Notes under the pieces: model-generated
Seen by the model: only the letters and a program-made list of their open reading frames with translations
Told to the model about the DNA's origin: nothing
Database searches by the model: none
IMG/VR virus record: IMGVR_UViG_3300037454_000603
Span: 15,646 to 79,645 of that record
Length of the DNA stretch: 64,000 nt
Direction: 5' to 3' (one strand)
From: a virus
Taxonomy: Duplodnaviria > Heunggongvirae > Uroviricota > Caudoviricetes
Position numbers and translations under genes: made by a program
Shown here: positions 1 through 64,000 of the stretch, piece by piece
How the letters are laid out: every line of letters begins with the position of its first letter
Numbering within the stretch: the stretch's first letter is position 1

Positions 1-836
1 CTCCAAAATTAAAATTCTGAGAAAAAATTAAAACTTTTAACTTAAAATTTTCCAAAAAATACTATTTTCTCCTAAAAATTGGAAGCGCGGCAGAAGTTTA
101 TTTAAAAAATTTAACAAAAATCCAAAAATTAAAATTTTTAACTAAAAAAATCCCATTTCATCGTTCACATTTTGTTAACAATGTTTAACCCCTCGGAGTA
201 CACTCCCTAAGCGTCACCTTTAAAACAATTTCGCACGGCGTCAACTATTTGACTTTTTTATAAGGGAGCTGGAGCTGCGACTTACTCAAATATTTGATTT
301 TTAAGGGAGCTGGAATTTTTTAGAGCTTTTTGTCGAGCTGTTACTTATTTTTAGAAAATTTGACTTTATTTTAAATTTGACTTTATTTGCGCTCGGTTTG
401 GCAGCCAATAATTTCTATGATTTTACAATAATTTTTATGATTTTACAAGAATTTCTATGATTTTGCAAACTTTTTTTACAATTTAAATTAACTTAAATTA
501 GTTCAAATGAACCCATAAACTTAAACCTCTATTCTATAATTACCTTTAACTCTTGGCCTTCCAGAGGCTAGGTTGAGGTAAATTAGCGTAGAGGTCTTTT
601 TATTAGTGCCCCTCGGGGACTGCTCTGCTAGGCTGCTCTTTTAGACTTTTCCCCTTTTGTTTTTCCCTTAGTTCTCCCCTTAATTTTCTTCCTTAGTTTA
701 TTTTCTCTTTGTTCTCCCTTTTACTCTCTCTCTTCCTTTACTCTCCCTTTACTTTATTTTCTTCTTTCTTCCTTCTCCCTTTTTCTTCCCAAACTAAAAG
801 CCCGTTCTCTACTTTCAAAGAACGGGCTTCTTTTTT
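1..836. repeat. Non-coding repeat-rich region. Contains: (a) ccaaaa(a)ttaaaatt, 2 copies; (b) taagggagctgga, 2 copies; (c) aatttgactttatttt, 2 copies; (d) three 22-bp direct repeats aataatttctatgattttaca at 402-470; (e) a ~160-bp polypyrimidine tract at 630-790.
   Basis: No ORF and no promoter module; direct repeats visible in the sequence; sits at the downstream end of the minus-strand transcription units. Confidence 0.6.
800..836 (-). terminator. Intrinsic terminator hairpin aaaaGCCCGTTCtctactttcaaaGAACGGGCttcttttttttt. Flanked by A and T runs, so it can work in either direction.
   Basis: Perfect 8-bp GC-rich stem followed by a T-run, directly after the TAA stop of gene 838-1593. Confidence 0.7.
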
Positions 837-837
837 T

Positions 838-1593
838 TTAAAACCAACTTAAAACTATTTTAACTACCTTAAGCAAATCTTCAAAGTTTTCTTTAACTTC
901 AAAAACTTCTCTTATTTTCTTCTTTCTCCAATTTTCACTTAGAACTACTTCAATTCCCTTTTCTCCCAAACCAACTTTCTTCTTCTTCTTAACTTTTATT
1001 TTAACTTCTTCCTCTACTTCTACTATTACTACTAAAATTGCTCTTATTAGATTATAGTAATAGTTACAGCTCTTATCCTTAATTTCTTCTCTTATTTTAT
1101 TCTTATAGTAGATTGGTCTTTTACACAATTCTTTAATTACTTCCCTATTAACCTTTTCATCTAGGCTTTCTTCCTCTAATGTGCCGCCCTACCATAAGAT
1201 TTCTTCTCTTAATAAATCAGTTTTTACAGTAACAACTGCCTTTGTTCTTCCTTTCTCCCAATCTTTATCTGCTTCTTCTTTTTTTAATTGCGGCATTCTA
1301 CTACTTATTCTATTTGAGTTATTATTAATTAAATGAGCACTTACTTCTCTTCCCATTTTACTTTGATAGTCGTTATAGTAATACTCTTCTCCTTTAAATA
1401 CTACTATTGAACGCAATTGATTTGCTAATTGTTTTAATTGAACTTCTCCAATTTCTTCTTCTTCTGAAATTATTGCAACCAATTTAAAAACTTCTTCAAA
1501 GCCATTCTTTAAGAAAATAACTCTTTCTGGATTCTTTTCTGTTGTTCCTTCTATTAGCTTTTCTACTAAAAGAAAATTTTCAACTCTCTCCAA
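838..1593 (-). CDS. Hypothetical protein with a K/E-rich C-terminus. Has an in-frame TAG at 1189-1191, read through as sense. The start codon is uncertain (TTG at 1591-1593, or internal).
   Basis: ORFs 1189-1593 and 838-1128 are in the same frame, joined across a single TAG; a TAA lies in frame upstream; the 16-mer TGGTAGGGCGGCACA spans the TAG. Confidence 0.45.
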
Positions 1594-1836
1594 ACTTGGA
1601 GATCTTCTTATATACTAATATAGGTAATATTTCATTTAAACTGACCCCCTTTTAATTTTTTAAACCCCCGTTTTATTTTGACCCCTATTTGATTTGAACC
1701 GACCCCGTTTTTTTTATTTTTTCTGCCGCCCCTCTATTTTTTAAGTAGGAATTTTTAGCTAGCCCTCTATTTATTTTATTATTATTATATTATTATATAT
1801 ATACTATATATATTATTATTGTAATATTAGTAAGAT

Positions 1837-1880
1837 GGATAATTTCTATCCATTTAAATGGATAATTTCTATCCATTATC
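1837..1880. promoter_or_regulatory. Two tandem copies of a 19-bp perfect palindrome ATGGATAATTTCTATCCAT. Looks like an operator for a dimeric DNA-binding protein.
   Basis: Exact duplicated palindrome in non-coding DNA between gene 838-1593 and the initiator-like gene 1916-2338. Confidence 0.5.
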
Positions 1881-1915
1881 TTTTCTTTAACCTTGCGCCG
1901 GCAGAGCAAACCACT

Positions 1916-2338
1916 TTAATCTATTTCTTGTTTTAAAGAACTCCCCTCAAAATATTCCTCTCTATATGGCCCGTCATTATCTCCAAACTCGACAAAAATA
2001 TACCCCATAAAATTAGGGAATAATTCTGCAGGTCTAAGAAAACCATTTTCAATTAGTTCTTTTATCCCTTTATCATAAGTAGCTTTTGAAATATGGCAAG
2101 CTTTTTGAACTTCTTTACCTGACAAGGCAAACTAATAATTGTCAATATTCATATTAAACCAAGTCCAAATTTTAAAAGCACTAGGAGAAAGTAAATAAAT
2201 AGCAAATTTTATCGCATCAAGTCTAAAGAGAGAATAAAGATTATCTTTATTTACCTGTGCTTTTTTAATCCGTATAGCTTTTTGTTTTCCTTTAACATTC
2301 GGAATAGCATACCGCTTATTTTCCTACATCTTCGGCAT
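1916..2338 (-). CDS. Phage replisome-organiser/DnaD-like N-terminal HTH domain protein (FKIWTWFNMNIDNYQFALSGKEVQKACHISKATYDKGIKELIENGFL). Two in-frame TAG codons, including codon 5.
   Basis: Translation with TAG read as sense gives a contiguous 140-aa protein; RBS GGAGGGGGG is 8 nt before the ATG at 2336-2338; a GC-rich structured leader lies at 2340-2440. Confidence 0.55.
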
Positions 2339-2657
2339 TATAACAACCCCCCTCCATTGTTCCTTGCTGGTCGCTTCGCTCCCAGCGTTCGAAACTTCCG
2401 CCGCTACCGCGGCTCCGTTTCAAACTTATTTTTGTTTTTGAGCTATTTATATTACTATTATTATATTATATATATTAATATAATTATTATTTTAGTAAGA
2501 TGTAAAAATTTTTTCAATTTGTGCCGCCATATTACAAGTTTATTATTATTATTATTATATTATATATAATATATATTATATTAATTATTATTTTAGTAGG
2601 TGTATTAATTTTTAGTACACGAAGCAATTTTTTTCTACTTCACCGCGGCACCATAAC

Positions 2658-2873
2658 TTACCACTTAGTATCAATAAGTTCAACAATTTCCCACTTAACA
2701 TTAGAGCAATGCTCCTCTGCAAATACTTCTGCCTGTCTCTGGCTAAACCAGCACTGTAAGAGAATTCCTTCATTATTAGAGCTATCTTCCAAATCAAAAA
2801 CTCCAAAAAAAGGGTCTCCGCCACTTGTTACTAAAAGCTCTTCCGATTCATTCATTATACAATAAAGTCTCAT
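2658..2873 (-). CDS. Hypothetical small protein
   Basis: ORF with AAGGAG RBS 7 nt upstream. Confidence 0.5.
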   Translation of the reverse strand: MRLYCIMNESEELLVTSGGDPFFGVFDLEDSSNNEGILLQCWFSQRQAEVFAEEHCSNVKWEIVELIDTKW

Positions 2874-3070
2874 TTAACTTCTCCTTCTTCTTTTTCGGCG
2901 GCATATTTTTTAATTGCCTTACTATATTCTTCAAATAATTTTTTATCATATTCCTTTGAATATGCCCATCTTTTTACTAATAAATCCGTATACCATTCTA
3001 TACAATCATTAGCTATTTTTTCTGCTAAACTGTCAAGGAATTCTTCAATTAATTCTTCCACAACTTCTCC
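2870..3070 (-). CDS. Hypothetical small protein (VEELIEEFLDSLAEKIANDC...). Likely GTG or ATG start just downstream of a GC-hairpin/SD module.
   Basis: ORF 2870-3199 on the track; the N-terminal MVWRRRVNGG is encoded by the repeated module ATGGTCTGGCGGCGCAGAGTTAATGGAGG, which also occurs at 5623. Confidence 0.4.
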   Translation of the reverse strand, partial: GEVVEELIEEFLDSLAEKIANDCIEWYTDLLVKRWAYSKEYDKKLFEEYSKAIKKYAAEKEEGEVK

Positions 3071-3098
3071 TCCATTAACTCTGCGCCGCCAGACCATT

Positions 3099-3325
3099 TC
3101 ATTTATTCTTCTCCTTTGTGAACAAATCACGAGCTTTATATAAAGCCAGAAGTTCAAGTCTAATATCTGGTTCATGAATTTTGCCGTCTGAATATCCATT
3201 TATGAAAACATCTATTTCTTTGATGGCTATCATACGATCGAGAACTTCTAGCAGGTTGATTTTGTTCTTCATTATAGCATCAAGTTTTTTATTGGCAGCT
3301 GTTTGTATGTCACCTCTAGTCATTT
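3099..3325 (-). CDS. Hypothetical small protein (MTRGDIQTAANKKLDAIMKNK...)
   Basis: RBS GGAGGAAACAAA then ATG at 3323-3325, immediately after GC hairpin 3343-3381. Confidence 0.5.
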
Positions 3326-3342
3326 TGTTTCCTCCTTCTAGA

Positions 3343-3381
3343 TTGTGCCGCCCTACCAAACTTCTATCAAGGGGCGGCGCG
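3343..3381 (-). repeat. GC-rich hairpin element (GTGCCGCCC, 19-nt loop, GGGCGGCGC). Sits between the TAA of the GIY-YIG gene and the RBS of the next gene.
   Basis: 9-bp pure GC inverted repeat in AT-rich DNA; shares the 16-mer TGGTAGGGCGGCACAA with 1180-1195 and 8058-8073. Confidence 0.7.
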
Positions 3382-3387
3382 GTATAT

Positions 3388-4190
3388 TTAGAATCCAAAA
3401 TCTGAATTATCAATCTCTAATTTATCTAATTCTTTTCTCATTCTCTTTAGAATATCAAGGCCTACCTTTTTCTTTTCTGTCTCTTCTAAATTAGAAGTTG
3501 CTTTAGCCTCTTCACTAAATTTAGCATATAGTTCTTTATCATATTCTTTAATATGTCCCGCAAGCCTATTAATTTCTTTTCTTATCTCATCAAGCGGCAC
3601 AGCAGCGTCAGCAGGACAAGAATAAAAGACAAAATGATTATGTTTGTGTTCAACAATATAGCCTTTATCAATTAATTCCTACTTAGCCTTTCTATATGTG
3701 CTTTCTGCAAGACCATAAGCCTACTAAAAATTTTTAGGAGATAAATTAAATTCCCAACCGTCTTCATTTTCTGCAAAATATAAGTATAACTTAAATCCAG
3801 ATGGAGTTAAATTCTTTGCCGCCTCTCTAATTTCATCAATTTCTATATACATAAACTTCATCCCCTTTTCCTTATATTTAGGTTTACATATTTTTCCAAA
3901 TAACTAATTTGGAATTCCTTTTGTTAAATTATAACCATTGTTATATGTATTGAACTTATCAATCCATAAAATTTCTTTATCATCTAATTCATCGACATTA
4001 CATATCTCTAAAATTTCAAAATTGAAATTTTTTATTCCATATTTTTTAAAATCTAAATACAAAGGATTAGTGTTTAATCCCTCGCTATTTCGATGCTCTC
4101 GCCATCTTCTCTTAATATCTATCGACTATCCAATATAAGATTTACCATTTATTTTGTTTGTTATTTTATAAATTCCTATCATACACTATC
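3388..4190 (-). CDS. GIY-YIG homing endonuclease (MIGIYKITNKINGKSYIG-TAG-S...RRWREH) fused to a C-terminal DnaD/replisome-organiser-like HTH domain. At least five in-frame TAG codons.
   Basis: GIY..YIG and R..EH motifs with TAG at the canonical Gln position; TAA stop at 3388-3390; ORF 3388-3600 is its C-terminus. Confidence 0.7.
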
Positions 4191-4268
4191 CCCTCATAAT
4201 TATTTATTAATTTTATTATAGCATTCATTAGCTCTTTTTATTGCATCAGAAAGTTCAGTCTCTATATC

Positions 4269-5038
4269 CTATTCTTTTACTTCTCGAATAACATAGTCTA
4301 TATAATATCGAACTTCAGTTAATCTAAAGCAAGGAATTTTTGCAAGCTTACTATTTACATAATAACTCTCTTCAAAATCAATTAAATCTAAAACTTTTAA
4401 AAACATTAAACTCTCTCTTATTTTTTTATCATTAGCCGTTTGTTTTGTTAAATTAAAAGCATCTCTAATAGTTTCAAATCTAATATCTTTATAATTTTGT
4501 CCAAGAGAGACACAAGTATCTCTATAACTGCAACACAATAAATAAAGCTTCATTTCTAGTTCACTTGCTTGATACTTTTCATTTAGAGTTTCTAATGTAG
4601 TTTCTGGAACAGGGGTCCACCGAGAAGGTCTACTTATCCAATAAACACCATTCTTTTCTTCTTTATTTCGCAAAGACCAAACTCGAAAAGCTTCTTTTTC
4701 CGCTTCTTTTCGTAAAATTGGTCTAGTAGGAGGATTTTCTCCTGTCGGGTCTAGTTGAGATATAAAATTATTATTTTCAATTTTTTGTTCATATTCCCAT
4801 AAAGGAACATGACTATATTGATTTTGTCCTTTAAAAGTGATTCTTCCAGTATATTCCAAATAATACAAATAGAACTTCACAGTCTTATCTGAAATACCTG
4901 TTGCCTAATAAATTTTAGTAAGGACTAAATCTTTCTATCTAAACATTCTGGTATTATCTGGATAATTTGCTAATCCTGCGATACAAACTAAATAGCTATA
5001 TAATTTCATAGAACTTTTAGCAATTTCAATTTCTGATG
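4269..5038 (-). CDS. Replication-initiator-like winged-helix protein (MKLYSYLVCIAGLANYPDN...). Two in-frame TAG codons. Lies next to the iteron array.
   Basis: ORF 4269-4880 continues upstream through two TAG codons to the ATG at 5036-5038; five 22-bp iterons lie directly upstream. Confidence 0.5.
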
Positions 5039-5149
5039 CAGGCATCGGCGCGGCAGTTTTTAACTAAATTTTCTACATATTGGAATTACCTCCTAATTTT
5101 TGATTTCTATAAAGAAGTGAAATTCCAGAAAAATACTTCAAAAAAAATC

Positions 5150-5270
5150 GGTTCGGAATTTTTAATACCGTTCTCGGAATTTTTAATACCGTTTTTAGAA
5201 ATTTGTAACACCAATTTTAGGAATTTTTAATACCGTTCCTCGGAATTTTTAATACCATATAGTATTACTT
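5150..5270. repeat. Five direct 22-bp iterons, (c/t)CGGAATTTTTAATACCGTT. Each is an imperfect palindrome. Candidate origin or initiator-binding array.
   Basis: Seen in the sequence with 22-bp periodicity; adjacent GC-rich hairpins at 5296-5350. Confidence 0.6.
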
Positions 5271-5395
5271 TCTTTTAAAAAGAAAGTAATCAAAGAAACC
5301 TTCTGCTCGGGCGCAGAAGCAGGCCCTGCTCACCGCTTCGCGGTTCGCAATCTTTAAGTAAGAAGAAAAGGAATTTAGTTTTCCTTAACTTCGCG

Positions 5396-5425
5396 CCGCC
5401 AGACCATTGGCGGCCGGCGCAGTAT
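5396..5425 (-). repeat. GC-rich hairpin element GCGCCGCCagaccattGGCGGCCGGCGC, directly after the TAG stop of small gene 5424-5603
   Basis: Inverted GC repeat; the sequence AATGGTCTGGCGGCGC is shared with 5623 and 3070. Confidence 0.65.
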
Positions 5426-5603
5426 TCTATTTATCCTTTTCTTTTTCAAGTTCATATTCCGCTTTTGCAAGTTCTAAATCAAGCAAATAGCAAAGAAGAG
5501 CTTCTGTTGCACTTAAAGAAGCTTCTTTTTCTGTAATTTCAGCAAGCCCTTTTTCTATTTGAGCTATTAAATGTAAATATGTTTCTATATCCATTTGTCC
5601 CTC
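5424..5603 (-). CDS. Small (59 aa) coiled-coil-like protein MEGQMDIETYLHLIAQIEKGLAEI...
   Basis: ORF below the track threshold; RBS GGAGGG is part of the repeated module AATGGTCTGGCGGCGCAGAATTAATGGAGGGACAAATG. Confidence 0.45.
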
Positions 5604-5622
5604 CATTAATTCTGCGCCGCCA

Positions 5623-5660
5623 GACCATTGGTCCTGTCCGTTGTGGGCGCCGGCGTAACC
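5623..5660 (-). repeat. GC-rich hairpin/SD module (copy of the 3070 module)
   Basis: 30-nt near-identity with 3070-3100. Confidence 0.65.
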
Positions 5661-5723
5661 TAATTTAGTTTTTAAAGCTTAAAGTTAAAACAAAAGGGAT
5701 AGAAAATTCTATCCCTTTATTCC

Positions 5724-6056
5724 TTACTTCTTTGGAGCTTTCTTTGCGGCAACTTCGTCCTCATAAGCCTTTGCTTCAATTTCCAAATCATAACGTTCAA
5801 CAGGCCTCTTACAATCTGTCTTATTATACCAATTTCTTGTTGAACACTTAATTGAAACAATCAAATCTGATGCGCCGCCCTCTTCATCTTTCGCACAACC
5901 AACCTTAATTCCGATTTCATTGGAGGCAGTAAGTCTTACATCTTCATAGCGTTCCTTCAGATACTCAATTATATCTTCAACTACTGTCTGTCTAGCCTTT
6001 TCCTTTATTACTGAAACTTTCTCTTCATCGTACAAATCAAGATAAATCTTTTCCAT
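5724..6056 (-). CDS. Hypothetical protein (110 aa)
   Basis: Intact ORF with no TAG. Confidence 0.55.
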   Translation of the reverse strand: MEKIYLDLYDEEKVSVIKEKARQTVVEDIIEYLKERYEDVRLTASNEIGIKVGCAKDEEGGASDLIVSIKCSTRNWYNKTDCKRPVERYDLEIEAKAYEDEVAAKKAPKK

Positions 6057-6310
6057 TAGTATACCTCTTCCTTTCTAGCCCACATTATATTTGCGCCAAA
6101 ACTTAAATCATCTTCATTAATAGCACTATACTCACGTTCAAGCTCTTCAAGTTCATTTTCATAATGAAGAACTTGTTCCCTATCTCCCCATTCATTACAA
6201 GAGGAAATATAATCTGTCAAAGTGTTCTTCATATAGTCATATGCTCGTTTAGCACTTCTAAAATATATTACGTCAGGTTCTGTATCGAAATGAACAACCC
6301 AAATACTCAT
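6056..6310 (-). CDS. Hypothetical protein (84 aa)
   Basis: Intact ORF; conserved promoter module at 6330-6390. Confidence 0.55.
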   Translation of the reverse strand: MSIWVVHFDTEPDVIYFRSAKRAYDYMKNTLTDYISSCNEWGDREQVLHYENELEELEREYSAINEDDLSFGANIMWARKEEVY

Positions 6311-6459
6311 TTTACTACTTCCTTTCTTAATTTTTTTCTTTTTTTCATCTTTTCTATATATATTATATCATAATTTTTGAAAAAAATCAATAATATTTTT
6401 TAAATTTTTTATTAAAGTTTTATGAATTTGTTTTATTTTTGAAACTAAAAAAATTGAAG

Positions 6460-6531
6460 TTACGGATAAGAGGTTCGAACTCCTACTAGTAGAGTCAAAG
6501 TCTACCGTGCTTCCCGTTACACCAATCCGTA
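6460..6531 (-). tRNA. tRNA-Gln (anticodon UUG) with U1-A72
   Basis: Cloverleaf read by hand. Acceptor TACGGAT/ATCCGTA; anticodon stem GTAGA/TCTAC; loop CTTTGAC; T-loop TTCGAAC. Confidence 0.7.
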
Positions 6532-6540
6532 GTATTGCGC

Positions 6541-6578
6541 CGCGGTACCACAGCGCAAAATTGTACCGCGGCGCCACG
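6541..6578. repeat. Perfect 12-bp GC inverted repeat GCGCCGCGGTAC, 14 nt, GTACCGCGGCGC
   Basis: Seen in the sequence; lies between tRNAs. Confidence 0.7.
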
Positions 6579-6647
6579 GCACAATTTAATTAGAGGTTCT
6601 AATCGTTTATTTTTCTTTGGTCGTATGAACCTTAAACAGTGGACCGA

Positions 6648-6720
6648 TCACCCATTCCCGATTCGAACGGGAGTCTGATGGCTGAGAACCACCTATTCTT
6701 ACCAACTAAACTAATGGGCG
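6648..6720 (-). tRNA. tRNA with anticodon CUC (Glu-like)
   Basis: T-arm TCCCG-TTCGAAT-CGGGA; anticodon stem GGTGG/CCATC; loop TTCTCAG. Confidence 0.55.
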
Positions 6721-6749
6721 TTAAGCAAGCGGCTTAGCCGCAAGCTTTA

Positions 6750-7166
6750 TTAGAACTCAACGTTCTCTTCTCTCTTCTTCTTATCCTTGGCAATCTTATC
6801 TGCTTTCTTAGCCGCCTTCTCAGCGTCCTTCTCAGCCTTCTCGGCAACATATGCTTCATAATCAGCCTTAGCCTTGTAGAAATCAAATGCTTCAAAGGTC
6901 TTCTTATCTGTCTTTCTGTCAACAGGATCCTTCGCACTTGCATTTACCGTGAAGCAAACAGGAACTTCCAGACCATCAACTTCAGCCATACCACAGATTA
7001 CACTAATCTCGTTGGTCTTGGACTGACCGCCTGTTCTAATCCAACTTACATTCTCTTCACCATAAACTCCAACAAGAGCATCAAATAGAGTCTGCATCGC
7101 CTCTACCTTAACATCTGTCTTCAGCTTTGTTATTGTGTAATCCTTTGTAATCTTAAACTTTGCCAT
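6750..7166 (-). CDS. Hypothetical protein (138 aa) with a K-rich C-terminus. Preceded by an unusually long (~150-nt) structured leader downstream of promoter module 7330-7390.
   Basis: Intact ORF; RBS AAGGAGTAATGAAG. Confidence 0.55.
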   Translation of the reverse strand: MAKFKITKDYTITKLKTDVKVEAMQTLFDALVGVYGEENVSWIRTGGQSKTNEISVICGMAEVDGLEVPVCFTVNASAKDPVDRKTDKKTFEAFDFYKAKADYEAYVAEKAEKDAEKAAKKADKIAKDKKKREENVEF

Positions 7167-7415
7167 TCTTCATTACTCCTTTTCAAAATTAACTTAAACT
7201 TTATTTTCTTAATTTGTGCCCTTTATTTATTTCTCACGAGCACTTTATGAGAGGTAGGCTCTATTATCTACCATTACGCTTTCTTGTACCACCTTCCAGC
7301 GAACAGGTGAAGTTTTATTTATAGACGTTTACATATCTCGTCTTCTTTTCTTTTTCTATATATATTATATCAAAATTTTTTAGAAAAATCAAATAAAAAA
7401 TTGTTTTATTTTGTT

Positions 7416-7796
7416 TTAAAAGTATCCAACTTTATCATACATAGGAGCATAAGTTTTAACATGATTATGTCTTACAACACAAACCAATTTTTCATTGCCA
7501 TCTTCTTCTTTAAGATAGATATAAGCTTTATCTGTTGTTACTGCTTCTCTACCTCGAGGCTGTGTCATCTTCTTTGCTCGATTTTCAATTTCAATCATAT
7601 TGTTAGAATTAACTTCAACTCTTCCTCTTCCACCGACGATAATAAAAATTAACTTATCATTTTTAAAGGCGGGCTTCGATTCAGCAATGTTACCCCTCCA
7701 CTTCACACTATATTCCTCATGAATATCTTTGATGATTAAATGTGTCTTGACAAGAGCTTCATCTCTCATTTGCTTCTCCTTTATTAAACTTCTCAA
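7416..7796 (-). CDS. Hypothetical protein (126 aa)
   Basis: Intact ORF. Confidence 0.5.
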   Translation of the reverse strand: MRSLIKEKQMRDEALVKTHLIIKDIHEEYSVKWRGNIAESKPAFKNDKLIFIIVGGRGRVEVNSNNMIEIENRAKKMTQPRGREAVTTDKAYIYLKEEDGNEKLVCVVRHNHVKTYAPMYDKVGYF

Positions 7797-7962
7797 AAAA
7801 GTTTAGAACACTTTCTTCACATTGTCTTTCTATTTTATCTTCGCTTTTGGGCGCATTCTTGGACTTATGAACTGGGTTTTGTTCTTTCCAACATTTAAGA
7901 AAACATTTTGCAACATCTTGGTCTTTTTCATATTGCTTTTTACAAACTGGACAAATAAACAT
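7759..7962 (-). CDS. Small zinc-ribbon protein (CPVCKK...CFLKCW)
   Basis: Intact ORF with cysteine pairs. Confidence 0.5.
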   Translation of the reverse strand: MFICPVCKKQYEKDQDVAKCFLKCWKEQNPVHKSKNAPKSEDKIERQCEESVLNFFEKFNKGEANER

Positions 7963-7984
7963 TTTCTTATCTCCTTTTAAAATA

Positions 7985-8075
7985 CGTCGCGCCGCCGTCC
8001 CAACTCATGAAGGTCTTTGTTACCCCGCCTATTGACGGAGTTCCCGTCATAAGTGGTAGGGCGGCACAACAAGGC
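7985..8075 (+). repeat. GC-rich element in plus orientation (GTCGCGCCGCCGTCCC ... AAGTGGTAGGGCGGCACAACAAGG)
   Basis: Shares a 16-mer with 1180 and 3343; the motif cctattgacgg is shared with 49118. Confidence 0.6.
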
Positions 8076-8295
8076 AAGTTATCCTCCTGCCTAAGAGCTA
8101 TTTTAGATTATCATTTGATAATCTTTTTTTTCTTTCTTTTTTTATTTTCTATAAATATTATATCATATTTTTTAAAAAAATTCAAATATTTTTATTTCAT
8201 TTTATAGTAATTATCTATTCTTCCTGCGGCATTAAGTGCAGACAATGTTATTATAAGAATAAGAACTATGATTGTTATAATGACAAACTTCATAA

Positions 8296-8532
8296 TTATT
8301 CCTGATAATTTATCTGATAGCACCAAAAAAGCTCATCAACATAAAAGCCACCATACTTGGTATCTTTATAATTAGTTTCAAACTCTTCAAAGATTTCTTT
8401 ATCATGGTCAGAAGTGGGATCATATCCCCATTTTAGAAGCAATGCTCTTGCCGCGGTGTAAGCGTCTTCAATATTTGCATAAGCGGTATAATCACAATCA
8501 GATGTTTCAAGAAGCCAAATTGTTTTCACCAT
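8296..8532 (-). CDS. Hypothetical protein
   Basis: Intact ORF. Confidence 0.5.
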   Translation of the reverse strand: MVKTIWLLETSDCDYTAYANIEDAYTAARALLLKWGYDPTSDHDKEIFEEFETNYKDTKYGGFYVDELFWCYQINYQE

Positions 8533-8533
8533 A

Positions 8534-8800
8534 TTAATTCTCCTTCCAAACTTTCATCATATTTTCTGGCGGAATTATCTCCGCACGACGTATACAAGAC
8601 TGATTTCCAAGGAATTCTGCTATCCACCAATCTTCGCGTGCTTCTCCTTCTCCTTCGAGCGTAAAGCATACGGTTGGGAAAAGCTTTGCTATTGTCTCCA
8701 TATCTTCCTCCCAGTTATACCACTTCCAATTGCAGCTATACTGAATAAGTTCGTCAAAATAGGTATAATCATTAGTATCCTCTTCACTATCATTTTCCAA
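8534..8800 (-). CDS. Hypothetical acidic protein
   Basis: Intact ORF. Confidence 0.5.
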   Translation of the reverse strand: MENDSEEDTNDYTYFDELIQYSCNWKWYNWEEDMETIAKLFPTVCFTLEGEGEAREDWWIAEFLGNQSCIRRAEIIPPENMMKVWKEN

Positions 8801-8927
8801 AAAGACTTTTAGGAAAGCTTTCCTAATTTCCTTATAAACTTTAGATTCAGAACAATTTCATCGCCTGTTTCAGTATCAGTAAGTGTGAGTTTAAAATCAG
8901 TATAATATCCCATTTTTACTTCCTTTC

Positions 8928-9233
8928 TTAACGTAAAACAATCTCAATTTTTCTTTTGCTTATTCGGAACTCTCTATTACATTTTTTACAAAAAGTTATA
9001 GAACTATCATTAAAATCATTAAATTTTTGCATATCTTCTTGAATTTCATTGAGAGCATCTGCAATATGAACAGTTTCATATACTTGCTCTTCATAATTGA
9101 AATGATTAAGATGGCATTCATAATTAAAATGATTAAATATCTCTGTCCTTACGTCTTTGTAATTATAAAAAATTTTTGGCTTTAAAGGCATATTTTTTGT
9201 GCTTTCTGTCACTATATAAATAATTTGTTCCAT
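8928..9233 (-). CDS. Hypothetical protein with a C-terminal zinc ribbon
   Basis: Intact ORF; promoter module at 9250-9300. Confidence 0.5.
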   Translation of the reverse strand: MEQIIYIVTESTKNMPLKPKIFYNYKDVRTEIFNHFNYECHLNHFNYEEQVYETVHIADALNEIQEDMQKFNDFNDSSITFCKKCNREFRISKRKIEIVLR

Positions 9234-9311
9234 TTTTTACTTCCTTTCTCATCTTTTCTATATATATTATATCATATTTTTTTAAAAATTTCAAATCTTT
9301 TTTGTTAAATC

Positions 9312-9385
9312 CCTATGAAGATTCGAACTTCAATCTGACTTTAAAAAGTCCATCTTATCCTTTAGAAGATAGGGACATACCCATA
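9312..9385 (-). tRNA. tRNA-like element with an aberrant anticodon arm (GAC-TTTTTAAA-GTC, an 8-nt loop). Probably a pseudo-tRNA or frameshift-type tRNA. It begins a ~480-nt non-coding structured region (9312-9800).
   Basis: Acceptor GTCCCTA/TAGGGAT and T-arm TGAAG-TTCGAAT-CTTCA are good; the anticodon loop is non-canonical. Confidence 0.35.
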
Positions 9386-9804
9386 TAGGGTAGCGGCTTA
9401 TTTTCAGCTCACGTTGCCCGCCACCGTGACGTTCAAGGCCCATTAACAATTTAAGTCTGCCGCTCTTGCTTACTCAGACTAACTATTGGATGTCAATCCC
9501 TCTTTTGTCGCTAAAAGAATAACGGTTTACTATCGTAAAACTAACGCTACGTTTCTTTATTTTACTTCGCGTCCGTAGTAAACCGAAGCACATCCATGTA
9601 TTAACTTCTTCAAGGAGGGGAACGGCTTCTTAATCATCAAAGCTTAGAACGTTATTTACTCTCCATTAATAGTAGGATTAAGCACCGCAGAAGCAAATAT
9701 TTCGGGCACGTTACTCCGTTTCTTCTTTTTAAGATAGAAGAAATAACTATCTACACACGCTGTGCCGCCGTCAGTGTGTTACCGCGGCACAAAGTAACTT
9801 GAAA

Positions 9805-10098
9805 TCAAATATCATAATTAAGTTCTGAGGTATAAGCTGCTTCATACACTTCATGAGAGATAAAATTTCCATCAGCATCATAGGTATCAATCCAATGGTA
9901 AACATAACAGTGTATATCAACATCATCTTTCTCAAAATTATAGGACACATATGGACTATAACATATTAACTCTTCAGTTCCATTTTCTCCGTATCTTGTA
10001 AAATAACAAGCACCCACCTTATCAAGGGCAGCCTTACATTTTTCAAAATCAGTCATACCATGAAATCTCCTCTCCAATAAGATATCTATAAAATTCAA
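9805..10098 (-). CDS. Hypothetical protein
   Basis: Intact ORF. Confidence 0.5.
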   Translation of the reverse strand: MNFIDILLERRFHGMTDFEKCKAALDKVGACYFTRYGENGTEELICYSPYVSYNFEKDDVDIHCYVYHWIDTYDADGNFISHEVYEAAYTSELNYDI

Positions 10099-10384
10099 CG
10101 AAATTTGTTATTTGAGGATGTTTGTTTTTGACTGTAGTTCGTCTACAAAATTCCTCATAGTCCCATTCACAATCAAAAATAAAAAACTCAAGGTCAGAAT
10201 TTTCAGCGGGAAGAGAAAGTCCCTCTTTAATTGCAGCAATTATAAGACCCATATAATTATGAGTAATTATTTCTTCTGTCGCGCCGCAGCCAAATAACTT
10301 CTCAACTTCTGAATAAAACTTTTCATTTTGAAAGTATTGTTCATAAAAATCTATCATTATGTTTCTAAAAGCTAAAGCAGTCAT
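10049..10384 (-). CDS. Hypothetical protein
   Basis: Intact ORF. Confidence 0.5.
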   Translation of the reverse strand: MTALAFRNIMIDFYEQYFQNEKFYSEVEKLFGCGATEEIITHNYMGLIIAAIKEGLSLPAENSDLEFFIFDCEWDYEEFCRRTTVKNKHPQITNFVEFYRYLIGEEISWYD

Positions 10385-10399
10385 TTAGTTCTCCTTTCA

Positions 10400-10663
10400 T
10401 TAATATCCACAAGAAATATTTAACTCCTTTTTATAAACACCAAGTTCTCTTTCATCTAGATAGAAAGAGAATCTTTTTGTTTTATTTTTTTTAAGTAAAG
10501 AGCAAAGGCGCTCAACTTCTTTTAATTCAATTTCTTTTATATCTGGGTATTTTTCATATTCATAGTTTAGTATATCAATAAGAATATTTTTAATTTCTTC
10601 TACCGAAGAAACAACCTCAGGCTCACCCTCTGAATCAGTTAATATATAGGTTGTTATTTTCAT
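10400..10663 (-). CDS. Hypothetical protein
   Basis: Intact ORF; promoter module at 10680-10730. Confidence 0.5.
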   Translation of the reverse strand: MKITTYILTDSEGEPEVVSSVEEIKNILIDILNYEYEKYPDIKEIELKEVERLCSLLKKNKTKRFSFYLDERELGVYKKELNISCGY

Positions 10664-10676
10664 TTTACAGACCTCT

Positions 10677-10732
10677 TTTCTTATTTTCTATAATAATTAT
10701 ATCATAAATTTTAAATTTTTTCAAATAATTTT
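10677..10732 (-). promoter_or_regulatory. Conserved promoter module: -35 TTGAAA, 17 bp, extended -10 TGATATAAT, about 25 nt, RBS
   Basis: Near-identical module found before most early genes; more than 30 copies. Confidence 0.75.
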
Positions 10733-10765
10733 ATTTAAAATACCTTGCGCCGCGGTAACATAAAA

Positions 10766-11029
10766 TTACCACGGCAAATCTTCTGACGTAAGAGGTCCAG
10801 TAAAATCATTTGAAACAATTCCTTCATATCTTGCAACAGTTGCAGCTTCAAAACGATTAATAAATGTTACTCCTTTAAAAAGAAAACCTTCTTCAACATT
10901 ATAAATATGAACATTAAGCATAATAAGTCTATTATAAATTGTGTCGTGTTTGTCGCCAGTCATTATTTGCGGAAAATCTGAATTTTCAGTAAAATAAAAC
11001 TTTACCGCAGGAACTAATAGTCTTACCAT
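10766..11029 (-). CDS. Hypothetical protein
   Basis: Intact ORF; followed by GC hairpin 10746-10772. Confidence 0.5.
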   Translation of the reverse strand: MVRLLVPAVKFYFTENSDFPQIMTGDKHDTIYNRLIMLNVHIYNVEEGFLFKGVTFINRFEAATVARYEGIVSNDFTGPLTSEDLPW

Positions 11030-11046
11030 GCTTAACCCTCCTTTAT

Positions 11047-11301
11047 TTAGTTTTCATTGTAATAGCGGTCATCATAAGAATCTTCACCGCCGACCGTTTG
11101 AGAAAGAACCTCATATTCTTCAATATAAGCATCTGTATATACTTTTCTTCGAAGGTCGGCACAACGCTCTTCTGCATCTCTTTTGGTATAATAAATACTG
11201 TCGATTTTAGGAAAACCAAATCTGCTAATAGGCATATAGTTGTTAGAACGTGTAATTACTACATAAACCATATTATTACTCCTTTTATTCTGTGTCGCCA
11301 A
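11047..11301 (-). CDS. Hypothetical protein
   Basis: Intact ORF. Confidence 0.5.
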   Translation of the reverse strand: MATQNKRSNNMVYVVITRSNNYMPISRFGFPKIDSIYYTKRDAEERCADLRRKVYTDAYIEEYEVLSQTVGGEDSYDDRYYNEN

Positions 11302-11547
11302 ATCAATTAATAATCTGTGTGTTAATAACGAATAGTATACTCTGTTACTCCATAATCATAATATCCATATTTCTTATTTTCTTTTTCAATAAAATCCTGA
11401 GCATCTTGTTCATTTGCAAAAACACCTTGAATTGTTTTTATTATAGTATTATTAATAAAATTTTCATACCAAGCTATATAAACTTTATCCATTTTAAAAC
11501 TCCTTTTCTATTTTCTATAATAATTATATCATAAATTTTTATTTTTT

Positions 11548-11802
11548 TCAAATAATTTTATTTAAAATACCTTGCGCCGCGACATCATATTGTTTGTTAA
11601 GATTTATATTGCCGAGAATTTTTATTTTCTTAGGGGTCTTAACTATATCATATCCAGAACTTGACCTTGAATAACCATAATCAAAAAGTTCGGTAGCAAT
11701 ATACTCATTTGGAGAACAACTAAAAAGAACTTCATGCTCATATGAAACCACCACTCGAATTATGTCTTGATACAATATAATAGTTCCTTTTTCTAACTGC
11801 AT
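11548..11802 (-). CDS. Hypothetical protein. Its C-terminus (DVAAQGILNKII) is encoded by a copy of the GC-motif/promoter-flank module.
   Basis: About 40-nt identity with the 10735-10775 region. Confidence 0.5.
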   Translation of the reverse strand: MQLEKGTIILYQDIIRVVVSYEHEVLFSCSPNEYIATELFDYGYSRSSSGYDIVKTPKKIKILGNINLNKQYDVAAQGILNKII

Positions 11803-11951
11803 TTTTCTTTCTCTCCTTTTCTATTTTTCTATATATATTATATCATAAATTTTTATTTTTTTCAAATAAAAATCTGAAAAATGTGGATATGGTTTAGATA
11901 TTTTTTACTTACCTTTAGTAAATAAAATTTTTTAAAATGAGGTGAATATAA

Positions 11952-13039
11952 TGGGTTTGATTTACTATAAAGGAGACCCTTATGGTGATGGATATATTGA
12001 TCTTGATGAAAGATTAGAATTTTATGCTATCGAAGGAGAGCCACAGACACCGACTGGTGAAATTATTAAGGAAATTGTTGGCTAGGATGAGCATGGCAAT
12101 CCAATTTATAGAATAAATATTCCAATGGGAACAACAATTGAAAATGCTTTTGCAACTGATACAATTGAGACCCATATTGTAGAAGATAGTGAAAGAGTTC
12201 GACTTCAAGCAGATGTTGGAACTCGTCTTAAATGGGGAAATAGACCAGCTGAAGGTATTATTGCAGGTGGGCTTAGAGTTTTAACGAGATCATCAAGTCT
12301 TGTTGATTAGAGTATTACTAGCGGCGCTATTCCAGTAAATGCCAAATGTAAAGACAATATTGCTAACTACGTTTATAGTGACGTACTTTTTCCTCGTTGC
12401 ACTAATTGTCGTAGCTCAATTAATCCTGTTATAGAATGGTTTTCAGAATCTTCTTATTGGATTGGAAGTGGAACATCTTCAGAACCAGAAAGAAATTGGA
12501 GAGAATATTAGTTCCAATTATCAATGAAGTATTCTCTTAATACATCGAATGATCCAGTTATTGCTTTACCCGGTTATGCCGTGCCTTGGTATCTAGGTTA
12601 GACTCCATTTCCAAGTGGAATAACGATAGATGATAAAAAAATTATTCTATCATCTTCTGTTAATTCAAAAAGTTATTCATCTATTGGAAGTGGAAGAGAT
12701 TATTTACCAGCTTTATTTGGCGGAATATTTATTTTAAATCAGATATTGACTTTTGATGCTAGTACTAGTAGTGCATCTGGTCCAGCAAATGCTAATGATT
12801 TGGTCTATGCAGATGTAACTTGTTATATTACTTCACTTTCTAATAATCCCAATGTAGGTGTAGATGACTATGCGTATATTTGCGATAGGTCAGTATCTAT
12901 GACTCAATCTACTAGTAGTATTTATAACTTATACCTCCCAATGTCAGAGGATGAAGTTCGTTATGCAATGGGTGTTCAGGACTTATTTGACCAAATCTCT
13001 TATGAAGAATATATTCATCATCTTCCTTCGGGTGATTAA
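11952..13039 (+). CDS. Plus-strand hypothetical protein (~362 aa) with four in-frame TAG codons. Contains a Ser/Thr-rich segment.
   Basis: RBS GAGGTGA 7 nt before the ATG at 11952; the frame stays open across the TAG codons to the TAA at 13037-13039; track ORFs 12125-12310 and 12746-13039 are fragments. Confidence 0.5.
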
Positions 13040-13041
13040 TT

Positions 13042-13428
13042 ATGGGACTTTATACAGGTAAGCACCTAAAAACTTTTCATATAATAGATGGTGTTAAAAA
13101 AATTAACTATGCTCACATTAATAGAATTGTAATTCCAAGTAATAGTTATATTTATTGCGACCTCTCGAGGGGTCCTATTAATCGCTTACTCTGGACTAAT
13201 TATAGTCGAGAAGCCTTTACTGAATATACTTATCATTGTACATATACAGCAGAACATCATTCTCGTGTTAAACACACTCATATTGATAATGCTCTGTCCG
13301 TAACTAAAAATACTCCAGAAGGTATTGATATTCCTGCTTCAACAGGATCAGGGCATCTTCATTAGAATATTTATAATGAGCATGTAGATTTGGTTGTAAC
13401 AAAAACAATTACTTATGAAGATAACTAA
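13042..13428 (+). CDS. Plus-strand hypothetical protein (~128 aa) with one in-frame TAG
   Basis: ATG at 13042 is 2 nt after the upstream TAA; terminator at 13431-13470. Confidence 0.5.
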
Positions 13429-13430
13429 AA

Positions 13431-13470
13431 AGAGAGATAGGATATCCTATCTCTCTTTTCTTTTTAATAA
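13431..13470. terminator. Bidirectional intrinsic terminator AGAGAGATAGGATATCCTATCTCTCT followed by TTTTCTTTTT
   Basis: Perfect palindrome with T-run; lies between the convergent genes 13042-13428(+) and 13464-13790(-). Confidence 0.7.
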
Positions 13471-13790
13471 TCCCAAAAAGGATGTTTACTATTCATTCTG
13501 TAAGGGTCATCAAAATCCCCATACTCCTCACAAGGGCTATAATGGTAATCATATTCTGTATAAGGTTCTGTTTGTGGTTTAAAATTAGAACCAAAGCTTT
13601 CTTTAGCAATTTCCTTTGAAGTTTTTTCTTTTTCTTCATTTCTTAATTCCATTGGCTCAATAAAAACATGATATTTATTTTCCATTAAAAATGAGCCCCT
13701 CTTCTTTGCACCATTTTCAGAATCCCAAGCAGAATCAATAAAAGACTTTTCAATATCAGTTGTATACTTATAAAGCAAATAAATTTTCAT
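13464..13790 (-). CDS. Hypothetical protein
   Basis: Intact ORF. Confidence 0.5.
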   Translation of the reverse strand: MKIYLLYKYTTDIEKSFIDSAWDSENGAKKRGSFLMENKYHVFIEPMELRNEEKEKTSKEIAKESFGSNFKPQTEPYTEYDYHYSPCEEYGDFDDPYRMNSKHPFWDY

Positions 13791-14003
13791 TTAATCCTCC
13801 ATTCTTATATGGTAAAAGTTATAATGACTTCCGTAATCAATACATTCTGTTACACTATCTATTTTCCAAGAACGATAATAATAAGGCTGAATTCTTTTTT
13901 CCTGTAAGTCTGCAATCATTGCCGCGCGGGCTTCCTTATCTGTATTAAACTTTCCAAGAATTTTTATTTCATTACCGTTATCAAATTCAAGAATAAAATT
14001 CAT
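13791..14003 (-). CDS. Hypothetical protein
   Basis: Intact ORF. Confidence 0.5.
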   Translation of the reverse strand: MNFILEFDNGNEIKILGKFNTDKEARAAMIADLQEKRIQPYYYRSWKIDSVTECIDYGSHYNFYHIRMED

Positions 14004-14005
14004 AA

Positions 14006-14371
14006 TTAATCCCTGTAATAAAGGTTGTTAAATGAAAAGATTTGTTCGTTCTTATCGCCTATGATTACAAAACTAAGAATATAAATATCAAGCCCTGGGC
14101 TATTAAAAGCCTCATCAATTTCAAATTTACTCAATTGGCTATCTGCCTGTCTGCATAGTTCTTCGGCAATATCCTGAAGACAATATTCTTTTTCTTCCTG
14201 ATAACAATAGGTGGGTTCAAGCTTTTCAAGTATAGGTTTTATTTCCTGTGGCACTTCCAAAGTTTCATCACTAAAATCATAGATGACATACTCTCCGTTC
14301 TCCTCAAAAAGATTCTCTATTATTTTCTTTGCTTCATAAGCATTCATTTTACATTCTCCTTTAATTTTCAA
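14006..14371 (-). CDS. Hypothetical acidic protein
   Basis: Intact ORF. Confidence 0.5.
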   Translation of the reverse strand: MKIKGECKMNAYEAKKIIENLFEENGEYVIYDFSDETLEVPQEIKPILEKLEPTYCYQEEKEYCLQDIAEELCRQADSQLSKFEIDEAFNSPGLDIYILSFVIIGDKNEQIFSFNNLYYRD

Positions 14372-14912
14372 AATCTGGCAAGACTATTTGAATTATATTT
14401 TTAGTATTAATTTTATCAATAAGCCATTTTCTTCGATTTTTCTCATCAGAAGATTCTCGTCCAAAAAAGAAAGGAAGTTCAGTAGGATTTATGAATGAGC
14501 CACAAACACTTACAAATGTTCTATTTTGGTCTGTAATTCTCTTGGTTATATGAAATTTAAAATCATTAAATGATTCAACTTTTTCATTATCTTTTAAATA
14601 TTTTTTTCTTAATTCAAAATTTATCTTGCCAAATATATAAGTTTCAGGATTTTCTCCATATGGACGAAGATCTGCCATAAAACTTCCCTGATAAATATAT
14701 GGAGCATCAGAAAAGGTAACTTGCGGGTAATTCGTACATTCAACATCGCTATAATCATCAACACTATCGTAATAAGCACAAGCTCTAAGGGCATTGTCTT
14801 TGTCTGGGCAGACGGCAAGAATTTTCTTATCTTCTGACCATTCACAGCAACCTGTTACAATCCATATCTCGGGCAAAGTAGTCTCATTTTTATTCATTAA
14901 ATTCCCTCCCAA
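14361..14912 (-). CDS. Hypothetical protein (183 aa)
   Basis: Intact ORF. Confidence 0.5.
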   Translation of the reverse strand: MGGNLMNKNETTLPEIWIVTGCCEWSEDKKILAVCPDKDNALRACAYYDSVDDYSDVECTNYPQVTFSDAPYIYQGSFMADLRPYGENPETYIFGKINFELRKKYLKDNEKVESFNDFKFHITKRITDQNRTFVSVCGSFINPTELPFFFGRESSDEKNRRKWLIDKINTKNIIQIVLPDFEN

Positions 14913-14918
14913 TAGTTT

Positions 14919-15608
14919 TTAATGGTCTGTGCCGCGACCCGAAAGCACAACTTGACCTTTATTATCCACAAATTCGATAAGACAATCGGGCTGCCAGCCA
15001 CGATAAAATATTTCTCTAAAAGTTCCAAATTCTGTTATTTCGTAAATTTTATATTTTTCATGACAATAATCTAACATATCAATATAATGAATAAGTTCAT
15101 CACTATTCATAATTGTATTTTCACGAGTATCGTTATCCCATAAACAAACTCTCTGAACAAGATATTGACAATAATCTGTTGATGGAGCATAATAGAAATT
15201 ATAACTACCATCTTCATTAGGATTTTCTAAATCAAGAAGTTCTGAGAAAATTTTATAAGCATCTTCCCATTCTTCTTCATCAAAATCATCAGGATTAAAA
15301 CCGTAACATCTCCATTCCCCAAATTTGTAAAGATATGCAAAATTAGTGTAAGGTGCCGCTTGACCAGTAATAAATTCTTCAACAGTGCAATAAAGTTCTT
15401 TAGTTTCCTCAAAAGGGTCTCTTAAAGAGCAATCCTCATATAAATGCCTAAATTCATTAACCTTTATAATTTTTTCAACAAGAAAATCCTCATCTTCAAT
15501 TGTTCTTAGTATTGGAACCATATGTTCGGGATATCCATCTGTCATAACCCAAGCATAACGAACCAAATTTTTATTTATCTGATAGCCTATTAAACAATGT
15601 GTACTCAT
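14919..15608 (-). CDS. Hypothetical protein (~229 aa; true start MSTHCLIGYQ)
   Basis: On the track, the N-terminal 20 aa (MKFLKNYDIIIIENKK...) is a translation of the promoter module; RBS AAAGGAAGT precedes the internal ATG. Confidence 0.55.
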   Translation of the reverse strand: MSTHCLIGYQINKNLVRYAWVMTDGYPEHMVPILRTIEDEDFLVEKIIKVNEFRHLYEDCSLRDPFEETKELYCTVEEFITGQAAPYTNFAYLYKFGEWRCYGFNPDDFDEEEWEDAYKIFSELLDLENPNEDGSYNFYYAPSTDYCQYLVQRVCLWDNDTRENTIMNSDELIHYIDMLDYCHEKYKIYEITEFGTFREIFYRGWQPDCLIEFVDNKGQVVLSGRGTDH

Positions 15609-15616
15609 ATTTTTAC

Positions 15617-15672
15617 TTCCTTTCTTATTTTCTATAATAATTATATCATAATTTTTTAAAAATTTCAAATAT
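15617..15672 (-). promoter_or_regulatory. Conserved promoter module (TTGAAA, 17 bp, TGATATAAT)
   Basis: Identical to the copy at 16517-16572. Confidence 0.75.
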
Positions 15673-15724
15673 AATACTGTGCCGCCCTATCAATAATTAA
15701 ATAAAAGTTGACACGGCACATCAA

Positions 15725-15760
15725 GCAAAAAACGCCTTGCATTGGAAACAAGACGTTTTC
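15725..15760 (-). terminator. Intrinsic terminator AACGTCTTG, loop, CAAGGCGTT then TTTTTGCTTG
   Basis: 9-bp stem with one mismatch plus a T-run, downstream of gene 15925-16248. Confidence 0.5.
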
Positions 15761-15924
15761 AGAATCTCTTTCTACACGTGGCAGACGAGCTATCACAATA
15801 TAAATTGTGACCTTGCACAGCAAGTAGGCTAACGCCTTTGTAAGCAGTTTACTGTCAATACTCAGGACACGTCTTAGTTATACTCCAAGAACCGTGAGTT
15901 AGTTATCTTTAATTATCCTTTTTC

Positions 15925-16248
15925 TCAATAGATTTTGTCTACTGTCATTTTTGTAAGCCTATAGTCATGTATCCTAAAATAGTATCCCTCGGTGCAGTAA
16001 AGAGGATTATCAAGTGAAGATAATGTGACCTTCATTTTCTTTATATTTCTCATTAAAAATTTCATATAAGGGTCATTTACATCATTGTCTTCTTTCATTA
16101 TTTCCAGTTCATCTTCTGATATTTTTATATTTTTTGTAAGATAAAATTTAATTGTTGCTTTTGCCTTTTCAAGAGTAGAACATATACCAATTACTACTTT
16201 GTTGTCTTCCTCACAATATTCTATTACCCAAACCGCATTTTCATTCAT
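15925..16248 (-). CDS. Hypothetical protein
   Basis: Intact ORF. Confidence 0.5.
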   Translation of the reverse strand: MNENAVWVIEYCEEDNKVVIGICSTLEKAKATIKFYLTKNIKISEDELEIMKEDNDVNDPYMKFLMRNIKKMKVTLSSLDNPLYCTEGYYFRIHDYRLTKMTVDKIY

Positions 16249-16277
16249 TTTAAATCCTCTTTTCTTAAAAATATCAG

Positions 16278-16508
16278 TTACTTATTTTCTCTCTTTGAAA
16301 CTACATACCATCCTGCTTCCTTCTCTTCTATAGTTGGCAAGCGATTAAGAACATTATATACTTCTATACATTCCCAGCATAACATCTTACGTCCTTCAGT
16401 TGTCTCGGCAGGAAAAACCCAACCAATTCTTTTGTCATATCCCCACTTACCCAACTCTATTCGTTCTTTACAATTATCGCAATACATCTCTTTATTTACA
16501 ATTCTCAT
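16278..16508 (-). CDS. Zinc-ribbon protein (true start MRIVNKEMYCDNCKERIE)
   Basis: The track's N-terminal extension is a promoter-module artefact. Confidence 0.55.
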   Translation of the reverse strand: MRIVNKEMYCDNCKERIELGKWGYDKRIGWVFPAETTEGRKMLCWECIEVYNVLNRLPTIEEKEAGWYVVSKRENK

Positions 16509-16661
16509 AATATTTACCTCTTTCTTATTTTCTATAATAATTATATCATAATTTTTTAAAAAAATCAAATAAAAATTAAGGACAGTTATCCTTAAAAGAT
16601 AAACTGTCCGTGTAAAAACTCCCTAAGAGCTTTTTATATTTACTTTTTTAATCATACGGAG

Positions 16662-16733
16662 CAGGTTGTCAAAGACTTGAACTCTGACCGTCGCATTTGG
16701 ACTGCGAAATGCTACCAATTACACCAACAACCC
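16662..16733 (-). tRNA. tRNA-Trp (CCA)
   Basis: Anticodon stem TCGCA/TGCGA; loop GTCCAAA; T-arm CAGAG-TTCAAGT-CTTTG. Confidence 0.65.
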
Positions 16734-16740
16734 ATATAAG

Positions 16741-16813
16741 TAGGGAGAGGTAGAATCGGACTACCATCTTGACTTTATCAGAATCAAATACTTAACCATT
16801 ATACTATCTCCCC
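16741..16813 (-). tRNA. tRNA-Ile (GAU)
   Basis: Acceptor GGGGAGA/TCTCCCT; T-arm GGTAG-TCCGATT-CTACC; loop CTGATAA. Confidence 0.6.
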
Positions 16814-16819
16814 ATTTAA

Positions 16820-16892
16820 AGCTCCCACTCCGTGATGATCGGAGCTCTATCGCTTACAAGGCGATTATTCTACCAACATAAACTATGGGAGC
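16820..16892 (-). tRNA. tRNA-Thr (UGU)
   Basis: Acceptor GCTCCCA/TGGGAGC; anticodon stem ATCGC/GCGAT; loop CTTGTAA. Confidence 0.65.
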
Positions 16893-16917
16893 ATTCTTTT
16901 AAAAACTTAGTAAAAAG

Positions 16918-16991
16918 TAGCCCCAACGGAACTCGAATCCGTATCTAGAGATTGAAGGTCTCTTATCCTCACCCAATTAGACGATGGAGCC
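16918..16991 (-). tRNA. tRNA-Glu (UUC), loop CCTTCAA
   Basis: Acceptor GGCTCCA/TGGGGCT; anticodon stem AGAGA/TCTCT; T-arm ACGGA-TTCGAGT-TCCGT. Confidence 0.6.
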
Positions 16992-17150
16992 ATTTCTCGG
17001 TTTTACTTCGCTTCTTAATTTTAACGAGTGTTTTCCGCAAAGCCACATATCACTGGGAGCGGCCCAGTGTCGGTGGTAGTTTAAACCGTAAATCCGTGTT
17101 AACCCTCGAATGATTTTATCAACAAGTGAAAGGCAATTCATTAGCCATTT

Positions 17151-17190
17151 TGGTGCCGCAGGGGAGACTTGAACTCCCGACGCCCACGTC
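17151..17190 (-). tRNA. 3' half of a split tRNA (anticodon-stem 3' strand CGTGG, T-arm GGGAG-TTCAAGT-CTCCC, acceptor CTGCGGC, then A-CCA)
   Basis: Pairs with the 5' half at 17659-17694 (acceptor GCCGCGG, anticodon-stem 5' strand CCACG). Confidence 0.6.
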
Positions 17191-17218
17191 TTGGTCCTAA
17201 TAAGAAGAATTGAACTTC

Positions 17219-17632
17219 TCAAATTTTTAAATAGTCTTCATAAGTAATGTGGTTTTTTGCTTCAAGATAATGAAACTCATGATGACAATTAGAACAAAGC
17301 AAAACACATTTTTCTAATTCATCAAAAGCAGCTTGTACCTTAACATTATTACCGCTACAGTACGAGCCAATATTAAACTCTTTTTCATTAGGATTTAAAT
17401 GATGAAATTCCAATGAAGCTTGACATTTATCATAGCCGCATTTTTCACATTTTCCACCCTTCCGTTTTATGAGTTCTTTTTTAAGAGCATGGCGTATTGC
17501 TGTAATTGTCTACGCACGACCTTGGCTATCGCCTTTGTCGTAGCTAGGAGAGCAATCAAAACAATACTTTCTACTTTCACCATGTGGGATGGTTTCAAAA
17601 TCTTTTCCACATATTAAACACTATTTAATCAT
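17219..17632 (-). CDS. HNH endonuclease with an N-terminal zinc ribbon (CSNCHHEFH). Two in-frame TAG codons. Lies between the two halves of a tRNA gene.
   Basis: ATG at 17630-17632 with RBS AAAGGTG; TGA stop at 17219-17221; the 3' exon begins 30 nt later. Confidence 0.65.
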
Positions 17633-17658
17633 TTGTTCACCTTTCTGAATATTAAGTC

Positions 17659-17694
17659 AGCGTGGCGCTCTACCAAATACTGAGCTACCGCGGC
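17659..17694 (-). tRNA. 5' half of a split tRNA (GCCGCGG-TA-GCTC-AGTATTTGGTA-GAGC-G-CCACG-CT...)
   Basis: Complete acceptor 5' strand, D-arm and anticodon-stem 5' strand, then the sequence runs into the HNH ORF. Confidence 0.6.
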
Positions 17695-17698
17695 TTAG

Positions 17699-17772
17699 CG
17701 GTTCTAGCGGTACTTGAAACCGCGACCCTCGGCTTGACAAACCGATGCTCTGACCAACTGAGCTATAGAACC
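17699..17772 (-). tRNA. tRNA-Asp (GUC)
   Basis: Acceptor GGTTCTA/TAGAACC; D-stem GCTC/GAGC; loop TTGTCAA; T-arm GCGGT-TTCAAGT-ACCGC. Confidence 0.8.
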
Positions 17773-17778
17773 AAATAA

Positions 17779-17849
17779 CGGGAGATGAGGGAATCGAACC
17801 CACGCCCTGACGTTAACAGCGTCGCGCTCGACCTTCGAGCTAATCTCCC
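17779..17849 (-). tRNA. tRNA-Asn (GUU)
   Basis: Acceptor GGGAGAT/ATCTCCC; D-stem GCTC/GAGC; loop CTGTTAA. Confidence 0.7.
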
Positions 17850-18264
17850 ATATCCCCACTCTAAGTTTATATTGCGAGAGCGGGCACCGCATCTGCCAGT
17901 AGTTTAAAGTCTTCGGTCAGCAAAGGCTCGGACTCTATTTATATTAGCGTCCAATAGTAAGGACGGTTCTTTTAAAAAGGTTTTCTCCTTTAAGCAGTTT
18001 ATTGTTAATACTTAGAACACGTCGATTTAGCCTACGAATCGTCGGCATTAGAGGCTGGGCTATAGCACCACTTTCATTTTCCTCTTTTTTTCTATAAAGA
18101 TTATATCATAAATTTCTTAAAAAGTCAAAATTTCAACTTTTAAGATTTTTATAATCGAAAGGAATCTGGCGGAATTATCAACGGCGCCGCCAGTCACCTC
18201 TTGTTTTAGAAAGGAAGAACAGTTTTAAAACTTGTTCAGGTTTGGAAGAAAAGTGCACCGAGGA

Positions 18265-19065
18265 TTAAATTTTCTCCCACTCTTCATCAGAAATTTTATT
18301 TATTTCCGTTTTTTTATATGGTAAATTTTCAGCTTTACACCATTTACGAATTGCATTATCAGATACTCCATAGTTTTTCCCAATTTGAACGAAAGATAAC
18401 GTTCTAATTAGCTATTTTAATTCTTGCCTATCAGGACGATTTTTTACAATTCGGTGCTATTTTTTATAGCAATCAACACAATAAGTACTCGTATTTCCTA
18501 TCTACTTACCACAAATTATACAAGTATTATTTGTTTGTTTATTATTTATCTATTCATTACTGCTACAAGTATCTTTTTTAAACTTATCTTTGTTTACTAC
18601 TCCATTTTTACGAATAGGATAACTTATACCCTCTTGAATCCAAGTCTCTCCAATATTTATACTGCTTATAGTTCGCTAAGATACATTAAACTATTTACCA
18701 ATATCTTCTTGACTCAATGTTGTAGTTGATAAAAGAGTAATTATATCCTAAGCCTACTATTTAGTTAATTTTACTGGTAAAGAAGTATTGCCGCCATCAG
18801 TTAGATTATATCCATTTAATGGATTATGACTATCATAATATTTTATCCAGTACTTTTCCCTATTATTTAATTCTTCAAGGCTACATTCCTCTACAACTTC
18901 AAATAAAAAGTTATCAATTCCATATTTTCTCATTGCTCGGTATATAGGATAATCATCTGTCTAATAATGCCCTCTATGTGCTTTCCAGCGTCTGCAAATA
19001 TTTTGAGACTATCCTATGTATATCTTTCCATTTATCTAATTAGTAATTTTATAAATACCGATCAT
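18265..19065 (-). CDS. GIY-YIG homing endonuclease (MIGIYKITN-TAG-INGKIYIG-TAG-S) with a C-terminal HTH tail (...WCKAENLPYKKTEINKISDEEWEKI). Multiple in-frame TAG codons.
   Basis: Motifs read by hand; TAA stop at 18265-18267; promoter-like module at 18090-18140. Confidence 0.65.
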
Positions 19066-19194
19066 TATTACTCACCTCAAATACAAGTAACAATTAAAAT
19101 CGAACCCTCTAAGAAAATAGAACCAATTTCTTCTATTCGTTGAACTATAATAAATATAATGCACTATCCATTAGACTACACGGGCATATCAAAG

Positions 19195-19265
19195 TTTCCG
19201 ATGAGAGAATCGAACTCCCATTGCGAGTGCCAGAAACTCGCGTCCTACCGTTAGACGAATCGGAA
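19195..19265 (-). tRNA. tRNA-Gln (CUG) with U1-A72
   Basis: Acceptor TTCCGAT/ATCGGAA; anticodon stem CGAGT/ACTCG; loop TTCTGGC; T-arm GGGAG-TTCGATT-CTCTC. Confidence 0.6.
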
Positions 19266-19272
19266 GAATTGG

Positions 19273-19344
19273 AGGTAGCGGCAGGATTCAAACCCGCGTC
19301 ATCGAGGTTGCAGCTCGAGGTCTTAATCACTTGACTACGCTACC
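19273..19344 (-). tRNA. tRNA-Cys (GCA)
   Basis: Acceptor GGTAGCG/CGCTACC; anticodon stem TCGAG/CTCGA; loop CTGCAAC. Confidence 0.65.
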
Positions 19345-19422
19345 GTTATTTTTAAAGTGTTTTTTCCTTTTCTCATTTTCTATAAAAATTATAACAAAAT
19401 TTTTAAGAAAAATCAAATTTTT

Positions 19423-19496
19423 AATTTTTAAGTGCGGATAGCGGGACTCGAACCCGCAGAATCTACGTTCTAAGCGTAGCACGTATGCCAATTCCA
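19423..19496 (-). tRNA. tRNA with anticodon UAG (Leu-decoding) but a short, type-I variable arm
   Basis: Acceptor GCGGGTA/TATCCGC; anticodon stem CTACG/CGTAG; loop CTTAGAA; T-arm GCGGG-TTCGAGT-CCCGC. Confidence 0.55.
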
Positions 19497-19876
19497 TCAT
19501 ACCCGCATTTCGAGCAAGGTTGCGAACCTCTAACGACAGCTTAATGCCGAGACCAACTTTTGTTATGGAGTCTTGATGCTAAAGCCCCTTAGTTTCACAT
19601 ATGAACTAAAAAGTTTAATTACCACTTTATGCAGGTAATCCACAAAGTAATTAGTTTACTTAGACTGAAGATTTATACTCTTGATGACCTTCAACGCACC
19701 TAAGTTTAACCGCACATAGGGTAGGTTTGGATTTAATTCTAACCCCAGACCGAAATACTGGGTATTTCAATTGCAAAAGATAGAAGCATTTTTAATTCTT
19801 TGCTTAGGAATGGACACGAGGGATTACCACATCTACGCTCTTTTGGAGCGTCGCCTTAATTAGACCACTGTCTGAA

Positions 19877-19953
19877 TGGAGAGTACGAGAATCGAACTCG
19901 TCTGAATATCCAGTTTGCGAAACTGGTGACCACTCCTTGCAGTCCCACTCCCC
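19877..19953 (-). tRNA. tRNA-Ala (CGC) with the G3-U70 identity pair
   Basis: Acceptor GGGGAGT/ACTCTCC; anticodon stem CCAGT/ACTGG; loop TTCGCAA. Confidence 0.6.
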
Positions 19954-20038
19954 AAATGAGAGATTTTTATTTTATTTCCTCTCTCATTTTCTATATTAAT
20001 TATAACAAAAATTTCTGAAAAAATCAATTTTTTAATTT

Positions 20039-20296
20039 TTAAAGTTCATTGAATTCAATACTATCAAGAATATCAGCAAGCCTTGCCGCGTTTTCAATAA
20101 ATGCAGTAACATTTTTGCCAGACTGAGCTACTGTATCATAAACTTTACTTGGATCAATGTTTTTCATTTCATCTGCCATTTCAAGAATATTATAGGTTGC
20201 ATTTGTCATTGATGCAGCAATTATAAGATTCTCTCTTATTGCCTGATAAACATTCTCTTCTGTTAAATCGTTATTAAAAAGCTTATTTCTCTTCAT
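20039..20296 (-). CDS. Hypothetical protein
   Basis: Intact ORF; promoter module at 19990-20040. Confidence 0.5.
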   Translation of the reverse strand: MKRNKLFNNDLTEENVYQAIRENLIIAASMTNATYNILEMADEMKNIDPSKVYDTVAQSGKNVTAFIENAARLADILDSIEFNEL

Positions 20297-20309
20297 TTAA
20301 AAACTCCTC

Positions 20310-20567
20310 TCAATCTTTATCAACAAATTCTATGGTTATATAAAGTTCGTCGGTATCACTAGAATATGCATCAAATGCATCAGTATCTATACAATGAAGT
20401 TTAGAAATAAAATTCATTGCAGTTTCATTATCACCTTGTGCTATACAATCAAGTATATATCTCCCCACAAGTTTACGAAGTTTTGCTCTCGCTTTTTCAA
20501 GAGAAGAACAAATATATATATCAAACATTCCATCGTAATCCCAATGAACCACGTAAACTTTTTCCAC
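20310..20567 (-). CDS. Hypothetical protein
   Basis: Intact ORF; promoter module at 20577-20632. Confidence 0.5.
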   Translation of the reverse strand: MEKVYVVHWDYDGMFDIYICSSLEKARAKLRKLVGRYILDCIAQGDNETAMNFISKLHCIDTDAFDAYSSDTDELYITIEFVDKD

Positions 20568-20709
20568 TTTATTCTCCTTTCTTATTTTCTATAATAATTA
20601 TATCATAATTTTTTAAATTTTTCAAATAATTTTTTGCTTATTTCGCGCCGCGGCACCATAATTTTATGTTACGGCGGCGCGTTGTAATTTTAAAGTATGA
20701 TTGAAACTC

Positions 20710-21408
20710 TTATTCTTCAAAAAATTCGGAACTATCTTCAACTACCATTTCATAAACGTCTTCAAAATTTCCTTCTACTGCAAAGTAAATTCGTTCAGAA
20801 TCATAGTCTTCTCCGAAAATATCGTCGAAATCCTCGGCAATCTCAGGACAATCTCTTCCCATTTTATGACAGTAAACTCCAAGAGTAGGAATATAAACTC
20901 CAAAATGAAAATCCCAAGCACTACCAGCCATAGCTACAACATATTCATTTTCATTAGCTTCTTCAATATTTTGAATTATTCTTACATTTTTAAAAGCGTT
21001 GATAATATTATCTGCACAAACTCTTAGAGCTGTCATAGTGCGATAATCATGCTCTATTGCAATTGCAGTGTAAGCATCAAAACCATCTTCATAATCATTA
21101 TATCTATGATTATATGCAGCAAATGTCTTTTTTGCATCTATTTTACAATTGCTTATTTCTTCAAAAGTATAATAAATCTCGTCTTCAGTGTTTACTTCAC
21201 CAGATTCCAAGCTATAATGGTCGTAAAAACGTTCAAACTGGTCATCTGTTGCACAAGGATGATACCATACTCCCCACTTTTGAAAAGCAAAACTCATACA
21301 GTTATAGTCTTCCCAGCAAGAATTTTCGTAAGTTCTGTTACTATATTCATTCAGAGGGTCAACAACATCGGCAAGAATTTTTCCATTTGACAAAAGTGTA
21401 GTAGCCAT
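20710..21408 (-). CDS. Hypothetical acidic protein (232 aa)
   Basis: Intact ORF. Confidence 0.5.
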   Translation of the reverse strand: MATTLLSNGKILADVVDPLNEYSNRTYENSCWEDYNCMSFAFQKWGVWYHPCATDDQFERFYDHYSLESGEVNTEDEIYYTFEEISNCKIDAKKTFAAYNHRYNDYEDGFDAYTAIAIEHDYRTMTALRVCADNIINAFKNVRIIQNIEEANENEYVVAMAGSAWDFHFGVYIPTLGVYCHKMGRDCPEIAEDFDDIFGEDYDSERIYFAVEGNFEDVYEMVVEDSSEFFEE

Positions 21409-21531
21409 TTACAACTTCCTTCCTTTTTTATTTTTATTTATTTCTCATTTTCTATAATAATTATAGCATAAATTTTAAAAAAAATCAAATAAAAAAGAGA
21501 GTTTTTCAACTCTCTTTTAATTTTAATATTC

Positions 21532-21939
21532 TTAATTATTAGTTCTTGGAATCATTTTCAACTCATTATCTGTTATTGAAAGTCGCATTTCTCCTTCAAC
21601 TTTAAACTTATTAAACTGACTAGGTGTCATATACATATAAAAATAATATCCTTTATACAAGGGGCTTTCGACCATTACTCTAACCAATTGCTCCTCATGA
21701 TAAGATTCATAGCAGGAAATTTCAGTTACTTCATAAATTTTAGGCTTATTGCTTTCATGAATTGCCACAGGTATTGAAGAAAACAAGAAGCAAAAACCTA
21801 TTCCCACCACAACTAAACCAAATTCTTCAAAATGATACATAATAGCTACACCGCTCATAGCTAAAATAATTCCAATCACAAGCAATACTGGTACTAACAA
21901 ATTAATCCTCCTTAATACTCTGTGCCGCGAGGCCATCAA
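21532..21939 (-). CDS. Membrane protein (two TM segments)
   Basis: Intact ORF with hydrophobic segments. Confidence 0.5.
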   Translation of the reverse strand: MMASRHRVLRRINLLVPVLLVIGIILAMSGVAIMYHFEEFGLVVVGIGFCFLFSSIPVAIHESNKPKIYEVTEISCYESYHEEQLVRVMVESPLYKGYYFYMYMTPSQFNKFKVEGEMRLSITDNELKMIPRTNN

Positions 21940-22096
21940 AATTTATCTTCATCTTCATCTTTCCAAACTTCACTATCTTCAAAATCCTTATTATCTTTGT
22001 CAAGAATAAACAAAATCATTGCAGCAAACCATACAACTATTATTGCCGCGAAACAAATAATAAAAAATAGTCCAAGTTTCATTTTTATTCTCCTTT

Positions 22097-22423
22097 TTAA
22101 TCCATTGGTCTACCAAAGGCAAGTCTATGTTCATAAGACTGCAAATCCTTATAACCTGCTGCAGTAAGGTCCGCGGCAGCAAAAATGGCCACGTCAGAAG
22201 CAAGATAAGTATTTTCTACTTCTGCAAGCTCAATCATTATAGCAGGATATTTCTCGCTTATACACCAATTAATAGCATGCATTATTTCCTCAAGTTTATC
22301 TCCAGACTCTACCACTATTCCATAAAGAGTAGCATTTGGACACTTAACATTAAACTCCCCTTCGTAATCATGAGCAATAAAGGGATAGCCCCAGCCTTTA
22401 AAAGAATTTGCTTCAATTATCAT
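22097..22423 (-). CDS. Hypothetical protein
   Basis: Intact ORF. Confidence 0.5.
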   Translation of the reverse strand: MIIEANSFKGWGYPFIAHDYEGEFNVKCPNATLYGIVVESGDKLEEIMHAINWCISEKYPAIMIELAEVENTYLASDVAIFAAADLTAAGYKDLQSYEHRLAFGRPMD

Positions 22424-22425
22424 TT

Positions 22426-22737
22426 TTAATTCCTCCTGTTTGTTAAAATATAACTATCTGTTTCAATTTCTGTTCCATCTTCAAGGACAAAAGTATAGCT
22501 TTTATAATATGTCCCGCCCTTATTCTCAAAGCTTTGAATTTCTGAAGTCTTAATTGAAATTCCATCTATTATTATATATTCAAAAGATTGAATCTTTGCA
22601 TATCTATCCTCTTGAACTTTGTTGGCAACAGGACTTAATATTAAATACATTGCCAACATAATACAGCTTATTAATACTATTGCAAATAAAAATAATTTTA
22701 TTGTAAAGAATATTTCTTTTTTTGTTTCTTCTTTCAT
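22426..22737 (-). CDS. Membrane-anchored protein
   Basis: Intact ORF with an N-terminal TM segment. Confidence 0.5.
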   Translation of the reverse strand: MKEETKKEIFFTIKLFLFAIVLISCIMLAMYLILSPVANKVQEDRYAKIQSFEYIIIDGISIKTSEIQSFENKGGTYYKSYTFVLEDGTEIETDSYILTNRRN

Positions 22738-22762
22738 TTCCAGTATCTCCTTATAATAGCTT

Positions 22763-23053
22763 CTACAATTGCTTCATTCTATCTAGATATTTTCTATATT
22801 CTTTTTTATTTTTCTGTATTTCTATTCTATTTTGATTTCTTAAAACCCATTCATAGCAAGTCTTTCGAGTGGATGCTGAGCAAACTCTAAGTCCAGAATT
22901 TAAATCTGTACAAACCCATTTCAGAATAGTCGAAACATTTCTTTTCTGAATTTTATGAAAACCATAAATATTAGTTTCATCAATCCAGCCTGTTTTAACT
23001 TCATAGGTTCCGTCAATTTTCATTATATAAAATTTTCCTTTGTGAAATCTCAT
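22763..23053 (-). CDS. Hypothetical protein (true start MRFHKGKFYIM)
   Basis: Promoter-module artefact at the N-terminus on the track. Confidence 0.5.
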   Translation of the reverse strand: MRFHKGKFYIMKIDGTYEVKTGWIDETNIYGFHKIQKRNVSTILKWVCTDLNSGLRVCSASTRKTCYEWVLRNQNRIEIQKNKKEYRKYLDRMKQL

Positions 23054-23142
23054 ATAAATTCCTCTTTTCTTATTTTCTATAATAATTATATCATAAAAAA
23101 TAAAAAAAGTCAAAGAATTTTTATTCTTTGACTTTCATTTTA

Positions 23143-23799
23143 TTAAAGACCCCACTTCTTAAATTCGTTATCTAAATTTATTTGCCAGTCGTTAAGAAAA
23201 TCTCCAAATATCTGAGTAAAAGCATCTTTAGGCTTCTCGCTATTTTTACTTTCTTCTTTCTTAATATTCAAATTTTTCTGAAGAAAATCCTCCAAATCTT
23301 CAGAAGTTTTTTCATTATAATTGAGAGGCGGCTTAACGTTTTTCATCTTATTAAGTACTTCTTCATCTTTATTAGCCAAAGTCTTGCCCTGATGCTTCAT
23401 TATAAGGTCAAAACAGTTTGGAGCATATTTAACATTATAATTATGAATTTCTGTCTTCAAAGCCTCATACTTACTCAAAATGCTCTGCTCTGCTATTTTT
23501 CTTTCCTTTTCTATTTTATTTTCATTTTCTGTCTCTTTCATTTCACACTTCTGTGCACACATATACATGTCCTTCAATGATGTATAGGTCTTACCACAAA
23601 TAGGACACTTATAAACTCTTTCCATTCTTAAATCCTCCAATTTATTAATAAAATTCCTTTGAGCGTTCTCTGTCCGCCTGCTTACGACGGCGATAATTAT
23701 TGCTTTGTCGCTTATCTTTTTCTTTGTTTCGTTTCTCCTGTTTCTTCTGTTTGTCTCTTTCTCGACGCTGCTCAATTTCGTCCTTGTCATAAACGTCAT
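23143..23799 (-). CDS. Hypothetical protein with a C2C2 zinc finger and a K/E-rich region
   Basis: Intact ORF. Confidence 0.5.
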   Translation of the reverse strand: MTFMTRTKLSSVEKETNRRNRRNETKKKISDKAIIIAVVSRRTENAQRNFINKLEDLRMERVYKCPICGKTYTSLKDMYMCAQKCEMKETENENKIEKERKIAEQSILSKYEALKTEIHNYNVKYAPNCFDLIMKHQGKTLANKDEEVLNKMKNVKPPLNYNEKTSEDLEDFLQKNLNIKKEESKNSEKPKDAFTQIFGDFLNDWQINLDNEFKKWGL

Positions 23800-24380
23800 T
23801 CCGACGGTTCAATTGTAATCCCTCCATAGAATATATTATGAAACTCCTCTGATGTAAAATCGTCAATAGAAGCTACTTCATCACAATGAATAAATAAATC
23901 AAAAATTTCCATTTTATTCTCCTTTAGTCTGTAATATCTTCAGTGGTAGGTGGATAGCACTCAATCCCATAATAAATTTGAGTGTCCACTTCATTGTAAC
24001 TATTAAGAATCTCATTATAAATTTTGAATCTACTTAAAACAAAATCATACTCCTCAATTTCTTCATCAAGAGACTCTATTGTATCCATAATTTCAAAATA
24101 CGTTGAAAGCATATTTTCAGTTTTATTGCTTAAAAGTTTAAGGGCTTTTTTGTAATTTTTCTTTCTTTTTTGAAGAGAAGCGATATCAGCCTTAACTTCC
24201 AGAATAAGCTAATTAAGTTTATCAATAGTAAGTTCTCGAATCTTTTCATAAGGAGCATTAGCACTCATGAGTTCATAAATTCTTGTACTTCTACAAAAAG
24301 TACCGAGCGGAATAAAAACTTCTTTATTTTCTGTTGTTATATAAATATTCAAATATTCACTCACAATATTCCTCTCCTTC

Positions 24381-25121
24381 CTAAAAATATTCGTAGAAAT
24401 TACTATTATAGCCCGCATAATCAAAAATCATACAGCGTCCATCTTTGGCGAAGCCATAATTACCTCTATGTAAATCATCTATATATTCGGTTTCATAAAC
24501 AACCTTCGCCGCCTTAGTAATTCCAAAAGTTTCAATTAATGCACCAACAAAACTTTTACCTAGTCTTTTATTAGTCACATGATTAATTATTTTATTTTTG
24601 ATAGGAGAAATAGTTTTAACATAGTCAATATCAAAACTATATTTTGAATTTTCATAAGTTGTTGAATATTTTTCTTGAATATAAATACTTAAACCATCAA
24701 TATTCATTATAAAAAAATTAGGAGTAAGTATTTGCTGAAGTTCATCAGATGCATTTTCATAGAAATCGTCTTCAATTTGACATACATCTTGAGTTGCTTC
24801 ACCAACGGGTTTAAAATCTGTTTCAAATCCATCTTCATCATAGGTACAGGAATAAAAACCTGTAAAAGGAATTTTTATTACATAATTTCTTTTGCGAGGT
24901 ACAATAACAAGTTTTGTCATTCCCATATAAATTTGAAAATCTTCGTCCCAATCAGGATAAGAAATAAAACTTGGTTCGGGAACAAAACCCGTTATTATTT
25001 CATGGTCTGCAGGATCGGAGTCTCCCATTACCGCTTCTTCAGCAATATAAAGCCCTTCAAGTTTTCCATAACCGAGAGCTTCTCTAACATAATATTCAAT
25101 TTCTTTAATAGAATATTTCAT
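24381..25121 (-). CDS. Hypothetical protein (true start MKYSIKEIEYY)
   Basis: Promoter-module artefact at the N-terminus on the track. Confidence 0.55.
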   Translation of the reverse strand: MKYSIKEIEYYVREALGYGKLEGLYIAEEAVMGDSDPADHEIITGFVPEPSFISYPDWDEDFQIYMGMTKLVIVPRKRNYVIKIPFTGFYSCTYDEDGFETDFKPVGEATQDVCQIEDDFYENASDELQQILTPNFFIMNIDGLSIYIQEKYSTTYENSKYSFDIDYVKTISPIKNKIINHVTNKRLGKSFVGALIETFGITKAAKVVYETEYIDDLHRGNYGFAKDGRCMIFDYAGYNSNFYEYF

Positions 25122-25195
25122 TTTAAAGCACTCCTTTTTATTTTCTATAATAATTATAGCATAAAAAATAAAATTTTTCAAATATTCTATTGATT

Positions 25196-25270
25196 ACCTT
25201 GCGCCGCGGCACCATTGATGGACAAACAAAAGCAAGCCGCGCGAATTATATCGGCGGCCGGCACGGTATA
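25196..25270 (-). repeat. GC-rich hairpin element (GCGCCGCGGCACCATTGATGG ... GGCGGCCGGCACGGTATATA) immediately upstream of a promoter module
   Basis: Seen in the sequence; same arrangement as 10740, 15690, 20642, 48080 and 53622. Confidence 0.65.
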
Positions 25271-25442
25271 TAATCAAACTAAAAAATGAGTAATAATAAA
25301 AACAATAGAAAGGAAATAAATTAAAGCTCCAAAGCCTTTCTTTAAAGCTTTTTTCTTCTCTTTTCTTGCTGCCCAGTATCCTGCGCCGCCAGCCTCTAAC
25401 ATATAAGCCAATAATAAAATAAAAATTCCTAAATACCACATA

Positions 25443-26573
25443 TTATTTCAACCCCAAAAATTTTACAAGTTCTTTTGCAGTTTTTCCTTCAATAGAAAGT
25501 TTATCATCGTAAGCTAAATAAGCCCAATTTGTATGCTCATTTAAGTTCTTTTTAACCCAATCAGAAAATTCTTTTCGACTCGCGGCGCAGTGTTCTTTTT
25601 TCCAATTTTCAACCATTTCTTTAACAGCTAAAGTCATACCGATAGCAGCTTTATACTGTAAGCTAACTTTATGAAAGAAGTCACGGTATTGACCAAAATA
25701 AGCTAAAAACTCATCTTGCTCATTTTCAAGTATCATTGCCAGTGCTCTTTCTACTGTTAGAACGCCGTTATTCGCCATTCTATGGAGTTCTACATACTTC
25801 TCAGTTTTGATTTTAACTCTATCGAAATCTGCATCACAAACTACTATTCCTTCATTATTGTCGCCCATATTTTTAACAAATTCACAATAATCTCTTTTGC
25901 TATTAAAATAATAATGTTTGGGGGTCTCAAAACCGCAAGCATCTCCAATCATTTCAACCGCTTCAGGATAAAGTTCTAAAAGAGTTCTCATATCTCTAAT
26001 TGAAAGCAGATAGAGAGCAGGCTCAGGGTAATCTAAAACGATACGCGTAACAGGGCTTACAAGCTCAAAAGTCCAACACTTTATCTTATTATAGTTCTTA
26101 AAATTAGATAGAGGACAAACTGCTTCAAAAAGTTCTCCATAGGTTTTGTAAGGGCTTGCTGGATTATTAATTTCGGCTTTGAAGGCGTCAATACACCCAT
26201 TGGTCGACAAATGCCATTTACCACGAGCATACCAAGCAGACATTATAGAGCCATCTATTTTTTCACTTGCCCACGCGGTAGGCCATTCAATCTGCGCTGC
26301 GTGAGACTCTCCAAGATTAAAAAATCTTTCAAAGGCGAAACGAACAACTTTAAAATTCTGAGTTGAATCGAGAATAAGCCCTCTTGCTTCTCGGCATATT
26401 TTTTCATTAAAATCTGAGTTAATTTGGTTATACTTAAATAATACAAATCCATCATCCCAGCTTATTTTTAAGTTATATGGAGCACCAGAAAGGAGAGCCT
26501 CCCAATCTTTATGCTCATGTATGAATTTAACTATTTCTAACATCTTCTTCTCTCCATTTCCATTTATATCCAT
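25443..26573 (-). CDS. T4 Rnl1-like RNA ligase (motif I EKIDGS; FFNLGE; motif IV EGIVVC; motif V KIKTEKY)
   Basis: Motif order and spacing match RNA ligase 1 by inspection. Confidence 0.7.
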   Translation of the reverse strand: MDINGNGEKKMLEIVKFIHEHKDWEALLSGAPYNLKISWDDGFVLFKYNQINSDFNEKICREARGLILDSTQNFKVVRFAFERFFNLGESHAAQIEWPTAWASEKIDGSIMSAWYARGKWHLSTNGCIDAFKAEINNPASPYKTYGELFEAVCPLSNFKNYNKIKCWTFELVSPVTRIVLDYPEPALYLLSIRDMRTLLELYPEAVEMIGDACGFETPKHYYFNSKRDYCEFVKNMGDNNEGIVVCDADFDRVKIKTEKYVELHRMANNGVLTVERALAMILENEQDEFLAYFGQYRDFFHKVSLQYKAAIGMTLAVKEMVENWKKEHCAASRKEFSDWVKKNLNEHTNWAYLAYDDKLSIEGKTAKELVKFLGLK

Positions 26574-26688
26574 ACGCAGTTTTTCTATCTCCTTTACATA
26601 CTAAACGAATAGAATTTGCTGCACTTCTTGTTTTTCCTATTGCTAAAGCAGCTTCCTCACAAGCTTCATATGTAGCTATAAAATTTCC

Positions 26689-27410
26689 CTATAAGTCATA
26701 TTGATTAACAGGCCTTGCTCCTGTTTTTCGATATGGCTTTGGAGCTGGTTCTCCATGTTTTACAAATAAATATTTTAACGCTCTGCCGCCAGTAGATAGA
26801 GCAGTACTTACCATACTTTCTGTCATATTTAACGCATGAGCAGCAGCACGACCGGACTCATAAGTATTCAAAAAATTACCTTTTAAGTCATAACAGTCAA
26901 TGCAAATTTTTCTTGAAGATTGCATAGCTTTTGTTGCTTTTTCTTTTTGCCTTTGCTTTGCTTCTTCTGACCACCCTTTGAAACCAGATAGAGCATAATA
27001 CACTGTATTACGTCTACATTCATATTCTTTGGCAATTTCATCAACACTAAAGCCTTTGTCCCACAGATTCTTAAATTCCTAATAGTTATACTTCTGCGCA
27101 CCTTCGCCACCAATTGTCGAGTTATACCCTTCTTGGTAAGAGTTATATTCTGCTATCCAATAACATTCTCTATCAGAAAGCGCAGAATTATCTTCTACGT
27201 ATTCAAGCTCTTTTGCTTGAAAATGATCAATACCATATTTTCTTATTGCTTTATAAAAATGTGTATCATGACGGGAATCTCCCTCAGAAGAAAAAGCTCT
27301 ACGTTTATGTTCATGCCATCTATGTTCTATTGTAGAAATTGTCTATCCAATATAAACCTTATCGTTTATATCATTAGTAATTATATAAATGTATCCCATT
27401 TATATCGCCT
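26689..27410 (-). CDS. GIY-YIG homing endonuclease (MGYIYIITNDINDKVYIG-TAG-T...HRWHEH) with a C-terminal NUMOD-like DNA-binding tail. Two in-frame TAG codons.
   Basis: Hand translation; ORF 26689-27003 is its C-terminus. Confidence 0.65.
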
Positions 27411-27770
27411 CCATTTCTGTATTCTATTTATAAAGTAGAAAATTCGCAAAAACAATACAGAAAAATTAAGACTTAATATCCTGTTTTAAAATTCTCTTTC
27501 ACCACCACATAAGCAAATAAAACTCTTCGGGTAGCTTTCCTTCTTCAACTAATTCAAGTGTTCGCTTTAAAATTGCTTTAGACTCAACCTCATCATCATA
27601 ACAATAGTCTTCTCCACTCATTTCTTCAAGCTAATATCGGTCTAAATGAGTAAAGCTATCATTCATCATACCATCTGACAAAAAAGTACTAAGTACAAAA
27701 GACCTTAGAGAAGGGTCAAATTCTTTTTCTAAGTCATTAACATCAACGACAAAAGCTTCCTTATATAACA

Positions 27771-28019
27771 TTATTCTTTATCCACCTCTACTCTTTCAAC
27801 ATAAAGCGGACACTCATTTTCTTCTTGACAATAACAGTTAAAATCGTTAGGATTATCAGAATAATTTTTTGTCAACTGAATTATAGCATTTTTCTTGTCA
27901 ATATTATCTAACCATTCCAAGCCCATTATATTTTCGATAACTTCAACAAGGGCTCTTTCGGAGGTAGAATAAGCTCCTAAAACACAACCCATCCAATCTG
28001 TAATAACCCAAATTTCCAT
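27771..28019 (-). CDS. Hypothetical protein
   Basis: Intact ORF. Confidence 0.45.
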   Translation of the reverse strand: MEIWVITDWMGCVLGAYSTSERALVEVIENIMGLEWLDNIDKKNAIIQLTKNYSDNPNDFNCYCQEENECPLYVERVEVDKE

Positions 28020-28020
28020 T

Positions 28021-28278
28021 TTAATCCTCCTTTTCCTTCCAATTTATATTATAAACTTCTTTTAAAGTATTAATCATACATTGTCTATAATCAGGATACT
28101 TGTTATTTTCCAATCGAGCGATAATTTGTTCCTTTGAAGCTGGTGTAAAATTATTCTCATTCATTGATGTTAAACAATTCATATCACCAAGAGCACAAAT
28201 ATGACAATCAAAACAAGGAATTATATCTTCATCATTCCAATGACTGAACATTTTTAGTCCTCCATTTCCGCGCCGCAA
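28021..28278 (-). CDS. Hypothetical protein
   Basis: Intact ORF. Confidence 0.45.
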   Translation of the reverse strand: MRRGNGGLKMFSHWNDEDIIPCFDCHICALGDMNCLTSMNENNFTPASKEQIIARLENNKYPDYRQCMINTLKEVYNINWKEKED

Positions 28279-28529
28279 TTAGGGCAATAACTTGTATATC
28301 TTTCAAGCGGTACTTCTATTGCGCCGCACGACGAGCAGTCCGCGCAATCAAGAGTACCATAAGCTGTAGTTATCTTGCCCCAGTTAATCCACTTACCCTT
28401 CTTACGCTCTGTCTCAAAAGAGTCTTCGTGATATTCAAATCTACCAATAAGACTGCGGAGATCAGTCTCGCCGCAGCACCTCATATCATTAACTACATCT
28501 TCAACAGTATCAACAGGAACTACTAACAT
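28254..28529 (-). CDS. Zinc-ribbon protein
   Basis: Intact ORF, CxxC pairs. Confidence 0.45.
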   Translation of the reverse strand: MLVVPVDTVEDVVNDMRCCGETDLRSLIGRFEYHEDSFETERKKGKWINWGKITTAYGTLDCADCSSCGAIEVPLERYTSYCPNCGAEMED

Positions 28530-28530
28530 A

Positions 28531-28800
28531 TTAATTCTCCTTTCTGTATGAAGAATAGATTATTTTTTCTATTCTTGGTAATACCTCTGTTTCTTTAAGA
28601 TTATTTCTTAAACAAAAATCCTGTGTAAAAGCCTTGATGGAGAAATTTATGAAAGTTCTTAAAATTTCAGCTTCCTCATCATCAGACAGTTGCTCAGGTC
28701 TATTTATATAATATTTATGGAAAATTCCTTCTGATGGACAGTTTGGGTCAACTTTCATAATCGTAATTTGAAAAGCATTAAAATTTTGAATTTCTTGCAT
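28531..28800 (-). CDS. Hypothetical protein
   Basis: Intact ORF; promoter module at 28810-28860. Confidence 0.45.
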   Translation of the reverse strand: MQEIQNFNAFQITIMKVDPNCPSEGIFHKYYINRPEQLSDDEEAEILRTFINFSIKAFTQDFCLRNNLKETEVLPRIEKIIYSSYRKEN

Positions 28801-28802
28801 TT

Positions 28803-29180
28803 TTATTTCCTTTCTTTTTCTTTTCTATATATATTATAACAAAATTTTTTAAATTTTTCAAATTTTCTTTCTGATTTCAGCCTATTAATTCGTATAATCA
28901 TTGGAAAAGGCGCCTTTGTGCCTATATCAACTACATCTGACGAGATATAGATATACTCAGACGACAGATATTCTTCATTCATAGATTGAAATTCTACCAT
29001 TTTACAAGGCCCTTTCATGGTTATATTGTGCCGCCCAAATTTATCTACATATTCATAAGATATTATTGCTATCTTTTTGGACGGATCTATAAAGAAATTA
29101 TAAAATCTATCCACTTTAAATATTTTACTCATTTTATCCATTTTTTCTCTTATTCCCGCACCTCTACTCTTCGTGCCCAT
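28803..29180 (-). CDS. Hypothetical basic protein
   Basis: Intact ORF. Confidence 0.45.
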   Translation of the reverse strand: MGTKSRGAGIREKMDKMSKIFKVDRFYNFFIDPSKKIAIISYEYVDKFGRHNITMKGPCKMVEFQSMNEEYLSSEYIYISSDVVDIGTKAPFPMIIRINRLKSERKFEKFKKFCYNIYRKEKERK

Positions 29181-29407
29181 CGACTATTTTGACCACAATT
29201 AAATCCAAAAAATAATTCATTTTGTCTATAAGAAGATTTTAGAAAATCTTGATAAGGTTCTGGATTAAAACTTCGAGATTCAGCAATATCTTCAATGTAA
29301 TGATATAAATAGTAATAGGCTCTATTTGCTGTTTTAAAAATTATTGGTTCATCTCTATAACAACTTTCAATTATCCATACATAATCCATTTTAATTTCTC
29401 ACTCTCC

Positions 29408-30016
29408 TTACTTAAACAACCCGAGTTCTTCTATATGTCTTCCTTGAATAGTGTGATAAATTTCTTTCCAATCTTTACAGAAAGTAACATCATTCTTTTC
29501 TGCATATTGCTCTGCTTTAAATTTCTCATTCCAAGGGTACTCAAAGCAAATGCCATGATAGGGCGGCGAATCAATAAAATGGTCGTAACAATCATCAACC
29601 AGAAAATCTACATTAAGTAACTGTTTCTTTTTAATTGAAATTGCGTGCTGACGTACATAGTCCTCTGGGAAGAAACTTAATTCCCTAGTTAAAAAGCTAA
29701 TTTTCTTTCTAAAATTTTCTGCTGTTGTTGCGGTCGCAAAATAAATTTCAGCACCTTCTTCATATAGTTTATGAATATAATATGCCGCCCCATCAATCAT
29801 TCGAACCTTTTTCCAGACAGACTTTTGCTCAAAAGCTATAGGAACAATCCACTGACATTCTGGCGGCAAAGCATCTTCAATCCAATATGAAGTCATATCT
29901 TCCATTTTTAAATTAACTTGTGGAAAACAAGAGTTAATAAAAGCAAGAATTTGAGTTGTTGTATCTGTTAGAACATTGTCTATATCAATTGCTATTTTCA
30001 TTATCTTCCCCCTCAC
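29408..30016 (-). CDS. HAD-family 5'(3')-deoxyribonucleotidase-like phosphatase (IAIDIDNVL)
   Basis: DxDxV motif at the N-terminus. Confidence 0.55.
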   Translation of the reverse strand: MRGKIMKIAIDIDNVLTDTTTQILAFINSCFPQVNLKMEDMTSYWIEDALPPECQWIVPIAFEQKSVWKKVRMIDGAAYYIHKLYEEGAEIYFATATTAENFRKKISFLTRELSFFPEDYVRQHAISIKKKQLLNVDFLVDDCYDHFIDSPPYHGICFEYPWNEKFKAEQYAEKNDVTFCKDWKEIYHTIQGRHIEELGLFK

Positions 30017-30386
30017 AAACCCACTTCATTACTTTAACTTCTTTGTAATAACAACGGCGAGGTACCTGCGGCTCATATTCTTCTATTCCATAGTCGTCAT
30101 GCTGCCAAAAATGCACCATATAATGTTCGTCGTCTTCAATATCAATTATATATTCCCTAATAACCCAGCCGCGCCGCCCCTCACCTACTATATCTCCATA
30201 GTCATAATGAAAAAGGTCCCAACCAAAAATCAAATCCAAATCATCAACAGTTTCTCCATTTCTAAACATTTCTTTAAGATGATTTATCATGAAGTCTTCT
30301 TCTTCTTTGGAAACCATAGTATTTATTCCATCTTCACTCCAGTTTTCTCTATCTGTAAATCTTTCAACTATATCTTTATAATCCAT
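29985..30386 (-). CDS. Hypothetical acidic protein
   Basis: Intact ORF. Confidence 0.45.
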   Translation of the reverse strand: MDYKDIVERFTDRENWSEDGINTMVSKEEEDFMINHLKEMFRNGETVDDLDLIFGWDLFHYDYGDIVGEGRRGWVIREYIIDIEDDEHYMVHFWQHDDYGIEEYEPQVPRRCYYKEVKVMKWVCEGEDNENSN

Positions 30387-30440
30387 TATTCATCACCTCA
30401 CCTTTTATATTCATATCACTTTTATTATCCTAGTTATATA

Positions 30441-30878
30441 TTAACAGCTGCTGTCTTCCAGTTTTCTTTGCTGTTCTTCAATCTGCTCTTCTATTCGAGT
30501 AGCTTCAAGCCTTTTTAATTTAAGAGCCGTCTTTAATCTGTTAAGTTCAGCGTTTTTCTCAGCTTGTTCTTTTCTTCTTTTTTCTTCTTCTATAAGTTCA
30601 TCGAGCTCTTCGTCCGTCATATTAAACCACTCATAACGAATATCAAATTCTTCTGTATAACATTGCCCACGATACACGCTATCCCACATTAATGTAATAG
30701 TTGACTCATTAAAAGATAAATCAAATTCCCAAGGCTCACTCGACGGGACATCAGAACAAAATTTTTTGGCTATATCCCTCGCCGCAATTTTCAATTCATC
30801 TGTAAGTCTATTAATTTCGGTAATGTTATCAATAGAAAATCTTGTTCTCATACTTAATTTCTTCCTTTCTTTTACCAA
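30441..30878 (-). CDS. Hypothetical coiled-coil protein
   Basis: Intact ORF. Confidence 0.45.
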   Translation of the reverse strand: MVKERKKLSMRTRFSIDNITEINRLTDELKIAARDIAKKFCSDVPSSEPWEFDLSFNESTITLMWDSVYRGQCYTEEFDIRYEWFNMTDEELDELIEEEKRRKEQAEKNAELNRLKTALKLKRLEATRIEEQIEEQQRKLEDSSC

Positions 30879-31192
30879 TCCACAGTAAGTCTATATCCTT
30901 CTATTTTTAAGGCGGTTCCCGTTAGCTCTCTTATACAAGTTGAATAGCCTTCTTTTTTATAACAATCAGATAATTCATCTATAACATCTTCAATTTGATA
31001 AATATCTTCAAAGTTAGTTTCGGTTGTATAAAGAGTTAATTCAATATCGGCGTTACTTTCACCACAAAAAGACCTATTTTTTATAGCTTCCTTCATCATT
31101 TTGTTAGCTATCCACAAATTTCGATCAATTTTGCCAGAATGAAGGTCTGTTCTCTCCATCGCTTTCTTTATAGAATAAGGTTTAATATTCAT
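30872..31192 (-). CDS. Hypothetical protein
   Basis: Intact ORF. Confidence 0.45.
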   Translation of the reverse strand: MNIKPYSIKKAMERTDLHSGKIDRNLWIANKMMKEAIKNRSFCGESNADIELTLYTTETNFEDIYQIEDVIDELSDCYKKEGYSTCIRELTGTALKIEGYRLTVDW

Positions 31193-31427
31193 ATTTCTCT
31201 TCCTTTCTTAAAAGACACCCTGCTAAGTAACCATCTCTAAAGGCTTCCATTATATCATAAAACATATCACGTTCTTCTGGCTCAATCCAATCTTCAAGTA
31301 TATTTTCTAGAATATTAAGTTCGTAATCCTTCATCTTAGTGAAACTTACATTATTAAAAGGAAGATTAAATTTATAAATTGCATAATTTATCGCTGCTCG
31401 CCTAGCTTTATTTTCCATTTCATTCAT
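31182..31427 (-). CDS. Hypothetical protein
   Basis: Intact ORF; promoter module at 31440-31490. Confidence 0.45.
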   Translation of the reverse strand: MNEMENKARRAAINYAIYKFNLPFNNVSFTKMKDYELNILENILEDWIEPEERDMFYDIMEAFRDGYLAGCLLRKEEKYEY

Positions 31428-31519
31428 TAATTTTTCACCCTTTTCTTTTTTCTATAACAATTATATCACAAAAAATAAAAAAAGTCAAAGAATTTTCTTC
31501 TTTGACTTTTCTTTAACTA

Positions 31520-32398
31520 TTACTTTTCTACCGTAGCTTCCTTTGAAATAGAATCTTCTATGTTAAAGATGAAGCCGTTACCTTCTCCAACAACCTTGGG
31601 CATTATACCGTCCCAACGTTCAATCTGATTAAAGTAAAGAACGTTCTGGTCAATAGACTCTGAAATCTTCTTATTGGCCTCTGCCTGAGCCTCAGCCTTT
31701 GCAAGAATAGCTTCTGCTTCTGCTTGTGCGGCGATAGTTTTTTCTGAAGCCGCGGCCTCAGCTTCTACTACTCGTCTTGCTTTTTCTGTCTCTGCTCTCA
31801 GTTTGTCCTGCTCTGCGATTTGCTTCTGTTCTATTGCATCATCATATTCCTTAGAAAAATCAAAATTAACAATAGAAAATTTCTCAATATAAATTCCATA
31901 AGAATTTAGTTTGTTATCGAGGGCAGTCTTAATTTCATCACCAACTATGTCACGCTGAGCTATCAAATTTTCAGCAGTATAACGAGCAGTAGCAGCTTTA
32001 ATTGATTCTTGTGCCGCGGGCGCAATTAAAATTGTCTCATAATCAAGTCCAACATTTTGATACATAGAAGCACTTGAATCTCCGACAAGGCGATAGTTGA
32101 TTGCAACTTTTGAATTTACAGACTGAAGATCCTTAGACACTGCACCAGCGTCAGCTTCAAGAAGTTGTACTTTATTAGACATATCAACTACGTTTGTAAT
32201 AAAAGGAGTCTTTAAATGAAAACCTTCATTATAAGTATCCTTTGATACACTACCAAGTCGTACTATTACGCCAGTGCAACCAGGTGGCACGATTGTTATT
32301 GAACTTAAAATTACTATTAAAGCAATTATGGCAATCGCTACAAAAACTATAACTCTTTTAAGTGGAAACTTTACGATAGTTGTATTAGTCTTATTCAT
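31520..32398 (-). CDS. SPFH/band-7 (prohibitin/HflC-like) membrane protein with an A/E-rich coiled-coil tail
   Basis: N-terminal TM segment, SPFH-like core, AEAEA repeats; RBS AGGAGG before MNKTNTT. Confidence 0.6.
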   Translation of the reverse strand: MNKTNTTIVKFPLKRVIVFVAIAIIALIVILSSITIVPPGCTGVIVRLGSVSKDTYNEGFHLKTPFITNVVDMSNKVQLLEADAGAVSKDLQSVNSKVAINYRLVGDSSASMYQNVGLDYETILIAPAAQESIKAATARYTAENLIAQRDIVGDEIKTALDNKLNSYGIYIEKFSIVNFDFSKEYDDAIEQKQIAEQDKLRAETEKARRVVEAEAAASEKTIAAQAEAEAILAKAEAQAEANKKISESIDQNVLYFNQIERWDGIMPKVVGEGNGFIFNIEDSISKEATVEK

Positions 32399-32411
32399 TT
32401 TTTTCCTCCTA

Positions 32412-34110
32412 TTATTCCTTATTACCCTGAGCCGCGATACCATTAAAATTAAATATGTTATTACCACCGCACATCTGGCTCATAAGTATCATGGTAAGAA
32501 AATCATTATCATTACCGTCTTTACTCATAAATATAAAAGGAAGCATCTGATTCATGTTAGTATTGTTACCCATCATCTGAGACATCATAAGGAACTTAAT
32601 CATATCACCGTCGTTGCCCTTGGTTATATCGCTAAACATCATAAGAGGCATCATGTTTCCAAAAGGAGTATTCTCATTTGCAGTATTTGCAAAACTTTCA
32701 AAAGGATTAATAACCTTAGTCATATAATTAAATCCGAAAATATTGACCTGTGGAATTATAGTCTTAACGTCACCGCCAATAGGATTTACTACCTTCACAC
32801 CATCATCTACAAGTTCCTTAACAATTACATAATCACCCTTAAATCTTACAACGTCATTAGGCTGAATCTGATTCACAGCAACAGGCATTGCAAACATAGG
32901 TGCCTCAATGGTCATACCAGTTACATCAATTGCTCGATTGTCCTTGTAAACAAAAAACTTGCCACTCTTATCTGCAAAAGCAACACCATTTATAGAATAC
33001 TTAATCTTATTTGTAGTAAGCTTACCAAAATCTACATCATTAAATATATTATTGAAAATCTCACTCATATTACTTTTTTCCTCCTTGTTTTTAATTACCT
33101 CTATGTTTGAATGATTTTGAAAATTAATACAGCAATCAGAAAATGATGCCGTTGAACTTATTTGATCTAAATCACTAGAAGATATAAAAAGACCTTCTTT
33201 ATTTGTGTTATTAACAAGACCATTATGATTAATTAAAGGTTTTAATATATCTTCTTCATTTAAAATGAGCTTATTATTATTAAGATTAATTACTTCATTA
33301 ACATATCGCCTTTTTAATTCATGATAATCAATAGTAGTATATCTACCACAATTATCGAGAGAACTATAACTAAGTTTAGAATTATTATAATTTACAGAAA
33401 CTTCATTTTTTTCAACAAAATTTTTAATCCATTCTGTACCAAATTCATTTTCAAAAATCTGTGCTTTTATAATAATTTTCCATTCTTTCTTATCTATTAA
33501 ATAAGTAATATTATCTTCATCTACAGTTGTTTTACCTTCAATTCTTATATCAGTATCCTTATATGATGGAACATAATCATAAGTTTTCAAAAATCTATCT
33601 GTATTATTTCTTAGCTCTTTAATATGAATAATGTCTCCAATTTGTAATTTATCGTAGAGCTCTTTATCAAGAATTTCATAAGGATAAACTTTTGACTCTA
33701 AAGCAAAAACTCCTCTATTACTAGCAAAACGTACAAAGACTATATTATGCAACTTCTCTTCTCCTTTCTTTTGATTTAAATCAATTGGTAAAATTTCAAA
33801 ATATTCGGTTTCGGTCTAATAAGTTATCGTCCCATCTGTAGAAGCTTCTTTAAAAAACAAAAGTCTACCTAGCCTATTAGTTAATCGAATACAGACAAGT
33901 TTACCATTAATAACACCCGTATAACGAATTTCTCTCCATTCAGTTCCATTTTTATTGAAATCTTTAAGGCTCAACAAAGGAGTATCAGTAGAGAAAGTAA
34001 ATTCTGCCATACTTCCATAGCATGAGACTTCTAATTGTAAATTAAAAGCTTCTATTATCTAAGGCTCTTTTGTATCGTAAATAATTGTTATAGTCTCACT
34101 CATAATTTCC
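32412..34110 (-). CDS. Large hypothetical protein with a Met/Asn-rich C-terminus and in-frame TAG codons in its N-terminal third
   Basis: ORFs 32412-33752 and 33816-34010 are joined through TAG codons; boundaries approximate. Confidence 0.4.
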
Positions 34111-34167
34111 TCCTTTCTTTTATTTTCTATATTAATTATACTATAAAATAAAAGAAAAGTCAAAAAA

Positions 34168-34494
34168 TTATTTTTTGTCTCCCTTCATCCATGCGCCGCA
34201 AGTAGGACAATAATCAGTCATTATACGACTTTGAGGTTCGCTTTTACAGTTTGAACAATAAGGATAGTAGCCATCAGAACAAATTTCCCATTTTGCGGCA
34301 GGAGTTAAAGAAACAGCTTCAGTAATAGGAAGCTTTTCAACTTCTCTAATCACGTCTTCAATTTGACAATCACCAGTACAATAATCGCAAAAGTCGCAAA
34401 AATCTTCCTTAATCATATTCATAAAATCACTTTTTTTGATAAATCCTTCCATTGATAACAACTCTCCCTTAAAAGTCATAATATAATTTTCCAT
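34168..34494 (-). CDS. Cys-rich zinc-finger protein
   Basis: Intact ORF; GC motif/SD upstream. Confidence 0.5.
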   Translation of the reverse strand: MENYIMTFKGELLSMEGFIKKSDFMNMIKEDFCDFCDYCTGDCQIEDVIREVEKLPITEAVSLTPAAKWEICSDGYYPYCSNCKSEPQSRIMTDYCPTCGAWMKGDKK

Positions 34495-34566
34495 TTTAAT
34501 CCCTCTTCATTTGCGCCGCCAGTACATTTAAAAAGGCTTAGTTATAAAAACTAAGCCATAAGCTAA

Positions 34567-34637
34567 AGCGGCATAGGGTAATCGAAACCCCATCTAGGCG
34601 GTGGAAGCGCCTCATTCTACCATTAAACTAATGCCGC
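34567..34637 (-). tRNA. tRNA-Gly (UCC)
   Basis: Acceptor GCGGCAT/ATGCCGC; anticodon stem AGGCG/CGCCT; loop CTTCCAC. Confidence 0.7.
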
Positions 34638-34693
34638 AAAGAATAGGAGCCAACGCAGGCGCTAAGCTCCCGAAGAACATAAGTTCTTGTTCA

Positions 34694-36157
34694 TCAAGCC
34701 CAAGTAAACTCGGGCTTAGTTAAAATTTCTTCCATTGCTTCAAAAGCACTTTTATTAATCAAAGTCTGCATGAATTTGAAAGTTCCAGTACTTTGACCAG
34801 AAACATAGCCAACATTTTCACTACATCTTGAAAGAGTATTGTTGCTTCTAGATTCAACATTCCAGTAGATAATCTTGCTCATAGGAACTCCAATATATTC
34901 AAACTTTTTCTTCCACTTTTCAGCTATTGATTCGCAATAATCCTGTCCTGCCCAACTATTAACTTCCATATCTGAAATTATTACAATTGCTTTGGGAGCA
35001 TCATGACTCATTCGAGCAACTTCATAAACCTTAGCAAAAACTGCATCAAGGTTAGTTGACCAACCCCAGTTAGCACTCATGACCTGTCTTACGCACTGAG
35101 TTAAAGACCAATTATCAGAAATCTTATGGAAAGAAGGACTAGAGGAAAAATTACAAAAAATATTATGATATTCTCCATGATTTCTCTGGGCAAAATAAAT
35201 TGCAAGACCAACAGCAGTAGAAATAGGTCGATAACCATCGTATTCCATGGAACCACTGGTATCAGCTACTACGAGTATATTATCACTTTCGCCCACATAG
35301 TTAGGAAGTGCCTTCCACTGTTCCTCAGCTATAGTGTCAAGCTCTCTAACACTCTTGGAGCAAAGAGGCTTGACAATATCATAAGGATAAAGAGTTGCCG
35401 CATTAACCTTGGCTTCTCCCTTTACAAGAGCATCCTTATACTTCTGGAATCTCTCAGGAACTCTCTTGTTAAAAGTAGAAATATATCTACTCATAGCTAC
35501 GGAAGGAACGCCCTCAAAGTTAATTTCATTCCACTGGCCAGCGCTCATCTTCTTTTCGACCACGTCTATATACTTTCTCATTGTGGAAAGAGTCTTACGA
35601 TAAGTTCTAGGAGTTACACTAAACTTTTTGCAAAACTTATTTGCCAACTTTCTGGTTTCGTCAGATGAAGTATTAATAGATGGCATCCATTTAGCAAGCA
35701 AAGTAATGGGTTTATTCTCTCTCATATTCTTCACATCAGTTCGAAATTGAGTCTCGACAAACTGCCACATTTCAGTTTCAACTGATGTTCCTTCAAAAAC
35801 AAAAAGGTCGTCCCATCTACCTGTATCAACAATCTTCTGGAAATTCTTCTTTATCTTCTCGGAATTAAATTTGGCAAGCTCTTTGAGAAGGAGTCGCCCA
35901 ATTCGTCTCTCTCCAAGACCACCATCTCTTACATTTCTAGCATAAAGGACGAGGTTATCCGCAAGTTCTTCATTTTCACGTCTCGCCGCCTTCCAAGTCT
36001 GAATTATATCTATATCTTCTCTATTCCTCATACCACCAATGTTAGCGAAAAGATCAAGCAAATCGCCGCCATCAGTGGTATTAAAACAACGTCCGCCATT
36101 CTCAGTATAAGTCTTAATTGCTTCATTCTTAAACATATCTGCAAAACTCATTTCCAT
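34694..36157 (-). CDS. rsr: Ro60/Rsr orthologue. N-terminal TROVE domain plus C-terminal vWA domain (MIDAS motif DTSGSM).
   Basis: Domain order and the MIDAS motif read by eye; an adjacent Y-RNA-like element lies at 36190-36292. Confidence 0.6.
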   Translation of the reverse strand: MEMSFADMFKNEAIKTYTENGGRCFNTTDGGDLLDLFANIGGMRNREDIDIIQTWKAARRENEELADNLVLYARNVRDGGLGERRIGRLLLKELAKFNSEKIKKNFQKIVDTGRWDDLFVFEGTSVETEMWQFVETQFRTDVKNMRENKPITLLAKWMPSINTSSDETRKLANKFCKKFSVTPRTYRKTLSTMRKYIDVVEKKMSAGQWNEINFEGVPSVAMSRYISTFNKRVPERFQKYKDALVKGEAKVNAATLYPYDIVKPLCSKSVRELDTIAEEQWKALPNYVGESDNILVVADTSGSMEYDGYRPISTAVGLAIYFAQRNHGEYHNIFCNFSSSPSFHKISDNWSLTQCVRQVMSANWGWSTNLDAVFAKVYEVARMSHDAPKAIVIISDMEVNSWAGQDYCESIAEKWKKKFEYIGVPMSKIIYWNVESRSNNTLSRCSENVGYVSGQSTGTFKFMQTLINKSAFEAMEEILTKPEFTWA

Positions 36158-36189
36158 TTCTCCTTTTAACTCAAGATAATTTTTAATTT

Positions 36190-36292
36190 GTTGCTGTTTT
36201 ATCTTACTATCACGACGGTCATTCGGGCACCGTGCCCTATTTTTTTAAGGAGGGAGTCGAACCCTGCCCAAGCAATTCTGGGAGCTTTTATT
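36190..36292 (-). ncRNA. Y-RNA-like (YrlA-like) structured RNA. The 5' and 3' ends pair (ACGACGGT/ACCGTCGT). It contains a tRNA-like T-arm (GGGTTCGACTCCC) and an internal hairpin GGGCACGGTGCCC. It lies between the promoter module (36310-36360) and rsr.
   Basis: Seen in the sequence; synteny with the Ro60 orthologue. Confidence 0.5.
36228..36262 (+). terminator. Plus-strand intrinsic terminator GGGCAC-CG-GTGCCC then TATTTTTTT. It is embedded in the Y-RNA-like element.
   Basis: GC stem followed by a T-run on the plus strand. Confidence 0.45.
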
Positions 36293-36374
36293 TTTGGTTT
36301 GCTGAACCGTCGTTTTTAATTTTCTATAAATAGTATAACAAAATTTTCAAATAAAATCAAATTTTTAATTTAGT

Positions 36375-36587
36375 TCATATCTCTTTGAATGCATATATTT
36401 GCTCTAACAATTCAGAATAACAACCATAGAAACTGTTATCATATACTGTATTGCTGATATTACATGGATCAAACTTAACTCTGAACCTTGTTTTTTCTTT
36501 GCCATTATCGCAAATACATTTTTCTATCTCAGTTATCGTACCCCAGTAACCCTGAACACAAACTTTCATACCTATTGTGATATTCAT
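36375..36587 (-). CDS. Hypothetical protein
   Basis: Intact ORF; promoter module at 36630-36690. Confidence 0.45.
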   Translation of the reverse strand: MNITIGMKVCVQGYWGTITEIEKCICDNGKEKTRFRVKFDPCNISNTVYDNSFYGCYSELLEQIYAFKEI

Positions 36588-36703
36588 ATTTTATACCGTC
36601 CTTTTCAGTTTTTCCAAGGATTTTCCGTTTTCTTTTTACTATAATAATTATAGCAAAAAATTTTAAAAAGTCAAATAATATTAATTATCCAGTTTAATTT
36701 TGA

Positions 36704-36916
36704 TTACTTTTTGTGAAATCTAATTGAGTCTTTATATGAAGCTCTTCGACCACAACAGGGACATTTGCAATACACATCAAAAGGTAAGCAAGGCGGCGTA
36801 ATAGATACATCTCTATCTCCTCTATCCGCCTTCCATTCACATTCACAAACTGAACAATAAAAGAAAAATTCACCTATTCTACGATATTGAGATTTTCCTG
36901 CTTTAACTACTCTCAT
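36704..36916 (-). CDS. Zinc-ribbon protein
   Basis: Intact ORF; promoter module at 36940-36990. Confidence 0.45.
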   Translation of the reverse strand: MRVVKAGKSQYRRIGEFFFYCSVCECEWKADRGDRDVSITPPCLPFDVYCKCPCCGRRASYKDSIRFHKK

Positions 36917-37017
36917 ATTATTTTCTCTCTTTCTTTTTTTATTATAATTATTATAACAAAAAATTTTAAAAAAGTCAAATAAAAAGAAAGACTATATAAA
37001 CATAGTCTTCCTTATGC

Positions 37018-37105
37018 TGGCGCCGCAGGAAAGATTCGAACTTTCAGACTCTTACAAGCCGATGCTTTTCAAGAGCACGCCTCCTCCCCTCTAAGGTACT
37101 GCGGC
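37018..37105 (-). tRNA. tRNA-Ser (UGA), type II, CCA encoded
   Basis: Acceptor GCCGCAG/CTGCGGC; loop CTTGAAA; long variable arm. Confidence 0.7.
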
Positions 37106-37117
37106 AAATACAAGACA

Positions 37118-37230
37118 CTATTAATTAAACTCCGCTCTACCGACTGAGCTATTCTCCCATAAAATAGGAGAAGATGGATTCGAACCATCGACACGAGGCT
37201 TAAAAAGCAAATTAAGCGAGTTGCTGTAGT
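37118..37230 (-). tRNA. Permuted or fragmented type-II tRNA. A 3' half (anticodon-stem 3' strand AACTC, long variable hairpin GCTTAAtttgctttTTAAGC, T-arm GATGG-TTCGAAT-CCATC, acceptor TTCTCCT) sits upstream of its cognate 5' half (GGGAGAA, D-stem GCTC/GAGC, anticodon-stem 5' strand GAGTT). The flanks are 9-bp complementary (TAGTGTCTT/AAGACACTA).
   Basis: The halves complement each other but are in reverse genomic order. Confidence 0.4.
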
Positions 37231-37238
37231 GTCTTAAT

Positions 37239-37315
37239 TGGTTTCTCGGCTCCGAATTGAACGGAGGTTTCAAGCTTTTAGAGAGCTGAATGCTGACCAC
37301 TTACACTACCGAGAA
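37239..37315 (-). tRNA. Amber suppressor tRNA, anticodon CUA (loop CTCTAAA), U1-A72 Gln-like acceptor, CCA encoded
   Basis: Acceptor TTCTCGG/CCGAGAA; D-stem GTGT/GCAT; anticodon stem CAGCT/AGCTT; T-arm CTCCG-TTCAATT-CGGAG. Confidence 0.8.
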
Positions 37316-37321
37316 ATATTA

Positions 37322-37990
37322 TTAAATTTTATCCCATTCTTCATTGGAATAAGAATTAATGTCTTTTTTTCTTCTTGGAAGTCCATATTTATCACACCAT
37401 TTTCTTACTGCATTATCGGATACATTACAATTTTTTCCTATTTCACTAAAAGAAAATTGACGTATCCTTTGCTTAAGTTCTTCTCGTGTAAAAGGACATT
37501 TCCATTTCTTCTCTTTCTTTTCCTCTTTTTCTTCTTTTTTTCTTATGGGATAAGATTGATTCTTTTGCTTCCACATTTTCCCATTGTTTATCTAGGATAT
37601 TAAACAATGACTAACGTTATATTTCTTTGCAATTTCTTCCCCAGTAAGAGAAGCGTTTTTTAAATCATATACAATTTCATTTGCAATATTCCAGTTAATT
37701 TTGTACTACATATTTTCAATAGTACTCATATTATATCCATTCGGGGTCATTGTATTATATTTATTTATATAATATTTTTCTTTATCATTAAGTTCTGTCA
37801 AGGCGCATTCTTCTATTACCTCGAAAGAGAAGTTCTCTTTTCCATACTCTCGCATTGCCTAATATAATAAAGTATTCTTTGTATTCATTTTATTCTAATG
37901 TTCTCTCCATCTTCTTCTAATATCATTGGACTATCCAATATAAGACATTCCATTAGATTTATTAGTAACTTTATAAATTCCTATCATTTA
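37322..37990 (-). CDS. GIY-YIG homing endonuclease (MIGIYKVTNKSNGMSYIG-TAG-SNDIRRRWREH-TAG) with the shared C-terminal HTH tail. Four in-frame TAG codons.
   Basis: Hand translation; ORF 37322-37576 is its C-terminus. Confidence 0.7.
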
Positions 37991-38024
37991 AATCACCCTT
38001 AAAATAAATTAGAGAGTATTATAA

Positions 38025-38096
38025 CGCCCTTGGAAGTAATCGAAACCTCATCTTGGGTTCCGTAGACCCACGTCCTATCCATTGAACGACAAGGGC
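38025..38096 (-). tRNA. tRNA-Arg (ACG)
   Basis: Acceptor GCCCTTG/CAAGGGC; anticodon stem TGGGT/ACCCA; loop CTACGGA. Confidence 0.7.
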
Positions 38097-38103
38097 AAAT
38101 TAG

Positions 38104-38176
38104 TCTGAGAACAAGGACTCGAACCTTGACCTGCAGGGCCACAACCTACAATGCTTACCGTTACACCACTCCCAGC
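38104..38176 (-). tRNA. tRNA-His (GUG) with an extra G at -1
   Basis: Anticodon stem GTAGG/CCTGC; loop TTGTGGC; D-stem GTGT/GCAT. Confidence 0.6.
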
Positions 38177-38187
38177 ATATAATTAAT

Positions 38188-38250
38188 ACAGGTGAAGAGA
38201 TTCGAACTCTTACTGTCTGCGTTCTTAGCGCAGTTTCTCTACCAGTTGGA
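38188..38250 (-). tRNA. tRNA with anticodon AAG (Leu-decoding), type-I short variable arm
   Basis: Anticodon stem CTGCG/CGCAG; loop CTAAGAA; T-arm AAGAG-TTCGAAT-CTCTT. Confidence 0.5.
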
Positions 38251-38280
38251 ATACACCTGCATATGCCCCGAAGGGCAATT

Positions 38281-38793
38281 TTATTTAGATAGCATATTTG
38301 CTACACCAGAAGCCGCATAGCTATCTGGCTTAATTCTAGCTTCAAAACCTGAAGCCTCAATCCAACCACAAATTTCTTTTATAAGTTCCTTAGTCTTGCC
38401 GCGGCGACCAATGTCAGCATGAACAGCAAAAGACAAACGATTTTCATCAAACATTATATCAAGATCAATGTTATCTTCAAGTAGTTCTTCTTGAAGAGCA
38501 TCAATGAAACCCATTGCATTCACAATTGAACGGTTAGTTTCTTCGATAATCTTTTCCTTTAGGACTTTTATCTTAGGAATATCTTCTCTGCGGAAGAAAA
38601 AAATACCACCGTCACCAATACGGCAAACAGCTATAACTTCAACCATACGAGTCATTTTGTGATTTTGAGAGTCAGTACCAACAGTTATATCATAACTTTC
38701 TGAAGGATTAACTCTAATGTAATCTGCAATTACCTTAATCATTTCGCTGTAAGAAACTTCCTGACCATTACCACGCTTAAATATCTTTTCCAT
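38281..38793 (-). CDS. Hypothetical protein, possibly RNase H-like fold (ITVGTDSQ)
   Basis: Intact ORF; weak motif only. Confidence 0.3.
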   Translation of the reverse strand: MEKIFKRGNGQEVSYSEMIKVIADYIRVNPSESYDITVGTDSQNHKMTRMVEVIAVCRIGDGGIFFFRREDIPKIKVLKEKIIEETNRSIVNAMGFIDALQEELLEDNIDLDIMFDENRLSFAVHADIGRRGKTKELIKEICGWIEASGFEARIKPDSYAASGVANMLSK

Positions 38794-38889
38794 TTTTGTT
38801 CTACTCCTTTATTTTTTAAATAAAGCAAGACAGTTTAGGTATTGTTTTTAAAAGAAACAGCCATAAAGAGTTGCTGAAACTGTCTTTAA

Positions 38890-39008
38890 TCGAGATGACA
38901 GGACTTGAACCTGCAGCTTCTTGCTCCTGGCGCCAATGGCTGGAGTTGCACCAGCTAATACTCTTCACTGACCAAAGCAAGCCGTCTACCAAATTGACTT
39001 ACATCTCG
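38890..39008 (-). tRNA. Aberrant ~119-nt tRNA-like gene. Acceptor (CGAGATG/CATCTCG) and T-arm are good, but there is a ~45-nt extra segment between the D-arm and T-arm. Anticodon unresolved.
   Basis: CTTGC...GCAAG brackets a 50-nt insert. Confidence 0.4.
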
Positions 39009-39018
39009 TTATATGGAC

Positions 39019-39780
39019 TTAAATTAAAGCCCATTCTTCATCTGTATAGTTATTTATATCTGTCTTTCTTCTAGGTAGTTTTTCAAAATCACACCATTTG
39101 CGAATAGTATTATCAGAAACATTATATATTTTTCCTATTTGAGTAAAAGGTTTTGTACGAATTAATTGTTTTAACTCTTCCCTTGAAGGTCGCTCAACTG
39201 TTCTAAAAAATAACTAATTACATTTTACACATCTAGTAGATTTATAATCTATTTCTGCTCCACAATCTATACAATATTTTTGTTCTCTTTTATCTCCATG
39301 TCTTTTTTTAGATATTGCTTGAATGGGATATTCTCTATCATGTTTCCAATATCGTCCAGTATTAATACCTTGTATCATTTCTACAGATATATTCCACTTT
39401 TCTGCTATTTCTCTATGAAACATATCTGTCTTTTCTAAATCATTTATTATACCAATAATTTTTTCCTTATTAATTTCATTTCCAGAGCTATCTCCGCCAA
39501 TAGTCAAATTATATCCCTCAAAAAATGAATTATACTATTTAATATAGCTTTTTTCTTTTTCATTCAACTCAGAAACTAAACATTCTTCAAGAACTTCAAA
39601 AGTAAAATTTTCAAAACCGTATTTTCTTATTGCTCTGTATAAAGGTTTATCATAATTATGATCATTAGGATTAAATGCAGTTGATTTATGACCTCTCCAT
39701 CTTTTCTTTATATCTTTGCTCTATCCAATATAAACTTTTCCGTTAATCTAGTTTGTAATCTTATAAATTCCTATCATATT
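39019..39780 (-). CDS. GIY-YIG homing endonuclease (MIGIYKITN-TAG-INGKVYIG-TAG-SKDIKKRWRGH) with a zinc ribbon and the shared HTH tail. In-frame TAG codons.
   Basis: Hand translation; ORF 39214-39507 is an internal piece. Confidence 0.65.
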
Positions 39781-39890
39781 TACCACTCTCCATACATCAT
39801 TAACCACTCATTTAATATAAAATTAAGGGAAGAGTGAGTGGTTACTCTTATCAATAGGTTTGCAATTCCTATCTATCCCCTAATATCAAT

Positions 39891-39963
39891 ACCTGTGGGT
39901 GGATTCGAACCTCCAAACAGCGAATTTTAAGTTCGCTCGCTTTGCCAATTAGCGTACACAGGC
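39891..39963 (-). tRNA. tRNA with anticodon UAA (Leu-decoding), short variable arm
   Basis: D-stem CGCT/AGCG; anticodon stem GCGAA/TTCGC; loop CTTAAAA. Confidence 0.55.
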
Positions 39964-40031
39964 ATATTGCTAATATAATTATTAGCAACATCATTGAAAA
40001 GAAAGGTCAAAAATGGCAGTATTTGACCTAA

Positions 40032-40104
40032 TGACCGTACGCGGGCTTGAACCGCGAATCTTCGCCTTGAAGGGGCGACGTGTTAGCCAGTTCCACTATA
40101 CGGC
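40032..40104 (-). tRNA. tRNA-Glu (UUC), second copy, loop CCTTCAA
   Basis: Acceptor GGCCGTA/TACGGTC; anticodon stem TCGCC/GGCGA. Confidence 0.65.
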
Positions 40105-40260
40105 CTTACATACAAGACAGCTTGAAACTCCAGAGGAGTGTGAAGGGTTTGAACCTTCTAAAAATTTTTTTACAGAAAAACTTTATTAACCAGAAAATGA
40201 GTTGCTGAAACTGTCTTTTTTAATTTTCTAAATAAATTATAACAAAATTTTTAAGAAAAA

Positions 40261-41040
40261 TCAAATTTTTTTCCAATCTTCTTCAGTATAATGCTCTATA
40301 TCTGCTTTTCTATAAGGAAGATTTTCATTTTTACACCATTTGCGAATTGCATTATCTGTAACTCCAAACATTTCTCCAATTTTAGTAAAAGGCAAAGTTT
40401 TAATTAATTGTTTTAACTCTTCTCGATTAGGTCGATTTACTTTACGATTTTTTAATCTATTACATTTATCACATCTAGTAGAACCAAACAATATTTTAGT
40501 ACCACAATCAATACAATACGTATCTGGATTTTTAATTTTCTTAAAATATTCTTCTTTTTCTCTTAATGGATACTGTAAAATATCTTTCACCCAACTCTTA
40601 CCAGTATTAATATTAGATATTAAAGACTAATCGACTTGATACTTCTGTGCTAAATCATTCTATGAAATTTCAGTATAAAGTAAAGCCTTGATTATTTCAT
40701 CGACCTATACCTCATTTAATTTCAAAGGATGTGGAGTATTGCCTCCGTCATCCTAATTATAACCATAGTCATTATCATTGGAATGATAATAACTAATCCA
40801 ATATTTTTCTCTATCATTCAATTCTTCAATAAAACAACTTTCAATTATCTCAAATCGAAAATTCTCTATTCCATATTTTCTTATTGCCCTATATAGTGGA
40901 TAATTATAGCCCTTATTGTTTGGATTATGGGCAGCACATTTATGATTTTGCCATCGTTTTTTAATATTTCTACTCTACCCAATATAAATTTTTCCATTAA
41001 TTAAATTAGTAATTTTATAAATTCCTATTTCTACATTCAT
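40261..41040 (-). CDS. GIY-YIG homing endonuclease (MNVEIGIYKITNLINGKIYIG-TAG-S) with a zinc ribbon and the HTH tail. In-frame TAG codons.
   Basis: ORF 40261-40590 is its C-terminus; terminator hairpin at 41090-41112. Confidence 0.65.
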
Positions 41041-41147
41041 ATAATCGTCTCCTACAAATTATTTCCTACAACAATATAATATACAAAAGGAAGAGGGTAG
41101 GAGCCTCTTATCATAGAGTGATCAAATTCTACTATCCTTTTGTATTT

Positions 41148-41216
41148 ATGTCACAAGATAGAATCGAACTATCTTAAAATGCTTATGAAGCATTTTTCTT
41201 ATCCATAAGTTGTGAC
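41148..41216 (-). tRNA. tRNA with anticodon CAU (Met, or lysidine-modified Ile) and a reduced D-loop
   Basis: Acceptor GTCACAA/TTGTGAC; anticodon stem AATGC/GCATT; loop TTCATAA; T-arm GATAG-TTCGATT-CTATC. Confidence 0.55.
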
Positions 41217-41380
41217 ATACCGCCTTATTTCATACTACGGAGACGGTGCCGCGAAATATTTACTTTTCAAATATTTAAAGTCAATCAGTTTAGCCTTCGC
41301 TGATAGCCAAGCTTAGACCGCTTTCTTTTGCGACGCCCTAGCTACTCGTCGTTTGATTCGTGCACAATCAAGAACCGCAT

Positions 41381-41650
41381 TTTTAACTTCTAAGATAAGG
41401 ACTCCTGCCGCGGCACCGTCCGACTTATGTTTTTAACTTTGAGGATAAGGACTAGCACGTAGCTTATTGTCCGACCTTTAATCTAGAACTTTTTAACTTT
41501 AAGGGATAAGGGCTCTTCTAGTTCGCCCGACCTCTTCTAATTAAGTGCGCTTTTAACTTACGATAAGGTGCGCTATCCGACGGAAACCTTTTGTTAACTT
41601 TTATAGAGGATAAGGGACTAACTCGGCTCTAGATCTTCTGTCCCGACCTA
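41381..41650 (+). repeat. Tandem array of five ~50-60-bp diverged repeats. Each is TTTTAACTT, a few nt, RGGATAAGG, then a hairpin with a co-varying stem (GGAC/GTCC, GGGC/GCCC, GGGAC/GTCCC) and a variable loop, then GACC.
   Basis: Seen in the sequence; compensatory stem changes point to a structural RNA or DNA element. Confidence 0.55.
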
Positions 41651-41666
41651 TTACAATAGGAGGTGA

Positions 41667-41774
41667 TACTCTTATGAAAAAGAGTTTTCAAGATACTTTT
41701 ACTTTTTTAAATTTTAAAATCTTTTCAAAAAATCTACTTATTTTAATATCTAAAATTGCTGTAAGTATCTTTTA
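41667..41774 (+). CDS. Plus-strand 35-aa hydrophobic peptide MKKSFQDTFTFLNFKIFSKNLLILISKIAVSIF. Has a strong RBS (AGGAGGTGA). Resembles type-I toxin or holin-like small membrane peptides.
   Basis: ORF directly downstream of the repeat array on the same strand. Confidence 0.4.
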
Positions 41775-41775
41775 G

Positions 41776-41857
41776 TGGGAGAGGAAGGACTCGAACCTTC
41801 GAAGACCGAAGCCACGTGGTCTACAGCCACGCGCAATTGCCGCTATGCGACTCTCCC
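41776..41857 (-). tRNA. tRNA-Tyr (GUA), type II
   Basis: Acceptor GGGAGAG/CTCTCCC; anticodon stem CGTGG/CCACG; loop CTGTAGA. Confidence 0.7.
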
Positions 41858-42141
41858 ATTATTTTATATATATTCTAACCAAGAATATAAATGTTATAAC
41901 CCCACTCCTAGGTTTTATTTTATACGCTCCTATCCCCAGAATAGGTGGCATACAATACCTAAGTCCAAAAGTACCATAGAATTACATCGCGCCGCGACCA
42001 CTATGATATTTCTACTTGTTATAACTTCCCAAGTTTATCTTTAATTAAACCCCTTTCTTTTTAAGGACAAGACACTATTTAAATACAATCAGTTCCCAAA
42101 ACAGATGTTATTTAATAGCTGTAAGTGTCTTTGATGAATGG

Positions 42142-42216
42142 TTTCAGCGGAAGGATTTGAACCTTCGGTGTCCTGTTTTAGAGACAGGTGCGTTAAACCC
42201 ACTTCGCCACGCTGAA
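42142..42216 (-). tRNA. Second amber suppressor tRNA, anticodon CUA (loop CTCTAAA), U1-A72. Its sequence differs from copy 1.
   Basis: Acceptor TTCAGCG/CGCTGAA; anticodon stem CCTGT/ACAGG; T-arm GAAGG-TTCAAAT-CCTTC. Confidence 0.8.
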
Positions 42217-42364
42217 ATATAATCAAGATAAAATATTTAAGTCATTTTCATTTTCTATATTAATTATAGCAAAAATTTTCTTAAAAATCAAATTTTTAAC
42301 TTTTAACTTTTATAGAAAAGAGGTAAGTGTTTTAAGTGTTATCGCTTCACTATGAATAAATTGG

Positions 42365-42456
42365 CGACATTGACTGGACTTGAACCAGCACACCGATATA
42401 ATCGGCTACTCAGAGGTTAGCAACCTCCTGCCTTACCAAGTTAGGCTTACAATACC
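42365..42456 (-). tRNA. tRNA-Ser (GCU), type II
   Basis: Anticodon stem GGAGG/CCTCT; loop TTGCTAA; variable arm CCGAT/ATCGG; discriminator G. Confidence 0.6.
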
Positions 42457-42460
42457 ATAA

Positions 42461-42534
42461 TAGACGTAGTGAGACTCGAACTCACGCTCCCCGACTTAAA
42501 AGGTCGGTGCTTTCACCAACTAAGCTACACGTCC
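42461..42534 (-). tRNA. tRNA-Lys (UUU)
   Basis: D-stem GCTT/AAGC; anticodon stem CCGAC/GTCGG; loop CTTTTAA. Confidence 0.7.
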
Positions 42535-42686
42535 ATATTTAAACCATTTGGCGGTCCGTCGCAATCCCGCAAAACTTACATGGAGTTACACAACCTTAAT
42601 AACGGAGTTGGTTCTCCGAGTGTTCCATTTACTAAGCCCTTATTGTCTTGGCAACTTTACTAATCTTTGTTCACAAATGGTTTAAG

Positions 42687-42777
42687 TGCTCCCTCCGAGA
42701 CTCGAACTCGGACACCTTTCGATACCTGTTCTTGAGACAGGCGCGTCTGCCATTTCGCCAAGGGAGCATTTGATTGG
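42687..42777 (-). tRNA. tRNA-Leu (CAA), type II
   Basis: Acceptor GCTCCCT/AGGGAGC; loop CTCAAGA; long variable arm. Confidence 0.7.
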
Positions 42778-42782
42778 GCGAC

Positions 42783-42866
42783 TGAGATTCGAACTCAGGA
42801 CAGGTTTCCCATGCGCGGGTCAAAGCCGCGTGTGTTCAGCCACTTCACCACCGCCCAGTTTTTTTG
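42783..42866 (-). tRNA. Type-II tRNA with anticodon UUG and U1-A72 (a Gln anticodon on a long-variable-arm body)
   Basis: Anticodon stem CGCGG/CCGCG; loop CTTTGAC; 15-nt variable arm. Confidence 0.5.
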
Positions 42867-43157
42867 ATTTCTCTTAACTTTTCTATAATAATTATATCAA
42901 AATTTTTAAGAAAAATCAAATTTTTAATTTTCATTTTCTAATAAAGAAGTAATATATTCTTTTGTTAATCTAATAAAATGCTAATCCCTAAATTGATTTT
43001 CTAAATAACTTTTCCAACACTCATCACAAAGTATTGTATCCTAATCTTCTGTCAAAAATAATCGACTACAATTCGGACAAACTATTTCAAAATCATCTAT
43101 AAATTGTTTTCTCTCTCTCATTTTCTATAATAATTGTATCATAAAATTTGAAAAAAT

Positions 43158-43622
43158 TCAAATTTTTGATTTATCAAATTCCTCCAAAATATATCCATTA
43201 TCTTCGAACCAATTCTGTAGTGGTATCCTTTCACTACAAGGATTCTTAGGCGTTTCAAAAACAATTAAAACACAAACAGGTTCTTCTTCAAAATTTTCAA
43301 AATCTTTAACTTTTTGACCAAGTTTTTCAAATTTCTCCATTATAGAAGCAAAATTTAACTTGTCAAGTTGTTTCCGATAAGCTTGAAGAAAATCACAATA
43401 AGAACCAATTTTTTGACAACCATTGGGCCCGCGGCACAGTCCTGCAAGTTCAAGACCTGGAATAAATTCTGCCGCTTCAATGCCATTCCAAACACCATTC
43501 TTATCTTTAAACTGATGACCATTTTGTTTAAAATACTTAGGAGGCCATGCAGCGGTACTAATGGGAATAAAATTATGTTTAAAATTTCTAATTTGATAAA
43601 AGTAAGAAATTAAAATTTTCAA
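43158..43622 (-). CDS. Hypothetical protein (154 aa)
   Basis: Intact ORF; promoter module at 43120-43170. Confidence 0.5.
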   Translation of the reverse strand: MKILISYFYQIRNFKHNFIPISTAAWPPKYFKQNGHQFKDKNGVWNGIEAAEFIPGLELAGLCRGPNGCQKIGSYCDFLQAYRKQLDKLNFASIMEKFEKLGQKVKDFENFEEEPVCVLIVFETPKNPCSERIPLQNWFEDNGYILEEFDKSKI

Positions 43623-45156
43623 AATTAAATTCTCCCTTCAAGTTCCTCTTTTAATCTTTCTGTAATATCTTTTCGTTCTCCACTGTAAGGATTATATTGT
43701 TCCAATTTATAATCCTCAATCTTCCATTTTTCTACGTCACTTACTGCATGACAAATCCAGCGATAAACGCACTTAATTTTATCACCTTTTGAGTGAAAAA
43801 TCGTATCTACACCAAGAGTCCCCGTTAAAATATAGTGAGTATGCTCTTCTGGTCTCCAATCATCCTACATTTTAGTCCTCCTTCTGCTTAAAAATCCAAG
43901 CTCTATCTCCTGTCTGAAGGACATAGAGAACACCAAACTGGAAATTTTTAGGGGCAGAATTTACAACCTGAACTTTTCGCTCTGTTCCATAAAGTGATGA
44001 AACAAGGTCTTTCCCCTTCACCTTATCATAAATTTCATTTGTAATTTTAAGTGAAGTTTGATTATTTTCTTCTCCAACTTTTTCAAACTCAGTTATTTTA
44101 AGCAAAACTCTTGACTTAAAAAGTCTTTCTTCTCCCATTATCATCACTCCTTTGATATATTATTCTCATTCTTGATAAAGAACTCATCTCCTGCAAAATA
44201 AGTATCTATAAAAATTCCATTTTTGTAGAAATCTATTGCATACTTCATTGATGGTTCACGATAGTCACTTATATTTGCTATTATACAATTGTAAGAATTT
44301 TCTTTTACACACAAAGTAAACTTATCTCCAACTTTCAATTATATCAATCCTTTCTTTTAATATAAGTATATCACTATTTTTTAAAAAAATCAAATCTTCA
44401 AGTTTAGAAGAGCCGTGGCAGACAAAACAGGCAATTTCATAGTCCAAGTTCCAAGTTTCTCTATAATCAAAGCCATATTTTTCTTAAATTTTTGCTAGTT
44501 TTATCTTCTTCATGCTGATATTCTTTTTCTTTAGTTAATAAAGCCAATCTTTTCCATTCTTTCATTTTAAGACTCTCCCTTATTTCTTTTATTATATTAT
44601 ACTAAAAATTTTTAAAAAAGTCAAAATAAAAGACTCCAAGTAAAACTTGAAGTCTTTCTTCAATTATAGTCCAGGATCTGCCTCTTCTTCCTCAACAACA
44701 TAAGTATCATCATTCTAAGACTGAGTCCAAGCTCCAAAAATCTCCTATTTAGCAATTCCAGTATTTGCTCGCCAAGCATCAGCACCGTTACCAGTCTTAA
44801 AATTGTTGGAAACCATATAAGTTTTAAGATTTTCAAACTTAGGTTGTTCATAACCATACTCTTGATTTTCCTTGGTAGCTTTCATTATAATAGGTTCAAT
44901 AAACATAATATCCCTCCTAGCCTTATAGCTATATTTTTATATTCTAATCTCTAACAACTGTATCCGCATCTTTCTTCTTTTCAATAAGTTGACCAAATTT
45001 ATCAACCTAAAGACTATCTGGAGGCGTACAATAAATAGGTCTCCAGAAATACATTTCATAATACTCGTCCCAAACCCAAGTATTAATTAGTTCTTTATCT
45101 TCCATTTAATTCGCCTCCATTAGAAAGAAAAGGAGACGTTGCCGCCTCCTTCTCAA

Positions 45157-45660
45157 TTACTCTTCAACAAGCTTGTCTGAAAGGTCTTTAATCTCATCTT
45201 TAACTTTTTCTAACTCTGCCTTGAGAATTTCAACAATTGTCGCAATGGACTCATCAGTAATTTCTGTCTCAGGGTCTTCTGGGTCTTTTTTCTTTAAAGA
45301 ACCTAAGTTATAGCTCGCTGCAGAACTTTTAATTATTGTAGATTTATTTTTATCTTCAATATTTTCAATTAAAGTTCTAAGAGTTGCTGCTTGCTTAGAA
45401 AGCTTGCAAATTTGCTTTTCAGTTTCATTCTGCTTAATAGCCTCTTGTTCCTCGACGGGAGGATAGGGGTATCTAGGTGGAGGAGGAGGCACTAACCAAG
45501 CATAAGGAGGATAAGGAGGTGGAGGAGGTGGAATAAAATAACAATCATCTTTACCATCCTTATCATGATGTTTATGATGACAACCACAATCTTCTCCATA
45601 ACTAGATCCTGTTTGATACTGAGCTAGGTCTGAATTATAAACAAGGTCGTTTATAGGCAT
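45157..45660 (-). CDS. Proline-rich protein (PPPPPPYPPY ... PPPPPRYPYPP) with a coiled-coil C-terminus
   Basis: Intact ORF. Confidence 0.5.
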   Translation of the reverse strand: MPINDLVYNSDLAQYQTGSSYGEDCGCHHKHHDKDGKDDCYFIPPPPPPYPPYAWLVPPPPPRYPYPPVEEQEAIKQNETEKQICKLSKQAATLRTLIENIEDKNKSTIIKSSAASYNLGSLKKKDPEDPETEITDESIATIVEILKAELEKVKDEIKDLSDKLVEE

Positions 45661-45807
45661 ACATTATCACCTCTTTTAAAATATTTTAATAAGAGTACCA
45701 ACCTCTTATTCTAACAAAAAGTCTTTTTTACTATCTTTTCCTCTAACTTTTTCTAAATAGAAGAGCCGCGAGTCCAATTTTCTGGACTGGCGGCTCGGTG
45801 TTATTTA

Positions 45808-46500
45808 TCAGTGTGCGCTTGTATCAAATTCATCTACATATTTCCAATAATATCCTTTATATAACTATCCGTCATTAAAATGATGTTTTAGAATTGTACC
45901 TTTTAATCCTAAAGAAGAGGCCGCTTGTCTATTTGAAGAAAAAGTATTTATTAAATTCCAATCTTTATCATATTGTAATACTGTTTTACCTTTTCCTCCG
46001 CTAGTATGCGGTTCAATTCTATTTACAGGTCTATTATCATCTGAAAATCTCCACTAATAATTTCCTGCACTGTAACATCCGCCTCTTGCTGCTCTCTAAA
46101 TATTAGCATTTTCAATACCTGTTTTTGCCGAAGCTTCTCCACAAGATTTAAATTCTGCAACAAAATTTCCCTCTAAATTATACTATTTTATAGGTCTAGC
46201 ATTAAAAGAAGTACCATTTCCTTCTCCTTTTCCTTCCGTCATGTTATATCCATTTTTATAACTATCATAATATGATATCCAATATGCTTCTCTTAATATT
46301 AAATCTTCTTCTGGGCACTCTTCAATAACTTCAATATTAAAATTATCAATGCCATATTTACGCATAGCAAAATATAGATGAGTATTCTTATTCTAATAAG
46401 AAGATTTATGTTCTTTCCAACGGTGTTCTATATTATATCTAGTCATTCCGATATAAAGTTTGTTATTTATTATATTTGATATCTTATAAATATATCCCAT
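45808..46500 (-). CDS. GIY-YIG homing endonuclease (MGYIYKISNIINNKLYIG...HRWKEH) with C-terminal NUMOD-like repeats. Five in-frame TAG codons. Ends with TGA.
   Basis: Hand translation; ORF 46183-46365 is an internal piece. Confidence 0.65.
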
Positions 46501-46528
46501 TTTCAAAACTCAACTCCTTTATTACAAT

Positions 46529-46831
46529 TTAATTCTCCTTTAGAAATTTCTCTAATTTGTTCCATTCTTCATTTAAGATTTTAATAACTTCCAAGCCCTC
46601 TTTTTCTTCTTTCCAAATTGGTAAACAATAACCAGTCTTTCCTCTTAATTTCGCACCGCGAGACCGACAAAAAATTAAGAAATCGTTATATTTTAGTCCC
46701 AAAAGTCGCGCCGCGAGTACATAATATGAACTGGTATAATTCTCTCCAAGATTTTTTATCGCTCCGTGCCCAATAAAAGCAATTCTATAATATTTTTCAT
46801 CAGCGGTTTTACAAAGCTCAAAACCTTTCAT
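46529..46831 (-). CDS. Hypothetical protein
   Basis: Intact ORF. Confidence 0.45.
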   Translation of the reverse strand: MKGFELCKTADEKYYRIAFIGHGAIKNLGENYTSSYYVLAARLLGLKYNDFLIFCRSRGAKLRGKTGYCLPIWKEEKEGLEVIKILNEEWNKLEKFLKEN

Positions 46832-47151
46832 ATATTAACCCCTTTCTGAATTTCTGCCATTTTCTTCCATTCTTTTTGTGTAAGATTACAAATTTTACAA
46901 AGGGCGGCATGATAATCTCCATTAGAGTTAATTCTTTGAATTTGTTTTATAAAATGTTCTGCGCCACGAATTGGCTTATTAAAATCAATTTTTTCTTCTA
47001 TTTCTGGCTCGATTTTAAAATCAGGAATTATATACTTTGAAACAGTTGAAGGACTAACACCAACAATTTCAGCAACTCTTTTCTTAACTCCTAATTCAAG
47101 ATAAAGTTTATTTATTTGAATAATAGTATCTTCATCTATTTTTCTTCCCAT
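46828..47151 (-). CDS. HTH DNA-binding protein (ELGVKKRVAEIVGVSPSTVSKY)
   Basis: HTH motif in an intact ORF. Confidence 0.5.
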   Translation of the reverse strand: MGRKIDEDTIIQINKLYLELGVKKRVAEIVGVSPSTVSKYIIPDFKIEPEIEEKIDFNKPIRGAEHFIKQIQRINSNGDYHAALCKICNLTQKEWKKMAEIQKGVNI

Positions 47152-47153
47152 TT

Positions 47154-47441
47154 TTATCCTTCCTTCATAACTTTAAGTAATATCTCCTGAAGTTCATTTT
47201 TATCCATATAAATTGTTTTAATACCATTTTTAATGCTAGGATTCATAAGAAAAATTTGTCTATCTCTAAAATAAGTTCCTTTGTATTTATCCTTTAGAAG
47301 AATCGCAAGCCCAGGAGTTACATTAATGAGCTTATAGCCTTTATTCGCCCCAAGAATATTACAAAGCTTTGAAAACAAATATTCACATTCTTTATCTTCT
47401 ATTGTTGGTTTTTCTATTCTAAATAAATCCCAAAAACTCAT
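47154..47441 (-). CDS. Hypothetical protein
   Basis: Intact ORF; promoter module at 47460-47500. Confidence 0.45.
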   Translation of the reverse strand: MSFWDLFRIEKPTIEDKECEYLFSKLCNILGANKGYKLINVTPGLAILLKDKYKGTYFRDRQIFLMNPSIKNGIKTIYMDKNELQEILLKVMKEG

Positions 47442-48141
47442 AATTTTCCCTCCTTTATATATTAATTATATCATAAAAAATTAAAAAAGTCAACTAAAAA
47501 GTTGACCTTTAAAATATTAATTATTCCATTTCCCAATATATGCCTATATAATTATCGAATTCCTTAGTTTTATCATTATAGACCTTCAAGACCTCATTGT
47601 TTATAATACGAAAACTATAAGGAGTACATCGCAATTTTTTAGTCATTTTTTTAAACCATTCATCATAATCATAAAAGGAAGGAAAAACAGTATAATTCTT
47701 ATTCAATGACGATCCACCTTTCAATAGATGTATAAATATCTTTATCACATAGAACATAGGTTTCTGCCCATTCCGCTTGACTTAGAAGACAACCAAGCAT
47801 AGATTTAGCATTTACCTTGAATTGAGTACTTCCGTCAATAAGATAAACATCTGCATCTATCTTATCTATAATATTACAAAAATCTTTTACATCTGTAAGA
47901 GTATCAAGTCTAATCTTATTCTTCATTTTACATTACCTCACTTTTTTTTAAATAAATCTAAAAATATATCAAACCCCGCAATATTAAGTAGAAAAATAAT
48001 AAAAGCCAATATAATAATTTTCATACTTTTATCTCCTTTCTATAAAAATTATAACAAAAATTTTTATAAAAATCAATAATTCGCCGCGCTTCCATTTTTT
48101 ACCAATAAAAGTAAAATTCTGGTAGCGCGGCGCATAGTAAT

Positions 48142-48390
48142 TTAAAGAACCTCTTCAAAACCAAAAACACAATATCCTTCTTTTAATCCATATCCATTTA
48201 AAACATAATTAATTTGATAAAGTTTTTCATTAATTGGATATGTAACAGGAGTTAAATCTTCATAACAAACAAAACTAATATAGTCACCTTTTTGATATCC
48301 TCTGTCATTTTCTCGAACTTCAAATCTTTTACTACCTTCCATGATTGCTGCCGCAAAAGGTCGTTGAATTTTTATTGTATGTGTCATTTT
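48142..48390 (-). CDS. ASCH/DUF3850-like small protein (MTHTIKIQRPFAAAIMEGSKRFEVRENDRGYQKGD)
   Basis: Start assumed at the internal ATG within ORF 48142-48621. Confidence 0.45.
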   Translation of the reverse strand, partial: KMTHTIKIQRPFAAAIMEGSKRFEVRENDRGYQKGDYISFVCYEDLTPVTYPINEKLYQINYVLNGYGLKEGYCVFGFEEVL

Positions 48391-48703
48391 ATCCCACCCT
48401 TTGATTATATCCATATTCATCACTATGGTAGTATTTTGTCCAATATTTTTCTTTTTCTGTCTATTCTTCTTTTGGACAAACCTCAACAATTTCCCAAGTA
48501 AAATTTTCAAGTCCTTCGTTCCACATAGCATCATAAAGCTATCCTTTAATTCTTTCAATATTGCATCCACGTTTAGCATGTGTACGCCAACGAGATAGAA
48601 AAGAAGCAGATGTTTTTCCAATATAAACTTTTTGATTCTTAATATTGGTTATTTTATAAATACCACCGTTATCTTTGTCTCCACTTAAAACTCTTTTAAA
48701 CAT
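48366..48703 (-). CDS. Short GIY-YIG nuclease (GGIYKITNIKNQKVYIGKTS...RWRTHAKRGC). Two in-frame TAG codons. Apparently in frame with the upstream TAG-rich coiled-coil ORF.
   Basis: Hand translation; TAA stop overlapping the ASCH-like gene. Confidence 0.5.
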
Positions 48704-49447
48704 TTCTTCTATTCTAGTTTTATAATAAACATCATATATAAGCTTATAAATAACTTCCTATTTAGAAAAAGTTAAAGCTAAAGTTTTAAGTTTCTCAATA
48801 TCTGCCTTCTCTATATCATTAATCTAAACTCGATAAAAATCGGCTTGCTATTTTCTTTCTTCATCAAGCTTAAAGCGAGCAATTATCTCTTTCTATTTAC
48901 TCTCATATTCCTGAATCTCTTTATTTAGAGTTTCCCTTTGTTTGGATATTTGCTCGCTAAATATGAAAAAATCTTTATCAAGCTCCTCTTTTTTATCTTT
49001 ATAATTAGCCTTTAAATTTTCTAGTTCAGTCTAAAATTTTTTAGTTTCTTCTGAAATTTGCATAGTCTACTCTTGACTTCTACGCTGTGCCGCCGCCCTG
49101 TCCATTTCTTCCACCTATTGACGGCGGCGTAAATAATCTTGAGTTAATTCTTCAGTTTTTTGCTAAAAATTCTATTTTTCTTTGTTATAATTTCGGTTAA
49201 GTTGCTCAAGAGAACGACGAAGTTCTTCCTGTTTAATAAGATGTTCTTGGGTTAATTCCTTATCAAAAATATCTTTCTTTTCTTTTAGACCATTAAGAAC
49301 TTTACTTTGAGATTTTTTAAATTCCTTCTTTTCAACATCTCTTCCTCGTGCAACTAGACAAATATACATTGCCGCGGCACCAAGAAGAAAGCAAAGTATT
49401 ACAAGTAAAATTGTTACTACCATTCGGTTATTCCTCCTTCTTTTCAC
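48704..49447 (-). CDS. TM-anchored coiled-coil protein (MVVTILLVILCFLLGAAAMYI...) with at least eight in-frame TAG codons
   Basis: ORF 49172-49447 continues through TAG codons; the boundary with the downstream GIY-YIG gene is unresolved. Confidence 0.35.
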
Positions 49448-50210
49448 TTACAACCTTATGGTCTCTTGCCTTTCCCTCTTCTATATATCTTAAAAGAGTT
49501 TCTAAACTAATTTCTCTATGACAAGAATAACGCTCAGGACAATAATGAAGTCTTTTACACTTGGGTACAAATATTTCTAATTCTTTTACAAGATATTCCC
49601 ATTCATCAGAATAAATGCAAAGAGCATCTAAAATTTCATTACACAAATCTCTAATTTCCCAATAAGCCCTTTGACATAATCTTTGTTCCATTATGTTTAT
49701 AAGTTCTCTAAGTCCTACTCTAAACATCATTTTAGTTGAATAACTTAAAGGCAAAATTTCACTAGCATCTTCTTTAGCAATACCCATTTCCTTTAATGCT
49801 TTCATTGTTTCATTTGCATTTACCATAAAAAAATCATAAAGATCTTTTGCTTCACTATTTTTTTCTATATCCTTTGGAGTGATATAATCAAAATTATCAT
49901 AATTGATATAACGAGTTGAGGCCTGAAGACGAGTGACATCAATTATATGTGTATAAAGTTCTCTAATACACTTTGCAGACCAACCATCAAGTACCATGTA
50001 AATTTGAGGAAATTCAAGTGTTCTCCAATGCCCACTTTTAAAACAATCAACTCCTCGTTCAAAATTTTTCTTATTATTTTTAATATCAGCTCCCCAACAA
50101 ACTCCTGCTGCAAACCCTGCAAAAGTAAGAGGTTCGTCTGTTGTTTCACTTAGGATAATAACTCTACCCTTCTGGTCAAATCGTCTGCTCAGCATAATTT
50201 TCCTCCTCAT
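49428..50210 (-). CDS. ThyX-like (flavin-dependent thymidylate synthase family) protein. The canonical RHR motif is replaced by YTH.
   Basis: RLCQRAYWEIRDLCNEIL matches the ThyX helix RLCHRAQWEIRELAEAM; upstream segment ELYTHIIDVTRLQASTRY. Confidence 0.5.
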   Translation of the reverse strand: MRRKIMLSRRFDQKGRVIILSETTDEPLTFAGFAAGVCWGADIKNNKKNFERGVDCFKSGHWRTLEFPQIYMVLDGWSAKCIRELYTHIIDVTRLQASTRYINYDNFDYITPKDIEKNSEAKDLYDFFMVNANETMKALKEMGIAKEDASEILPLSYSTKMMFRVGLRELINIMEQRLCQRAYWEIRDLCNEILDALCIYSDEWEYLVKELEIFVPKCKRLHYCPERYSCHREISLETLLRYIEEGKARDHKVVSEKKEE

Positions 50211-50795
50211 TATTCATAGATTCAAATAATTCTAAATCTTCAATTCTTCGACTTATATAATTAAGTTCAAGCGGATAGTAGTCTAAAGCTTTGAAGCTAA
50301 TGTTTAAAATTTTATCTTGTATTTTTTCTTTAAAGCCAATTATTGATGTTGGGGCGGCAAATAGTTTCCCTTCTGTTGAATAGCGATAAACATAATCATC
50401 TCCTGCAAGATAAAGAACATCTACTTTATTACCATTATAATTAGTTTGATAACTCCAACCATCAGTTCTCCAATTTTTAAAACAATTCCAAGGTTTTTCT
50501 TTATATTTATTATCTCTACTTAAAATTATAATTTCACCGTCAATTTGTTTTAAAAGTTCAATTGTTTCATCATCGTTCTTTTCGTTGATTATACCACAAA
50601 GAATTATACTATCTTCTTTTTTAACAAACTCGTTAATTCTCTAAATCACAAACTTATTATATTCTCTAGGAGTTTTTCTCAATTGTCGTGCCGCATCTCG
50701 ACTAAATAGATTTAAATCTCCAACAATCCAACATTTACTCATTCTATCCCTCCTTTATAATATAATTATATCATTTTTAAAGAAAAAAGTCAAGA

Positions 50796-52457
50796 TTAAA
50801 TCTTGACTTCTGTTTTTTCTTTAAGTATCTGTCTCACATATTCCATTGTAAGACTACCACAAATCTTTCCAAAGCCTTCTATAGCTTGAACAGTATCAGG
50901 CTCTTCTTTAAGGCAATCTTCATAAACAAGACGATTAATATTCTTTGCAATAGTTCCCATGTGAGTCTCGTTCCAATCCCAAGGAATTATTTGATCTTCA
51001 GCAAGTTTTTCCAGAATTTTCTCAATACGACGACGAGTTACTACTGTTGCGGCATAGTTACGTAAAGCTTCCTTTTTCTTAAGCTCTTCTGGGTCGACAG
51101 GTTTCTTATGGTCTTTATGAACTTCACTAAACTTCTCAGAAACAAGCTTTAAATATATTGGACGTCTACTATCATTATCTTTAAGACGCTCCTGTGATTT
51201 TACTACTACACCTTCGCCGCAAGGCTGGGCATTAAGATTTGTTTGCCCAATAAAAGAATAAACATGGTCCCAACCTCTAAATGGACCAGTATAAAATATA
51301 GGTGCCATATAGATAGTTTCCATAACCTTCATTGTTGACTTAGCAAGACCATTAAAAATAGCAAGCACATCTTCAAAAGGTAACCAACTTTCTTCTACAG
51401 TATCCCATATATCAAAAAGATAAAATTTTTTATAAAAAACTTCATCATATGAAATTGTATGTTTACAATTATGCACAATAAAATTATTAGCGATAAAATT
51501 GGCTATATTTTCGTTGCCACTCATACAAATATCATAACAATCTTCTTCACCGACATCCTCGATAGAAATAATATAGTCAAACTCATAATCAAATTTAGGC
51601 TGATTCTTAAATTTAGTATGACTATTTCCGTGACAATCTTGACAAAGTACTTGCCAATTATCTTCAGTATTATGAAAAGGATTCTCATCTTTATGATGAA
51701 GATTTAGTCCATTTGTGGCTCCGCATATCTCACATTTTCCAATTCTATCCTTGTATTCTTTCTGTTTTCTAAATATCTCTCTCGTACCAATTCCATAAGT
51801 TCTTTGATGAGTATTCCTTGTAATAAAATCTGTAATAGCAACACAATCATACTCAGAAAGTTTTCCTAATTCTACCCACCCCTTAGGAGTTAAAAAAGGA
51901 TGATTAGCAGTAGCTTTAATTGAATAACCTTTATGAGTTGTCAGCTTATAAACCTTTTTCTTTCCAGTATAAACAATTTCTTGTATTTTATTGGGCTGAA
52001 TTATATCAGTTTCCAAATCAAGAGAATAAATACTTGGATAGCCATTCCTCTCCCACCAGCTCTTAGTTCTTCCCTCTTCTGGAGTATGAGCATATTCATA
52101 CATTTCTTTCAGCGTCATTTCTTTTTTTCCTTTTCCTGCGCTGACTTTTTTAATAACTGTATCTCCAGAAAGACAAAGCCATTCGCCAAACAAAATATAA
52201 CGACCGTAATTAGTTGCAATAGCTACGGCCTGTTTAGGTAAACGTTGAGTCCACTCCCAAAAACCATTAAGAGTATTCATTTCATTTAACGGTCGGCGAC
52301 GAGAGAAAGCAACAACGCTATCTGTTTCGGAATCATAGGAAAATGCACTTGAGGATCCGTCAACCTTCTCACTTATTGTAATCTCTTCTCCTATTTTAAA
52401 ACAATTGATATATTTTTCTTTTAAACGTTCTATATCTATATACTTTTTTTGTTTCAT
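50796..52457 (-). CDS. Rnl2-like RNA ligase (motif I EKVDGSS; FGEW; FDIWD; EGVVVK). Interrupted by an intein (residues ~95-330) that carries an HNH domain.
   Basis: Intein boundaries FGEWL/CLSGDTV and FIVHN/CKHT; HNH CEICG...HHKDENPFHN...LCQDCH. Confidence 0.65.
   Translation of the reverse strand: MKQKKYIDIERLKEKYINCFKIGEEITISEKVDGSSSAFSYDSETDSVVAFSRRRPLNEMNTLNGFWEWTQRLPKQAVAIATNYGRYILFGEWLCLSGDTVIKKVSAGKGKKEMTLKEMYEYAHTPEEGRTKSWWERNGYPSIYSLDLETDIIQPNKIQEIVYTGKKKVYKLTTHKGYSIKATANHPFLTPKGWVELGKLSEYDCVAITDFITRNTHQRTYGIGTREIFRKQKEYKDRIGKCEICGATNGLNLHHKDENPFHNTEDNWQVLCQDCHGNSHTKFKNQPKFDYEFDYIISIEDVGEEDCYDICMSGNENIANFIANNFIVHNCKHTISYDEVFYKKFYLFDIWDTVEESWLPFEDVLAIFNGLAKSTMKVMETIYMAPIFYTGPFRGWDHVYSFIGQTNLNAQPCGEGVVVKSQERLKDNDSRRPIYLKLVSEKFSEVHKDHKKPVDPEELKKKEALRNYAATVVTRRRIEKILEKLAEDQIIPWDWNETHMGTIAKNINRLVYEDCLKEEPDTVQAIEGFGKICGSLTMEYVRQILKEKTEVKI
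51468..52175 (-). other. Intein (Hint domain plus HNH homing endonuclease) inside the Rnl2-like ligase
   Basis: Block A CLSGDT at the N-terminus, block G VHN-C at the C-terminus. Confidence 0.6.
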
Positions 52458-52459
52458 TT

Positions 52460-53390
52460 TAATCTATCCTCCAAATATTTTAAATTTATTTTATTCTTAT
52501 CTGTATATGGAATTATTATTAAAGGAATATTATGTTCTTTACAATACTGCTATTTTTTTAAATCATTTTCCTTTAAATTTTTAAAACTTTCCTCTCCTCC
52601 AAAAAAATCTATTGGTTCATAATGTTGCTATCCATTAAATTCAATTAAATACTTTAATATATTATCTTTAAACAAAGCAAAATCAAATCTTAATACCTTT
52701 TCTTTTCCTTTTAAATCCTAAAAAGAATATTCTCTTTCTACTCTATAATTCATTGTAGATAGTATACTAGCAATAATTGTTTCACCCTATGATTTTATAC
52801 AACCACAAGACTATGTCTAATTAGATATTAAATTATAACTATTTACTGTGACATAATTCCCGCAATCACATTTACATAACCAATAAGCGTGGGTATTATT
52901 ATTTTTTCTATTTTTCATTGCTTCCTCATCAATTTTTAAAGCAATCAATTTTCCAAATCTTTGATTGGTCAAATCTTTTCGTTTTTCTTTTAATTTATCT
53001 AAATTTAAGCATCCACAAGATTGAGTATCTCCAGCTTTTAAATTGAGAGTCTTAGCTATAATTTCTTTTCCGCAATCACAGCGACATAGCCATGCAGTTC
53101 TTAACATACCAGAAGGCTCTCTTATAGATTCAACTTGCTTAAGAACGGTTAATCTACCAAAACGTTGTCCTTCAAGCTAATTACCAACTGCTTCTCTAAC
53201 TCTTTCATTTCTTAGACAGCCGCACGATAAAACTTTTCCCTATCTTAAATCATTTCCATAAACGTTTTTAATTGTACCACATTCGCACTAACAAGTCCAT
53301 TTAATCCTTTTAGTAGTACGAGGATTTTCTTCATGTAATACAGTTAATCTTCCAAATACTTGTCCTGTTAAATCAATCTTATTACCCATT
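52460..53390 (-). CDS. Nuclease-like protein. Three tandem zinc-ribbon repeats (FGRLTVL...WxCxCDCG...SCGC) plus a C-terminal PD-(D/E)XK/DUF559-like domain (LRFDFAL...IEFNG-TAG-QHY). At least six in-frame TAG codons.
   Basis: ORF 52817-53107 is a central piece; hand translation of both flanks. Confidence 0.45.
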
Positions 53391-53621
53391 TATATCTACC
53401 TCCCATATTGTAGTCCCATATATTATAATATAGAAGGAAAGATATTATGGGCTATCCTTGTCGAGAGACTAGCTACTTTCTCTCTATCCTTCTATTTATA
53501 AGTATTAGAAAAATTATTCATATTCAAACTTTTCTTTTTTTTCTGTAATAAGTATATCAAAAATTTTTAAAAAATTCAAATATTCTACTATTCTTTTAAG
53601 AAGATAGACTTTTTACTTATT

Positions 53622-53690
53622 CCGCGCCGCCGTACCATATATTTATCCAATATCTAGCTCTTGTCCACTATGGGCGCCGGCACAACGTAA
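53622..53690 (-). repeat. GC-rich hairpin element upstream of promoter module 53540-53590
   Basis: GCGCCGCCGTACCATAT ... GGGCGCCGGCAC. Confidence 0.6.
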
Positions 53691-53855
53691 CTTGAATAAA
53701 TAAAAAAAGAGCAGTATTACCTGCTCTTTCCAAATGCGTTGATTTTCTCTAATTGATATTTTTACTTTCTTCTACGTTGGATTTTTCGCTTTAAAAAACT
53801 TAAATTGAAGTTGCCAATTTCAATTCCAGCTATCGTCTCTCTCAGAGCTCGATGT

Positions 53856-54815
53856 TTACCAAGTAACGGCGACGTCAAGTTGATAAGGGTTGCTATAAGC
53901 AAAACCACCAGTATCACAAACAATTGCCGTTCCTAATGAACATTCTACTAAAGTTCCGCGTGGATGTACGTCTAGAGCAGCAGCTACCATAATGTAATTT
54001 CCTAACATCTTGCATCCGTCTGAACGAACCCAATATGGATAATTTACAGAGTCAAAGCCCATTCCCCTCATTATTGAAATTACTCCAGTCATGTCTAAGT
54101 TGTAGTATGTTTCTTTTCCAGACGGACCATAAACAACACCAGCTGAAGGATTAAGAACAGGGCCATTCCAGTAAGTCGGTGAACTCACGATTGGTTCAGG
54201 CTCCTTATATTCATTAATTACTTCAATATTAGGATTACATTCTGTACAAATTCTAGCTTCTATATCGCTTGTATCAGTTATCTCATAACATTCATTGGAA
54301 ACCCAATGACAAGTTGCTCTATGAAGATAATGGGTGCTAGGCTTAAATACTATTTTGTCTTTTAGCTAAGGACCTATGCTTCCTACCATGCGTTCAGTAT
54401 CTTCATTCATAGTAGGCTCAATGTCTTCAATAGGTGGAGGTCCAAGTTCAGGCTTTACTTCCTCTGTGATAACAATGCGGCTATTACGCAAGCTATTAGA
54501 ACTTGAACTATCGGAATTCCTGCTAGAGTTACTGTCCTTCCGAAAGCCTTCAGAAGTTTCTTCTTTATTGACCTCTTCTTCACAACTTTCATTTTTAGAA
54601 GAATTTTCTTTCTGTTCTGAAGAGCTGTCTTCAAGTTCAGAAGAATCATCAATTTGAGAAGAGCTATCTTCTTTTACTTTCTGTTCCATAGTTATTTCTT
54701 TCTGAATAAAAGAACTGTCCTTTCTGTCAGCTCTCTTGTCTATTTGACCACAGCCAGAAAATATTATGACAGTTATTGTCATAATTGCTGCAATCATTAA
54801 ACCAAATTTCTTCAT
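53856..54815 (-). CDS. Secreted lipoprotein (signal peptide with lipobox FSGC; S/E-rich linker) with a C-terminal 3D-domain peptidoglycan hydrolase. Two in-frame TAG codons.
   Basis: ORFs 54366-54815 and 53856-54188 share a frame; 3D motif LDVHPRGTLVECSLGTAIVCDTGG. Confidence 0.55.
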
Positions 54816-55086
54816 TTTAATTCCTCCTTAATTCGGTACTAAACCGCGTCAAGAGAAATCAACGCTGATAACGTTAGCGAAAAACGTTACTTTTATAAGT
54901 AATATTTTATCATAAATTCTCTAAAAAATCAAGATTTTGATTATCTTCTTGAAATCCAAAAAGCATTATAGTCTAACTATTATCTTCTTTTCTGATGATA
55001 AAACCCTTTACATCAAAAATTTTATGAGGTAAAATATGACAAATAATACCTTGCTCTTTAAAACATTCATTTATATCTTCCATTAA

Positions 55087-55401
55087 CTATTCTGTCTTTT
55101 CATCTAAATTTGGAAAAAGACAAAGATAATGTAAAACTTCATTAAAACAATCATAAGGCTCTTGAAGCATTAAAGCATGACCTGATTTAATTACGGGAAT
55201 ATTGCCTATTAACTTATTGCCCTCTTCGTTTATAAAGCCATATCTTTCTTTTAAAATAGGAATAATAACACTTAAAGCAATTTTAAATTCCCTATCATTA
55301 AGTTCTATAAATTTAGGCTGAGTTGCTTTTAGAAATTGATGAAATAAATAATCAATTTCAACAGTCATATTGTCATCTTTATAAAGCAAATAATTTTTCA
55401 T
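55087..55401 (-). CDS. Hypothetical protein
   Basis: Intact ORF. Confidence 0.45.
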   Translation of the reverse strand: MKNYLLYKDDNMTVEIDYLFHQFLKATQPKFIELNDREFKIALSVIIPILKERYGFINEEGNKLIGNIPVIKSGHALMLQEPYDCFNEVLHYLCLFPNLDEKTE

Positions 55402-56519
55402 TAGAAAAATATCATCTCCTGCTGAGTTTTTTCAGCAATCCTTCCAGCCTCTCCCTTCTTATTCATACCTTGTCCTTTTTTATATCGTTTAGCAATAGAA
55501 GGGCACCAATAAAGAATATTCTGAGCTCTGGTTGCGGCGACATAAGCAATTTTTCGCTCTTCTTCGCAATAACATCTTACTCCTACTGTTATAACATTAG
55601 GAGCCTCAAGGCCTTTACTTGTATGTACTGTTAAAATTTTTACGCGATTACTGCTCATTAATTGTTCTAATTCAATTAAATCTAGGTCTCCACGTTTAAA
55701 TGTTACATTTGGAATTCCTCTTTCATCAAGAATTTCTTGCGCCGCGGCAAGTTCATTATTGGTTCTTGTTAAAATAAACCAATCGCCCCAATTTCCATTA
55801 ATTTCTAGTTCTTCTATTGCATCATCAAAAGAGCATCTTTCCACAATACCTTTTTGAGTTTTGTGAGGAACCGATTTTGGACTCATAGGATTGTAAGAAT
55901 TTAAGAAGTCTTCTGCAAAAGAAAGAATATTTGGCGCATTACGATAATTTTCTACTAAGAAATATTTTTTATAATTATCGTCTTTATAGAAATTTTCCAG
56001 ATATTTAAGTGAGCTACCTTTAAAGCCGTAAATTGCTTGTCGATCATCTCCAACCCAGAACCAATTCTTAGCAGGAATCTTTTCCAAAAATCCATATTCT
56101 AGTGGGCCTATATCCTGACATTCATCAATTAGAATGTGTTCAACAGGAAAGAACTGATGACTTTTTAAACATCTTGTCTTTTCTAGAATTTTGTCAAATT
56201 CAAATTGTTTAGTAAAGATTGAAGTATCTATACCATTATAAATACAAATATCACTTGCGTAAGCATGAACCGTACCAATAAAAGCTCCAAGACAAACATC
56301 TCCTAGTCTTGCCTTCATTTCCTCTGCCGCGGCGGTGGTGAAAGTTATTGCAACAATACTTTCGGGCGGCACATGGCGTTCTTCTATTAGGTATTTAATT
56401 CGTTCGGTAAGAACCCTAGTTTTGCCTGCTGATGCACAAGCTAAGCATAAGATTTTAGGTTCAGTAGCTTCAACAACTTTTCGTTGTCTTATATTAAGTT
56501 TCATGTAGAATTCCTCCAA
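55401..56519 (-). CDS. Compact UvrD/PcrA-like SF1 helicase (ASAGKTR; DECQD; VGDDRQAIYGFKG; HTSKGLE)
   Basis: Helicase motifs in order. Confidence 0.6.
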   Translation of the reverse strand: MEEFYMKLNIRQRKVVEATEPKILCLACASAGKTRVLTERIKYLIEERHVPPESIVAITFTTAAAEEMKARLGDVCLGAFIGTVHAYASDICIYNGIDTSIFTKQFEFDKILEKTRCLKSHQFFPVEHILIDECQDIGPLEYGFLEKIPAKNWFWVGDDRQAIYGFKGSSLKYLENFYKDDNYKKYFLVENYRNAPNILSFAEDFLNSYNPMSPKSVPHKTQKGIVERCSFDDAIEELEINGNWGDWFILTRTNNELAAAQEILDERGIPNVTFKRGDLDLIELEQLMSSNRVKILTVHTSKGLEAPNVITVGVRCYCEEERKIAYVAATRAQNILYWCPSIAKRYKKGQGMNKKGEAGRIAEKTQQEMIFF

Positions 56520-56582
56520 ATCTATTTTTTCTATTTATAGTATAGCATAAAAAGAAAGAGAAGTCAATTAATGACTTCTCTA

Positions 56583-59500
56583 AAAAATATTAATCGTTCT
56601 AACCGTTCCAGCTATGTAATAAGAAATAGAAATAAGACTTATTGTTTTGTGTTGATATTGTATAATTAAGTTCCAAAGCTCCATAAGTTAAATGACTTTC
56701 AAAAATAATATCTCCAATTTGGAGGGAACCTAAATTTATATTACTATCTATAACCTTAATACCTTCTCTTAAAGTACCGCCGTCTGAAAATTGACCAATT
56801 CTAAATGAAAAATATCTAGTATCATTATCATTAGCTAAAAAGTTTTCTATTCTTTCAAAAAGTTCCTAATCGGCAGAACTTACCGATGGTTTTCCTCTCA
56901 TTAGCCATCTAGCGTATTTTTTAAAACTAATTTCGAAATCTTGCTAAGTCGCAATGCCGCTAGGTAATGAATCAAAAAAGTAAACTTTTAACAAATTACC
57001 ACTTTCACCATAATAAAAATTGCCAGCATTTCCAGAGGAACCTATTAAATTTCCACTAAATTGACCAGGAGTTAATGCAAGACCTTGAAATTCTTCATTT
57101 ACTTCCGTCTATGAAAAAGCAATATAATTCCAACAAGCGGATTGAGTGGCATTACCTATAACACAATAATTCGTTACAACGAAGGGAATTGTATCGCATG
57201 GGCTCGAAGCTAACTCACCTAAATAGAAACCTTTAACTGGTTTTTTAGTTGCGGTTGTACTAGGATCGAGAGGAGGGGCAGGAGGTGGATTAGAACCGTG
57301 GCTAACAAACTAATCAATATTTAAATTAGATTGTGCCATATCTGTTGATTGCATAGTTAAAATCCAAGTATCAACTATTCTTTCTCCTTCTCCCGCGACT
57401 TCATGAGCTACATCATAAACTCTTAAAGTCATAGTTAATCCCGTAAAGCTTTCATTATAAGTTGCATCGAGTGATACTGGTACAACTCTTAACATGCCAT
57501 ATGGATTCATTCCACTAGGAGTTACACTTCCTGCTCCAGAGAAGTTAGTTACATAAAACTCATTTTCTACATCATAGGCATCTATTCTATCTTCATAAAG
57601 TAAAGGATTGATTGAAATATTATTTGTATCAGCAAAATAATATAAATAAGTTCTATTAAGATTTCTATCATAAAGAATAACACCTGGATAATATTCTGAA
57701 TAATAGTAATTATGAGAATAGTTATTCATTCTGAAGTAAGGAACAATACATAGGTTACTCTCTGAATACTGCGAGAATAAATATCTTAGCTAACCCTATG
57801 CATATTGTAGCGCCGAGAGACCAGTTCTGCTACTATTATCAAAATCATCAAACTTAACATAATTTCTTAAATCGTCAACTGGAACAGGAACAACTTCACA
57901 GTGAACGTCTTTATAGAAAGGTTCCTAAGATAAAACCGCATACATAGCCCATAAATACTGTGTATTTTGCCAAAGTTGAATTAATTCATTCAAAATTGAA
58001 TCAAGTAAGGGCTTTAATTTATTGCCAAAAATAAACTCACAAATTCCAGTTAAAACTTCACTAATAACCCAGAAGTTTCTATTTAAATCTTCAACCTCGA
58101 CATATCTTAGATATCGCGGCATTAGTAAACGAATCCAATTGCCTTTTTCGTTTGTAAAATCTAAATTATCACTATATTCAATAACAGCTCTAATTGCATC
58201 TGGGTCTCGTGCCTGTTGATAAGATGTCCCACTTTTATTTTCCCAAGGAATAACCCAAGTCGTATCATCTGAGCATTCCCATCTAAAAGAATTACCTGCA
58301 TCTGCATTCTTTAAATCTCCAACTTTAACACTGCCATATAAAGTAGCATTATCCCCAAAACTTCCGTCAAAATCGCTTGCAAGTTGACAAATGCTTTCAT
58401 TCCAGAACTAATTGCCAGATTCACCTAAATAGTCTGTTAAAGTTGAATTAAAATCTATTGAAGCATCTATATGTCCGAAAACAGTATCGTTTCCAATTGC
58501 GCTGCCTAAGAAAGGCCCTTCGGGAGAAAGAATAATTCTATCAAGCATACTTGTCCATATATTATTAATAGAGGCAGACAAACTTGATAAAGTAGAAGAA
58601 TTAAAATCATTATAATTTAACTAGCTATTTTTATCATATAAATCCTAAAATAACTAATCAAAAGTTGTATAAGCCATTTAGTTTATCACCTCTTTTATTA
58701 TGGATTAATATAATCTAAAATTCCACTTGAATCAAAAATATAACCTTTCATTGGAAGAGCCTAGCCAAGACTTCCATCGTTAACATAAGTAGGAGTATTA
58801 TAATTGTCCCAAGTTGGATCATTATCCCATTCTCTAAACATACTTATCTAATCATCAGAAACCTTAAATTTATTATTATCACCATCGTATTCAAAGAAAA
58901 GCTATAAAACGTGAGTATGTCTACCACCAACATAAGTTGCTTTATTGCCTTGTATACTAGAACTGTAGCCATCAAATAAATTCCAAATTCCTGAAACTTT
59001 ATAGTAATGCTATAAAACATAGGTAACTGTATGACCAACTCCTCCGCCGGCAATATAATCATTAATAGCATCTATTACTTCTTGCTAAGTCGGATTATCT
59101 GGTAGACCTAATTCATCAGCTGTTACATACCAATATCCAGTGGCACTTCCACCAGTTACTACTATTTGTTCAACAGTATTAGTTTCTTTGTTAAAATGAT
59201 ATAAGACCTGTGCCGTAGTTTGAGCATTAACTCTATAAATTGTTTCATTAGGTTTACTTGTAGCATTAAGCTACGGAAGTCTCCATTTGTCTGAAGAACC
59301 CTAAGCAGGATTTTCTCTTAAAAGACTAGCGGGGAAATTTCCCACGAAACCTTCAGCTTTATTAATAGGAATAACAGTATCTATAAAGCCCACTGTGACT
59401 CCATTCTCATCATTAATTGGATACGAAAATTTATATCCATCAATATCAATTTCTGGTAGGTCTGCACTATCTAAATATTCCATAGGAACATATCTAACAT

Positions 59501-61780
59501 AATGACATAAAATATTCTAAGTCCAATACCCCTAATAACCTTGCGCCGCCCCCTCATAACCTCCAAGCCAAGAAGAAACACCAATTGAAGTTAAAATATA
59601 ATTAATTTTATTTTTATCAAGATAATCTTCGCTATCCACTTGTTCAAATGCATATTGAAGATATCTCTAACTCATATCTGCACTTAAACCTTTTAGACCA
59701 CAAACGTTACTAAGATTATTTCTTTTATTAAATTTAACTTCGCTTTTATCATTTATTTTAAAGAAAGATAACTTCCAGTCATCATTAACTTTTTCAAGCT
59801 TTTCTGACATAAAAACGGCTTCCTAGGTCTAGTCAGTTGGGCTAAGCGGATTCTAAGAATCATGATTATTAAAATATCCTTGAATACTATTAAGTCCAGA
59901 AGTAGTTCCCGCGGCACCAATAGTCAAATTACATTTATATCCAGTTCGTTTTCCAGAACTGTCTAAAACTTCTCTTACAGGACCATTTATATTAATAGGA
60001 GCTTGCATTGTAACTGACTAACCTACAAGACTTTCTATATTTGTTCCTTTAGGAAAATATTCACCAATTTTTAACAAAGTTCCCTAATTAGCAATTGATA
60101 ATCCTTTAGTATCATACTCAACCTAACCGCCAACCTCATAAGAAGAATAATCATAATCTGTCACTAATTCTCCTTTATAACAATTATCGCCAGAATTCCT
60201 TGCTGTAAACTATACTGGTAGTCTATGTTTAACTTCTTCTTCAAGAGAGGTTCTAAATATAACTTCACTAGTATTATTAATAACTGTAGCTTGATCTGAT
60301 TCAACCACTCCAACAAGTGACTTAGTTCCAAAGATTAATCTTTCAGCGGCATCATAGAAATTAAAAGATATATCTGCGTTTAAAAAGTCGCCGTCTCTCA
60401 CGCATCTCAAAACAGGTTTAACTTCTAATTCTGTTTCATATTTATAATTGTTTTGAGTAGATTCAAGTATCATATCTCTTGTTTCTAAAAGCCCTCTAGA
60501 ATTATAGTATAAATAAAGTCCTGAATAGGGGAAAAAGTATTTAGTATGTTCGTTATTAATGCCATACAAATATCTTCCAAAAAATCTACCAGCAGCGCGT
60601 GCCTAGCGGGCTGGTGCCACTTCATTCATTGGTACAGTTACGTCAATACCAAAAGTTAAAGGCGCTTTAGTGGCATAGAAAGTACCTCCACCTTCTAAAT
60701 CCTAAAGACCATAATAGGAACTAAGAGGTTTAAAAGTTTCAACATTTCTAGCTCTATCATAAAAATATAAGAAAGGATAAGATTCATAATAATAATAATT
60801 ATGTTCATAATTCTAATACCTAATACAAGGAAGCACACATAAATCATACTTTGAATATTTTTGCTTTAAAAACTAAATACTTTTTTTAATCTTTTGAAAG
60901 TTATGATTATTATTTTCTGGCTTTTCAAGAAAAGGCGGATATTCTTCATCAATATCCCATCCATTATCAAAGTTATCATATTTCTTATGTGGCTAAAACT
61001 CATTATTGGGAATATAAAGAACTTCACAATGTACACCTTCAATCCTCTACTGTTCCGCCGCAAGCAGTCCCGCGGCAACCCAAAGATATAACATATTTTC
61101 CCAAAGTTCACCAAGTTCTGTAATCAATCCTTCTATAATATCTTTCAATCCTTCTGGACCAAGCAAAAACTAGCATGCGCCAGAGATTACACTACTAATA
61201 ACCCAAAAGTTTCTATTTAAATCTTCAACTTCAACTCTACGAGTATTCATTGGCATTATTAATCGTATTGCGTTTAAAGCATCACTCTAACTCTTTGGAG
61301 AAGTAAACTAAAGTTGTGTGCCGTTTTGTATTACAGCTAAGCACTCATCGTAGCGACAAGTATTATAGTCATTATTACTTAAGTTTTTCCAAGGACGAAC
61401 AAAGTTTTCTGTGTTCTAAAAAGATAGTCCCGCGTCCCCATTTCGTAAATCATATATTGTAAATATATTATTAAAATTTCCATTAGCAAATAAAGTTTCA
61501 TTTTTATCAATTAACGCTTGAATACTTTCATTCCAAAAAGTATCTCGCTCTTGACCTGGCTCGGGATCAGGTAAATGAATAATATAATCATACAAGTCTC
61601 CTAAATCAGCTTTTTGCTGGATTCGACCAAATAGAGTTTGTATATTTGTAATGTTCTCTTTATGTAGCAATCCTTCCTAATTTTTATATGCCGCCAGCCT
61701 ATCTTTCCAATAGTTTATCTTGTCTGTATTGGATAAAAGCTTAGATAAATCCTCAATATTGGGATTATAATTAATCGCCA
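56583..61780 (-). CDS. One or more very large structural ORFs (tail-fibre or receptor-binding-like) dense with in-frame TAG codons. Internal boundaries unresolved.
   Basis: Continuous minus-strand coding frame across TAG codons; track ORFs 57310-57729, 60210-60569 and 61416-61670 are fragments; no promoter modules inside. Confidence 0.4.
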
Positions 61781-62107
61781 TTAACCTTCACCACCACTAT
61801 CCTCTTCTTTATTAATTTGAAATCTATTCCAAATATCCTTCAAAGAATCGAATCCATTCATGGCAATAAAAGCAGTTATAAAACCAACAATTATACCAAT
61901 TCCAACTGCTTTTAAAATTAAGCCGTAGCATATAAAAGAAGCTATCATGCATACTAAAACTCCTACAATTAATGTTAAAGCTTTTGTTGGAAATGATTTT
62001 GGTAATACTTGCTTTAAAACTTGAACAATAATTGATGTTATCGCGGCAAGAACACCTAAATCAGTTAAAGTCGCACCAGTTGTTAAACCTAAAATCTGTT
62101 CTAACAT
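61781..62107 (-). CDS. Holin-like small membrane protein (three TM segments)
   Basis: Hydrophobic segments; position in the lysis/structural block. Confidence 0.4.
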   Translation of the reverse strand: MLEQILGLTTGATLTDLGVLAAITSIIVQVLKQVLPKSFPTKALTLIVGVLVCMIASFICYGLILKAVGIGIIVGFITAFIAMNGFDSLKDIWNRFQINKEEDSGGEG

Positions 62108-62109
62108 TA

Positions 62110-62640
62110 TTCTCCCTCCTGTTCATTAGGAACAAAAATAATTCTTTCATCTTGACTATGATTAAGAAATCTTTGAGTCCATGCTGTATACTAATCGTCG
62201 GACATTTTAACATGGGATGGATAACATATATGGAAATAAATATCTTCATTATTCTAAAGATTCGTTCCATTTATTATCGCATTCACCTATAAATTGCCTT
62301 TATAAGTCTTACCCTAAGCAGTAGAATTAACAAGAAAATTATCAGGAATGTCTTCTATTCTTACGTTAGCGGGTAAGTTTAATATATCTTGAGTTAAAAG
62401 GTCTCCAAAAATAACTTGACCGTCGTTTCCAGTTATCTCTCTCATGGCTCATCACCAGATGGAAGATTATTATAAATATTTTCAAATGCTTGTTTTACAT
62501 TATCATGAACGAAATAAACATTTTCATCTGAGCCCTTAGTATACCCAGGCTAATCGAATACTTCATCTTCTAATTCAGCGATATCTAAATTAGTCTTTAC
62601 ATCCTTGTGTACATGCATGCATTCACATTCAAAAGTTGGA
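62110..62640 (-). CDS. Hypothetical protein with many in-frame TAG codons
   Basis: Open frame only if TAG is read as sense. Confidence 0.3.
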
Positions 62641-62734
62641 TTAGGCATCTGAAATCCCTCCCTTTATTTTATTTTCTATAATTAAGTAATAATTCCTTTG
62701 ATAGAATACAATAGTTTGATATATCTCTGCCAAT

Positions 62735-62766
62735 GTTTGAATTATTCTATTGAATATGTTATAATT
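62735..62766 (+). promoter_or_regulatory. Plus-strand sigma-A-type promoter TTGAAT, 17 bp, TATAAT
   Basis: Perfect hexamers and spacing upstream of the plus-strand gene at 62799. Confidence 0.55.
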
Positions 62767-62798
62767 ACTATAGAAAATAAAAAAGGAGGAATTGCAAA

Positions 62799-63004
62799 TG
62801 AAAAAATATTTAGTTACTTTAGCGGCACCATCTTTAGGTTTAATACATGAGAACGAAAATTATATTGAACCTTATATTGTATCAGCTGAAAATTTAGATG
62901 AATTATCTTTTTATGTGGATAATAAACTAATGAGAAAATTTGCATTGGATTATAAAGTTGCTCTCTCCGATGTAAGAATTCTCTTCGCTGCAGCACTAAA
63001 GTAA
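62799..63004 (+). CDS. Plus-strand small protein MKKYLVTLAAPSLGLIHENENYIEPYIVS...
   Basis: RBS AAAGGAGG 7 nt upstream; terminator at 63005-63035. Confidence 0.5.
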
Positions 63005-63035
63005 GATGGGCCTCTAACCCATCTTTTTTATTATA
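63005..63035 (+). terminator. Intrinsic terminator GATGGG-cctctaa-CCCATC then TTTTTTATT
   Basis: Stem plus T-run. Confidence 0.6.
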
Positions 63036-63067
63036 AAACTTTTAATTATAATACGCAAATGTTTAGC

Positions 63068-63104
63068 TTAAAAGCCATCTATTTAAATTAATAGATGGCT
63101 TTTA
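63068..63104. terminator. Bidirectional terminator AAAAGCCATCTAT-ttaaatta-ATAGATGGCTTTT
   Basis: 13-bp palindrome flanked by A and T runs. Confidence 0.6.
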
Positions 63105-63125
63105 CTAATTCTTTTATAAAATTTT

Positions 63126-63398
63126 TATCTTCAAAATTGAGCACAATTGAATCCAGAGCTAAAGAATATTTATTTAGTAATAGTTCTAAAAGCTCAATTG
63201 TTTTCTAGTAGCTTCTCTTTCCAAAAACAACTATTTGTATAATTTCGCCGCCGTCCATGACTTTCCAACATTCACGATTTTCTACAAAGTAGCCAATAGA
63301 AGAAATTGGTAAATCTTCTATTCTTTGAATAAAATATTCTGATTGAGAAATAAAAGAATTTTGATAAGCATCGTCTAGAAGAAAAACTTCTATTTGCT
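63126..63398 (-). CDS. Small protein MTLRRRSK... with seven in-frame TAG codons. The start codon is embedded in the GC motif ATGACCTTGCGCCGCCGTAG.
   Basis: Open frame only if TAG is read as sense. Confidence 0.3.
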
Positions 63399-63476
63399 AC
63401 GGCGGCGCAAGGTCATTTTTTAATATATAAGAGTTATACTAAAATCCTTTTTCTTTTTTAAATTTAGTTCTTATTC

Positions 63477-64000
63477 TCATTTTATATAAGTAATCTTTCC
63501 ACTCTTTGCACAAAGATATCCGCTAGGACACTTAACCCAAATTTCATTGCCAATTTCAACAACATCTAAAACGGTAATAACAGTGCCAACCTTAAAAACA
63601 GCTAGAAGTTGAGAATAAGCATGACGTTTACCATCTTCAGTAAGGTCTTTATAGAGTTTTTGCTTAGAACCTGTACCTGGGGCAACCCTTACTTTCATAC
63701 TGTAAAGAAGTTTATAGTTTTTCCCTTTCTCATATGGAAGCTTAACTTCTGGTTTAGTTTCACTTAAATACTTCTTAGCAACCCAACTCTTGTTTTTAAG
63801 TTGAACCCAAACAAGATTATTATTAGTTGTTTCAGTGCCATTAATAACTTCTACCTTGGTTCCGTTCTTTAAAATACCATTCCAGCTACCATTAGGAGTT
63901 GCACGGTAGTTAAGTCCATCAGAACAATTAACATAGAGAGTTGAATAAGTATCAACAATAGGCTTTGAGCTTAAATACTTTTTAGCAACATAATTGCCAT
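63477..64000 (-). CDS. Endolysin-like protein with two C-terminal bacterial SH3 (SH3b) cell-wall-binding repeats. Partial: the N-terminus lies beyond the window.
   Basis: SH3b-like repeats YVNCSDGLNYRATPNGSWNGILKNGTKVEVI and GTVITVLDVVEIGNEIWVKC; the frame stays open to the window edge. Confidence 0.5.
   Translation of the reverse strand, partial: GNYVAKKYLSSKPIVDTYSTLYVNCSDGLNYRATPNGSWNGILKNGTKVEVINGTETTNNNLVWVQLKNKSWVAKKYLSETKPEVKLPYEKGKNYKLLYSMKVRVAPGTGSKQKLYKDLTEDGKRHAYSQLLAVFKVGTVITVLDVVEIGNEIWVKCPSGYLCAKSGKITYIK

Follow-up and report, generated by a model that had tools for sequence, protein, structure and literature searches.

GC-rich hairpins and half-sites at gene boundaries in the early region of a TAG-recoded phage

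The early region of an uncultured recoded phage carries a GC-rich element at its gene boundaries in ~25 copies, about half of them with RNA hairpin potential. These elements probably mark transcript boundaries and serve as joints for small-gene swaps. Our best explanation, to which we give about an even chance, is that they are RNA stem-loop punctuation packaged with early promoters and cassette-exchange joints, similar to the promoter-early stem-loops (PeSLs) of T4-type phages (Arbiol et al. 2010, PMC2839356; Comeau et al. 2014, PMC4122927). The stretch analysed here (the window, 64,000 nt) covers 64 of ~179 kb of the phage genome and has a GC content of 32.4%. In this phage TAG, otherwise a stop codon, is read as an amino acid, and tRNA genes are numerous. 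The minus strand carries all genes in the window and the functional polarity of the element; strand assignments had been mixed in a preliminary description of this DNA.

Enrichment, architecture and placement

Pure-GC 8-mers occurred 122 times in the window against 12.5 expected, so the excess over base composition reported in the preliminary description is real. TGCGCCGC occurred 13 times (0.09 expected), and the counts listed for GCGCCGCC, GTGCCGCC and GCGCCGCG were confirmed on the plus strand (11, 7 and 8 occurrences; expectation 0.03-0.07 each, first-order Markov). Overall, the GC-rich 8-mers exceeded expectation 100- to 260-fold. They constitute one cis-element family, and many of the remaining matches are plain coding sequence: 25 of the 57 GCGGCRC cores on both strands (split 38:19 between the strands) lay in coding sequence or tRNA, and 32 were intergenic (p = 2e-5), intergenic DNA making up 29% of the window. 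The reported figure of more than 30 hairpins was too high, as an inverted partner arm was found at 13 sites only and ~10 further copies were solo half-sites.

The conserved unit, read on the minus strand, is an ~18-nt G-rich 3' half-site, (A)TGGT-N3-GCGGCRC-A(A/G). A looser partner 5' arm (UUGYGCCGC...) lies 4-60 nt upstream of it in about half of the copies. The conserved positions included ATGG (-8 to -5) and T (+11), beyond the GC core; information content outside the 7-nt core was low. The hairpin potential ascribed to the inverted repeats holds, with stems of 7-12 GC-rich pairs rather than 8-12, often lengthened by mixed pairs, and with loops of 4-54 nt.

The elements typically follow stop codons, at cistron or operon boundaries, in three settings: upstream of sigma-A-type early promoters, upstream of ribosome-binding sites (RBSs) within operons, and beside tRNA genes. 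Spacing varied, from 3 to 41 nt before the -35 and from 6 to 19 nt before the Shine-Dalgarno sequence (SD). About two thirds of the copies had no adjacent promoter and stood before an SD, in tRNA spacers or solo. Copies were concentrated in the TAG-free early region and not ahead of the TAG-rich late genes. The promoters are repeated sigma-A-type early modules with a Gram-positive-type extended -10; at promoters 23113, 31488 and 50793 the -35 is embedded in a hairpin.

The copies described directly upstream of promoter modules, at about 10746, 15680, 20642, 25196, 48080 and 53622, were confirmed; in every case the -35 of a repeated sigma-70-type module follows within 3-41 nt. Placement upstream of an SD also stands: the 30-nt module is found at 3069-3098 and 5600-5629 with 97% identity, but the sequence originally given was the reverse complement of the real one. 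Overlap with start codons (MVWRRR/MTLRRR) was not general, and ATGGTCTGG does not consistently supply a start codon: from its ATG at 5625 and 5404 run dead-end frames of 29 and 10 codons that are out of frame with the real genes. The 16-mer TGGTAGGGCGGCACAA, said to occur three times with a TAG inside, has two exact copies (8054 on the plus strand, 3343 on the minus strand) and a third matching at 15/16 positions (1187), the only one in which the TAG is in frame. The individual elements are listed below, with relatives designated by L numbers.

53620..53686, minus strand: inverted repeat GUGCCGGCGCC ... GGCGGCGC; weak hairpin (z = -0.9); -35 at 53579, 41 nt downstream.
48079..48135, minus strand: strong hairpin GCGCCGCGC / GCGCGGCG, 9+3+7 bp (z = -6.1); upstream stop codon 7 nt before, -35 (48076) 3 nt downstream.
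41980..42005, minus strand: solo half-site between suppressor tRNA(CUA) and tRNA-Tyr.
34505..34530, minus strand: solo half-site CUGGCGGCGCAA, preceded by a canonical terminator and followed by the SD of gene 34494; orthologues CUGGCGGCAC in L003/L004 and ACCGCGGCGC in L002, despite diverged flanks.
25196..25268, minus strand: composite element (z = -0.2) with a nested small hairpin, GGCCGCCG-AUAUAAUU-CGCGCGGC, in the 5' arm; -35 (25181) 15 nt downstream; also nested in L010, a simple 12-bp hairpin in L006.
21912..21936, minus strand: solo half-site GAUGGCCUCGCGGCACAGAG, also kept in L010; two genes are 28 nt apart here, and the SD follows the half-site after 9 nt.
20642..20683, minus strand: hairpin CGCGCCGC..GCGGCGCG, extending to ~17 bp (z = -3.5); -35 (20625) 17 nt downstream; compensatory C-G to U-A in L010, 3' half-site only in L006.
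18164..18194, minus strand: hairpin CUGGCGG...CCGCCAG (z = -2.2) after a GIY-YIG gene; -35 (18128) 36 nt downstream.
15676..15721, minus strand: hairpin UGUGCCGUG...GGGCGGCACA (z = -3.0) between a canonical U-tract terminator and the -35 (15668); one edge of a 4.9-kb block missing in L010.
11567..11590, minus strand: solo half-site GUCGCGGCGCAAGGUA fused to a promoter module paralogous to that at 10724; bounds, on the 5' side, a 310-nt cassette missing in L010.
11278..11307, minus strand: degenerate half-site plus SD, UUGGCGACACAGAAUAAAAGGAG; 3' edge of the 310-nt cassette.
10745..10778, minus strand: hairpin GCCGUGGUAA-UUUUAUG-UUACCGCGGC (z = -4.7) overlapping the upstream stop codon; -35 (10724) 21 nt downstream.
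9757..9797, minus strand: hairpin UUGUGCCGC...GCGGCACAG (z = -3.4); stop codon 7 nt before.
7984..8072, minus strand: structured 89-nt leader (z = -6.2), preceded by promoter 8185 and followed by the SD of gene 7962; it combines the outer GC helix of the family with another helix and an apex that varies.
6533..6587, minus strand: hairpin between tRNA-Glu and tRNA-Gln (z = -5.2); its 3' arm stops 6 nt short of the 5' end of tRNA-Gln.
5610..5658, minus strand: weak-fold element (z = -0.4) with 3' end AAUGGUCUGGCGGCGC, after the canonical terminator 5718-5693 and followed by the SD of a 57/69-codon ORF; left repeat of a 221-nt cassette.
5391..5422, minus strand: GCGCCGGCCGCC-AAUGGUCU-GGCGGCGC (z = -1.1), 8 nt past the TAG that ends the cassette ORF in the standard code; right repeat of the 221-nt cassette.
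3341..3384, minus strand: hairpin (z = -2.1); a GIY-YIG gene stops 3 nt before it and the SD of gene 3323 follows after 8 nt; 6 nt beyond the hairpin, homology with L011 breaks off.
3069..3098, minus strand: SD module with a solo half-site, AAUGGUCUGGCGGCGCAGAGUUAAUGGAGG, flanked by genes 3323-3099 and 3061-2870; the nearest 100 nt hold no partner arm.
63395..63415, plus strand: solo half-site in opposite orientation, UGCUACGGCGGCGCAAGGU, the site described as 'MTLRRR'; among very few intergenic copies opposed to the coding polarity.

Folding and strand specificity

Shuffle z-scores of the 13 paired elements were strong (z <= -3) in seven, marginal in two and at shuffle level in four. The coding strand folded better than its reverse complement in 22 of 26 elements from the window and relatives. 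An alignment of the arms of 23 elements had 81% of cells paired, a percentage inflated by anchoring on the 3' core and each element's own fold; its covariation score was 0.28, compared with 0.20 for shuffled alignments, and 0/500 shuffles reached it. Wobbles were asymmetric, with 33 U.G pairs (U in the 5' arm) versus 4 G.U; the 3' arm is constrained in sequence, and the 5' arm drifts from C to U. Together, wobble asymmetry and covariation point to folding of the coding-polarity strand, most simply as RNA. Single-stranded DNA of coding polarity, such as a lagging-strand template, would give the same strand asymmetry. Because solo half-sites are conserved without any hairpin, the G-rich arm is constrained as sequence too, probably by a sequence-specific factor.

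No U-tract followed the stem in 12 of the 13 paired elements, and a terminator scan flagged none of them; the exception is the 8072 element, followed by GUAUUUU. Judged by these flanks, a canonical terminator fits none of the elements, and canonical termination is excluded because no U-tract follows the stems. Canonical AT-rich U-tract terminators form a separate class in this genome, some directly upstream of the GC element, as at 5658, 15721 and the solo copy at 34519. A 3'-end role at these three sites makes little sense unless read-through is substantial.

Conservation and cassette junctions in related phages

Orthologous sites were kept in related metagenomic phages at 62-94% identity, with compensatory changes, and element positions were stable between genomes at 85-94% identity. 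The 7984..8072 leader was conserved with covariation in L011, L012, L068 and L070, including a compensatory change from CCA:UGG to UCG:UGA relative to L011; it matched no Rfam family. The tRNA-Gln leader hairpin was found in five genomes, expanded in the window and minimal in L011; its orthologues (L011, L012, L069, L070) kept GCGGCRC and had variable 5' arms with U.G wobbles.

In these genome comparisons, gene-cassette indels and homology breakpoints coincide with the elements and adjacent promoter modules. The 221-nt ORF cassette lies between direct AATGGTCTGGCGGCGC repeats, and L011 has a single chimeric hairpin there. L010 lacks the 310-nt cassette (half-site, promoter and ORF), with no half-site retained at its empty site, and also the 4.9-kb block, which lies between two hairpin-plus-promoter modules. 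Homology breakpoints, taken as BLAST HSP ends in two relatives only, fell within 25 nt of an element in 5 of 21 cases against 1.2 expected (P = 0.005). No target-site duplications were found at the junctions examined.

The preliminary description had missed the strand-specific half-site, often alone, the TAG recoding, the conservation and covariation in related phages and the coincidence with cassette indel junctions. Its observation was partly confirmed and its interpretation partly supported: the roles it listed include the RNA-level terminator, stability or processing hairpins favoured here, canonical termination excepted.

Candidate roles and known systems

Under the RNA stem-loop reading, the early transcript would fold at the paired copies into stable stem-loops that punctuate a heavily transcribed early region. 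These may attenuate read-through, or insulate the promoter module that follows from it, and could yield nuclease-resistant ends after processing. The elements and the repeated promoter modules next to them make up composite regulatory cassettes; by genome comparison, these act as homology patches through which small ORF cassettes are gained, lost and exchanged between related phages. Counting against this reading are the missing U-tracts, the three elements downstream of canonical terminators, the ~10 conserved solo half-sites, which cannot act as hairpins, and the 4 of the 13 'hairpins' that are at shuffle level.

It is clearly less likely that the half-site is the recognition sequence of a dedicated phage or host factor acting on single-stranded nucleic acid, either an endoribonuclease cutting polycistronic RNA at fixed sites or a recombinase or HUH-type enzyme moving ORF cassettes, in the manner of integron attC sites or REP/RAYT elements. 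The hairpins would then merely present or mask the site. Conservation of solo half-sites at orthologous positions while flanks diverge, the constrained 3' arm opposite a drifting 5' arm and the direct half-site repeats bounding cassettes all favour such a factor; a variable arm distance is typical for attC and REP pairs, and the strand bias is compatible with single-strand recognition. However, the window proteins of at least 125 aa (from 64 of ~179 kb) included no tyrosine or serine recombinase, no Y1/HUH transposase and no dedicated RNase. The L010 empty site without a half-site argues against site-specific insertion there, neither the attC core sites (RYYYAAC/GTTRRRY) nor the REP GTAG head is conserved, and element positions are stable at high genome identity.

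We consider it improbable that the elements are selfish miniature palindromes (MITE or yeast mitochondrial GC-cluster type) that spread in AT-rich intergenic DNA and have no phage role. GC-rich palindromes within an AT-rich genome, the nested hairpin at 25268 shared with L010 and absent in L006, and the expanded tRNA-Gln leader element would suit this origin, and solo arms could be decay products. It is opposed by positions that persist, with compensatory changes, in phages of as little as ~60% protein identity, strong polarity relative to transcription, consistent placement just past stop codons and just before an SD or -35, and the lack of target-site duplications at the junctions examined.

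A middle- or late-class promoter role for the half-site, in full or in part, served by a phage-encoded RNA polymerase or sigma factor, is doubtful to the same degree. It would account for solo copies that stand after terminators and just before an RBS without a sigma-A promoter, such as solo 34519 and elements 5658 and 3089, which lie between a terminator or stop codon and an SD; the conserved ATGG and T also fit, and the G-rich start resembles single-subunit polymerase initiation sites. Yet the U.G wobbles and covariation require a single strand to carry both arms, in which case transcription would have to cover the upstream arm as well, and a second promoter is needless for the many copies before sigma-A promoters or in tRNA spacers. 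The low information outside the core, the concentration of copies in the TAG-free early region and the lack of an RNA polymerase gene in the window also oppose it.

Ordinary Rho-independent terminators of early operons are more improbable still. GC-rich stems directly past stop codons and before the next promoter would suit them, as would the GUAUUUU at 8072 and the efficient termination by PeSL stem-loops in a reporter assay; the missing U-tracts, the negative terminator scan, the separate canonical terminators, and the solo and tRNA-leader copies do not fit. Least probable are double-stranded DNA operators for an early-promoter regulator or Chi-like sites protecting against host exonuclease, for despite some promoter-near copies, palindromic arms and a strand-biased core as in Chi sites, arm spacing and distances to the -35 and SD vary, which speaks against a protein operator, many copies lie far from any promoter, U.G wobbles are tolerated on one strand only, and intergenic restriction and partner arms are unexpected for Chi sites.

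Several known systems resemble the family in part. Yeast mitochondrial GC clusters are likewise GC-rich palindromes scattered in a very AT-rich genome, some nested and some tied to transcript processing sites, but they are mobile, strain-polymorphic and without transcription polarity, whereas the elements here are position-conserved and strand-specific. Integron attC sites share imperfect inverted repeats with a highly variable centre, strand-specific folding, a position at the 3' end of small co-oriented ORF cassettes and repeats that bound presence or absence; the present elements lack the core and inverse-core sequences, the window yielded no integrase, many cassettes have their own promoter and one empty site has no half-site. 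REP/BIME elements of enterobacteria and pseudomonads, which stabilise upstream mRNA, are also short GC-rich imperfect palindromes, extragenic yet transcribed, at gene 3' ends and between cistrons, single or in inverted pairs of variable spacing. Unlike them, the present family occurs in a phage genome in tens rather than hundreds of copies, has no conserved GTAG head (GGTAG in four copies only) and has no RAYT/Y1 transposase in the window. The RNase III processing hairpins found among the early genes of T7 and Bacillus phage SP82 (Panganiban & Whiteley 1983, cited in PMC4838370) are likewise a small set of stem-loops related in sequence, which separate cistrons in early transcripts made by host polymerase and stand just before the RBS; many stems here are shorter than ~two helical turns, and the solo half-sites have no duplex.

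The closest known analogue is the PeSL cassette, in which GC-rich stem-loops with sigma-70 early promoters flank ORFan indels and show terminator activity in a reporter assay (PMC2839356; PMC4122927). The present lineage differs in being unrelated and TAG-recoded, with Gram-positive-type extended -10 promoters; its stem-loop has its own motif (GCGGCRC with a TGGT flank) instead of polyG/polyC, has no U-tract and is not promoter-adjacent in ~two thirds of copies. The two systems combine a G/C-rich stem-loop with G-T pairs, an AT-rich tract, an SD and a strong early promoter for host sigma into a unit that recurs many times where small ORFs of unknown function are crowded, and the promoters at 23113, 31488 and 50793 correspond to a PeSL subclass with the -35 in the hairpin. 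In both, two modules flank an ORF cassette in one phage and a relative has a single chimeric module.

Genome setting

The window had a GC content of 32.4% and a negative GC skew throughout, with nearly all genes on the minus strand. When TAG was read as sense, minus-strand ORF coverage rose from 31 to 48 kb, and fragments were fused into ORFs of 1030 and 696 codons (58698-61787 and 56590-58677, minus strand) with 28 and 12 in-frame TAGs, respectively; most small early ORFs lacked in-frame TAG. The 26-28 tRNA genes, found on the minus strand only, included two tRNA(CUA) suppressors. TAG is recoded in this phage. A TAG at 5430 closes a small ORF in the standard code, 8 nt ahead of a GC hairpin. 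A tRNA at 9308-9376 (minus strand) was overlooked by ARAGORN and scored 35 bits in Rfam; at 38890-39008 (minus strand), a tRNA match from Rfam spans 119 nt, perhaps with an insertion or intron inside it.

The minus strand carries about 32 promoter modules (TTGAyw-17-TGnTATAAT) that are nearly identical, each followed by a conserved leader and GGAGG. The exact 21-mer spanning the -10 element and leader matched at least 120 unrelated contigs from rumen and gut metagenomes; among the matches listed, none was close to the window, and GC-stem terminators were common upstream of this promoter type. The GCGGCRC family of elements described below was present in 3 of 118 contigs among the listed matches to this word, and is thus confined to a closer clade.

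Recognisable proteins included a T4 Rnl1-type RNA ligase, a DUF2828/DUF7788 protein, a UvrD helicase, ThyX, a PF04308 RNase-H-like protein and a second RNA ligase, which is split by an HNH-containing intein. Genes with an RNA-repair flavour lie among the tRNA arrays. At least eight GIY-YIG paralogues, all rich in in-frame TAG, were present, many of them adjoining tRNA genes; a GC element directly follows three of them, and a C-terminal remnant of the first is all that L011, a contig of a related metagenomic phage (as are all contigs with L numbers), retains.

Features of the window (window coordinates unless a contig is named)
37239-37315 and 42139-42216, minus strand: tRNA(CUA) suppressors
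20597-20625, 15640-15668 and 10696-10724, minus strand: examples of promoter modules, leader TATTATAGAAAATAAGAAAGGAG
50796-52457, minus strand: Rnl2/DNA-ligase-type RNA ligase gene with an inserted intein that bears an HNH endonuclease domain
3388-4182, 18265-19065, 26527-27399, 37322-37987, 39019-39777, 40261-41040, 45808-46506 and 48389-49423, minus strand: GIY-YIG homing-endonuclease paralogues
34694-36157 and 25443-26756, minus strand, with L003 13530-14357 and L006 3573-4400: RNA-repair-flavoured genes (DUF2828/DUF7788 protein and T4 Rnl1-type ligase; Thg1-type enzyme in relatives)

The window sequence is also present in Logan run SRR12681651, and a 178,943-bp JGI contig carries one of its proteins. 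A megablast of 20 kb gave no close match among cultured phages, and the best match in a phage collection was only 33% identical; phages of this 180-kb, TAG-recoded, tRNA-rich clade, which has no known cultured member, are common in gut and rumen metagenomes, with hundreds of homologous contigs. Given the TAG reading, the promoter modules, the gene content and the lack of a close cultured phage, the window is the early region of an uncultured TAG-recoded phage with promoters of the low-GC Gram-positive type. Short tandem repeats were also observed, a 22-nt unit repeated four to five times at 5150-5257 (inside or beside ORF 4200-5216) and a 20-nt unit repeated four times at 406-485, near the window start. 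In L011, 46-nt iterons (GCCGCCGCAATTAGGTGATGTACTA...) at 9191-9290 coincide with a flip in gene orientation and may mark an origin or terminal region.

Half-site and fold

The preliminary description had reported more than 30 GC-rich hairpins built on recurrent 8-mers. Its 8-mer counts were correct, at 100- to 260-fold over first-order Markov expectation, and pure-GC 8-mers occurred 122 times against 12.5 expected. It often gave the reverse complement; the core on the coding strand is GCGGCRC, with 38 coding-strand copies vs 19 on the opposite strand (p = 0.016). Intergenic sequence, 29% of the window, held 32 of the 57 copies (p = 2e-5). An alignment of these intergenic copies revealed conservation outside the core (ATGG at -8 to -5, S at -1, A at +7 and T at +11), giving the half-site consensus (A)TGGT-N3-GCGGCRC-A(A/G)nGT; the sequence ahead of the core was variable (GGTAGG, GGTACC, GGTCTG, GGTGCC).

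Only 13 sites had a complementary upstream arm, and about 10 copies were solo half-sites with no partner arm within 100 nt (e.g. those at 3089, 21928, 34519, 11580 and 41995). One solo half-site (UAUGGCGGCACAAAU, 2521-2535) lies in an almost pure A+T low-complexity stretch of about 200 nt (2440-2640, minus strand); L011 has different sequence in place of the whole stretch. Pairing with the 16S rRNA 3' region, where complementarity spans only 6 nt, was set aside. An origin from tRNA minihelices was rejected, as GCGGCRC-CA occurred only in tRNA-Ser (37018) and in a tRNA-like 3' half near 17159 and was absent from the other 26 tRNAs. The latter sequence, at about 17140-17180 (minus strand), consists of a tRNA-like T-arm and acceptor 3' strand (..GGGAGUUCAAGUCUCCCCUGCGGCACCA) with no detectable 5' half.

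Full elements are long imperfect palindromes, (A/G)UUGYGCCGC-nn-(UACCA) ... (UGGUA)-nn-GCGGCRCAA, with loops of 4 to 54 nt and, in two elements, nested or additional helices. We compared fold energies with those of dinucleotide-shuffled sequences (z), naming elements by window coordinate (48135 is 48079..48135). Seven of the 13 (48135, 8072, 6587, 10778, 20683, 9797 and 15721) were stable GC-rich stem-loops at z <= -3 (z -3.0 to -6.2; MFE -14 to -47 kcal/mol); two were marginal (18194 and 3384), and four could not be told from the shuffles (53686, 25268, 5658 and 5422). The coding strand folded better than its reverse complement in 22 of 26 elements from the window and its relatives. In an alignment of the arms of 23 elements, anchored on the 3' core and each element's own fold, a choice that inflates pairing, 81% of cells were paired, and the covariation score was 0.28 vs 0.20 for shuffled alignments, a value reached by none of 500 shuffles. 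Wobble pairs were strongly asymmetric, with 33 U(5' arm).G(3' arm) pairs vs 4 G.U; on the opposite strand these 33 would read as C.A mismatches. The same asymmetry is expected from single-stranded DNA of coding polarity, such as a lagging-strand template. Rfam 15 matched tRNAs alone over the whole window at the gathering threshold, and one chance match only in the 8072 region at E <= 5.

Gene borders, relatives and cassettes

Elements start 3-30 nt past a stop codon or overlap it. Two of the contexts proposed earlier were borne out: the 3' arm lies 3-41 nt upstream of a -35 in eight cases, and 6-19 nt ahead of an SD at 3351, 3089, 5620, 7995, 21928 and 34519. Elements 6587 and 41995 lie in tRNA spacers. 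Overlap with start codons (MVWRRR/MTLRRR) did not stand as a general rule and was rejected, as the ATG of AATGGTCTGG was out of frame or opened a dead-end frame at two of three copies and was taken as a start by the gene caller only at 3097.

Relatives, found via homologues of three window proteins and then through their contigs (about 57-94% identity), carry the same element family at the same places. Three genomes have the same half-site, UAUGGUGCCGCGGCRC, at site 20683; the 5' arm there has decayed in L006, and in L010 a C-G pair is replaced by U-A, a compensatory change. A hairpin in the tRNA-Gln leader occurs in five genomes with arms of differing length (GCGCCGC/GCGGCGC, GUGCCGC/GCGGCAC, GUGCUGUGG/CCGCGGCAC and GCGUCGU/GCGGCGC), and every change in its 5' arm is C to U, giving U.G pairs. 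The solo half-site at 34519 is kept in L003 and L002 despite diverged flanks. In a single example, L011 10802, a half-site with minus-strand genes on both sides is flipped to match them. Two helices of the 89-nt leader at 8072 persist in four relatives, where their changes are compensated.

Two-helix leader (85-95 nt) of an early operon
7984-8072 of the window, minus strand
985-1072 of L011
6285-6370 of L012
70-175 of L068
66-170 of L070

This leader, conserved across five phage genomes with compensatory changes, lies ahead of GUAUUUU and an SD and has no Rfam counterpart; it may itself serve as a cis-regulatory attenuator. IMG/VR scans with AATGGTCTGGCGGCGCAGA and with the hairpin plus tRNA-Gln gave no useful match, and all 54 matches to a tRNA-Gln 15-mer were due to chance.

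Differences in gene content were found at the elements. L011 has one hairpin where the window has a hairpin, SD, 57-codon ORF and second hairpin; the 221-nt insert has a direct AATGGTCTGGCGGCGC repeat at each edge, and the single L011 hairpin is a chimera of the window's two. A 310-nt unit (half-site, promoter module, 56-codon ORF and degenerate half-site) is absent from L010, whose empty site holds no half-site. L010 also lacks a 4.9-kb block between two hairpin-plus-promoter modules, with the crossover inside the shared promoter module. At element 3384, homology to L011 stops 6 nt beyond the element, and gene content differs thereafter. Overall, 5 of 21 homology breakpoints lay within 25 nt of an element vs 1.2 expected (P = 0.005), and 7 of 21 lay near an element or promoter module (P = 0.002). 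Comparison of the genomes shows the folding polarity of the elements and their association with cassettes.

Function and comparison with known systems

The enrichment of the family, its polarity and placement and the covariation of its arms jointly support an element acting in cis whose fold forms on the strand of coding polarity; early RNA is the simplest such strand. We infer that the elements are biochemically active and suggest, with moderate confidence, that they are RNA punctuation of the early region. They would attenuate or insulate read-through ahead of the next strong promoter, give nuclease-resistant 3' ends to upstream messages (tRNA leaders included) and define the 5' regions of downstream cistrons. 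A stem-loop marking cistron borders would be a handle for operon annotation, transcript-end prediction, mapping of accessory-gene exchange and comparison with the promoter-early stem-loops (PeSLs) of T4-type phages. RNase III processing sites of the T7 / SP82 type are duplexes about two helical turns in length, in many cases with an internal loop; duplexes of about two turns occur here at 48135, 20683, 8072, 6587 and L006_11281, but not in the stems of 7-10 bp or the solo half-sites.

The conservation of solo half-sites and the sequence constraint on the 3' arm lend some probability to a dedicated recognising factor, putatively an endoribonuclease or single-strand recombinase-type enzyme. We consider it unlikely, and no candidate enzyme was found within the 64-kb window. 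If such a factor bound or cut solo half-sites, it would offer a new sequence-specific RNA or single-stranded-DNA tool. Slightly less probable is the specific proposal that (A)UGGU-N3-GCGGCRC-A is the address of a putative phage-encoded enzyme, a sequence-specific endoribonuclease or HUH/recombinase-type protein, acting on single-stranded RNA or DNA to cut early RNA at cistron borders and/or mobilise ORF cassettes. Were it true, a recoded phage would use integron-like or Cas6-like logic rather than generic stabilising hairpins. Unlike integron attC sites, the elements lack RYYYAAC/GTTRRRY cores, their outer arms ending (A/G)UUGYGCC ... GGCRCAA(Y), and no IntI tyrosine recombinase was found in the window (64 of about 179 kb).

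We regard selfish palindromic elements as improbable, and a phage-specific promoter as equally so. Like REP/BIME sequences, the family is a repeated extragenic imperfect palindrome (13 palindromic copies in 64 kb), but the conserved GTAG head is missing, and no RAYT (Y1 transposase, PF01797-type) was found among window proteins of at least 125 aa (64 of about 179 kb). DNA-hairpin promoters of the N4 type were rejected because of the long loops and of wobble polarity on the coding rather than the template strand. Rho-independent terminators have a GC-rich stem and a U-tract 0-2 nt past its 3' side. No such U-tract follows the stems here, whose tails are AAGGUAUU, GAAAUAAG, AAGGUAAU, AGUAUUAU and AAUUAUUG; 8072 alone has GUAUUUU past its stem. 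A terminator scan of the window flagged no GC element, and ordinary AT-rich U-tract terminators are present, directly upstream of a GC element in three places. The canonical type was rejected for lack of U-tracts and is very improbable. Least probable of all are Chi sites and duplex operators, which were rejected on account of partner arms, intergenic restriction and variable spacing, the last arguing against an operator of fixed geometry.

Of known systems, the PeSL cassette comes closest to these elements. To our knowledge, its mechanism has so far been described for no phages but those of T4 type with Gram-negative hosts. The cassette joins a sigma-70 early promoter and an SD to an AT-rich tract and a GC-rich stem-loop in which G-T pairs occur. 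A reporter assay showed strong terminator behaviour of the stem-loop, and in a sister phage a single chimeric PeSL replaces an ORFan cassette flanked by two PeSLs (PMC2839356; PMC4122927). In both systems a strong early promoter of sigma-70 type, with an AT-rich tract upstream of it, recurs (about 32 modules here), and related phages differ by indels or replacements of ORFan cassettes bounded by modules (221 nt, 310 nt and 4.9 kb here). Stem-loop and promoter are coupled here in eight GC elements and in three promoters with a hairpin over the -35. In these three (23085-23125, 31460-31500 and 50765-50805, minus strand), TTGACT, the -35, forms the 3' arm of a hairpin rich in A+T (AGUCAAAGAA...UUCUUUGACU); a -35 inside a hairpin is also described for one PeSL subclass. 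In contrast to PeSLs, the present family belongs to a different phage lineage, its stem-loop has a conserved sequence of its own, about two thirds of its copies lie away from promoters, and it includes conserved solo half-sites. Because of these differences, the GC family is related in kind to PeSLs and is not a member of that family.

Follow-up and report, generated by a model that had tools for sequence, protein, structure and literature searches.

Tail-bearing GIY-YIG genes beside tRNA genes in a TAG-recoded gut phage

Endonuclease-like genes of the window

The window analysed here, a stretch of 64,000 nt, is part of the ca. 179-kb genome of a large gut phage, and its minus strand carries all of its genes. 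Reading through TAG increased the minus-strand coverage by stop-to-stop ORFs from 31 to 48 kb, and ARAGORN predicted two tRNA(CUA) genes in the window; TAG is thus a sense codon in this phage, read as glutamine. Its suppressor tRNAs resemble tRNA-Gln. Under this code, domain searches recovered all eight GIY-YIG ORFs listed in a first-pass annotation of this DNA, each of which passed the PF01541 gathering score of Pfam and matched homing-endonuclease families in PHROG. These ORFs and the other endonuclease-like genes, named hereafter by their first coordinate, are as follows.

3388-4197, minus strand: GIY-YIG gene, HTH_36-like in the middle and coiled-coil at the C-terminus (Pfam, PHROGs)
18265-19065, minus strand: tail-family GIY-YIG gene, 266 aa, 12 in-frame TAG codons (Pfam, alignment; phrog_7168 over its full length)
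26527-27399, minus strand: GIY-YIG gene with two NUMOD1 repeats, I-TevI/Seg type (Pfam)
37322-37987, minus strand: tail-family GIY-YIG gene, 221 aa, Zn ribbon missing (Pfam, alignment)
39019-39777, minus strand: tail-family GIY-YIG gene, 252 aa (Pfam, alignment; best database match 81% identical)
40261-41040, minus strand: tail-family GIY-YIG gene, 259 aa (Pfam, alignment)
45808-46500, minus strand: GIY-YIG gene with two NUMOD1 repeats (Pfam)
48389-49447, minus strand: gene whose C-terminal GIY-YIG domain (aa 261-342) is joined to a transmembrane segment and a coiled coil (Pfam)
50796-52457, minus strand: Rnl2-type RNA ligase gene with an HNH-bearing intein at aa 110-330 (Pfam RNA_ligase, Intein_splicing, HNH)
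52454-53389, minus strand: endonuclease-like gene, 311 aa, 9 TAG codons (PHROG 374, 559, 9084; Pfam)

Two of the GIY-YIG genes without the tail stand at sites that differ between related contigs (given here as L numbers). The gene 26527, whose start had been placed at 26689, has a homologue of ORF 27499 on one side and the Rnl1 ligase gene on the other; this site is empty in L131 and holds a different endonuclease-like gene in L130 and a 107-aa ORF in L128. Mapping of the DNA junctions against L125 and L126 demonstrated that 45808 occupies the place of a kinase-like AAA_33 gene, which stands there between the same neighbours, and its last eight codons (45808-45831) are the 3' end of the AAA_33 gene, both proteins ending in EFDTSAH. 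These two are ordinary mobile genes of the Seg/I-TevI type at non-tRNA sites varying between relatives. The gene 3388, which has neither the tail nor a nearby tRNA, is probably of the same kind.

The product of 48389 (344-352 aa) has no DNA-binding domain. Its homologues amount to 430 database matches at E<=1e-10, and among the 120 listed nearly all are ca. 340-370 aa long, cover 90-100% of the query and are 44-100% identical. The gene is kept at full length in every relative seen, at the same place in L125, L126 and L127. Since it is conserved at full length, 48389 is not a free-standing homing endonuclease gene, nor is it a mobile one. Thus, of the "eight free-standing" endonucleases first described, all carry the GIY-YIG domain, but 48389 is a conserved membrane/coiled-coil fusion.

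The HNH domain reported in the Rnl2 intein is present, its score of 21.3 bits falling just under the Pfam cut-off of 21.4, and the ligases of L125, L126 and L001 (307-317 aa) match the Rnl2 of the window only after the intein. The 52454 product combines repeated Zn-ribbon-like motifs with a weak DUF2726 nuclease-like end; its gene is 99.4% identical in L125, where neighbouring genes are 41-88% identical, and missing from L126. The window phage is heavily colonised by selfish endonuclease genes, about ten in number.

Association of the tail family with tRNA genes

The products of 18265, 37322, 39019 and 40261 are ca. 50% identical over their full length, and alignment bore out the C-terminal tail ascribed to all four, REELKQLIRTxPFxxIGKxYxVSDNAIRKWCxxxxLPxRK. 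The domain order of the family, which has 4648 database matches at E<1e-5, is an I-TevI-like GIY-YIG domain, a helix-turn-helix (HTH), a Zn ribbon and a second HTH, the tail; the 18265 product has all of them. An AlphaFold model of a member 81% identical to the 39019 product contains four domains in series (mean pLDDT of 87.5). The four tail-bearing genes are exactly those within the two tRNA clusters of the window, and the probability of finding at least four of the eight GIY-YIG ORFs there by chance was ca. 0.018. Only these four of the eight stand near tRNAs, and not most of them as had been stated. Two further features lie beside them.

37239-37315, minus strand: Gln-like suppressor tRNA(CUA) that has a U1-A72 pair and follows 37322 directly (ARAGORN)
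19164-19185, minus strand: tRNA-Arg(UCU) remnant of 22 nt (the 5' end), ahead of the leader of 18265 (identity to L128)

The gene 37322 begins 36 nt after tRNA-Arg(ACG) and ends 6 nt before the suppressor tRNA, the latter spacing having been given exactly. The same two tRNAs stand 5 nt apart in L021 and L023 with no gene between them; the upstream tRNA-Arg differs there at a few positions, and the suppressor of the window is strongly divergent from its same-site counterpart in L021. At a Gln|Gly junction, where comparison of L114 with L113 paired an empty and a filled site, the upstream tRNA is identical; that on the downstream side has diverged in its first half, its stem changes being compensatory. 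The empty sites of relatives fall exactly at tRNA-tRNA junctions.

No tRNA adjoins 18265 according to ARAGORN and Rfam, the latter even at E<=10, and the one proposed ca. 7 nt from it was not found; the closest tRNA genes are tRNA-Gln(CUG), which precedes the start codon by 128 nt, and tRNA-Asn, which lies 414 nt past the stop codon. In L128, L130 and L131, this site holds tRNA-Arg(UCU) and no endonuclease gene. The 22-nt remnant is identical to the 5' end of the L128 gene, which stands 8 nt after tRNA-Gln(CUG), and the remainder is missing in the window.

The gene 40261 has a tRNA-Met-like gene (41149-41216) 108 nt upstream and tRNA-Glu(UUC) 155 nt downstream; in L126, where the region differs, no endonuclease gene separates Met from Glu. 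The gene 39019 lies between tRNA-Leu(UAA) and tRNA-Pro(UGG) and has orthologues at the same place in L021 and L025. Since this copy is present in all available relatives, its mobility is seen only in its faster divergence (69% identity vs 94% for the neighbouring gene). The synteny comparison thus found close relatives lacking the genes at 37322, 18265, 26527 and 45808, although independent events are fewer than loci because several close relatives are other assemblies of similar phages.

On other contigs, a same-strand tRNA within 250 nt was found for 42 of 50 tail-positive and 5 of 38 tail-negative relatives (Fisher p=1.4e-11), an imperfect control because the loci were gathered by family similarity and the source phages differ in having tRNA arrays. 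Downstream gaps cluster at 0-37 nt and upstream gaps at 77-133 nt. In GenBank, the tail module is fused to annotated HNH endonucleases within tRNA arrays of Bacillus phages Thrax1, PBC2 and McCartney and Lactobacillus phage Semele; it also occurs in an unannotated hypothetical protein 84 nt after tRNA-Asn in Pseudomonas phage phiHQ and on a GIY-YIG protein beside tRNA-Pro in Enterococcus phage phiSHEF13. The tRNA association is specific to, and carried by, the tail module.

Insertion takes two modes. One is between tRNA genes: the insert starts 0-15 nt from the 3' end (or the CCA) of the upstream tRNA and stops a few nt short of the following tRNA. The other is inside an anticodon loop, where the tail family is found only in relatives and an HNH gene is found in the window. 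Comparison of L131 with L130 revealed a clean 856-nt cassette in the anticodon loop of tRNA-Gly, with flanks 100% and 99.5% identical and the neighbouring protein P0245 identical in both.

Such a distribution would also arise if tRNA arrays, being highly transcribed, with short dispensable spacers and no protein genes to break, were merely permissive and accumulated endonucleases of any specificity without recognition of tRNA DNA. We consider this unlikely. The great diversity of the flanking isotypes agrees with it, as do variable-occupancy sites away from tRNAs, for example the site upstream of Rnl1 with its three different occupants. However, tRNA proximity is specific to tail-bearing loci, the association follows the tail onto HNH endonucleases, another nuclease class, and the insertion points are fixed, directly after a tRNA 3' end or at nt 35/36 of tRNA-Gly and tRNA-Glu. 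The sequence comparisons therefore support the view that tRNA genes and their clusters are homing targets of the tail-bearing family; this part of the earlier interpretation stands for the four tail genes and not for the other four GIY-YIG genes. Since the flanking tRNAs are of many isotypes, members either differ in specificity or read a generic tRNA feature.

Leader RNAs and tRNA genes with inserts

A Y-shaped leader RNA was found three times in the window. A closing stem surrounds its two hairpins, and hairpin 2 has a loop complementary to the ribosome-binding region.

39822-39884, minus strand: leader of 39019 (covariance model R1, 84.9 bits; R2, 74.1 bits), with a 9-nt loop-to-RBS pairing
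41083-41143, minus strand: leader of 40261 (R1, 68.1 bits; R2, 54.7 bits), with loop CTCCTAC pairing with GTAGGAG at the RBS
53430-53495, minus strand: third copy, upstream of 52454 (R1, 40.9 bits; R2, 57.2 bits), with loop CCCATA pairing with TATGGG at the RBS

In the leader alignment, 96% of the cells held standard pairs and 16 of 19 pairs showed compensatory changes, with the alignment fitted to the covariance model, which favours its structure. The covariation score was 0.70; shuffles scored 0.24 and slid controls no more than 0.20. Loop-to-RBS-region pairings of 6-9 nt were present in 11 of 13 leaders, and cross-pairings between different leaders averaged 4.3 nt. Expression is probably held back by this pairing of the hairpin loop with the ribosome-binding site, and probably also by in-frame TAG codons needing the phage's own suppressor tRNA. 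That TAG stands for Gln is also seen in the tail family, in which the conserved YIGQ position is TAG in 26 members, CAA in 25 and CAG in two.

ARAGORN, with introns allowed, identified two tRNA genes with inserts in the window.

17151-17694, minus strand: tRNA-Phe(GAA) split by a 465-nt insert (17192-17656) holding an HNH ORF (17219-17632)
38890-39008, minus strand: tRNA-Pro(UGG), 119 nt, with a 45-nt anticodon-loop insert, 10 nt after the stop of 39019 (also Rfam tRNA, 49.3 bits)

The 10-nt spacing and the HNH ORF inside a tRNA both agreed with the first-pass annotation; the ORF matches phrog_2255 (E=7e-26) and, weakly, Pfam HNH (E of 0.1-0.9). The tRNA-Phe is split in the anticodon loop between nt 35 and 36, as are the tRNA-Gly and tRNA-Glu genes of relatives, which are of different sequence. 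Its halves are intact and, when joined with re-parsed boundaries, were called as tRNA-Phe(GAA). The two ends of the insert pair as a 7-bp acceptor-like stem, with ACCA after it and a T-arm-like hairpin before it.

No Rfam intron family was found anywhere in the window, and the anticodon-loop inserts matched no Rfam intron model even at E<=10 and held no ribozyme; their non-coding part is only ca. 50-115 nt. Their ends fold as a tRNA acceptor stem with D-arm-like and T-arm-like hairpins and terminate in N-CCA. The HNH insert that splits tRNA-Phe in the window is itself one of these ribozyme-less inserts with tRNA-like ends. A distant relative, L113, has the same kind of tRNA-Pro insert with a covarying hairpin, and this conservation argues against decay as the origin of the tRNA-Pro insert.

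The insert-bearing tRNA-Phe of the window and tRNA-Gly and tRNA-Glu of relatives may instead be dead genes, the tRNA-like ends being roleless leftovers of an earlier host tRNA, a reading to which we give slightly less than an even chance. It would fit the lack of a ribozyme, the fact that L128, L130 and L131 do without the split tRNA at that position, and the true destruction of tRNA-Arg(UCU) in the window. Against it, both tRNA halves are intact without exception in the at least eight contigs bearing inserts, compensatory changes keep the insert-end stem paired (one position has U-A, C-G or G-C), and N-CCA is retained at the end. The insert-bearing tRNA-Pro and the split tRNA-Phe look like maintained forms and not damage. 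Accordingly, the proposal that endonucleases account for aberrant and fragmented tRNAs applies only to tRNA-Arg(UCU) beside 18265. Taken as a whole, the first-pass observation was partly confirmed and its interpretation partly supported.

Proposed homing of the tail family and known systems

It is likely that the four tail genes form a selfish, tRNA-targeting homing family, that 26527 and 45808 are mobile genes of the Seg/I-TevI type, and that 48389 is non-mobile. What the comparisons above show is which domains the genes carry, where they stand, which relatives have or lack them and how the leader RNA covaries; the cleavage specificity, expression timing and repair pathway of the family are inferred, and homing may be pictured as follows. 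The Zn ribbon and the tail would bind tRNA-gene DNA; in a mixed infection, the enzyme would cut a tRNA gene or tRNA-tRNA junction in the allele of a related phage that lacks the copy; and recombinational repair of the break would copy in a cassette of leader, ORF and, often, the adjacent tRNA allele.

The tail genes might also be domesticated, being kept to maintain, exchange or amplify tRNA and suppressor-tRNA genes, and not purely selfish. Such a role has been reported for SegB of T4 (PMC13096335), the 39019 copy occupies one and the same site in the window, L021 and L025, and 37322 adjoins a suppressor tRNA whose allele differs strongly from that of L021. Nevertheless, presence varies among close relatives, the tRNA-Arg(UCU) lost at 18265 and the AAA_33 gene lost at 45808 are costs and not services, and the tRNA segments of the window show no tandem amplification; we regard domestication as quite improbable. 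A selfish homing family remains the preferred reading.

A tRNA-linked endonuclease gene is of a known kind, with T4 SegB as its precedent (PMC2330249; PMC13096335). SegB homes by the route proposed above: it recognises tRNA genes by their T-loop DNA and cleaves at the 3' ends of these genes. A family-wide association with tRNAs of many isotypes has been reported for its homologues, and SegB-driven amplification of tRNA-Tyr reportedly acts against Septu defence (PMC13096335). The tail family resembles SegB in its GIY-YIG catalytic domain (hhalign probability of 97.6%, SegB residues 4-91), in its absence from close relatives and in its placement between two tRNAs: in T4, the order is tRNA-Ile, 41 nt, segB, 5 nt, tRNA-Arg, and the gaps of 37322 are 36 and 6 nt. 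In contrast, no similarity was detected past residue 91, SegB lacking the HTH, Zn ribbon and HTH tail. Also unlike SegB, the tail family is carried by gut phages in which TAG is recoded; TAG serves as a sense codon in most members, a structured leader precedes many of them and some lie inside anticodon loops.

The catalytic domain of the modelled member also has the fold of I-TevI (Foldseek E=4e-6, TM-score of 0.84-0.86 on the target; sequence E=1.6e-14), with which the family shares a modular build of nuclease, linker, Zn-binding element and HTH. Translation of I-TevI is delayed by an RNA hairpin over its ribosome-binding site, a further likeness. However, the DNA-binding parts match neither by sequence nor by fold search, the tail family has an extra middle HTH, and its genes are not in a self-splicing intron. 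The HNH endonucleases of Bacillus and Lactobacillus phages, known from annotation only and with no functional study found in the literature searched, share the Zn ribbon and tail module (35-57% identity) and the position between tRNA genes, the McCartney gene ending 3 nt before tRNA-Asp, but carry an HNH instead of a GIY-YIG nuclease and belong to standard-code phages. Group I introns in tRNA anticodon loops of bacteria and phages resemble the inserts in their fixed position, homing-endonuclease ORF and occurrence in cognate tRNA genes of different phages, whereas the inserts here lack a ribozyme, end in N-CCA and not G, and have tRNA-like folded ends. The new elements are the DNA-binding tail, the covarying leader RNA with its pairing to the ribosome-binding site, and the ribozyme-less inserts with tRNA-like ends. 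Judged from sequence, the tail family thus appears to insert at tRNA genes, beside or within them, in the manner of SegB but by means of another DNA-binding part.

Endonuclease genes and the code in which they are read

All long ORFs of the window (G+C content, 32%) lie on the minus strand. When TAG was taken as a sense codon, the coverage of this strand by stop-to-stop ORFs of at least 100 codons rose from 31 to 48 kb, and under the standard code the genes appeared broken. ARAGORN found 26 tRNA genes, two of them suppressors with the anticodon CUA, to which Rfam added a tRNA of 119 nt (38890-39008) and a weakly scoring one (41149-41216). Both tRNA(CUA) genes have a U1-A72 pair, which is typical of tRNA-Gln, and the tRNA nearest to the suppressors of relatives is tRNA-Gln. 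Among members of the endonuclease family described below, the conserved Q in YIGQ is encoded by TAG in 26 cases, CAA in 25 and CAG in 2. TAG is read as Gln in the window, which uses genetic code 15, as a known kind of phage does (Borges et al. preprint; phAss-1 paper). Annotation with the standard code misses or breaks these endonuclease genes and several tRNAs. A tRNA-Gln(UUG) gene (42774-42857, minus strand; 84-86 nt) has a long variable arm, which is unusual for tRNA-Gln, and is kept in a close relative (L021, 2913-2998).

The first-pass annotation had listed eight GIY-YIG ORFs, most of them next to tRNA genes. With TAG as Q all eight are real, scoring above the Pfam threshold (PF01541, 34.9-48.4 bits; cut-off, 22.6) and matching PHROG homing-endonuclease families. 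The HNH intein within Rnl2 and the HNH ORF inside a tRNA, reported along with them, were recovered by Pfam and by ARAGORN with introns plus a PHROG match (phrog_2255), respectively; the intein is missing in three relatives. The C-terminal HTH motif (the tail) ascribed to four of the proteins was found in 18265, 37322, 39019 and 40261, whose mutual identity is ~50%, and the residues I, Y, N, N, Y, I, G, R, W, H, E, G, Y and N are invariant in the alignment of this tail family (A1).

Domains of the eight GIY-YIG proteins, named by window start coordinate
18265, 39019, 40261: GIY-YIG, HTH, Zn ribbon, HTH tail
37322: GIY-YIG, HTH, HTH tail; without Zn ribbon
26527, 45808: GIY-YIG and two NUMOD1 repeats
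3388: GIY-YIG, HTH_36-like region and coiled coil
48389: transmembrane segment, long coiled coil, C-terminal GIY-YIG; without DNA-binding domain

The fold was assessed for the tail family only, using a database member 81% identical to the window protein 39019. Its model (mean pLDDT, 87.5) comprises four consecutive domains, and the catalytic domain was superimposed on 1mk0 and 1ln0 with TM-scores of 0.84-0.86 on the target and an rmsd of 1.9-2.0 Å. The I-TevI catalytic domain was the sole match in sequence and fold searches of the PDB, which left the DNA-binding half unmatched. The catalytic domain of the tail family is thus predicted by the model to have an I-TevI-like fold.

Seven of the eight genes lie outside introns and inteins and combine a nuclease domain with one for DNA binding (HTH, Zn ribbon or NUMOD1). 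The remaining one, 48389, does not have the properties of a free-standing homing endonuclease: it encodes no DNA-binding domain and is present in every relative seen, its homologues being full-length and at the same location. Judging from these comparisons, 48389 is a core gene and not a mobile one. The mobile GIY-YIG genes are seven, not eight, and 3388 is included among them as putative.

Association of the tail family with tRNA genes

The tail-bearing genes of the window are precisely the four located within its two tRNA clusters.

tRNA genes flanking the tail-bearing genes
37322: tRNA-Arg(ACG) 36 nt upstream; suppressor tRNA 6 nt downstream
39019: tRNA-Leu(UAA) 111 nt upstream; tRNA-Pro with insert 10 nt downstream
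40261: tRNA-Met-like gene 108 nt upstream; tRNA-Glu 155 nt downstream
18265: tRNA-Gln(CUG) 128 nt upstream; tRNA-Asn 414 nt downstream

The gaps of 6 nt at 37322 and 10 nt at 39019 are exactly as first annotated. The tRNA placed 7 nt from 18265 does not exist; ARAGORN and Rfam found none there, also when the limit was relaxed to E<=10 for this short stretch.

The tail family has 4648 database matches. We retrieved 79 loci from IMG/VR via the family alignment, together with several ENA and Logan contigs, and sorted the proteins of these loci by a tail profile. A tRNA gene on the same strand was present within 250 nt of 42 of the 50 tail-positive proteins from outside the window (on both sides in 25), as against 5 of 38 tail-negative GIY-YIG proteins (Fisher p=1.4e-11). 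The gaps of the tail-positive proteins clustered at 0-37 nt downstream and 77-133 nt upstream. No full-length close relative of the family was found in deposited phages, and the module of Zn ribbon and tail alone is present in GenBank phages.

GenBank phages carrying the module of Zn ribbon and tail
Bacillus Thrax1: annotated HNH endonuclease, within a tRNA array
Bacillus PBC2: annotated HNH endonuclease, within a tRNA array
Bacillus McCartney: annotated HNH homing endonuclease, ending 3 nt before tRNA-Asp
Lactobacillus Semele: annotated HNH endonuclease, within a tRNA array
Pseudomonas phiHQ: hypothetical protein, 84 nt after tRNA-Asn
Enterococcus phiSHEF13: GIY-YIG protein, adjoining tRNA-Pro

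Since the module occurs near tRNAs in these phages with varied nucleases, the association with tRNA genes follows the tail and not the nuclease domain. The idea that tRNA clusters are the homing targets of these genes was supported for the tail family and not beyond it.

Megablast of 24 kb of the window against GenBank phages gave no match, a tRNA-Arg sequence pattern used as a relative finder returned unrelated phages, and the only syntenic relative in IMG/VR was a distant one (L001). Two of the fetched stretches, L021 and L126, belong to the contig of one close relative, with neighbouring proteins 50-94% identical. The presence of 37322, 18265, 26527 and 45808 is sporadic: relatives have these sites without the window gene. 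In L021, tRNA-Arg(ACG) and the suppressor are 5 nt apart, and 37322 lies between them in the window; the upstream tRNA differs at few positions, and the suppressor alleles downstream differ strongly. At a Gln|Gly junction, the tRNAs are 2 nt apart in L113, and a family member lies exactly between them in L114. The upstream tRNA is identical in the two loci, as is the 3' half of the downstream tRNA, the 5' half of which has diverged with compensatory stem changes. A clean insertion of 856 nt, with a family member, sets L131 apart from L130; it occupies the anticodon loop of tRNA-Gly(UCC) between flanks with 100% and 99.5% identity, and the neighbouring protein P0245 is identical in the two. At the 18265 site, tRNA-Arg(UCU) directly follows tRNA-Gln(CUG) in three relatives, and the window retains only its first 22 nt. 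The 26527 site is empty in L131, whereas L130 has another endonuclease-like gene there and L128 a small ORF. At the 40261 site, a relative lacks the endonuclease gene and shows a rearranged region. Since 39019 was present in all relatives seen, it is uninformative on sporadic presence.

45808 stands in place of the AAA_33 gene of L125 and L126, the last eight codons of which are kept. The AAA_33 gene is missing from the window at 45808-46500 (minus strand), and its counterpart in L126 (12348-13343) has the same neighbours. Pfam AAA_33 domains are often a sign of polynucleotide-kinase-like enzymes. The window retains Rnl1, Rnl2 and a 188-aa ORF (50176-50742) that is metallophosphoesterase-like by eye. 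L125, a close relative, also carries an IS605-type TnpB gene (11633-12736; OrfB_IS605 and Cas12f1-like_TNB) between homologues of the window ORFs 47699 and 47154, with no counterpart in the window at that site.

Several odd tRNAs and non-coding features were observed in the window.

Odd tRNAs and non-coding features (all on the minus strand)
38890-39008: tRNA-Pro(UGG) with a 45-nt insert in the anticodon loop
37101-37215: between tRNA-Ser and a suppressor tRNA; a tRNA 3' part, then a tRNA 5' part; weak YrlA (Y-RNA-like) match (34.8 bits; gathering threshold, 69)
41300-41650: from tRNA-Tyr to the tRNA-Met-like gene; four tandem hairpin repeats of ~55-65 nt (GGTCGGRC...GTCCTTATCC...AAGTTAAAAA) without an Rfam match
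16992-17150: 159-nt non-coding block from the split tRNA to tRNA-Glu
18100-18128: perfect sigma-70 promoter (TTGACT, 17 nt, TATAAT)
17860-18128: promoter followed by ~230 nt that are G+C-rich and seemingly structured, with no ORF and no Rfam match

In the distant relative L113 (~10836-10960), the corresponding site of tRNA-Pro holds an insert of 49 nt with a covarying hairpin (GCTGG/CCAGC versus AGTGG/CCACT). The position is taken in L021, L025 and L029 by a tRNA-Pro-like gene that has an odd T arm and was missed by ARAGORN, and a PF04308 RNase H-like gene adjoins or lies near the site in the window, L021, L025 and L113. Since the 159-nt block is kept in L130 (16626-16784) and L131, where it is nearly identical, and is recognisable in L128, it probably encodes a new small RNA.

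Leader RNA and inserts without a ribozyme

In many members of the family, the ~100 nt from the upstream tRNA to the start codon are conserved. This leader folds into a closing stem around two hairpins, and the loop of hairpin 2 is complementary to the region of the ribosome-binding site (RBS). A covariance model seeded with four hand-registered copies found 12 copies at E<=1e-5, three of them in the window.

Leader RNAs in the window (minus strand, covariance model) and their loop complement regions
39822-39884: leader RNA; loop complement region 39778-39821
41083-41143: leader RNA; loop complement region 41041-41082
53430-53495: leader RNA, preceding the endonuclease-like gene 52454; loop complement region 53390-53429

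In the leader alignment, which was fitted to the covariance model, 96% of cells are standard pairs, 16 of the 19 pairs show compensatory changes and the covariation score is 0.70 (shuffles, 0.24; slid controls, <=0.20). Applied to an unadjusted MAFFT alignment, in which the leader elements were out of register, RNAalifold gave no structure; the hand-registered seed with two modelling rounds succeeded. The covariance model failed to reach a leader variant read by eye (GGGGAGC...GAGATTAAG). The loop pairs with the RBS over 6-9 nt in 11 of 13 leaders, the mean of cross-pairings being 4.3 nt. The loop complement mostly occurs twice per leader, 10-20 nt upstream of the RBS and overlapping it; this doubling suggests a two-state switch, and one of the complements may be a decoy.

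Translational repression is known for T4 endonuclease genes, and by analogy we infer that the leader would repress translation of the endonuclease gene. The in-frame TAG codons might impose a second delay on its expression; such a delay of endonuclease output by in-frame recoded stops was proposed earlier for an intron endonuclease of Agate phages (Borges et al. preprint). The leader RNA is a testable case of a selfish gene restraining its own expression.

The third leader copy precedes a gene unrelated to the tail family, and the leader thus accompanies endonuclease genes in general. This gene (52454-53389), absent from the first-pass list, was recognised as endonuclease-like by a PHROG match; it has repeated Zn-ribbon-like motifs and the same Y-shaped leader RNA as the GIY-YIG genes. 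It is 99.4% identical in L125 (6767-7732), where the neighbouring genes are 41-88% identical, and is missing in L126. The difference in identity points to a recent transfer of this gene.

Family members inside an intact tRNA-Gly(UCC) or tRNA-Glu(UUC) were found in five fetched loci and in further IMG/VR contigs, the latter via the conserved 3' end of the insert. The GIY-YIG inserts are 847-862 nt long and follow the second anticodon base, the junction in L131 being one base earlier. Their conserved termini (5' GTTTYATTAG, 3' ...CNCCA) form a 7-bp acceptor-like stem with one covarying position (U-A, C-G, G-C), and N-CCA comes after it. Between the two strands of the stem lie a D-arm-like hairpin, next to the 5' strand, and a T-arm-like hairpin, next to the 3' strand, so that the insert ends make up a tRNA-like shell. 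For two of the five, ARAGORN read the complete insert as a tRNA containing an intron of 780 nt. The HNH insert of the window (17192-17656, 465 nt) likewise lies in the anticodon loop behind the second anticodon base; it starts with CTTAATA and ends with TATTAGG-ACCA. ARAGORN called its split host tRNA-Leu(CAA), which was rejected for want of a long variable arm; a 2-nt boundary shift yields tRNA-Phe(GAA) and an insert ending in ACCA, and the host was thus taken as tRNA-Phe(GAA). After this shift, the insert has the same design as the GIY-YIG inserts, without the D-arm-like hairpin.

A group I intron would require a ribozyme core (P3-P9) and enough non-coding RNA to hold it. Rfam intron models matched neither the window (E<=1) nor the L131 insert (E<=10), and the non-coding RNA amounts to ~51 nt in the window insert and ~115 nt in the L131 insert. 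With no matching model and too little non-coding RNA, the inserts were taken to lack a ribozyme. We tentatively consider, as a possible though rather doubtful reading of the sequences, that some of these cassettes are a new kind of mobile, ribozyme-less tRNA intervening sequence that is spliced; the tRNA genes that carry them may instead be dead. Host tRNA processing might excise such a cassette exactly. RNase P would cut at the 5' junction, cleavage behind the CCA would fall to a 3'-end-processing nuclease, and an endonuclease mRNA with tRNA-like ends would be released. The tRNA halves would be left with a 3'-OH and a 5'-phosphate, which phage Rnl1 and Rnl2 could ligate in the anticodon loop. 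If true, this would give the phage RNA ligases a role in splicing, account for the presence of two of them in these phages and constitute a third tRNA splicing route, beside self-splicing introns and the archaeal/eukaryotic endonuclease pathway. The literature searched contained no paper on ribozyme-less endonuclease inserts in phage tRNAs.

Comparison with T4 SegB

The gene of T4 SegB stands between two tRNA genes, 41 nt from tRNA-Ile and 5 nt from tRNA-Arg. The T-loop DNA motif GGTTCRANTCC is the recognition sequence of the enzyme, which cleaves behind CCAR at the 3' ends of tRNAs, and homologues of SegB show a widespread association with tRNAs (PMC2330249; PMC13096335). In recent work, SegB was linked to the evasion of defences that cleave tRNAs (PMC13096335). 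The tail family resembles SegB in that the gene lies within a tRNA cluster (the four window genes and 42 of 50 relatives), and many of its cassettes start directly after the CCA of the upstream tRNA (e.g. CCAATAGGGGAGC). Unlike in a SegB homologue, hhalign aligned only residues 4-91 of SegB and BLASTP extended to residue 111; nothing in the C-terminal half of SegB aligned with the tail family by either method, and there is no whole-protein homology to the SegB family. The tail family would work like SegB but, since homology is confined to the catalytic domain, is not a member of the SegB family; its behaviour toward tRNA genes, as read from gene positions, is SegB-like. GGTTCRAWTTT upstream of 18265 and other members had been taken as the remnant of a cut T-loop; this reading, and with it a break inside the T loop, was dropped because the motif also occurs within the leaders of the intron-type cassettes themselves.

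The occurrence of the module of Zn ribbon and tail also in annotated HNH endonucleases makes it a candidate for a portable reader of tRNA-gene DNA. 37322 abuts a suppressor for TAG, the allele of which is strongly different from that of the relative without the endonuclease, and such elements could carry suppressor tRNAs, and hence a changed code, between phages. A SegB-like system is already known; the new variations here are the module for DNA binding, the leader RNA, coding that depends on TAG and the inserts with tRNA-like ends, the last of which could be more than a variation. The tail family appears as a second, much larger gut-phage solution to the job of SegB, with a different DNA-binding module.

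Follow-up and report, generated by a model that had tools for sequence, protein, structure and literature searches.

Can a tRNA gene whose anticodon loop is interrupted by an endonuclease gene still give rise to a working tRNA, and by what means would the insert be removed? This question is raised by the minus strand of the window (the whole stretch of viral DNA analysed here, 64 kb in length), on which two tRNA halves (17694..17151) enclose a 465-nt insert (17656..17192). A preliminary description of the DNA had recognized a tRNA gene split by an HNH endonuclease insert, and this was confirmed: the two halves pair with one another, and the insert carries an open reading frame (ORF) with two TAG codons.

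The interrupted tRNA-Phe gene and its tRNA-like insert

Exon 1 (17657..17694, minus strand) contains the 5′ acceptor strand, the D-arm, the CCACG strand and the loop bases C32, U33, G34 and A35, and reads GCCGCGG UA GCUC AGUAUUUGGUA GAGC G CCACG CUGA. Exon 2 (17151..17191, minus strand) continues with A36, G37 and A38, followed by CGUGG, the variable loop, the T-arm, the 3′ acceptor strand, A73 and CCA, and reads AGA CGUGG GCGUC GGGAG UUCAAGU CUCCC CUGCGGC A CCA. Across the insert, these halves form an acceptor stem of 7 bp, including one G.U pair, and an anticodon stem of 5 bp. The intron mode of ARAGORN reports the gene at 17151-17694 with an intron of 465 nt, which, together with the ends of the insert, places the intron (17192..17656, minus strand) between positions 35 and 36; an A at the junction makes register 34/35 equivalent to 35/36.

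The ends of the insert fold as a tRNA-like minihelix, a feature not seen in the preliminary description, which had nevertheless rightly allowed for a different kind of insertion. The acceptor-like 5′ strand CUUAAUA (17650..17656) makes 7 of 7 pairs with 17202..17196, while the 3′ strand UAUUAGG with its discriminator A and CCA (17192..17202) abuts exon 2 directly, the A-CCA lying at 17195..17192. Contiguous with this stem is a T-arm-like hairpin, AGAAG UUCAAUU CUUCU (17203..17219; 5 of 5 pairs), whose first A is also the final base of the HNH stop codon TGA; all three elements are on the minus strand. The 7-bp acceptor-like stem is coaxial with the 5-bp T-stem in a 12-bp stack with a T-loop, and N-CCA follows 3′ of the acceptor-like stem, as in a minihelix substrate. 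Only 4 of the 24 ordinary tRNA genes of the window encode CCA (counted from Rfam hit ends), so its presence in the introns is not a habit of the genome. Moreover, the full nested arrangement, T-loop motif included, is found at two places in the window and in none of 60 Markov shuffles, which, together with the covariation of the halves in four lineages, argues that the Phe arrangement did not arise by chance. The Phe intron, like the Pro and Lys introns of the same design, has neither D nor anticodon arm. Inserts as nested functional tRNAs were also considered and set aside, as ARAGORN called none of five short inserts tested alone.

Exact excision of the minihelix leaves the 7-nt loop CUGA/AGA (a slash within a sequence marks a junction), the same loop as in intact alleles, and the spliced construct is scored by ARAGORN as tRNA-Phe(gaa). 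The preliminary description had taken both junctions and the anticodon to be uncertain; the interruption stands, whereas the uncertainty does not, since the minihelix ends fix the junctions and thereby resolve the anticodon as GAA (Phe). The spliced gene gives a GAA cloverleaf, and its closest intact match is a tRNA-Phe. Two other registers were rejected, namely the Leu-CAA register given by ARAGORN itself, on account of the 5-nt variable loop and a body resembling tRNA-Phe, and a Val-GAC anticodon (CUGAC+GA), which is incompatible with the minihelix boundaries and with the CUGAAGA loop of intact alleles. The predicted exon–exon junctions after splicing are GCGCCACGCUGA joined to AGACGUGGGC and GCUUGCUUUG joined to GGAGCAAG.

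The HNH endonuclease ORF (17219..17632, minus strand) comprises 137 codons from ATG at 17632 to TGA at 17221-17219 and is preceded by a Shine-Dalgarno sequence, AAAGGUGA, at 17644-17637. It matches PHROG family phrog_2255 (E=7e-26), and a Pfam search with the same sequence gave no match at E<=0.01. A total of 250 homologs were found, and residues H77, H78, N115, H117 and H121 are invariant across 33 homologs. Outside the ORF, the insert measures about 51 nt (24 nt on the 5′ side and 27 nt on the 3′ side), close to the roughly 45 nt estimated before. The two in-frame TAG triplets are codons 4 and 41. Reading through TAG raises the ORF content of the minus strand from 8.5k to 14.5k codons, and two tRNA(CUA) genes are present, an amber suppressor at 37239..37315 (minus strand; ARAGORN) and a second copy at 42139-42216 (ARAGORN; Rfam tRNA match at 42142-42216). 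The gain in ORF content and the two genes indicate that this phage uses TAG as a sense codon, and tRNA(CUA) is needed for reading both TAG codons of the HNH ORF. Through these codons, HNH expression may be tied to a late-stage code switch of the phage.

Covariation, empty alleles and recurrence of the design

Covariation was followed in four sequences, namely the window and the phage loci L002, L004 and L094, whose HNH ORFs are 98%, 78% and 68% identical to that of the window, respectively. All 132 pair cells are paired across these four lineages, and every helix is kept, with 12 pairs changed on both sides. Eight of these double changes fall in the tRNA helices (two in the outer acceptor stem, five in the anticodon stem and one in the outer T-stem) and four in the intron helices (two each in the acceptor-like stem and the T-stem), while slid controls gave 0-1 double-changed pairs. 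For instance, the acceptor-like stem of the L094 intron pairs CUUGAUU with AAUCAGG through two double compensatory changes, and the intron T-stem becomes AAGAG with CUCUU in both L004 and L094. The pattern of change indicates purifying selection on tRNA-Phe across the insert in the four sequences, and the idea of a disrupted tRNA, raised in the preliminary description, is rejected by this covariation. A 5′ hairpin (CUGA...UCAG) considered as a P1-like element is not kept in L004.

Intact tRNA-Phe genes with the same exon core were found in at least 120 IMG/VR contigs and six JGI contigs, the 30-nt exon core being identical. The comparison with related phages that had been suggested beforehand returned uninterrupted tRNA-Phe genes in L126, L146 and L100; the first two are syntenic relatives in which both Phe and Pro are uninterrupted, and in L100 the acceptor stem is identical, G6.U67 included. 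Intron-minus alleles (L146, L126 and L100) therefore exist beside intron-plus alleles (the window, L002, L004 and L094), and the intron encodes an endonuclease ORF, both of which characterize a mobile intron. Selection across the insert, empty sites in relatives and the HNH ORF bear out the earlier suggestion that the anticodon loop holds an intron or homing insertion, and from these comparisons of sequence we conclude that the locus is a genuine intron within tRNA-Phe(GAA). That the gene is functional and bears a mobile intron of an undescribed type, removed by the pathway proposed below, is given a probability of roughly 55%. Exact and near matching of the locus against annotated phages returned distant HNH hits only, IMG/VR does not contain the exact 5′ half, the proteins neighbouring the locus have no relatives in IMG/VR, and the 3′ end of the intron has no match in GTDB genomes, JGI metagenomes or IMG/VR.

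Scaffold-aware scans of the window and the phage loci found nine independent introns of one design, in tRNA genes for Phe, Pro, Lys (two), Ile-UAU (three) and Thr (two). In the window, tRNA-Pro(UGG) (38890..39008, minus strand) is interrupted by a 45-nt ORF-less minihelix intron (38972..38928), which reads GUCAGUG-10 nt-GCUGG UGCAACU CCAGC-CAUUGGC-G-CCA and leaves the anticodon loop UUUG/GGA. The gene scores 49.3 bits in the Rfam tRNA model with a 49-nt insertion, and its precursor, aligned with the intact syntenic Pro gene of L126, opens one gap only, of 45 nt, which coincides with the predicted intron. In all nine introns, the minihelix span is exactly the insert minus the 7-nt loop, and the 3′ ends are N-CCA in seven, N-CAA in one and N-CUA in one. 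These introns sit at 34/35 to 36/37, and the ORF-less ones are 45-120 nt long, with 45, 48 and 50 nt among them; in the Phe intron, the HNH ORF occupies the place of the 10-15-nt linker of its ORF-less counterparts. In the two interrupted tRNAs of L037, the tRNA-like element ends in ACC and has an extra ~30 nt on its 5′ side. Even should the enzymes proposed below prove mistaken, the covariation and the conserved architecture would call for a mechanism that textbooks do not yet describe.

Proposed excision, ligation and homing

The identity of the cutting enzymes, the chemistry of the ends they leave, the joining of the exons and homing all belong to a model, in which the tRNA cluster would be transcribed as one precursor. 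A strong promoter-like site at 18100..18128 (minus strand), recognized by consensus only, lies upstream of the tRNA-Asn, tRNA-Asp and intron-bearing tRNA-Phe cluster; it agrees with the consensus at 11 of 12 positions and carries an extended TG. Between the tRNA-Phe halves, neither a terminator-like site nor a significant internal promoter was found. Host RNase P would take the minihelix for a pre-tRNA and cut at its 5′ edge, giving exon 1 a ...CUGA-3′OH end, and an RNase Z-type activity would cut right after CCA, giving exon 2 a 5′-P-AGA... end. The acceptor and anticodon stems would keep both tRNA halves together after the cuts, and the nick between 35 and 36 would be sealed by a 3′-OH/5′-P ligase, most likely a T4 Rnl1-like enzyme of the phage. 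The freed intron might serve also as the HNH mRNA, translated only once the amber-suppressor tRNAs of the phage are present, and the HNH protein would then cut intron-less tRNA-Phe alleles of co-infecting relatives and thereby spread the intron.

Minihelices are RNase P substrates, as McClain, Guerrier-Takada and Altman reportedly found in 1987. In four of the nine introns, pairing between the -1 base and the discriminator is possible and might displace the RNase P cleavage, and the L037 elements, with their ACC ends and extra 5′ nucleotides, do not agree with RNase P cutting at the junction. As for the 3′ side, RNase Z acting on CCA-containing precursors cuts mainly just after CCA and requires the acceptor stem; it prefers a matured 5′ end, and the archaeal enzymes tested tolerate loss of the other arms, while CCA is a strong inhibitor of the B. 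subtilis-type enzyme in Mg2+ (PMC7479834). Most tRNAs of the phage are without encoded CCA, which implies a host relying on the B. subtilis-type, CCA-inhibited RNase Z, and this makes the 3′ cut the least secure step of the pathway.

Two candidate RNA ligases are encoded in the window. The candidate exon sealer is a T4 Rnl1 (gp63)-type ligase (25443..26756, minus strand) with an uncertain start codon and four TAG sense codons, which matches PF09511 (2.1e-14) and phrog_562 (8.1e-43 over profile positions 33-359 of 377) and combines a nucleotidyltransferase domain bearing KxDG (EKIDGS) with an Rnl1 C-terminal region. The second, an Rnl2-type ligase (50796..52457, minus strand), is split by an intein containing an HNH domain (PF09414 3.6e-18, PF14890 1.4e-17 and PF01844 3e-4); its extein matches phrog_548 (3.9e-51) and had no match in a PDB sequence search. 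In a check for co-occurrence of ligases with these introns, a single-sequence IMG/VR scan returned no relatives, and tblastn against 217 phage loci, which are short pieces around tRNA arrays, found no ligase gene. Both Rnl1 and Rnl2 need 3′-OH/5′-P ends, and their conventional role in phages is repair of tRNA cut by host anticodon nucleases (PMC7824862), so the presence of a ligase is no proof of a splicing role.

Somewhat short of even odds, in our estimate, these elements constitute a new class, the "tRNA-mimic introns", which would have neither catalytic RNA nor a dedicated endonuclease, RNase P and RNase Z excising them and a phage Rnl1-type ligase joining the exons. As part of that tentative reading, the Phe copy in the window would have captured an HNH gene and become a composite mobile element, comparable to a group I intron with its homing-endonuclease gene.

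Alternative explanations, comparable systems and significance

The same tRNA-like intron might instead be excised by a dedicated endonuclease of phage or host, with sealing through kinase/phosphatase and Rnl1 or through RtcB, which we consider unlikely, if still worth serious attention. It would accommodate both the L037 introns, with their misfit to RNase P, and a bacterial RNase Z that, being inhibited by CCA, is ill-suited to cut after it, and the window offers candidates in an RNaseH-like PF04308 protein (38281-38793), which adjoins the interrupted tRNA-Pro, and a phosphoesterase-like ORF (50176-50742). The RNaseH-like gene is also kept beside the tRNA arrays of L126 and L146, yet Phe and Pro are without introns there, and no splicing endonuclease, Pnkp or RtcB was detected in the 64-kb window. 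Moreover, the exact 7+5-bp stack, the T-loop and N-CCA are what the universal tRNA end-processing enzymes measure, which favours RNase P and RNase Z over a dedicated enzyme.

The other explanations are far less probable. In bacterial and phage tRNA anticodon loops, the known intron type is the group I intron with a homing-endonuclease gene (PMC3984707), and several 200-250-nt inserts in tRNAs of other phage loci resemble the group I type, so that a self-splicing ribozyme core overlapping the HNH ORF, as the preliminary description had envisaged, deserved consideration. However, a scan of 16600-18200 with Rfam 15 at E<=10 gave tRNA hits and noise, with no group I, group II or small ribozyme, a sensitive scan of both the Phe and Pro intron regions found no group I/II or small self-cleaving ribozyme, and a gathering-threshold scan of the whole window returned tRNAs only; the ribozyme structure sought in the insert was thus not found. 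Only ~51 nt of the insert is noncoding against the ~200 nt or more of a ribozyme, introns of the same architecture are as small as 45-50 nt, and HNH homologs of the same length (70-73% identity) are free-standing outside introns in L009, L092 and L093, so the ORF need not encode a ribozyme. In addition, the only loop-restoring registers, CUGA/C...CCA/AGA and CUG/A...ACC/AAGA, have neither U at -1 nor a terminal G, and very little credence is left for group I splicing. A group II intron was rejected as well, with no Rfam match, an ORF that is HNH only where group II introns usually encode a reverse transcriptase, a length of 465 nt and no six-domain structure or domain V. A tRNA pseudogene, inactivated by a free-standing HNH cassette and never spliced, would agree with the endonuclease genes that litter the tRNA arrays of this phage (at least eight GIY-YIG ORFs lie between the tRNA genes of the window, with HNH genes besides) and with the default mode of ARAGORN, which makes no call at the gene. 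It is nonetheless highly improbable given 12 compensatory changes with 100% pairing in four lineages, in helices spanning the insert and in those of the insert itself, boundaries that restore a perfect 7-nt loop, and the fact that this is the only tRNA-Phe of the window, just as the interrupted tRNA-Pro is the sole copy of its kind. An archaeal-type bulge-helix-bulge (BHB) intron, or a split tRNA with separately transcribed and later joined halves, could draw on archaeal tRNA introns at non-canonical loop positions and on the split tRNAs of Nanoarchaeum (PMC3491384). Against it, the junctions flank a 7-bp helix and a 4-nt single-stranded ACCA tail rather than 3-nt bulges 4 bp apart, a BHB motif drawn by hand at canonical and shifted positions does not form, and the scanned ORFs of the window yielded no EndA/Sen splicing endonuclease. 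Several features of the phage are bacterial as well (an 83-nt type II tRNA-Tyr, Shine-Dalgarno sites and a sigma-70-like promoter), and the stretch between the halves, without significant promoter or terminator, speaks against a split gene, which leaves this explanation scarcely tenable.

The preferred reading of a tRNA-like mobile intron shares features with several known systems. Group I tRNA introns occur in cyanobacterial tRNA-Leu and tRNA-fMet, proteobacterial tRNA-Arg and tRNA-Ile, Patescibacteria and phage genes, and those with homing-endonuclease genes resemble the present introns in the anticodon-loop site, the optional HNH or GIY-YIG ORF looped out of the structure and the presence/absence polymorphism; unlike them, the present introns conserve an acceptor/T-arm minihelix with CCA, have no ribozyme core and include ORF-less members too small for self-splicing. 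Like archaeal and eukaryal BHB introns, they are short anticodon-loop inserts whose exon halves are held by the tRNA body, with removal and ligation probably dependent on proteins, but they have no BHB motif, sit at 34/35 to 36/37 instead of 37/38, belong to a probably bacterial host and are predicted to leave 3′-OH/5′-P ends instead of 2′,3′-cyclic phosphate/5′-OH ends. In T4 tRNA repair (PrrC, Pnkp and Rnl1), an Rnl1-type ligase likewise acts on an anticodon-loop nick, and the gp63 homolog is full-length here; the T4 nick, however, is inflicted by the host at 33/34 and needs end healing, whereas the nick proposed here would be a by-product of programmed excision with ligatable ends. Mitochondrial tRNA punctuation, plant mitochondrial t-elements and the MALAT1 mascRNA also direct cutting by RNase P and RNase Z through an embedded tRNA-like structure, but they separate RNAs without re-ligation, while here the element lies inside a tRNA, and the exons must be joined. 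As with T4 SegB and the endonucleases of the T5 tRNA region, the same HNH family is free-standing beside tRNAs in L009 and L093, where it adjoins intact tRNA-Phe genes; unlike those enzymes, the HNH gene of the window lies inside a tRNA, within the intron minihelix.

Introns fall into four classes by their mode of removal: group I, group II, spliceosomal and BHB/endonuclease. To our knowledge, tRNA introns of bacteria and phages have hitherto been synonymous with group I ribozymes; our search of the open-access literature found no published account of tRNA-like introns, and an earlier report is possible. If the proposed pathway is true, pre-tRNA mimicry combined with ubiquitous cell enzymes and a ligase would add a fifth mechanism of intron removal to these four, and the Phe locus would be an instance of a homing endonuclease colonising a non-ribozyme intron. 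It would also provide a minimal 45-nt portable, protein-processed intron useful for synthetic biology. For the phages, such introns would explain why Phe, Pro, Lys, Ile and Thr genes are missed by standard tRNA finders in some genomes, and T4-type RNA ligases would gain a physiological role in tRNA splicing in bacteria, besides the repair of nuclease damage.

An interrupted tRNA-Phe gene and its insert

The two exons on the minus strand, exon 1 (17694..17657; GCCGCGG-UA-GCUC-AGUAUUUGGUA-GAGC-G-CCACG-CUGA) and exon 2 (17191..17151; AGA-CGUGG-GCGUC-GGGAG-UUCAAGU-CUCCC-CUGCGGC-A-CCA), make up one cloverleaf in two halves with 465 nt between them, and the preliminary description of tRNA halves at 17151-17694 around an HNH ORF was correct in coordinates and content. 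The conserved non-coding ends of the insert are predicted to form the acceptor/T-arm half of a tRNA, here called a minihelix. Its acceptor-like 5' strand CUUAAUA (17656-17650, minus strand) pairs at 7/7 positions with UAUUAGG (17202-17196), a T-arm-like element AGAAG-UUCAAUU-CUUCU (17219-17203, minus strand) with a 5-bp stem and a T-loop-like loop lies directly 5' of UAUUAGG, and the tail A-CCA (17195-17192, minus strand) follows UAUUAGG and abuts exon 2. A ribosome-binding site and the HNH ORF occupy the place of the D and anticodon arms, and the non-coding part of the insert amounts to about 51 nt. Exact removal of the minihelix would join CUGA to AGA, giving the 7-nt loop CUGAAGA with the anticodon GAA, which had been left uncertain; a shared A makes register 34/35 equivalent, and ARAGORN called the predicted product tRNA-Phe. 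The interrupted gene is the sole tRNA-Phe in the window. The CCA of the intron is not a genome habit, since CCA is encoded in 4/24 ordinary tRNA genes of the window; the other 20 lack it and typically continue with CUU, UUA or CUA.

The closest HNH homologs lie in the same split tRNA of phage loci retrieved by database searches, namely L002/L003 (98% identical), L004-L008 (78%) and L094 (68%). Pairs of the nested structure were counted on an alignment of ORF-deleted mini-precursors, which holds four sequences and carries modest statistics. Standard pairs filled 132/132 pair cells, and both partners changed in 12 pairs, where slid controls gave 0-1. The outer acceptor stem accounts for two of the 12, and the anticodon stem changes in 5/5 pairs (CCACG/CGUGG, CCGCG/CGCGG, UAGGC/GCCUA); both helices span the insert. 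Within the intron, the acceptor-like stem becomes CUUGAUU/AAUCAGG in L094, while L004 and L094 have AAGAG/CUCUU as the T-stem. The covariation pattern in these four sequences reads as unambiguous, and because the paired helices covary, the gene is unlikely to be a pseudogene; the earlier alternative of a disrupted tRNA does not accord with such covariation across four lineages. We put the probability that the architecture is as described and that the insert is an intron at about 0.9.

Further introns and intact alleles

A second interrupted gene, tRNA-Pro(UGG) (38890-39008, minus strand), was recovered as a 119-nt Rfam tRNA match with a 49-nt insertion and was missed by the default mode of ARAGORN. 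Its ORF-less predicted intron of 45 nt (38972..38928, minus strand; GUCAGUG-AAGAGUAUUA-GCUGG UGCAACU CCAGC-CAUUGGC-G-CCA) has the same design as the tRNA-Phe intron and splits the loop UUUG|GGA, and global alignment of the precursor with the intact syntenic Pro gene of L126 left a single 45-nt gap, which is the predicted intron. A strict grammar scan including the T-loop motif returned two sites in the window, the Phe and Pro introns, and 0 in 60 Markov shuffles. Seven independent introns were added from the fetched phage loci by scaffold-aware scanning together with a census in ARAGORN intron mode: Lys-UUU of L046 (50 nt, position 35/36) and L094 (48 nt, 35/36), Ile-UAU of L015 (72 nt, 34/35) and L018 (73 nt, 36/37) and Thr-UGU of L019 (117 nt, 34/35), all with a 3' end N-CCA, as well as Thr-UGU of L015 (65 nt, 35/36, N-CAA) and an Ile-UAU-like gene of L180 (81 nt, 34/35, N-CUA). 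In 9/9 introns, the element that opens with the 7-bp stem and closes with the A of C-N-A coincides exactly with what is left of the insert once a 7-nt loop is set aside, with the middle base of CCA differing in two of them. Eight splice products built from genes of the window, L002, L004, L046, L015 (Ile), L018 and L019 were all canonical tRNAs; where there is an intact counterpart of that isotype, it gives the best match and shows the predicted loop. Such introns are rare: a new 1.04-Mb sample, picked on tRNA-Phe and not on HNH, contained one.

The introns of L015, L018 and L019 (72-117 nt) share a conserved D-arm-like motif UAGUUUAA(1-3 nt)GUAAAA just 3' of the acceptor-like 5' strand, and GAAGAU precedes the T-arm in 2/3 of them, which suggests a sub-family with a fuller tRNA-like fold. 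Two interrupted tRNAs of L037, Pro-UGG-like (1454-1608) and Asn-GUU-like (3653-3819), hold inserts with a T-arm-bearing tRNA-like element, an 8-bp closing stem, the end ..ACC and about 30 extra 5' nt with a hairpin; these look related to the minihelix introns, yet fall outside the simple model. A type II tRNA in L073 (1068-1188) bears in its anticodon loop a plain perfect hairpin of about 34 nt with neither T-arm nor CCA, which may be another insert type.

Intact tRNA-Phe genes with the core GGUAGAGCG-N5-CUGAAGA-N5-GCGU occur in at least 120 IMG/VR contigs, and the acceptor stem of the L100 gene is the same down to the G6.U67 wobble. The 30-nt core equal to the predicted exon-exon junction was present in 6 JGI contigs, all of them genomic sequence rather than cDNA. 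L126 and L146 appear to be related to the window phage and to have both intron sites empty: their Phe and Pro tRNAs are uninterrupted, both carry Leu-UAA / Pro / Leu-AAG / RNaseH-like in this order, their RNaseH-like proteins are 65-66% identical to that of the window, and the TROVE-like protein of L146 is 50% identical. Moreover, the tRNA-Phe of L146 equals the predicted spliced tRNA-Phe of L004 except in the anticodon stem and D-loop.

Intron class and a candidate processing pathway

The preliminary description had offered an intron or homing insertion and is supported in part: an intron with a homing endonuclease is retained, and a group I intron is not. In Rfam at E<=10, the tRNA-Phe and tRNA-Pro intron regions yielded no group I, group II or small ribozyme, and U at -1 or a terminal G occurs in no register of the tRNA-Phe intron. 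Such ribozymes are also hard to fit into the short non-coding part and into ORF-less introns of 45-50 nt, and free-standing HNH homologs of equal length (L009, L092 and L093; 70-73% identity) show that the ORF is under no constraint to supply a ribozyme core. The bulge-helix-bulge (BHB) class requires two 3-nt bulges 4 bp apart, whereas the junctions here flank a 7-bp helix and a 4-nt tail, and it is further disfavoured because the window phage has bacterial hallmarks (type II tRNA-Tyr, SD sites and a sigma-70-like promoter). Separate transcription of the halves is unlikely, with a strong promoter-like site (18128-18100, minus strand) upstream of tRNA-Asn and no terminator found between the tRNA-Phe halves. 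The tRNA-Phe intron would thus be of a new kind, since it lacks the defining features of every known class tested here; we found no description of tRNA-like introns in the open-access literature, and an earlier one elsewhere is possible.

Larger inserts of about 195-245 nt were also seen in phage tRNAs of L036 (3260-3541), L051 (3257-3539), L070 (3285-3563), L037 (2393-2709), L068 (2253-2562 and 3541-3805) and L043 (2673-2970). They have group-I-like 3' ends in common (...UAGUGAAAACUAUAGUGGUA...), and the L037 insert, at the sole such locus scanned, had no Rfam group I match at the gathering threshold.

The features that RNase P, RNase Z and the CCA-adding enzyme measure are a 12-bp stack of acceptor and T-stem, with T-loop and N-CCA, and minihelices are classical RNase P substrates. 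A cut by RNase P and then a cut after CCA would free the intron, leaving a 3'-OH on A35 and a 5'-P on A36, and the tRNA, nicked in the anticodon loop and held by 12 or more base pairs, could be sealed by an Rnl1-type ligase. T4 Rnl1 prefers substrates of this kind, with an anticodon-loop nick in a base-paired tRNA. The window encodes a full-length gp63/Rnl1 homolog (25443-26756, minus strand; PF09511 2.1e-14, phrog_562 8e-43), an Rnl2-type ligase split by an intein with an HNH domain (50796-52457, minus strand; PF14890) and, by profile search, a phosphoesterase-like ORF (50176-50742). Phage Rnl1 and Rnl2 are conventionally assigned to tRNA repair (PMC7824862). RNase Z enzymes, including that of B. 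subtilis, cut CCA-containing precursors mainly directly after CCA, strictly need the acceptor stem and prefer a matured 5' end, and the archaeal enzymes tested tolerate loss of other arms (PMC7479834). The CCA end is made directly by RNase Z of T. maritima and, in some cases, by RNase E; in Mg2+, CCA strongly inhibits the B. subtilis-type enzyme (PMC7479834). Most tRNA genes of the window phage lack an encoded CCA, which implies reliance on the host to trim 3' ends with an RNase Z-type enzyme and to add CCA. An enzyme of the B. subtilis type, on which such a host is expected to depend, would be inhibited by CCA, and the 3' cut is accordingly the weakest step of the pathway. We give the RNase P / RNase Z / Rnl1 pathway roughly even odds. 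Excision by a dedicated nuclease is possible, and the conserved RNaseH-like PF04308 gene (38281-38793, minus strand), which adjoins tRNA arrays, is a candidate; however, L126 and L146 carry this gene while lacking the introns.

The HNH ORF and neighbouring elements

The RNaseH-like gene and a TROVE/Ro-like DUF2828+DUF7788 gene (34694-36157, minus strand) lie within or beside the tRNA arrays and are conserved there in L146, L126, L195, L009 and L014, with a possible role in RNA quality control or processing. As well, a ROOL RNA (RF03087, 301.7 bits) adjoins the tRNA array in L015 (5701-6296), a phage contig from IMG/VR.

At least eight GIY-YIG endonuclease-like ORFs (3388-4197, 18265-19065, 26527-27399, 37322-37987, 39019-39807, 40261-41040, 45808-46506 and 48389-49447, all minus strand) lie mostly between tRNA genes of the window; two were confirmed by Pfam GIY-YIG, and the others were recognised by the N-terminal motif only. 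Each contains 2-12 in-frame TAG codons, and many neighbouring ORFs contain none. This load of homing-endonuclease-like genes is unusually dense, and their translation would depend on amber suppression. The intein of the Rnl2-type ligase adds a further selfish element, this one inside a gene for RNA repair.

Two observations mark the window as part of a phage genome in which TAG is recoded: minus-strand ORF content grows from 8.5k to 14.5k codons once TAG is taken as sense, and two of the 26 tRNAs are tRNA(CUA). The HNH ORF runs on the minus strand from ATG 17632 to TGA 17221-17219, with a good Shine-Dalgarno site and two in-frame TAG codons. It matches phrog_2255 (7e-26) and, at E<=0.01, no Pfam family; it has 250 homologs, and the HH...N..H...H residues are invariant in 33 homologs. 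The freed 465-nt intron could serve as the HNH mRNA with its ends clamped by the minihelix, and translation would depend on phage suppressor tRNAs through the two TAG codons. The family also occurs free-standing, directly adjoining intact tRNA-Phe genes (L009, L093), a placement that fits an endonuclease targeting tRNA-Phe DNA that settled in an ORF-less intron already present. The best explanation of the insert is a mobile tRNA-mimic intron in tRNA-Phe(GAA).
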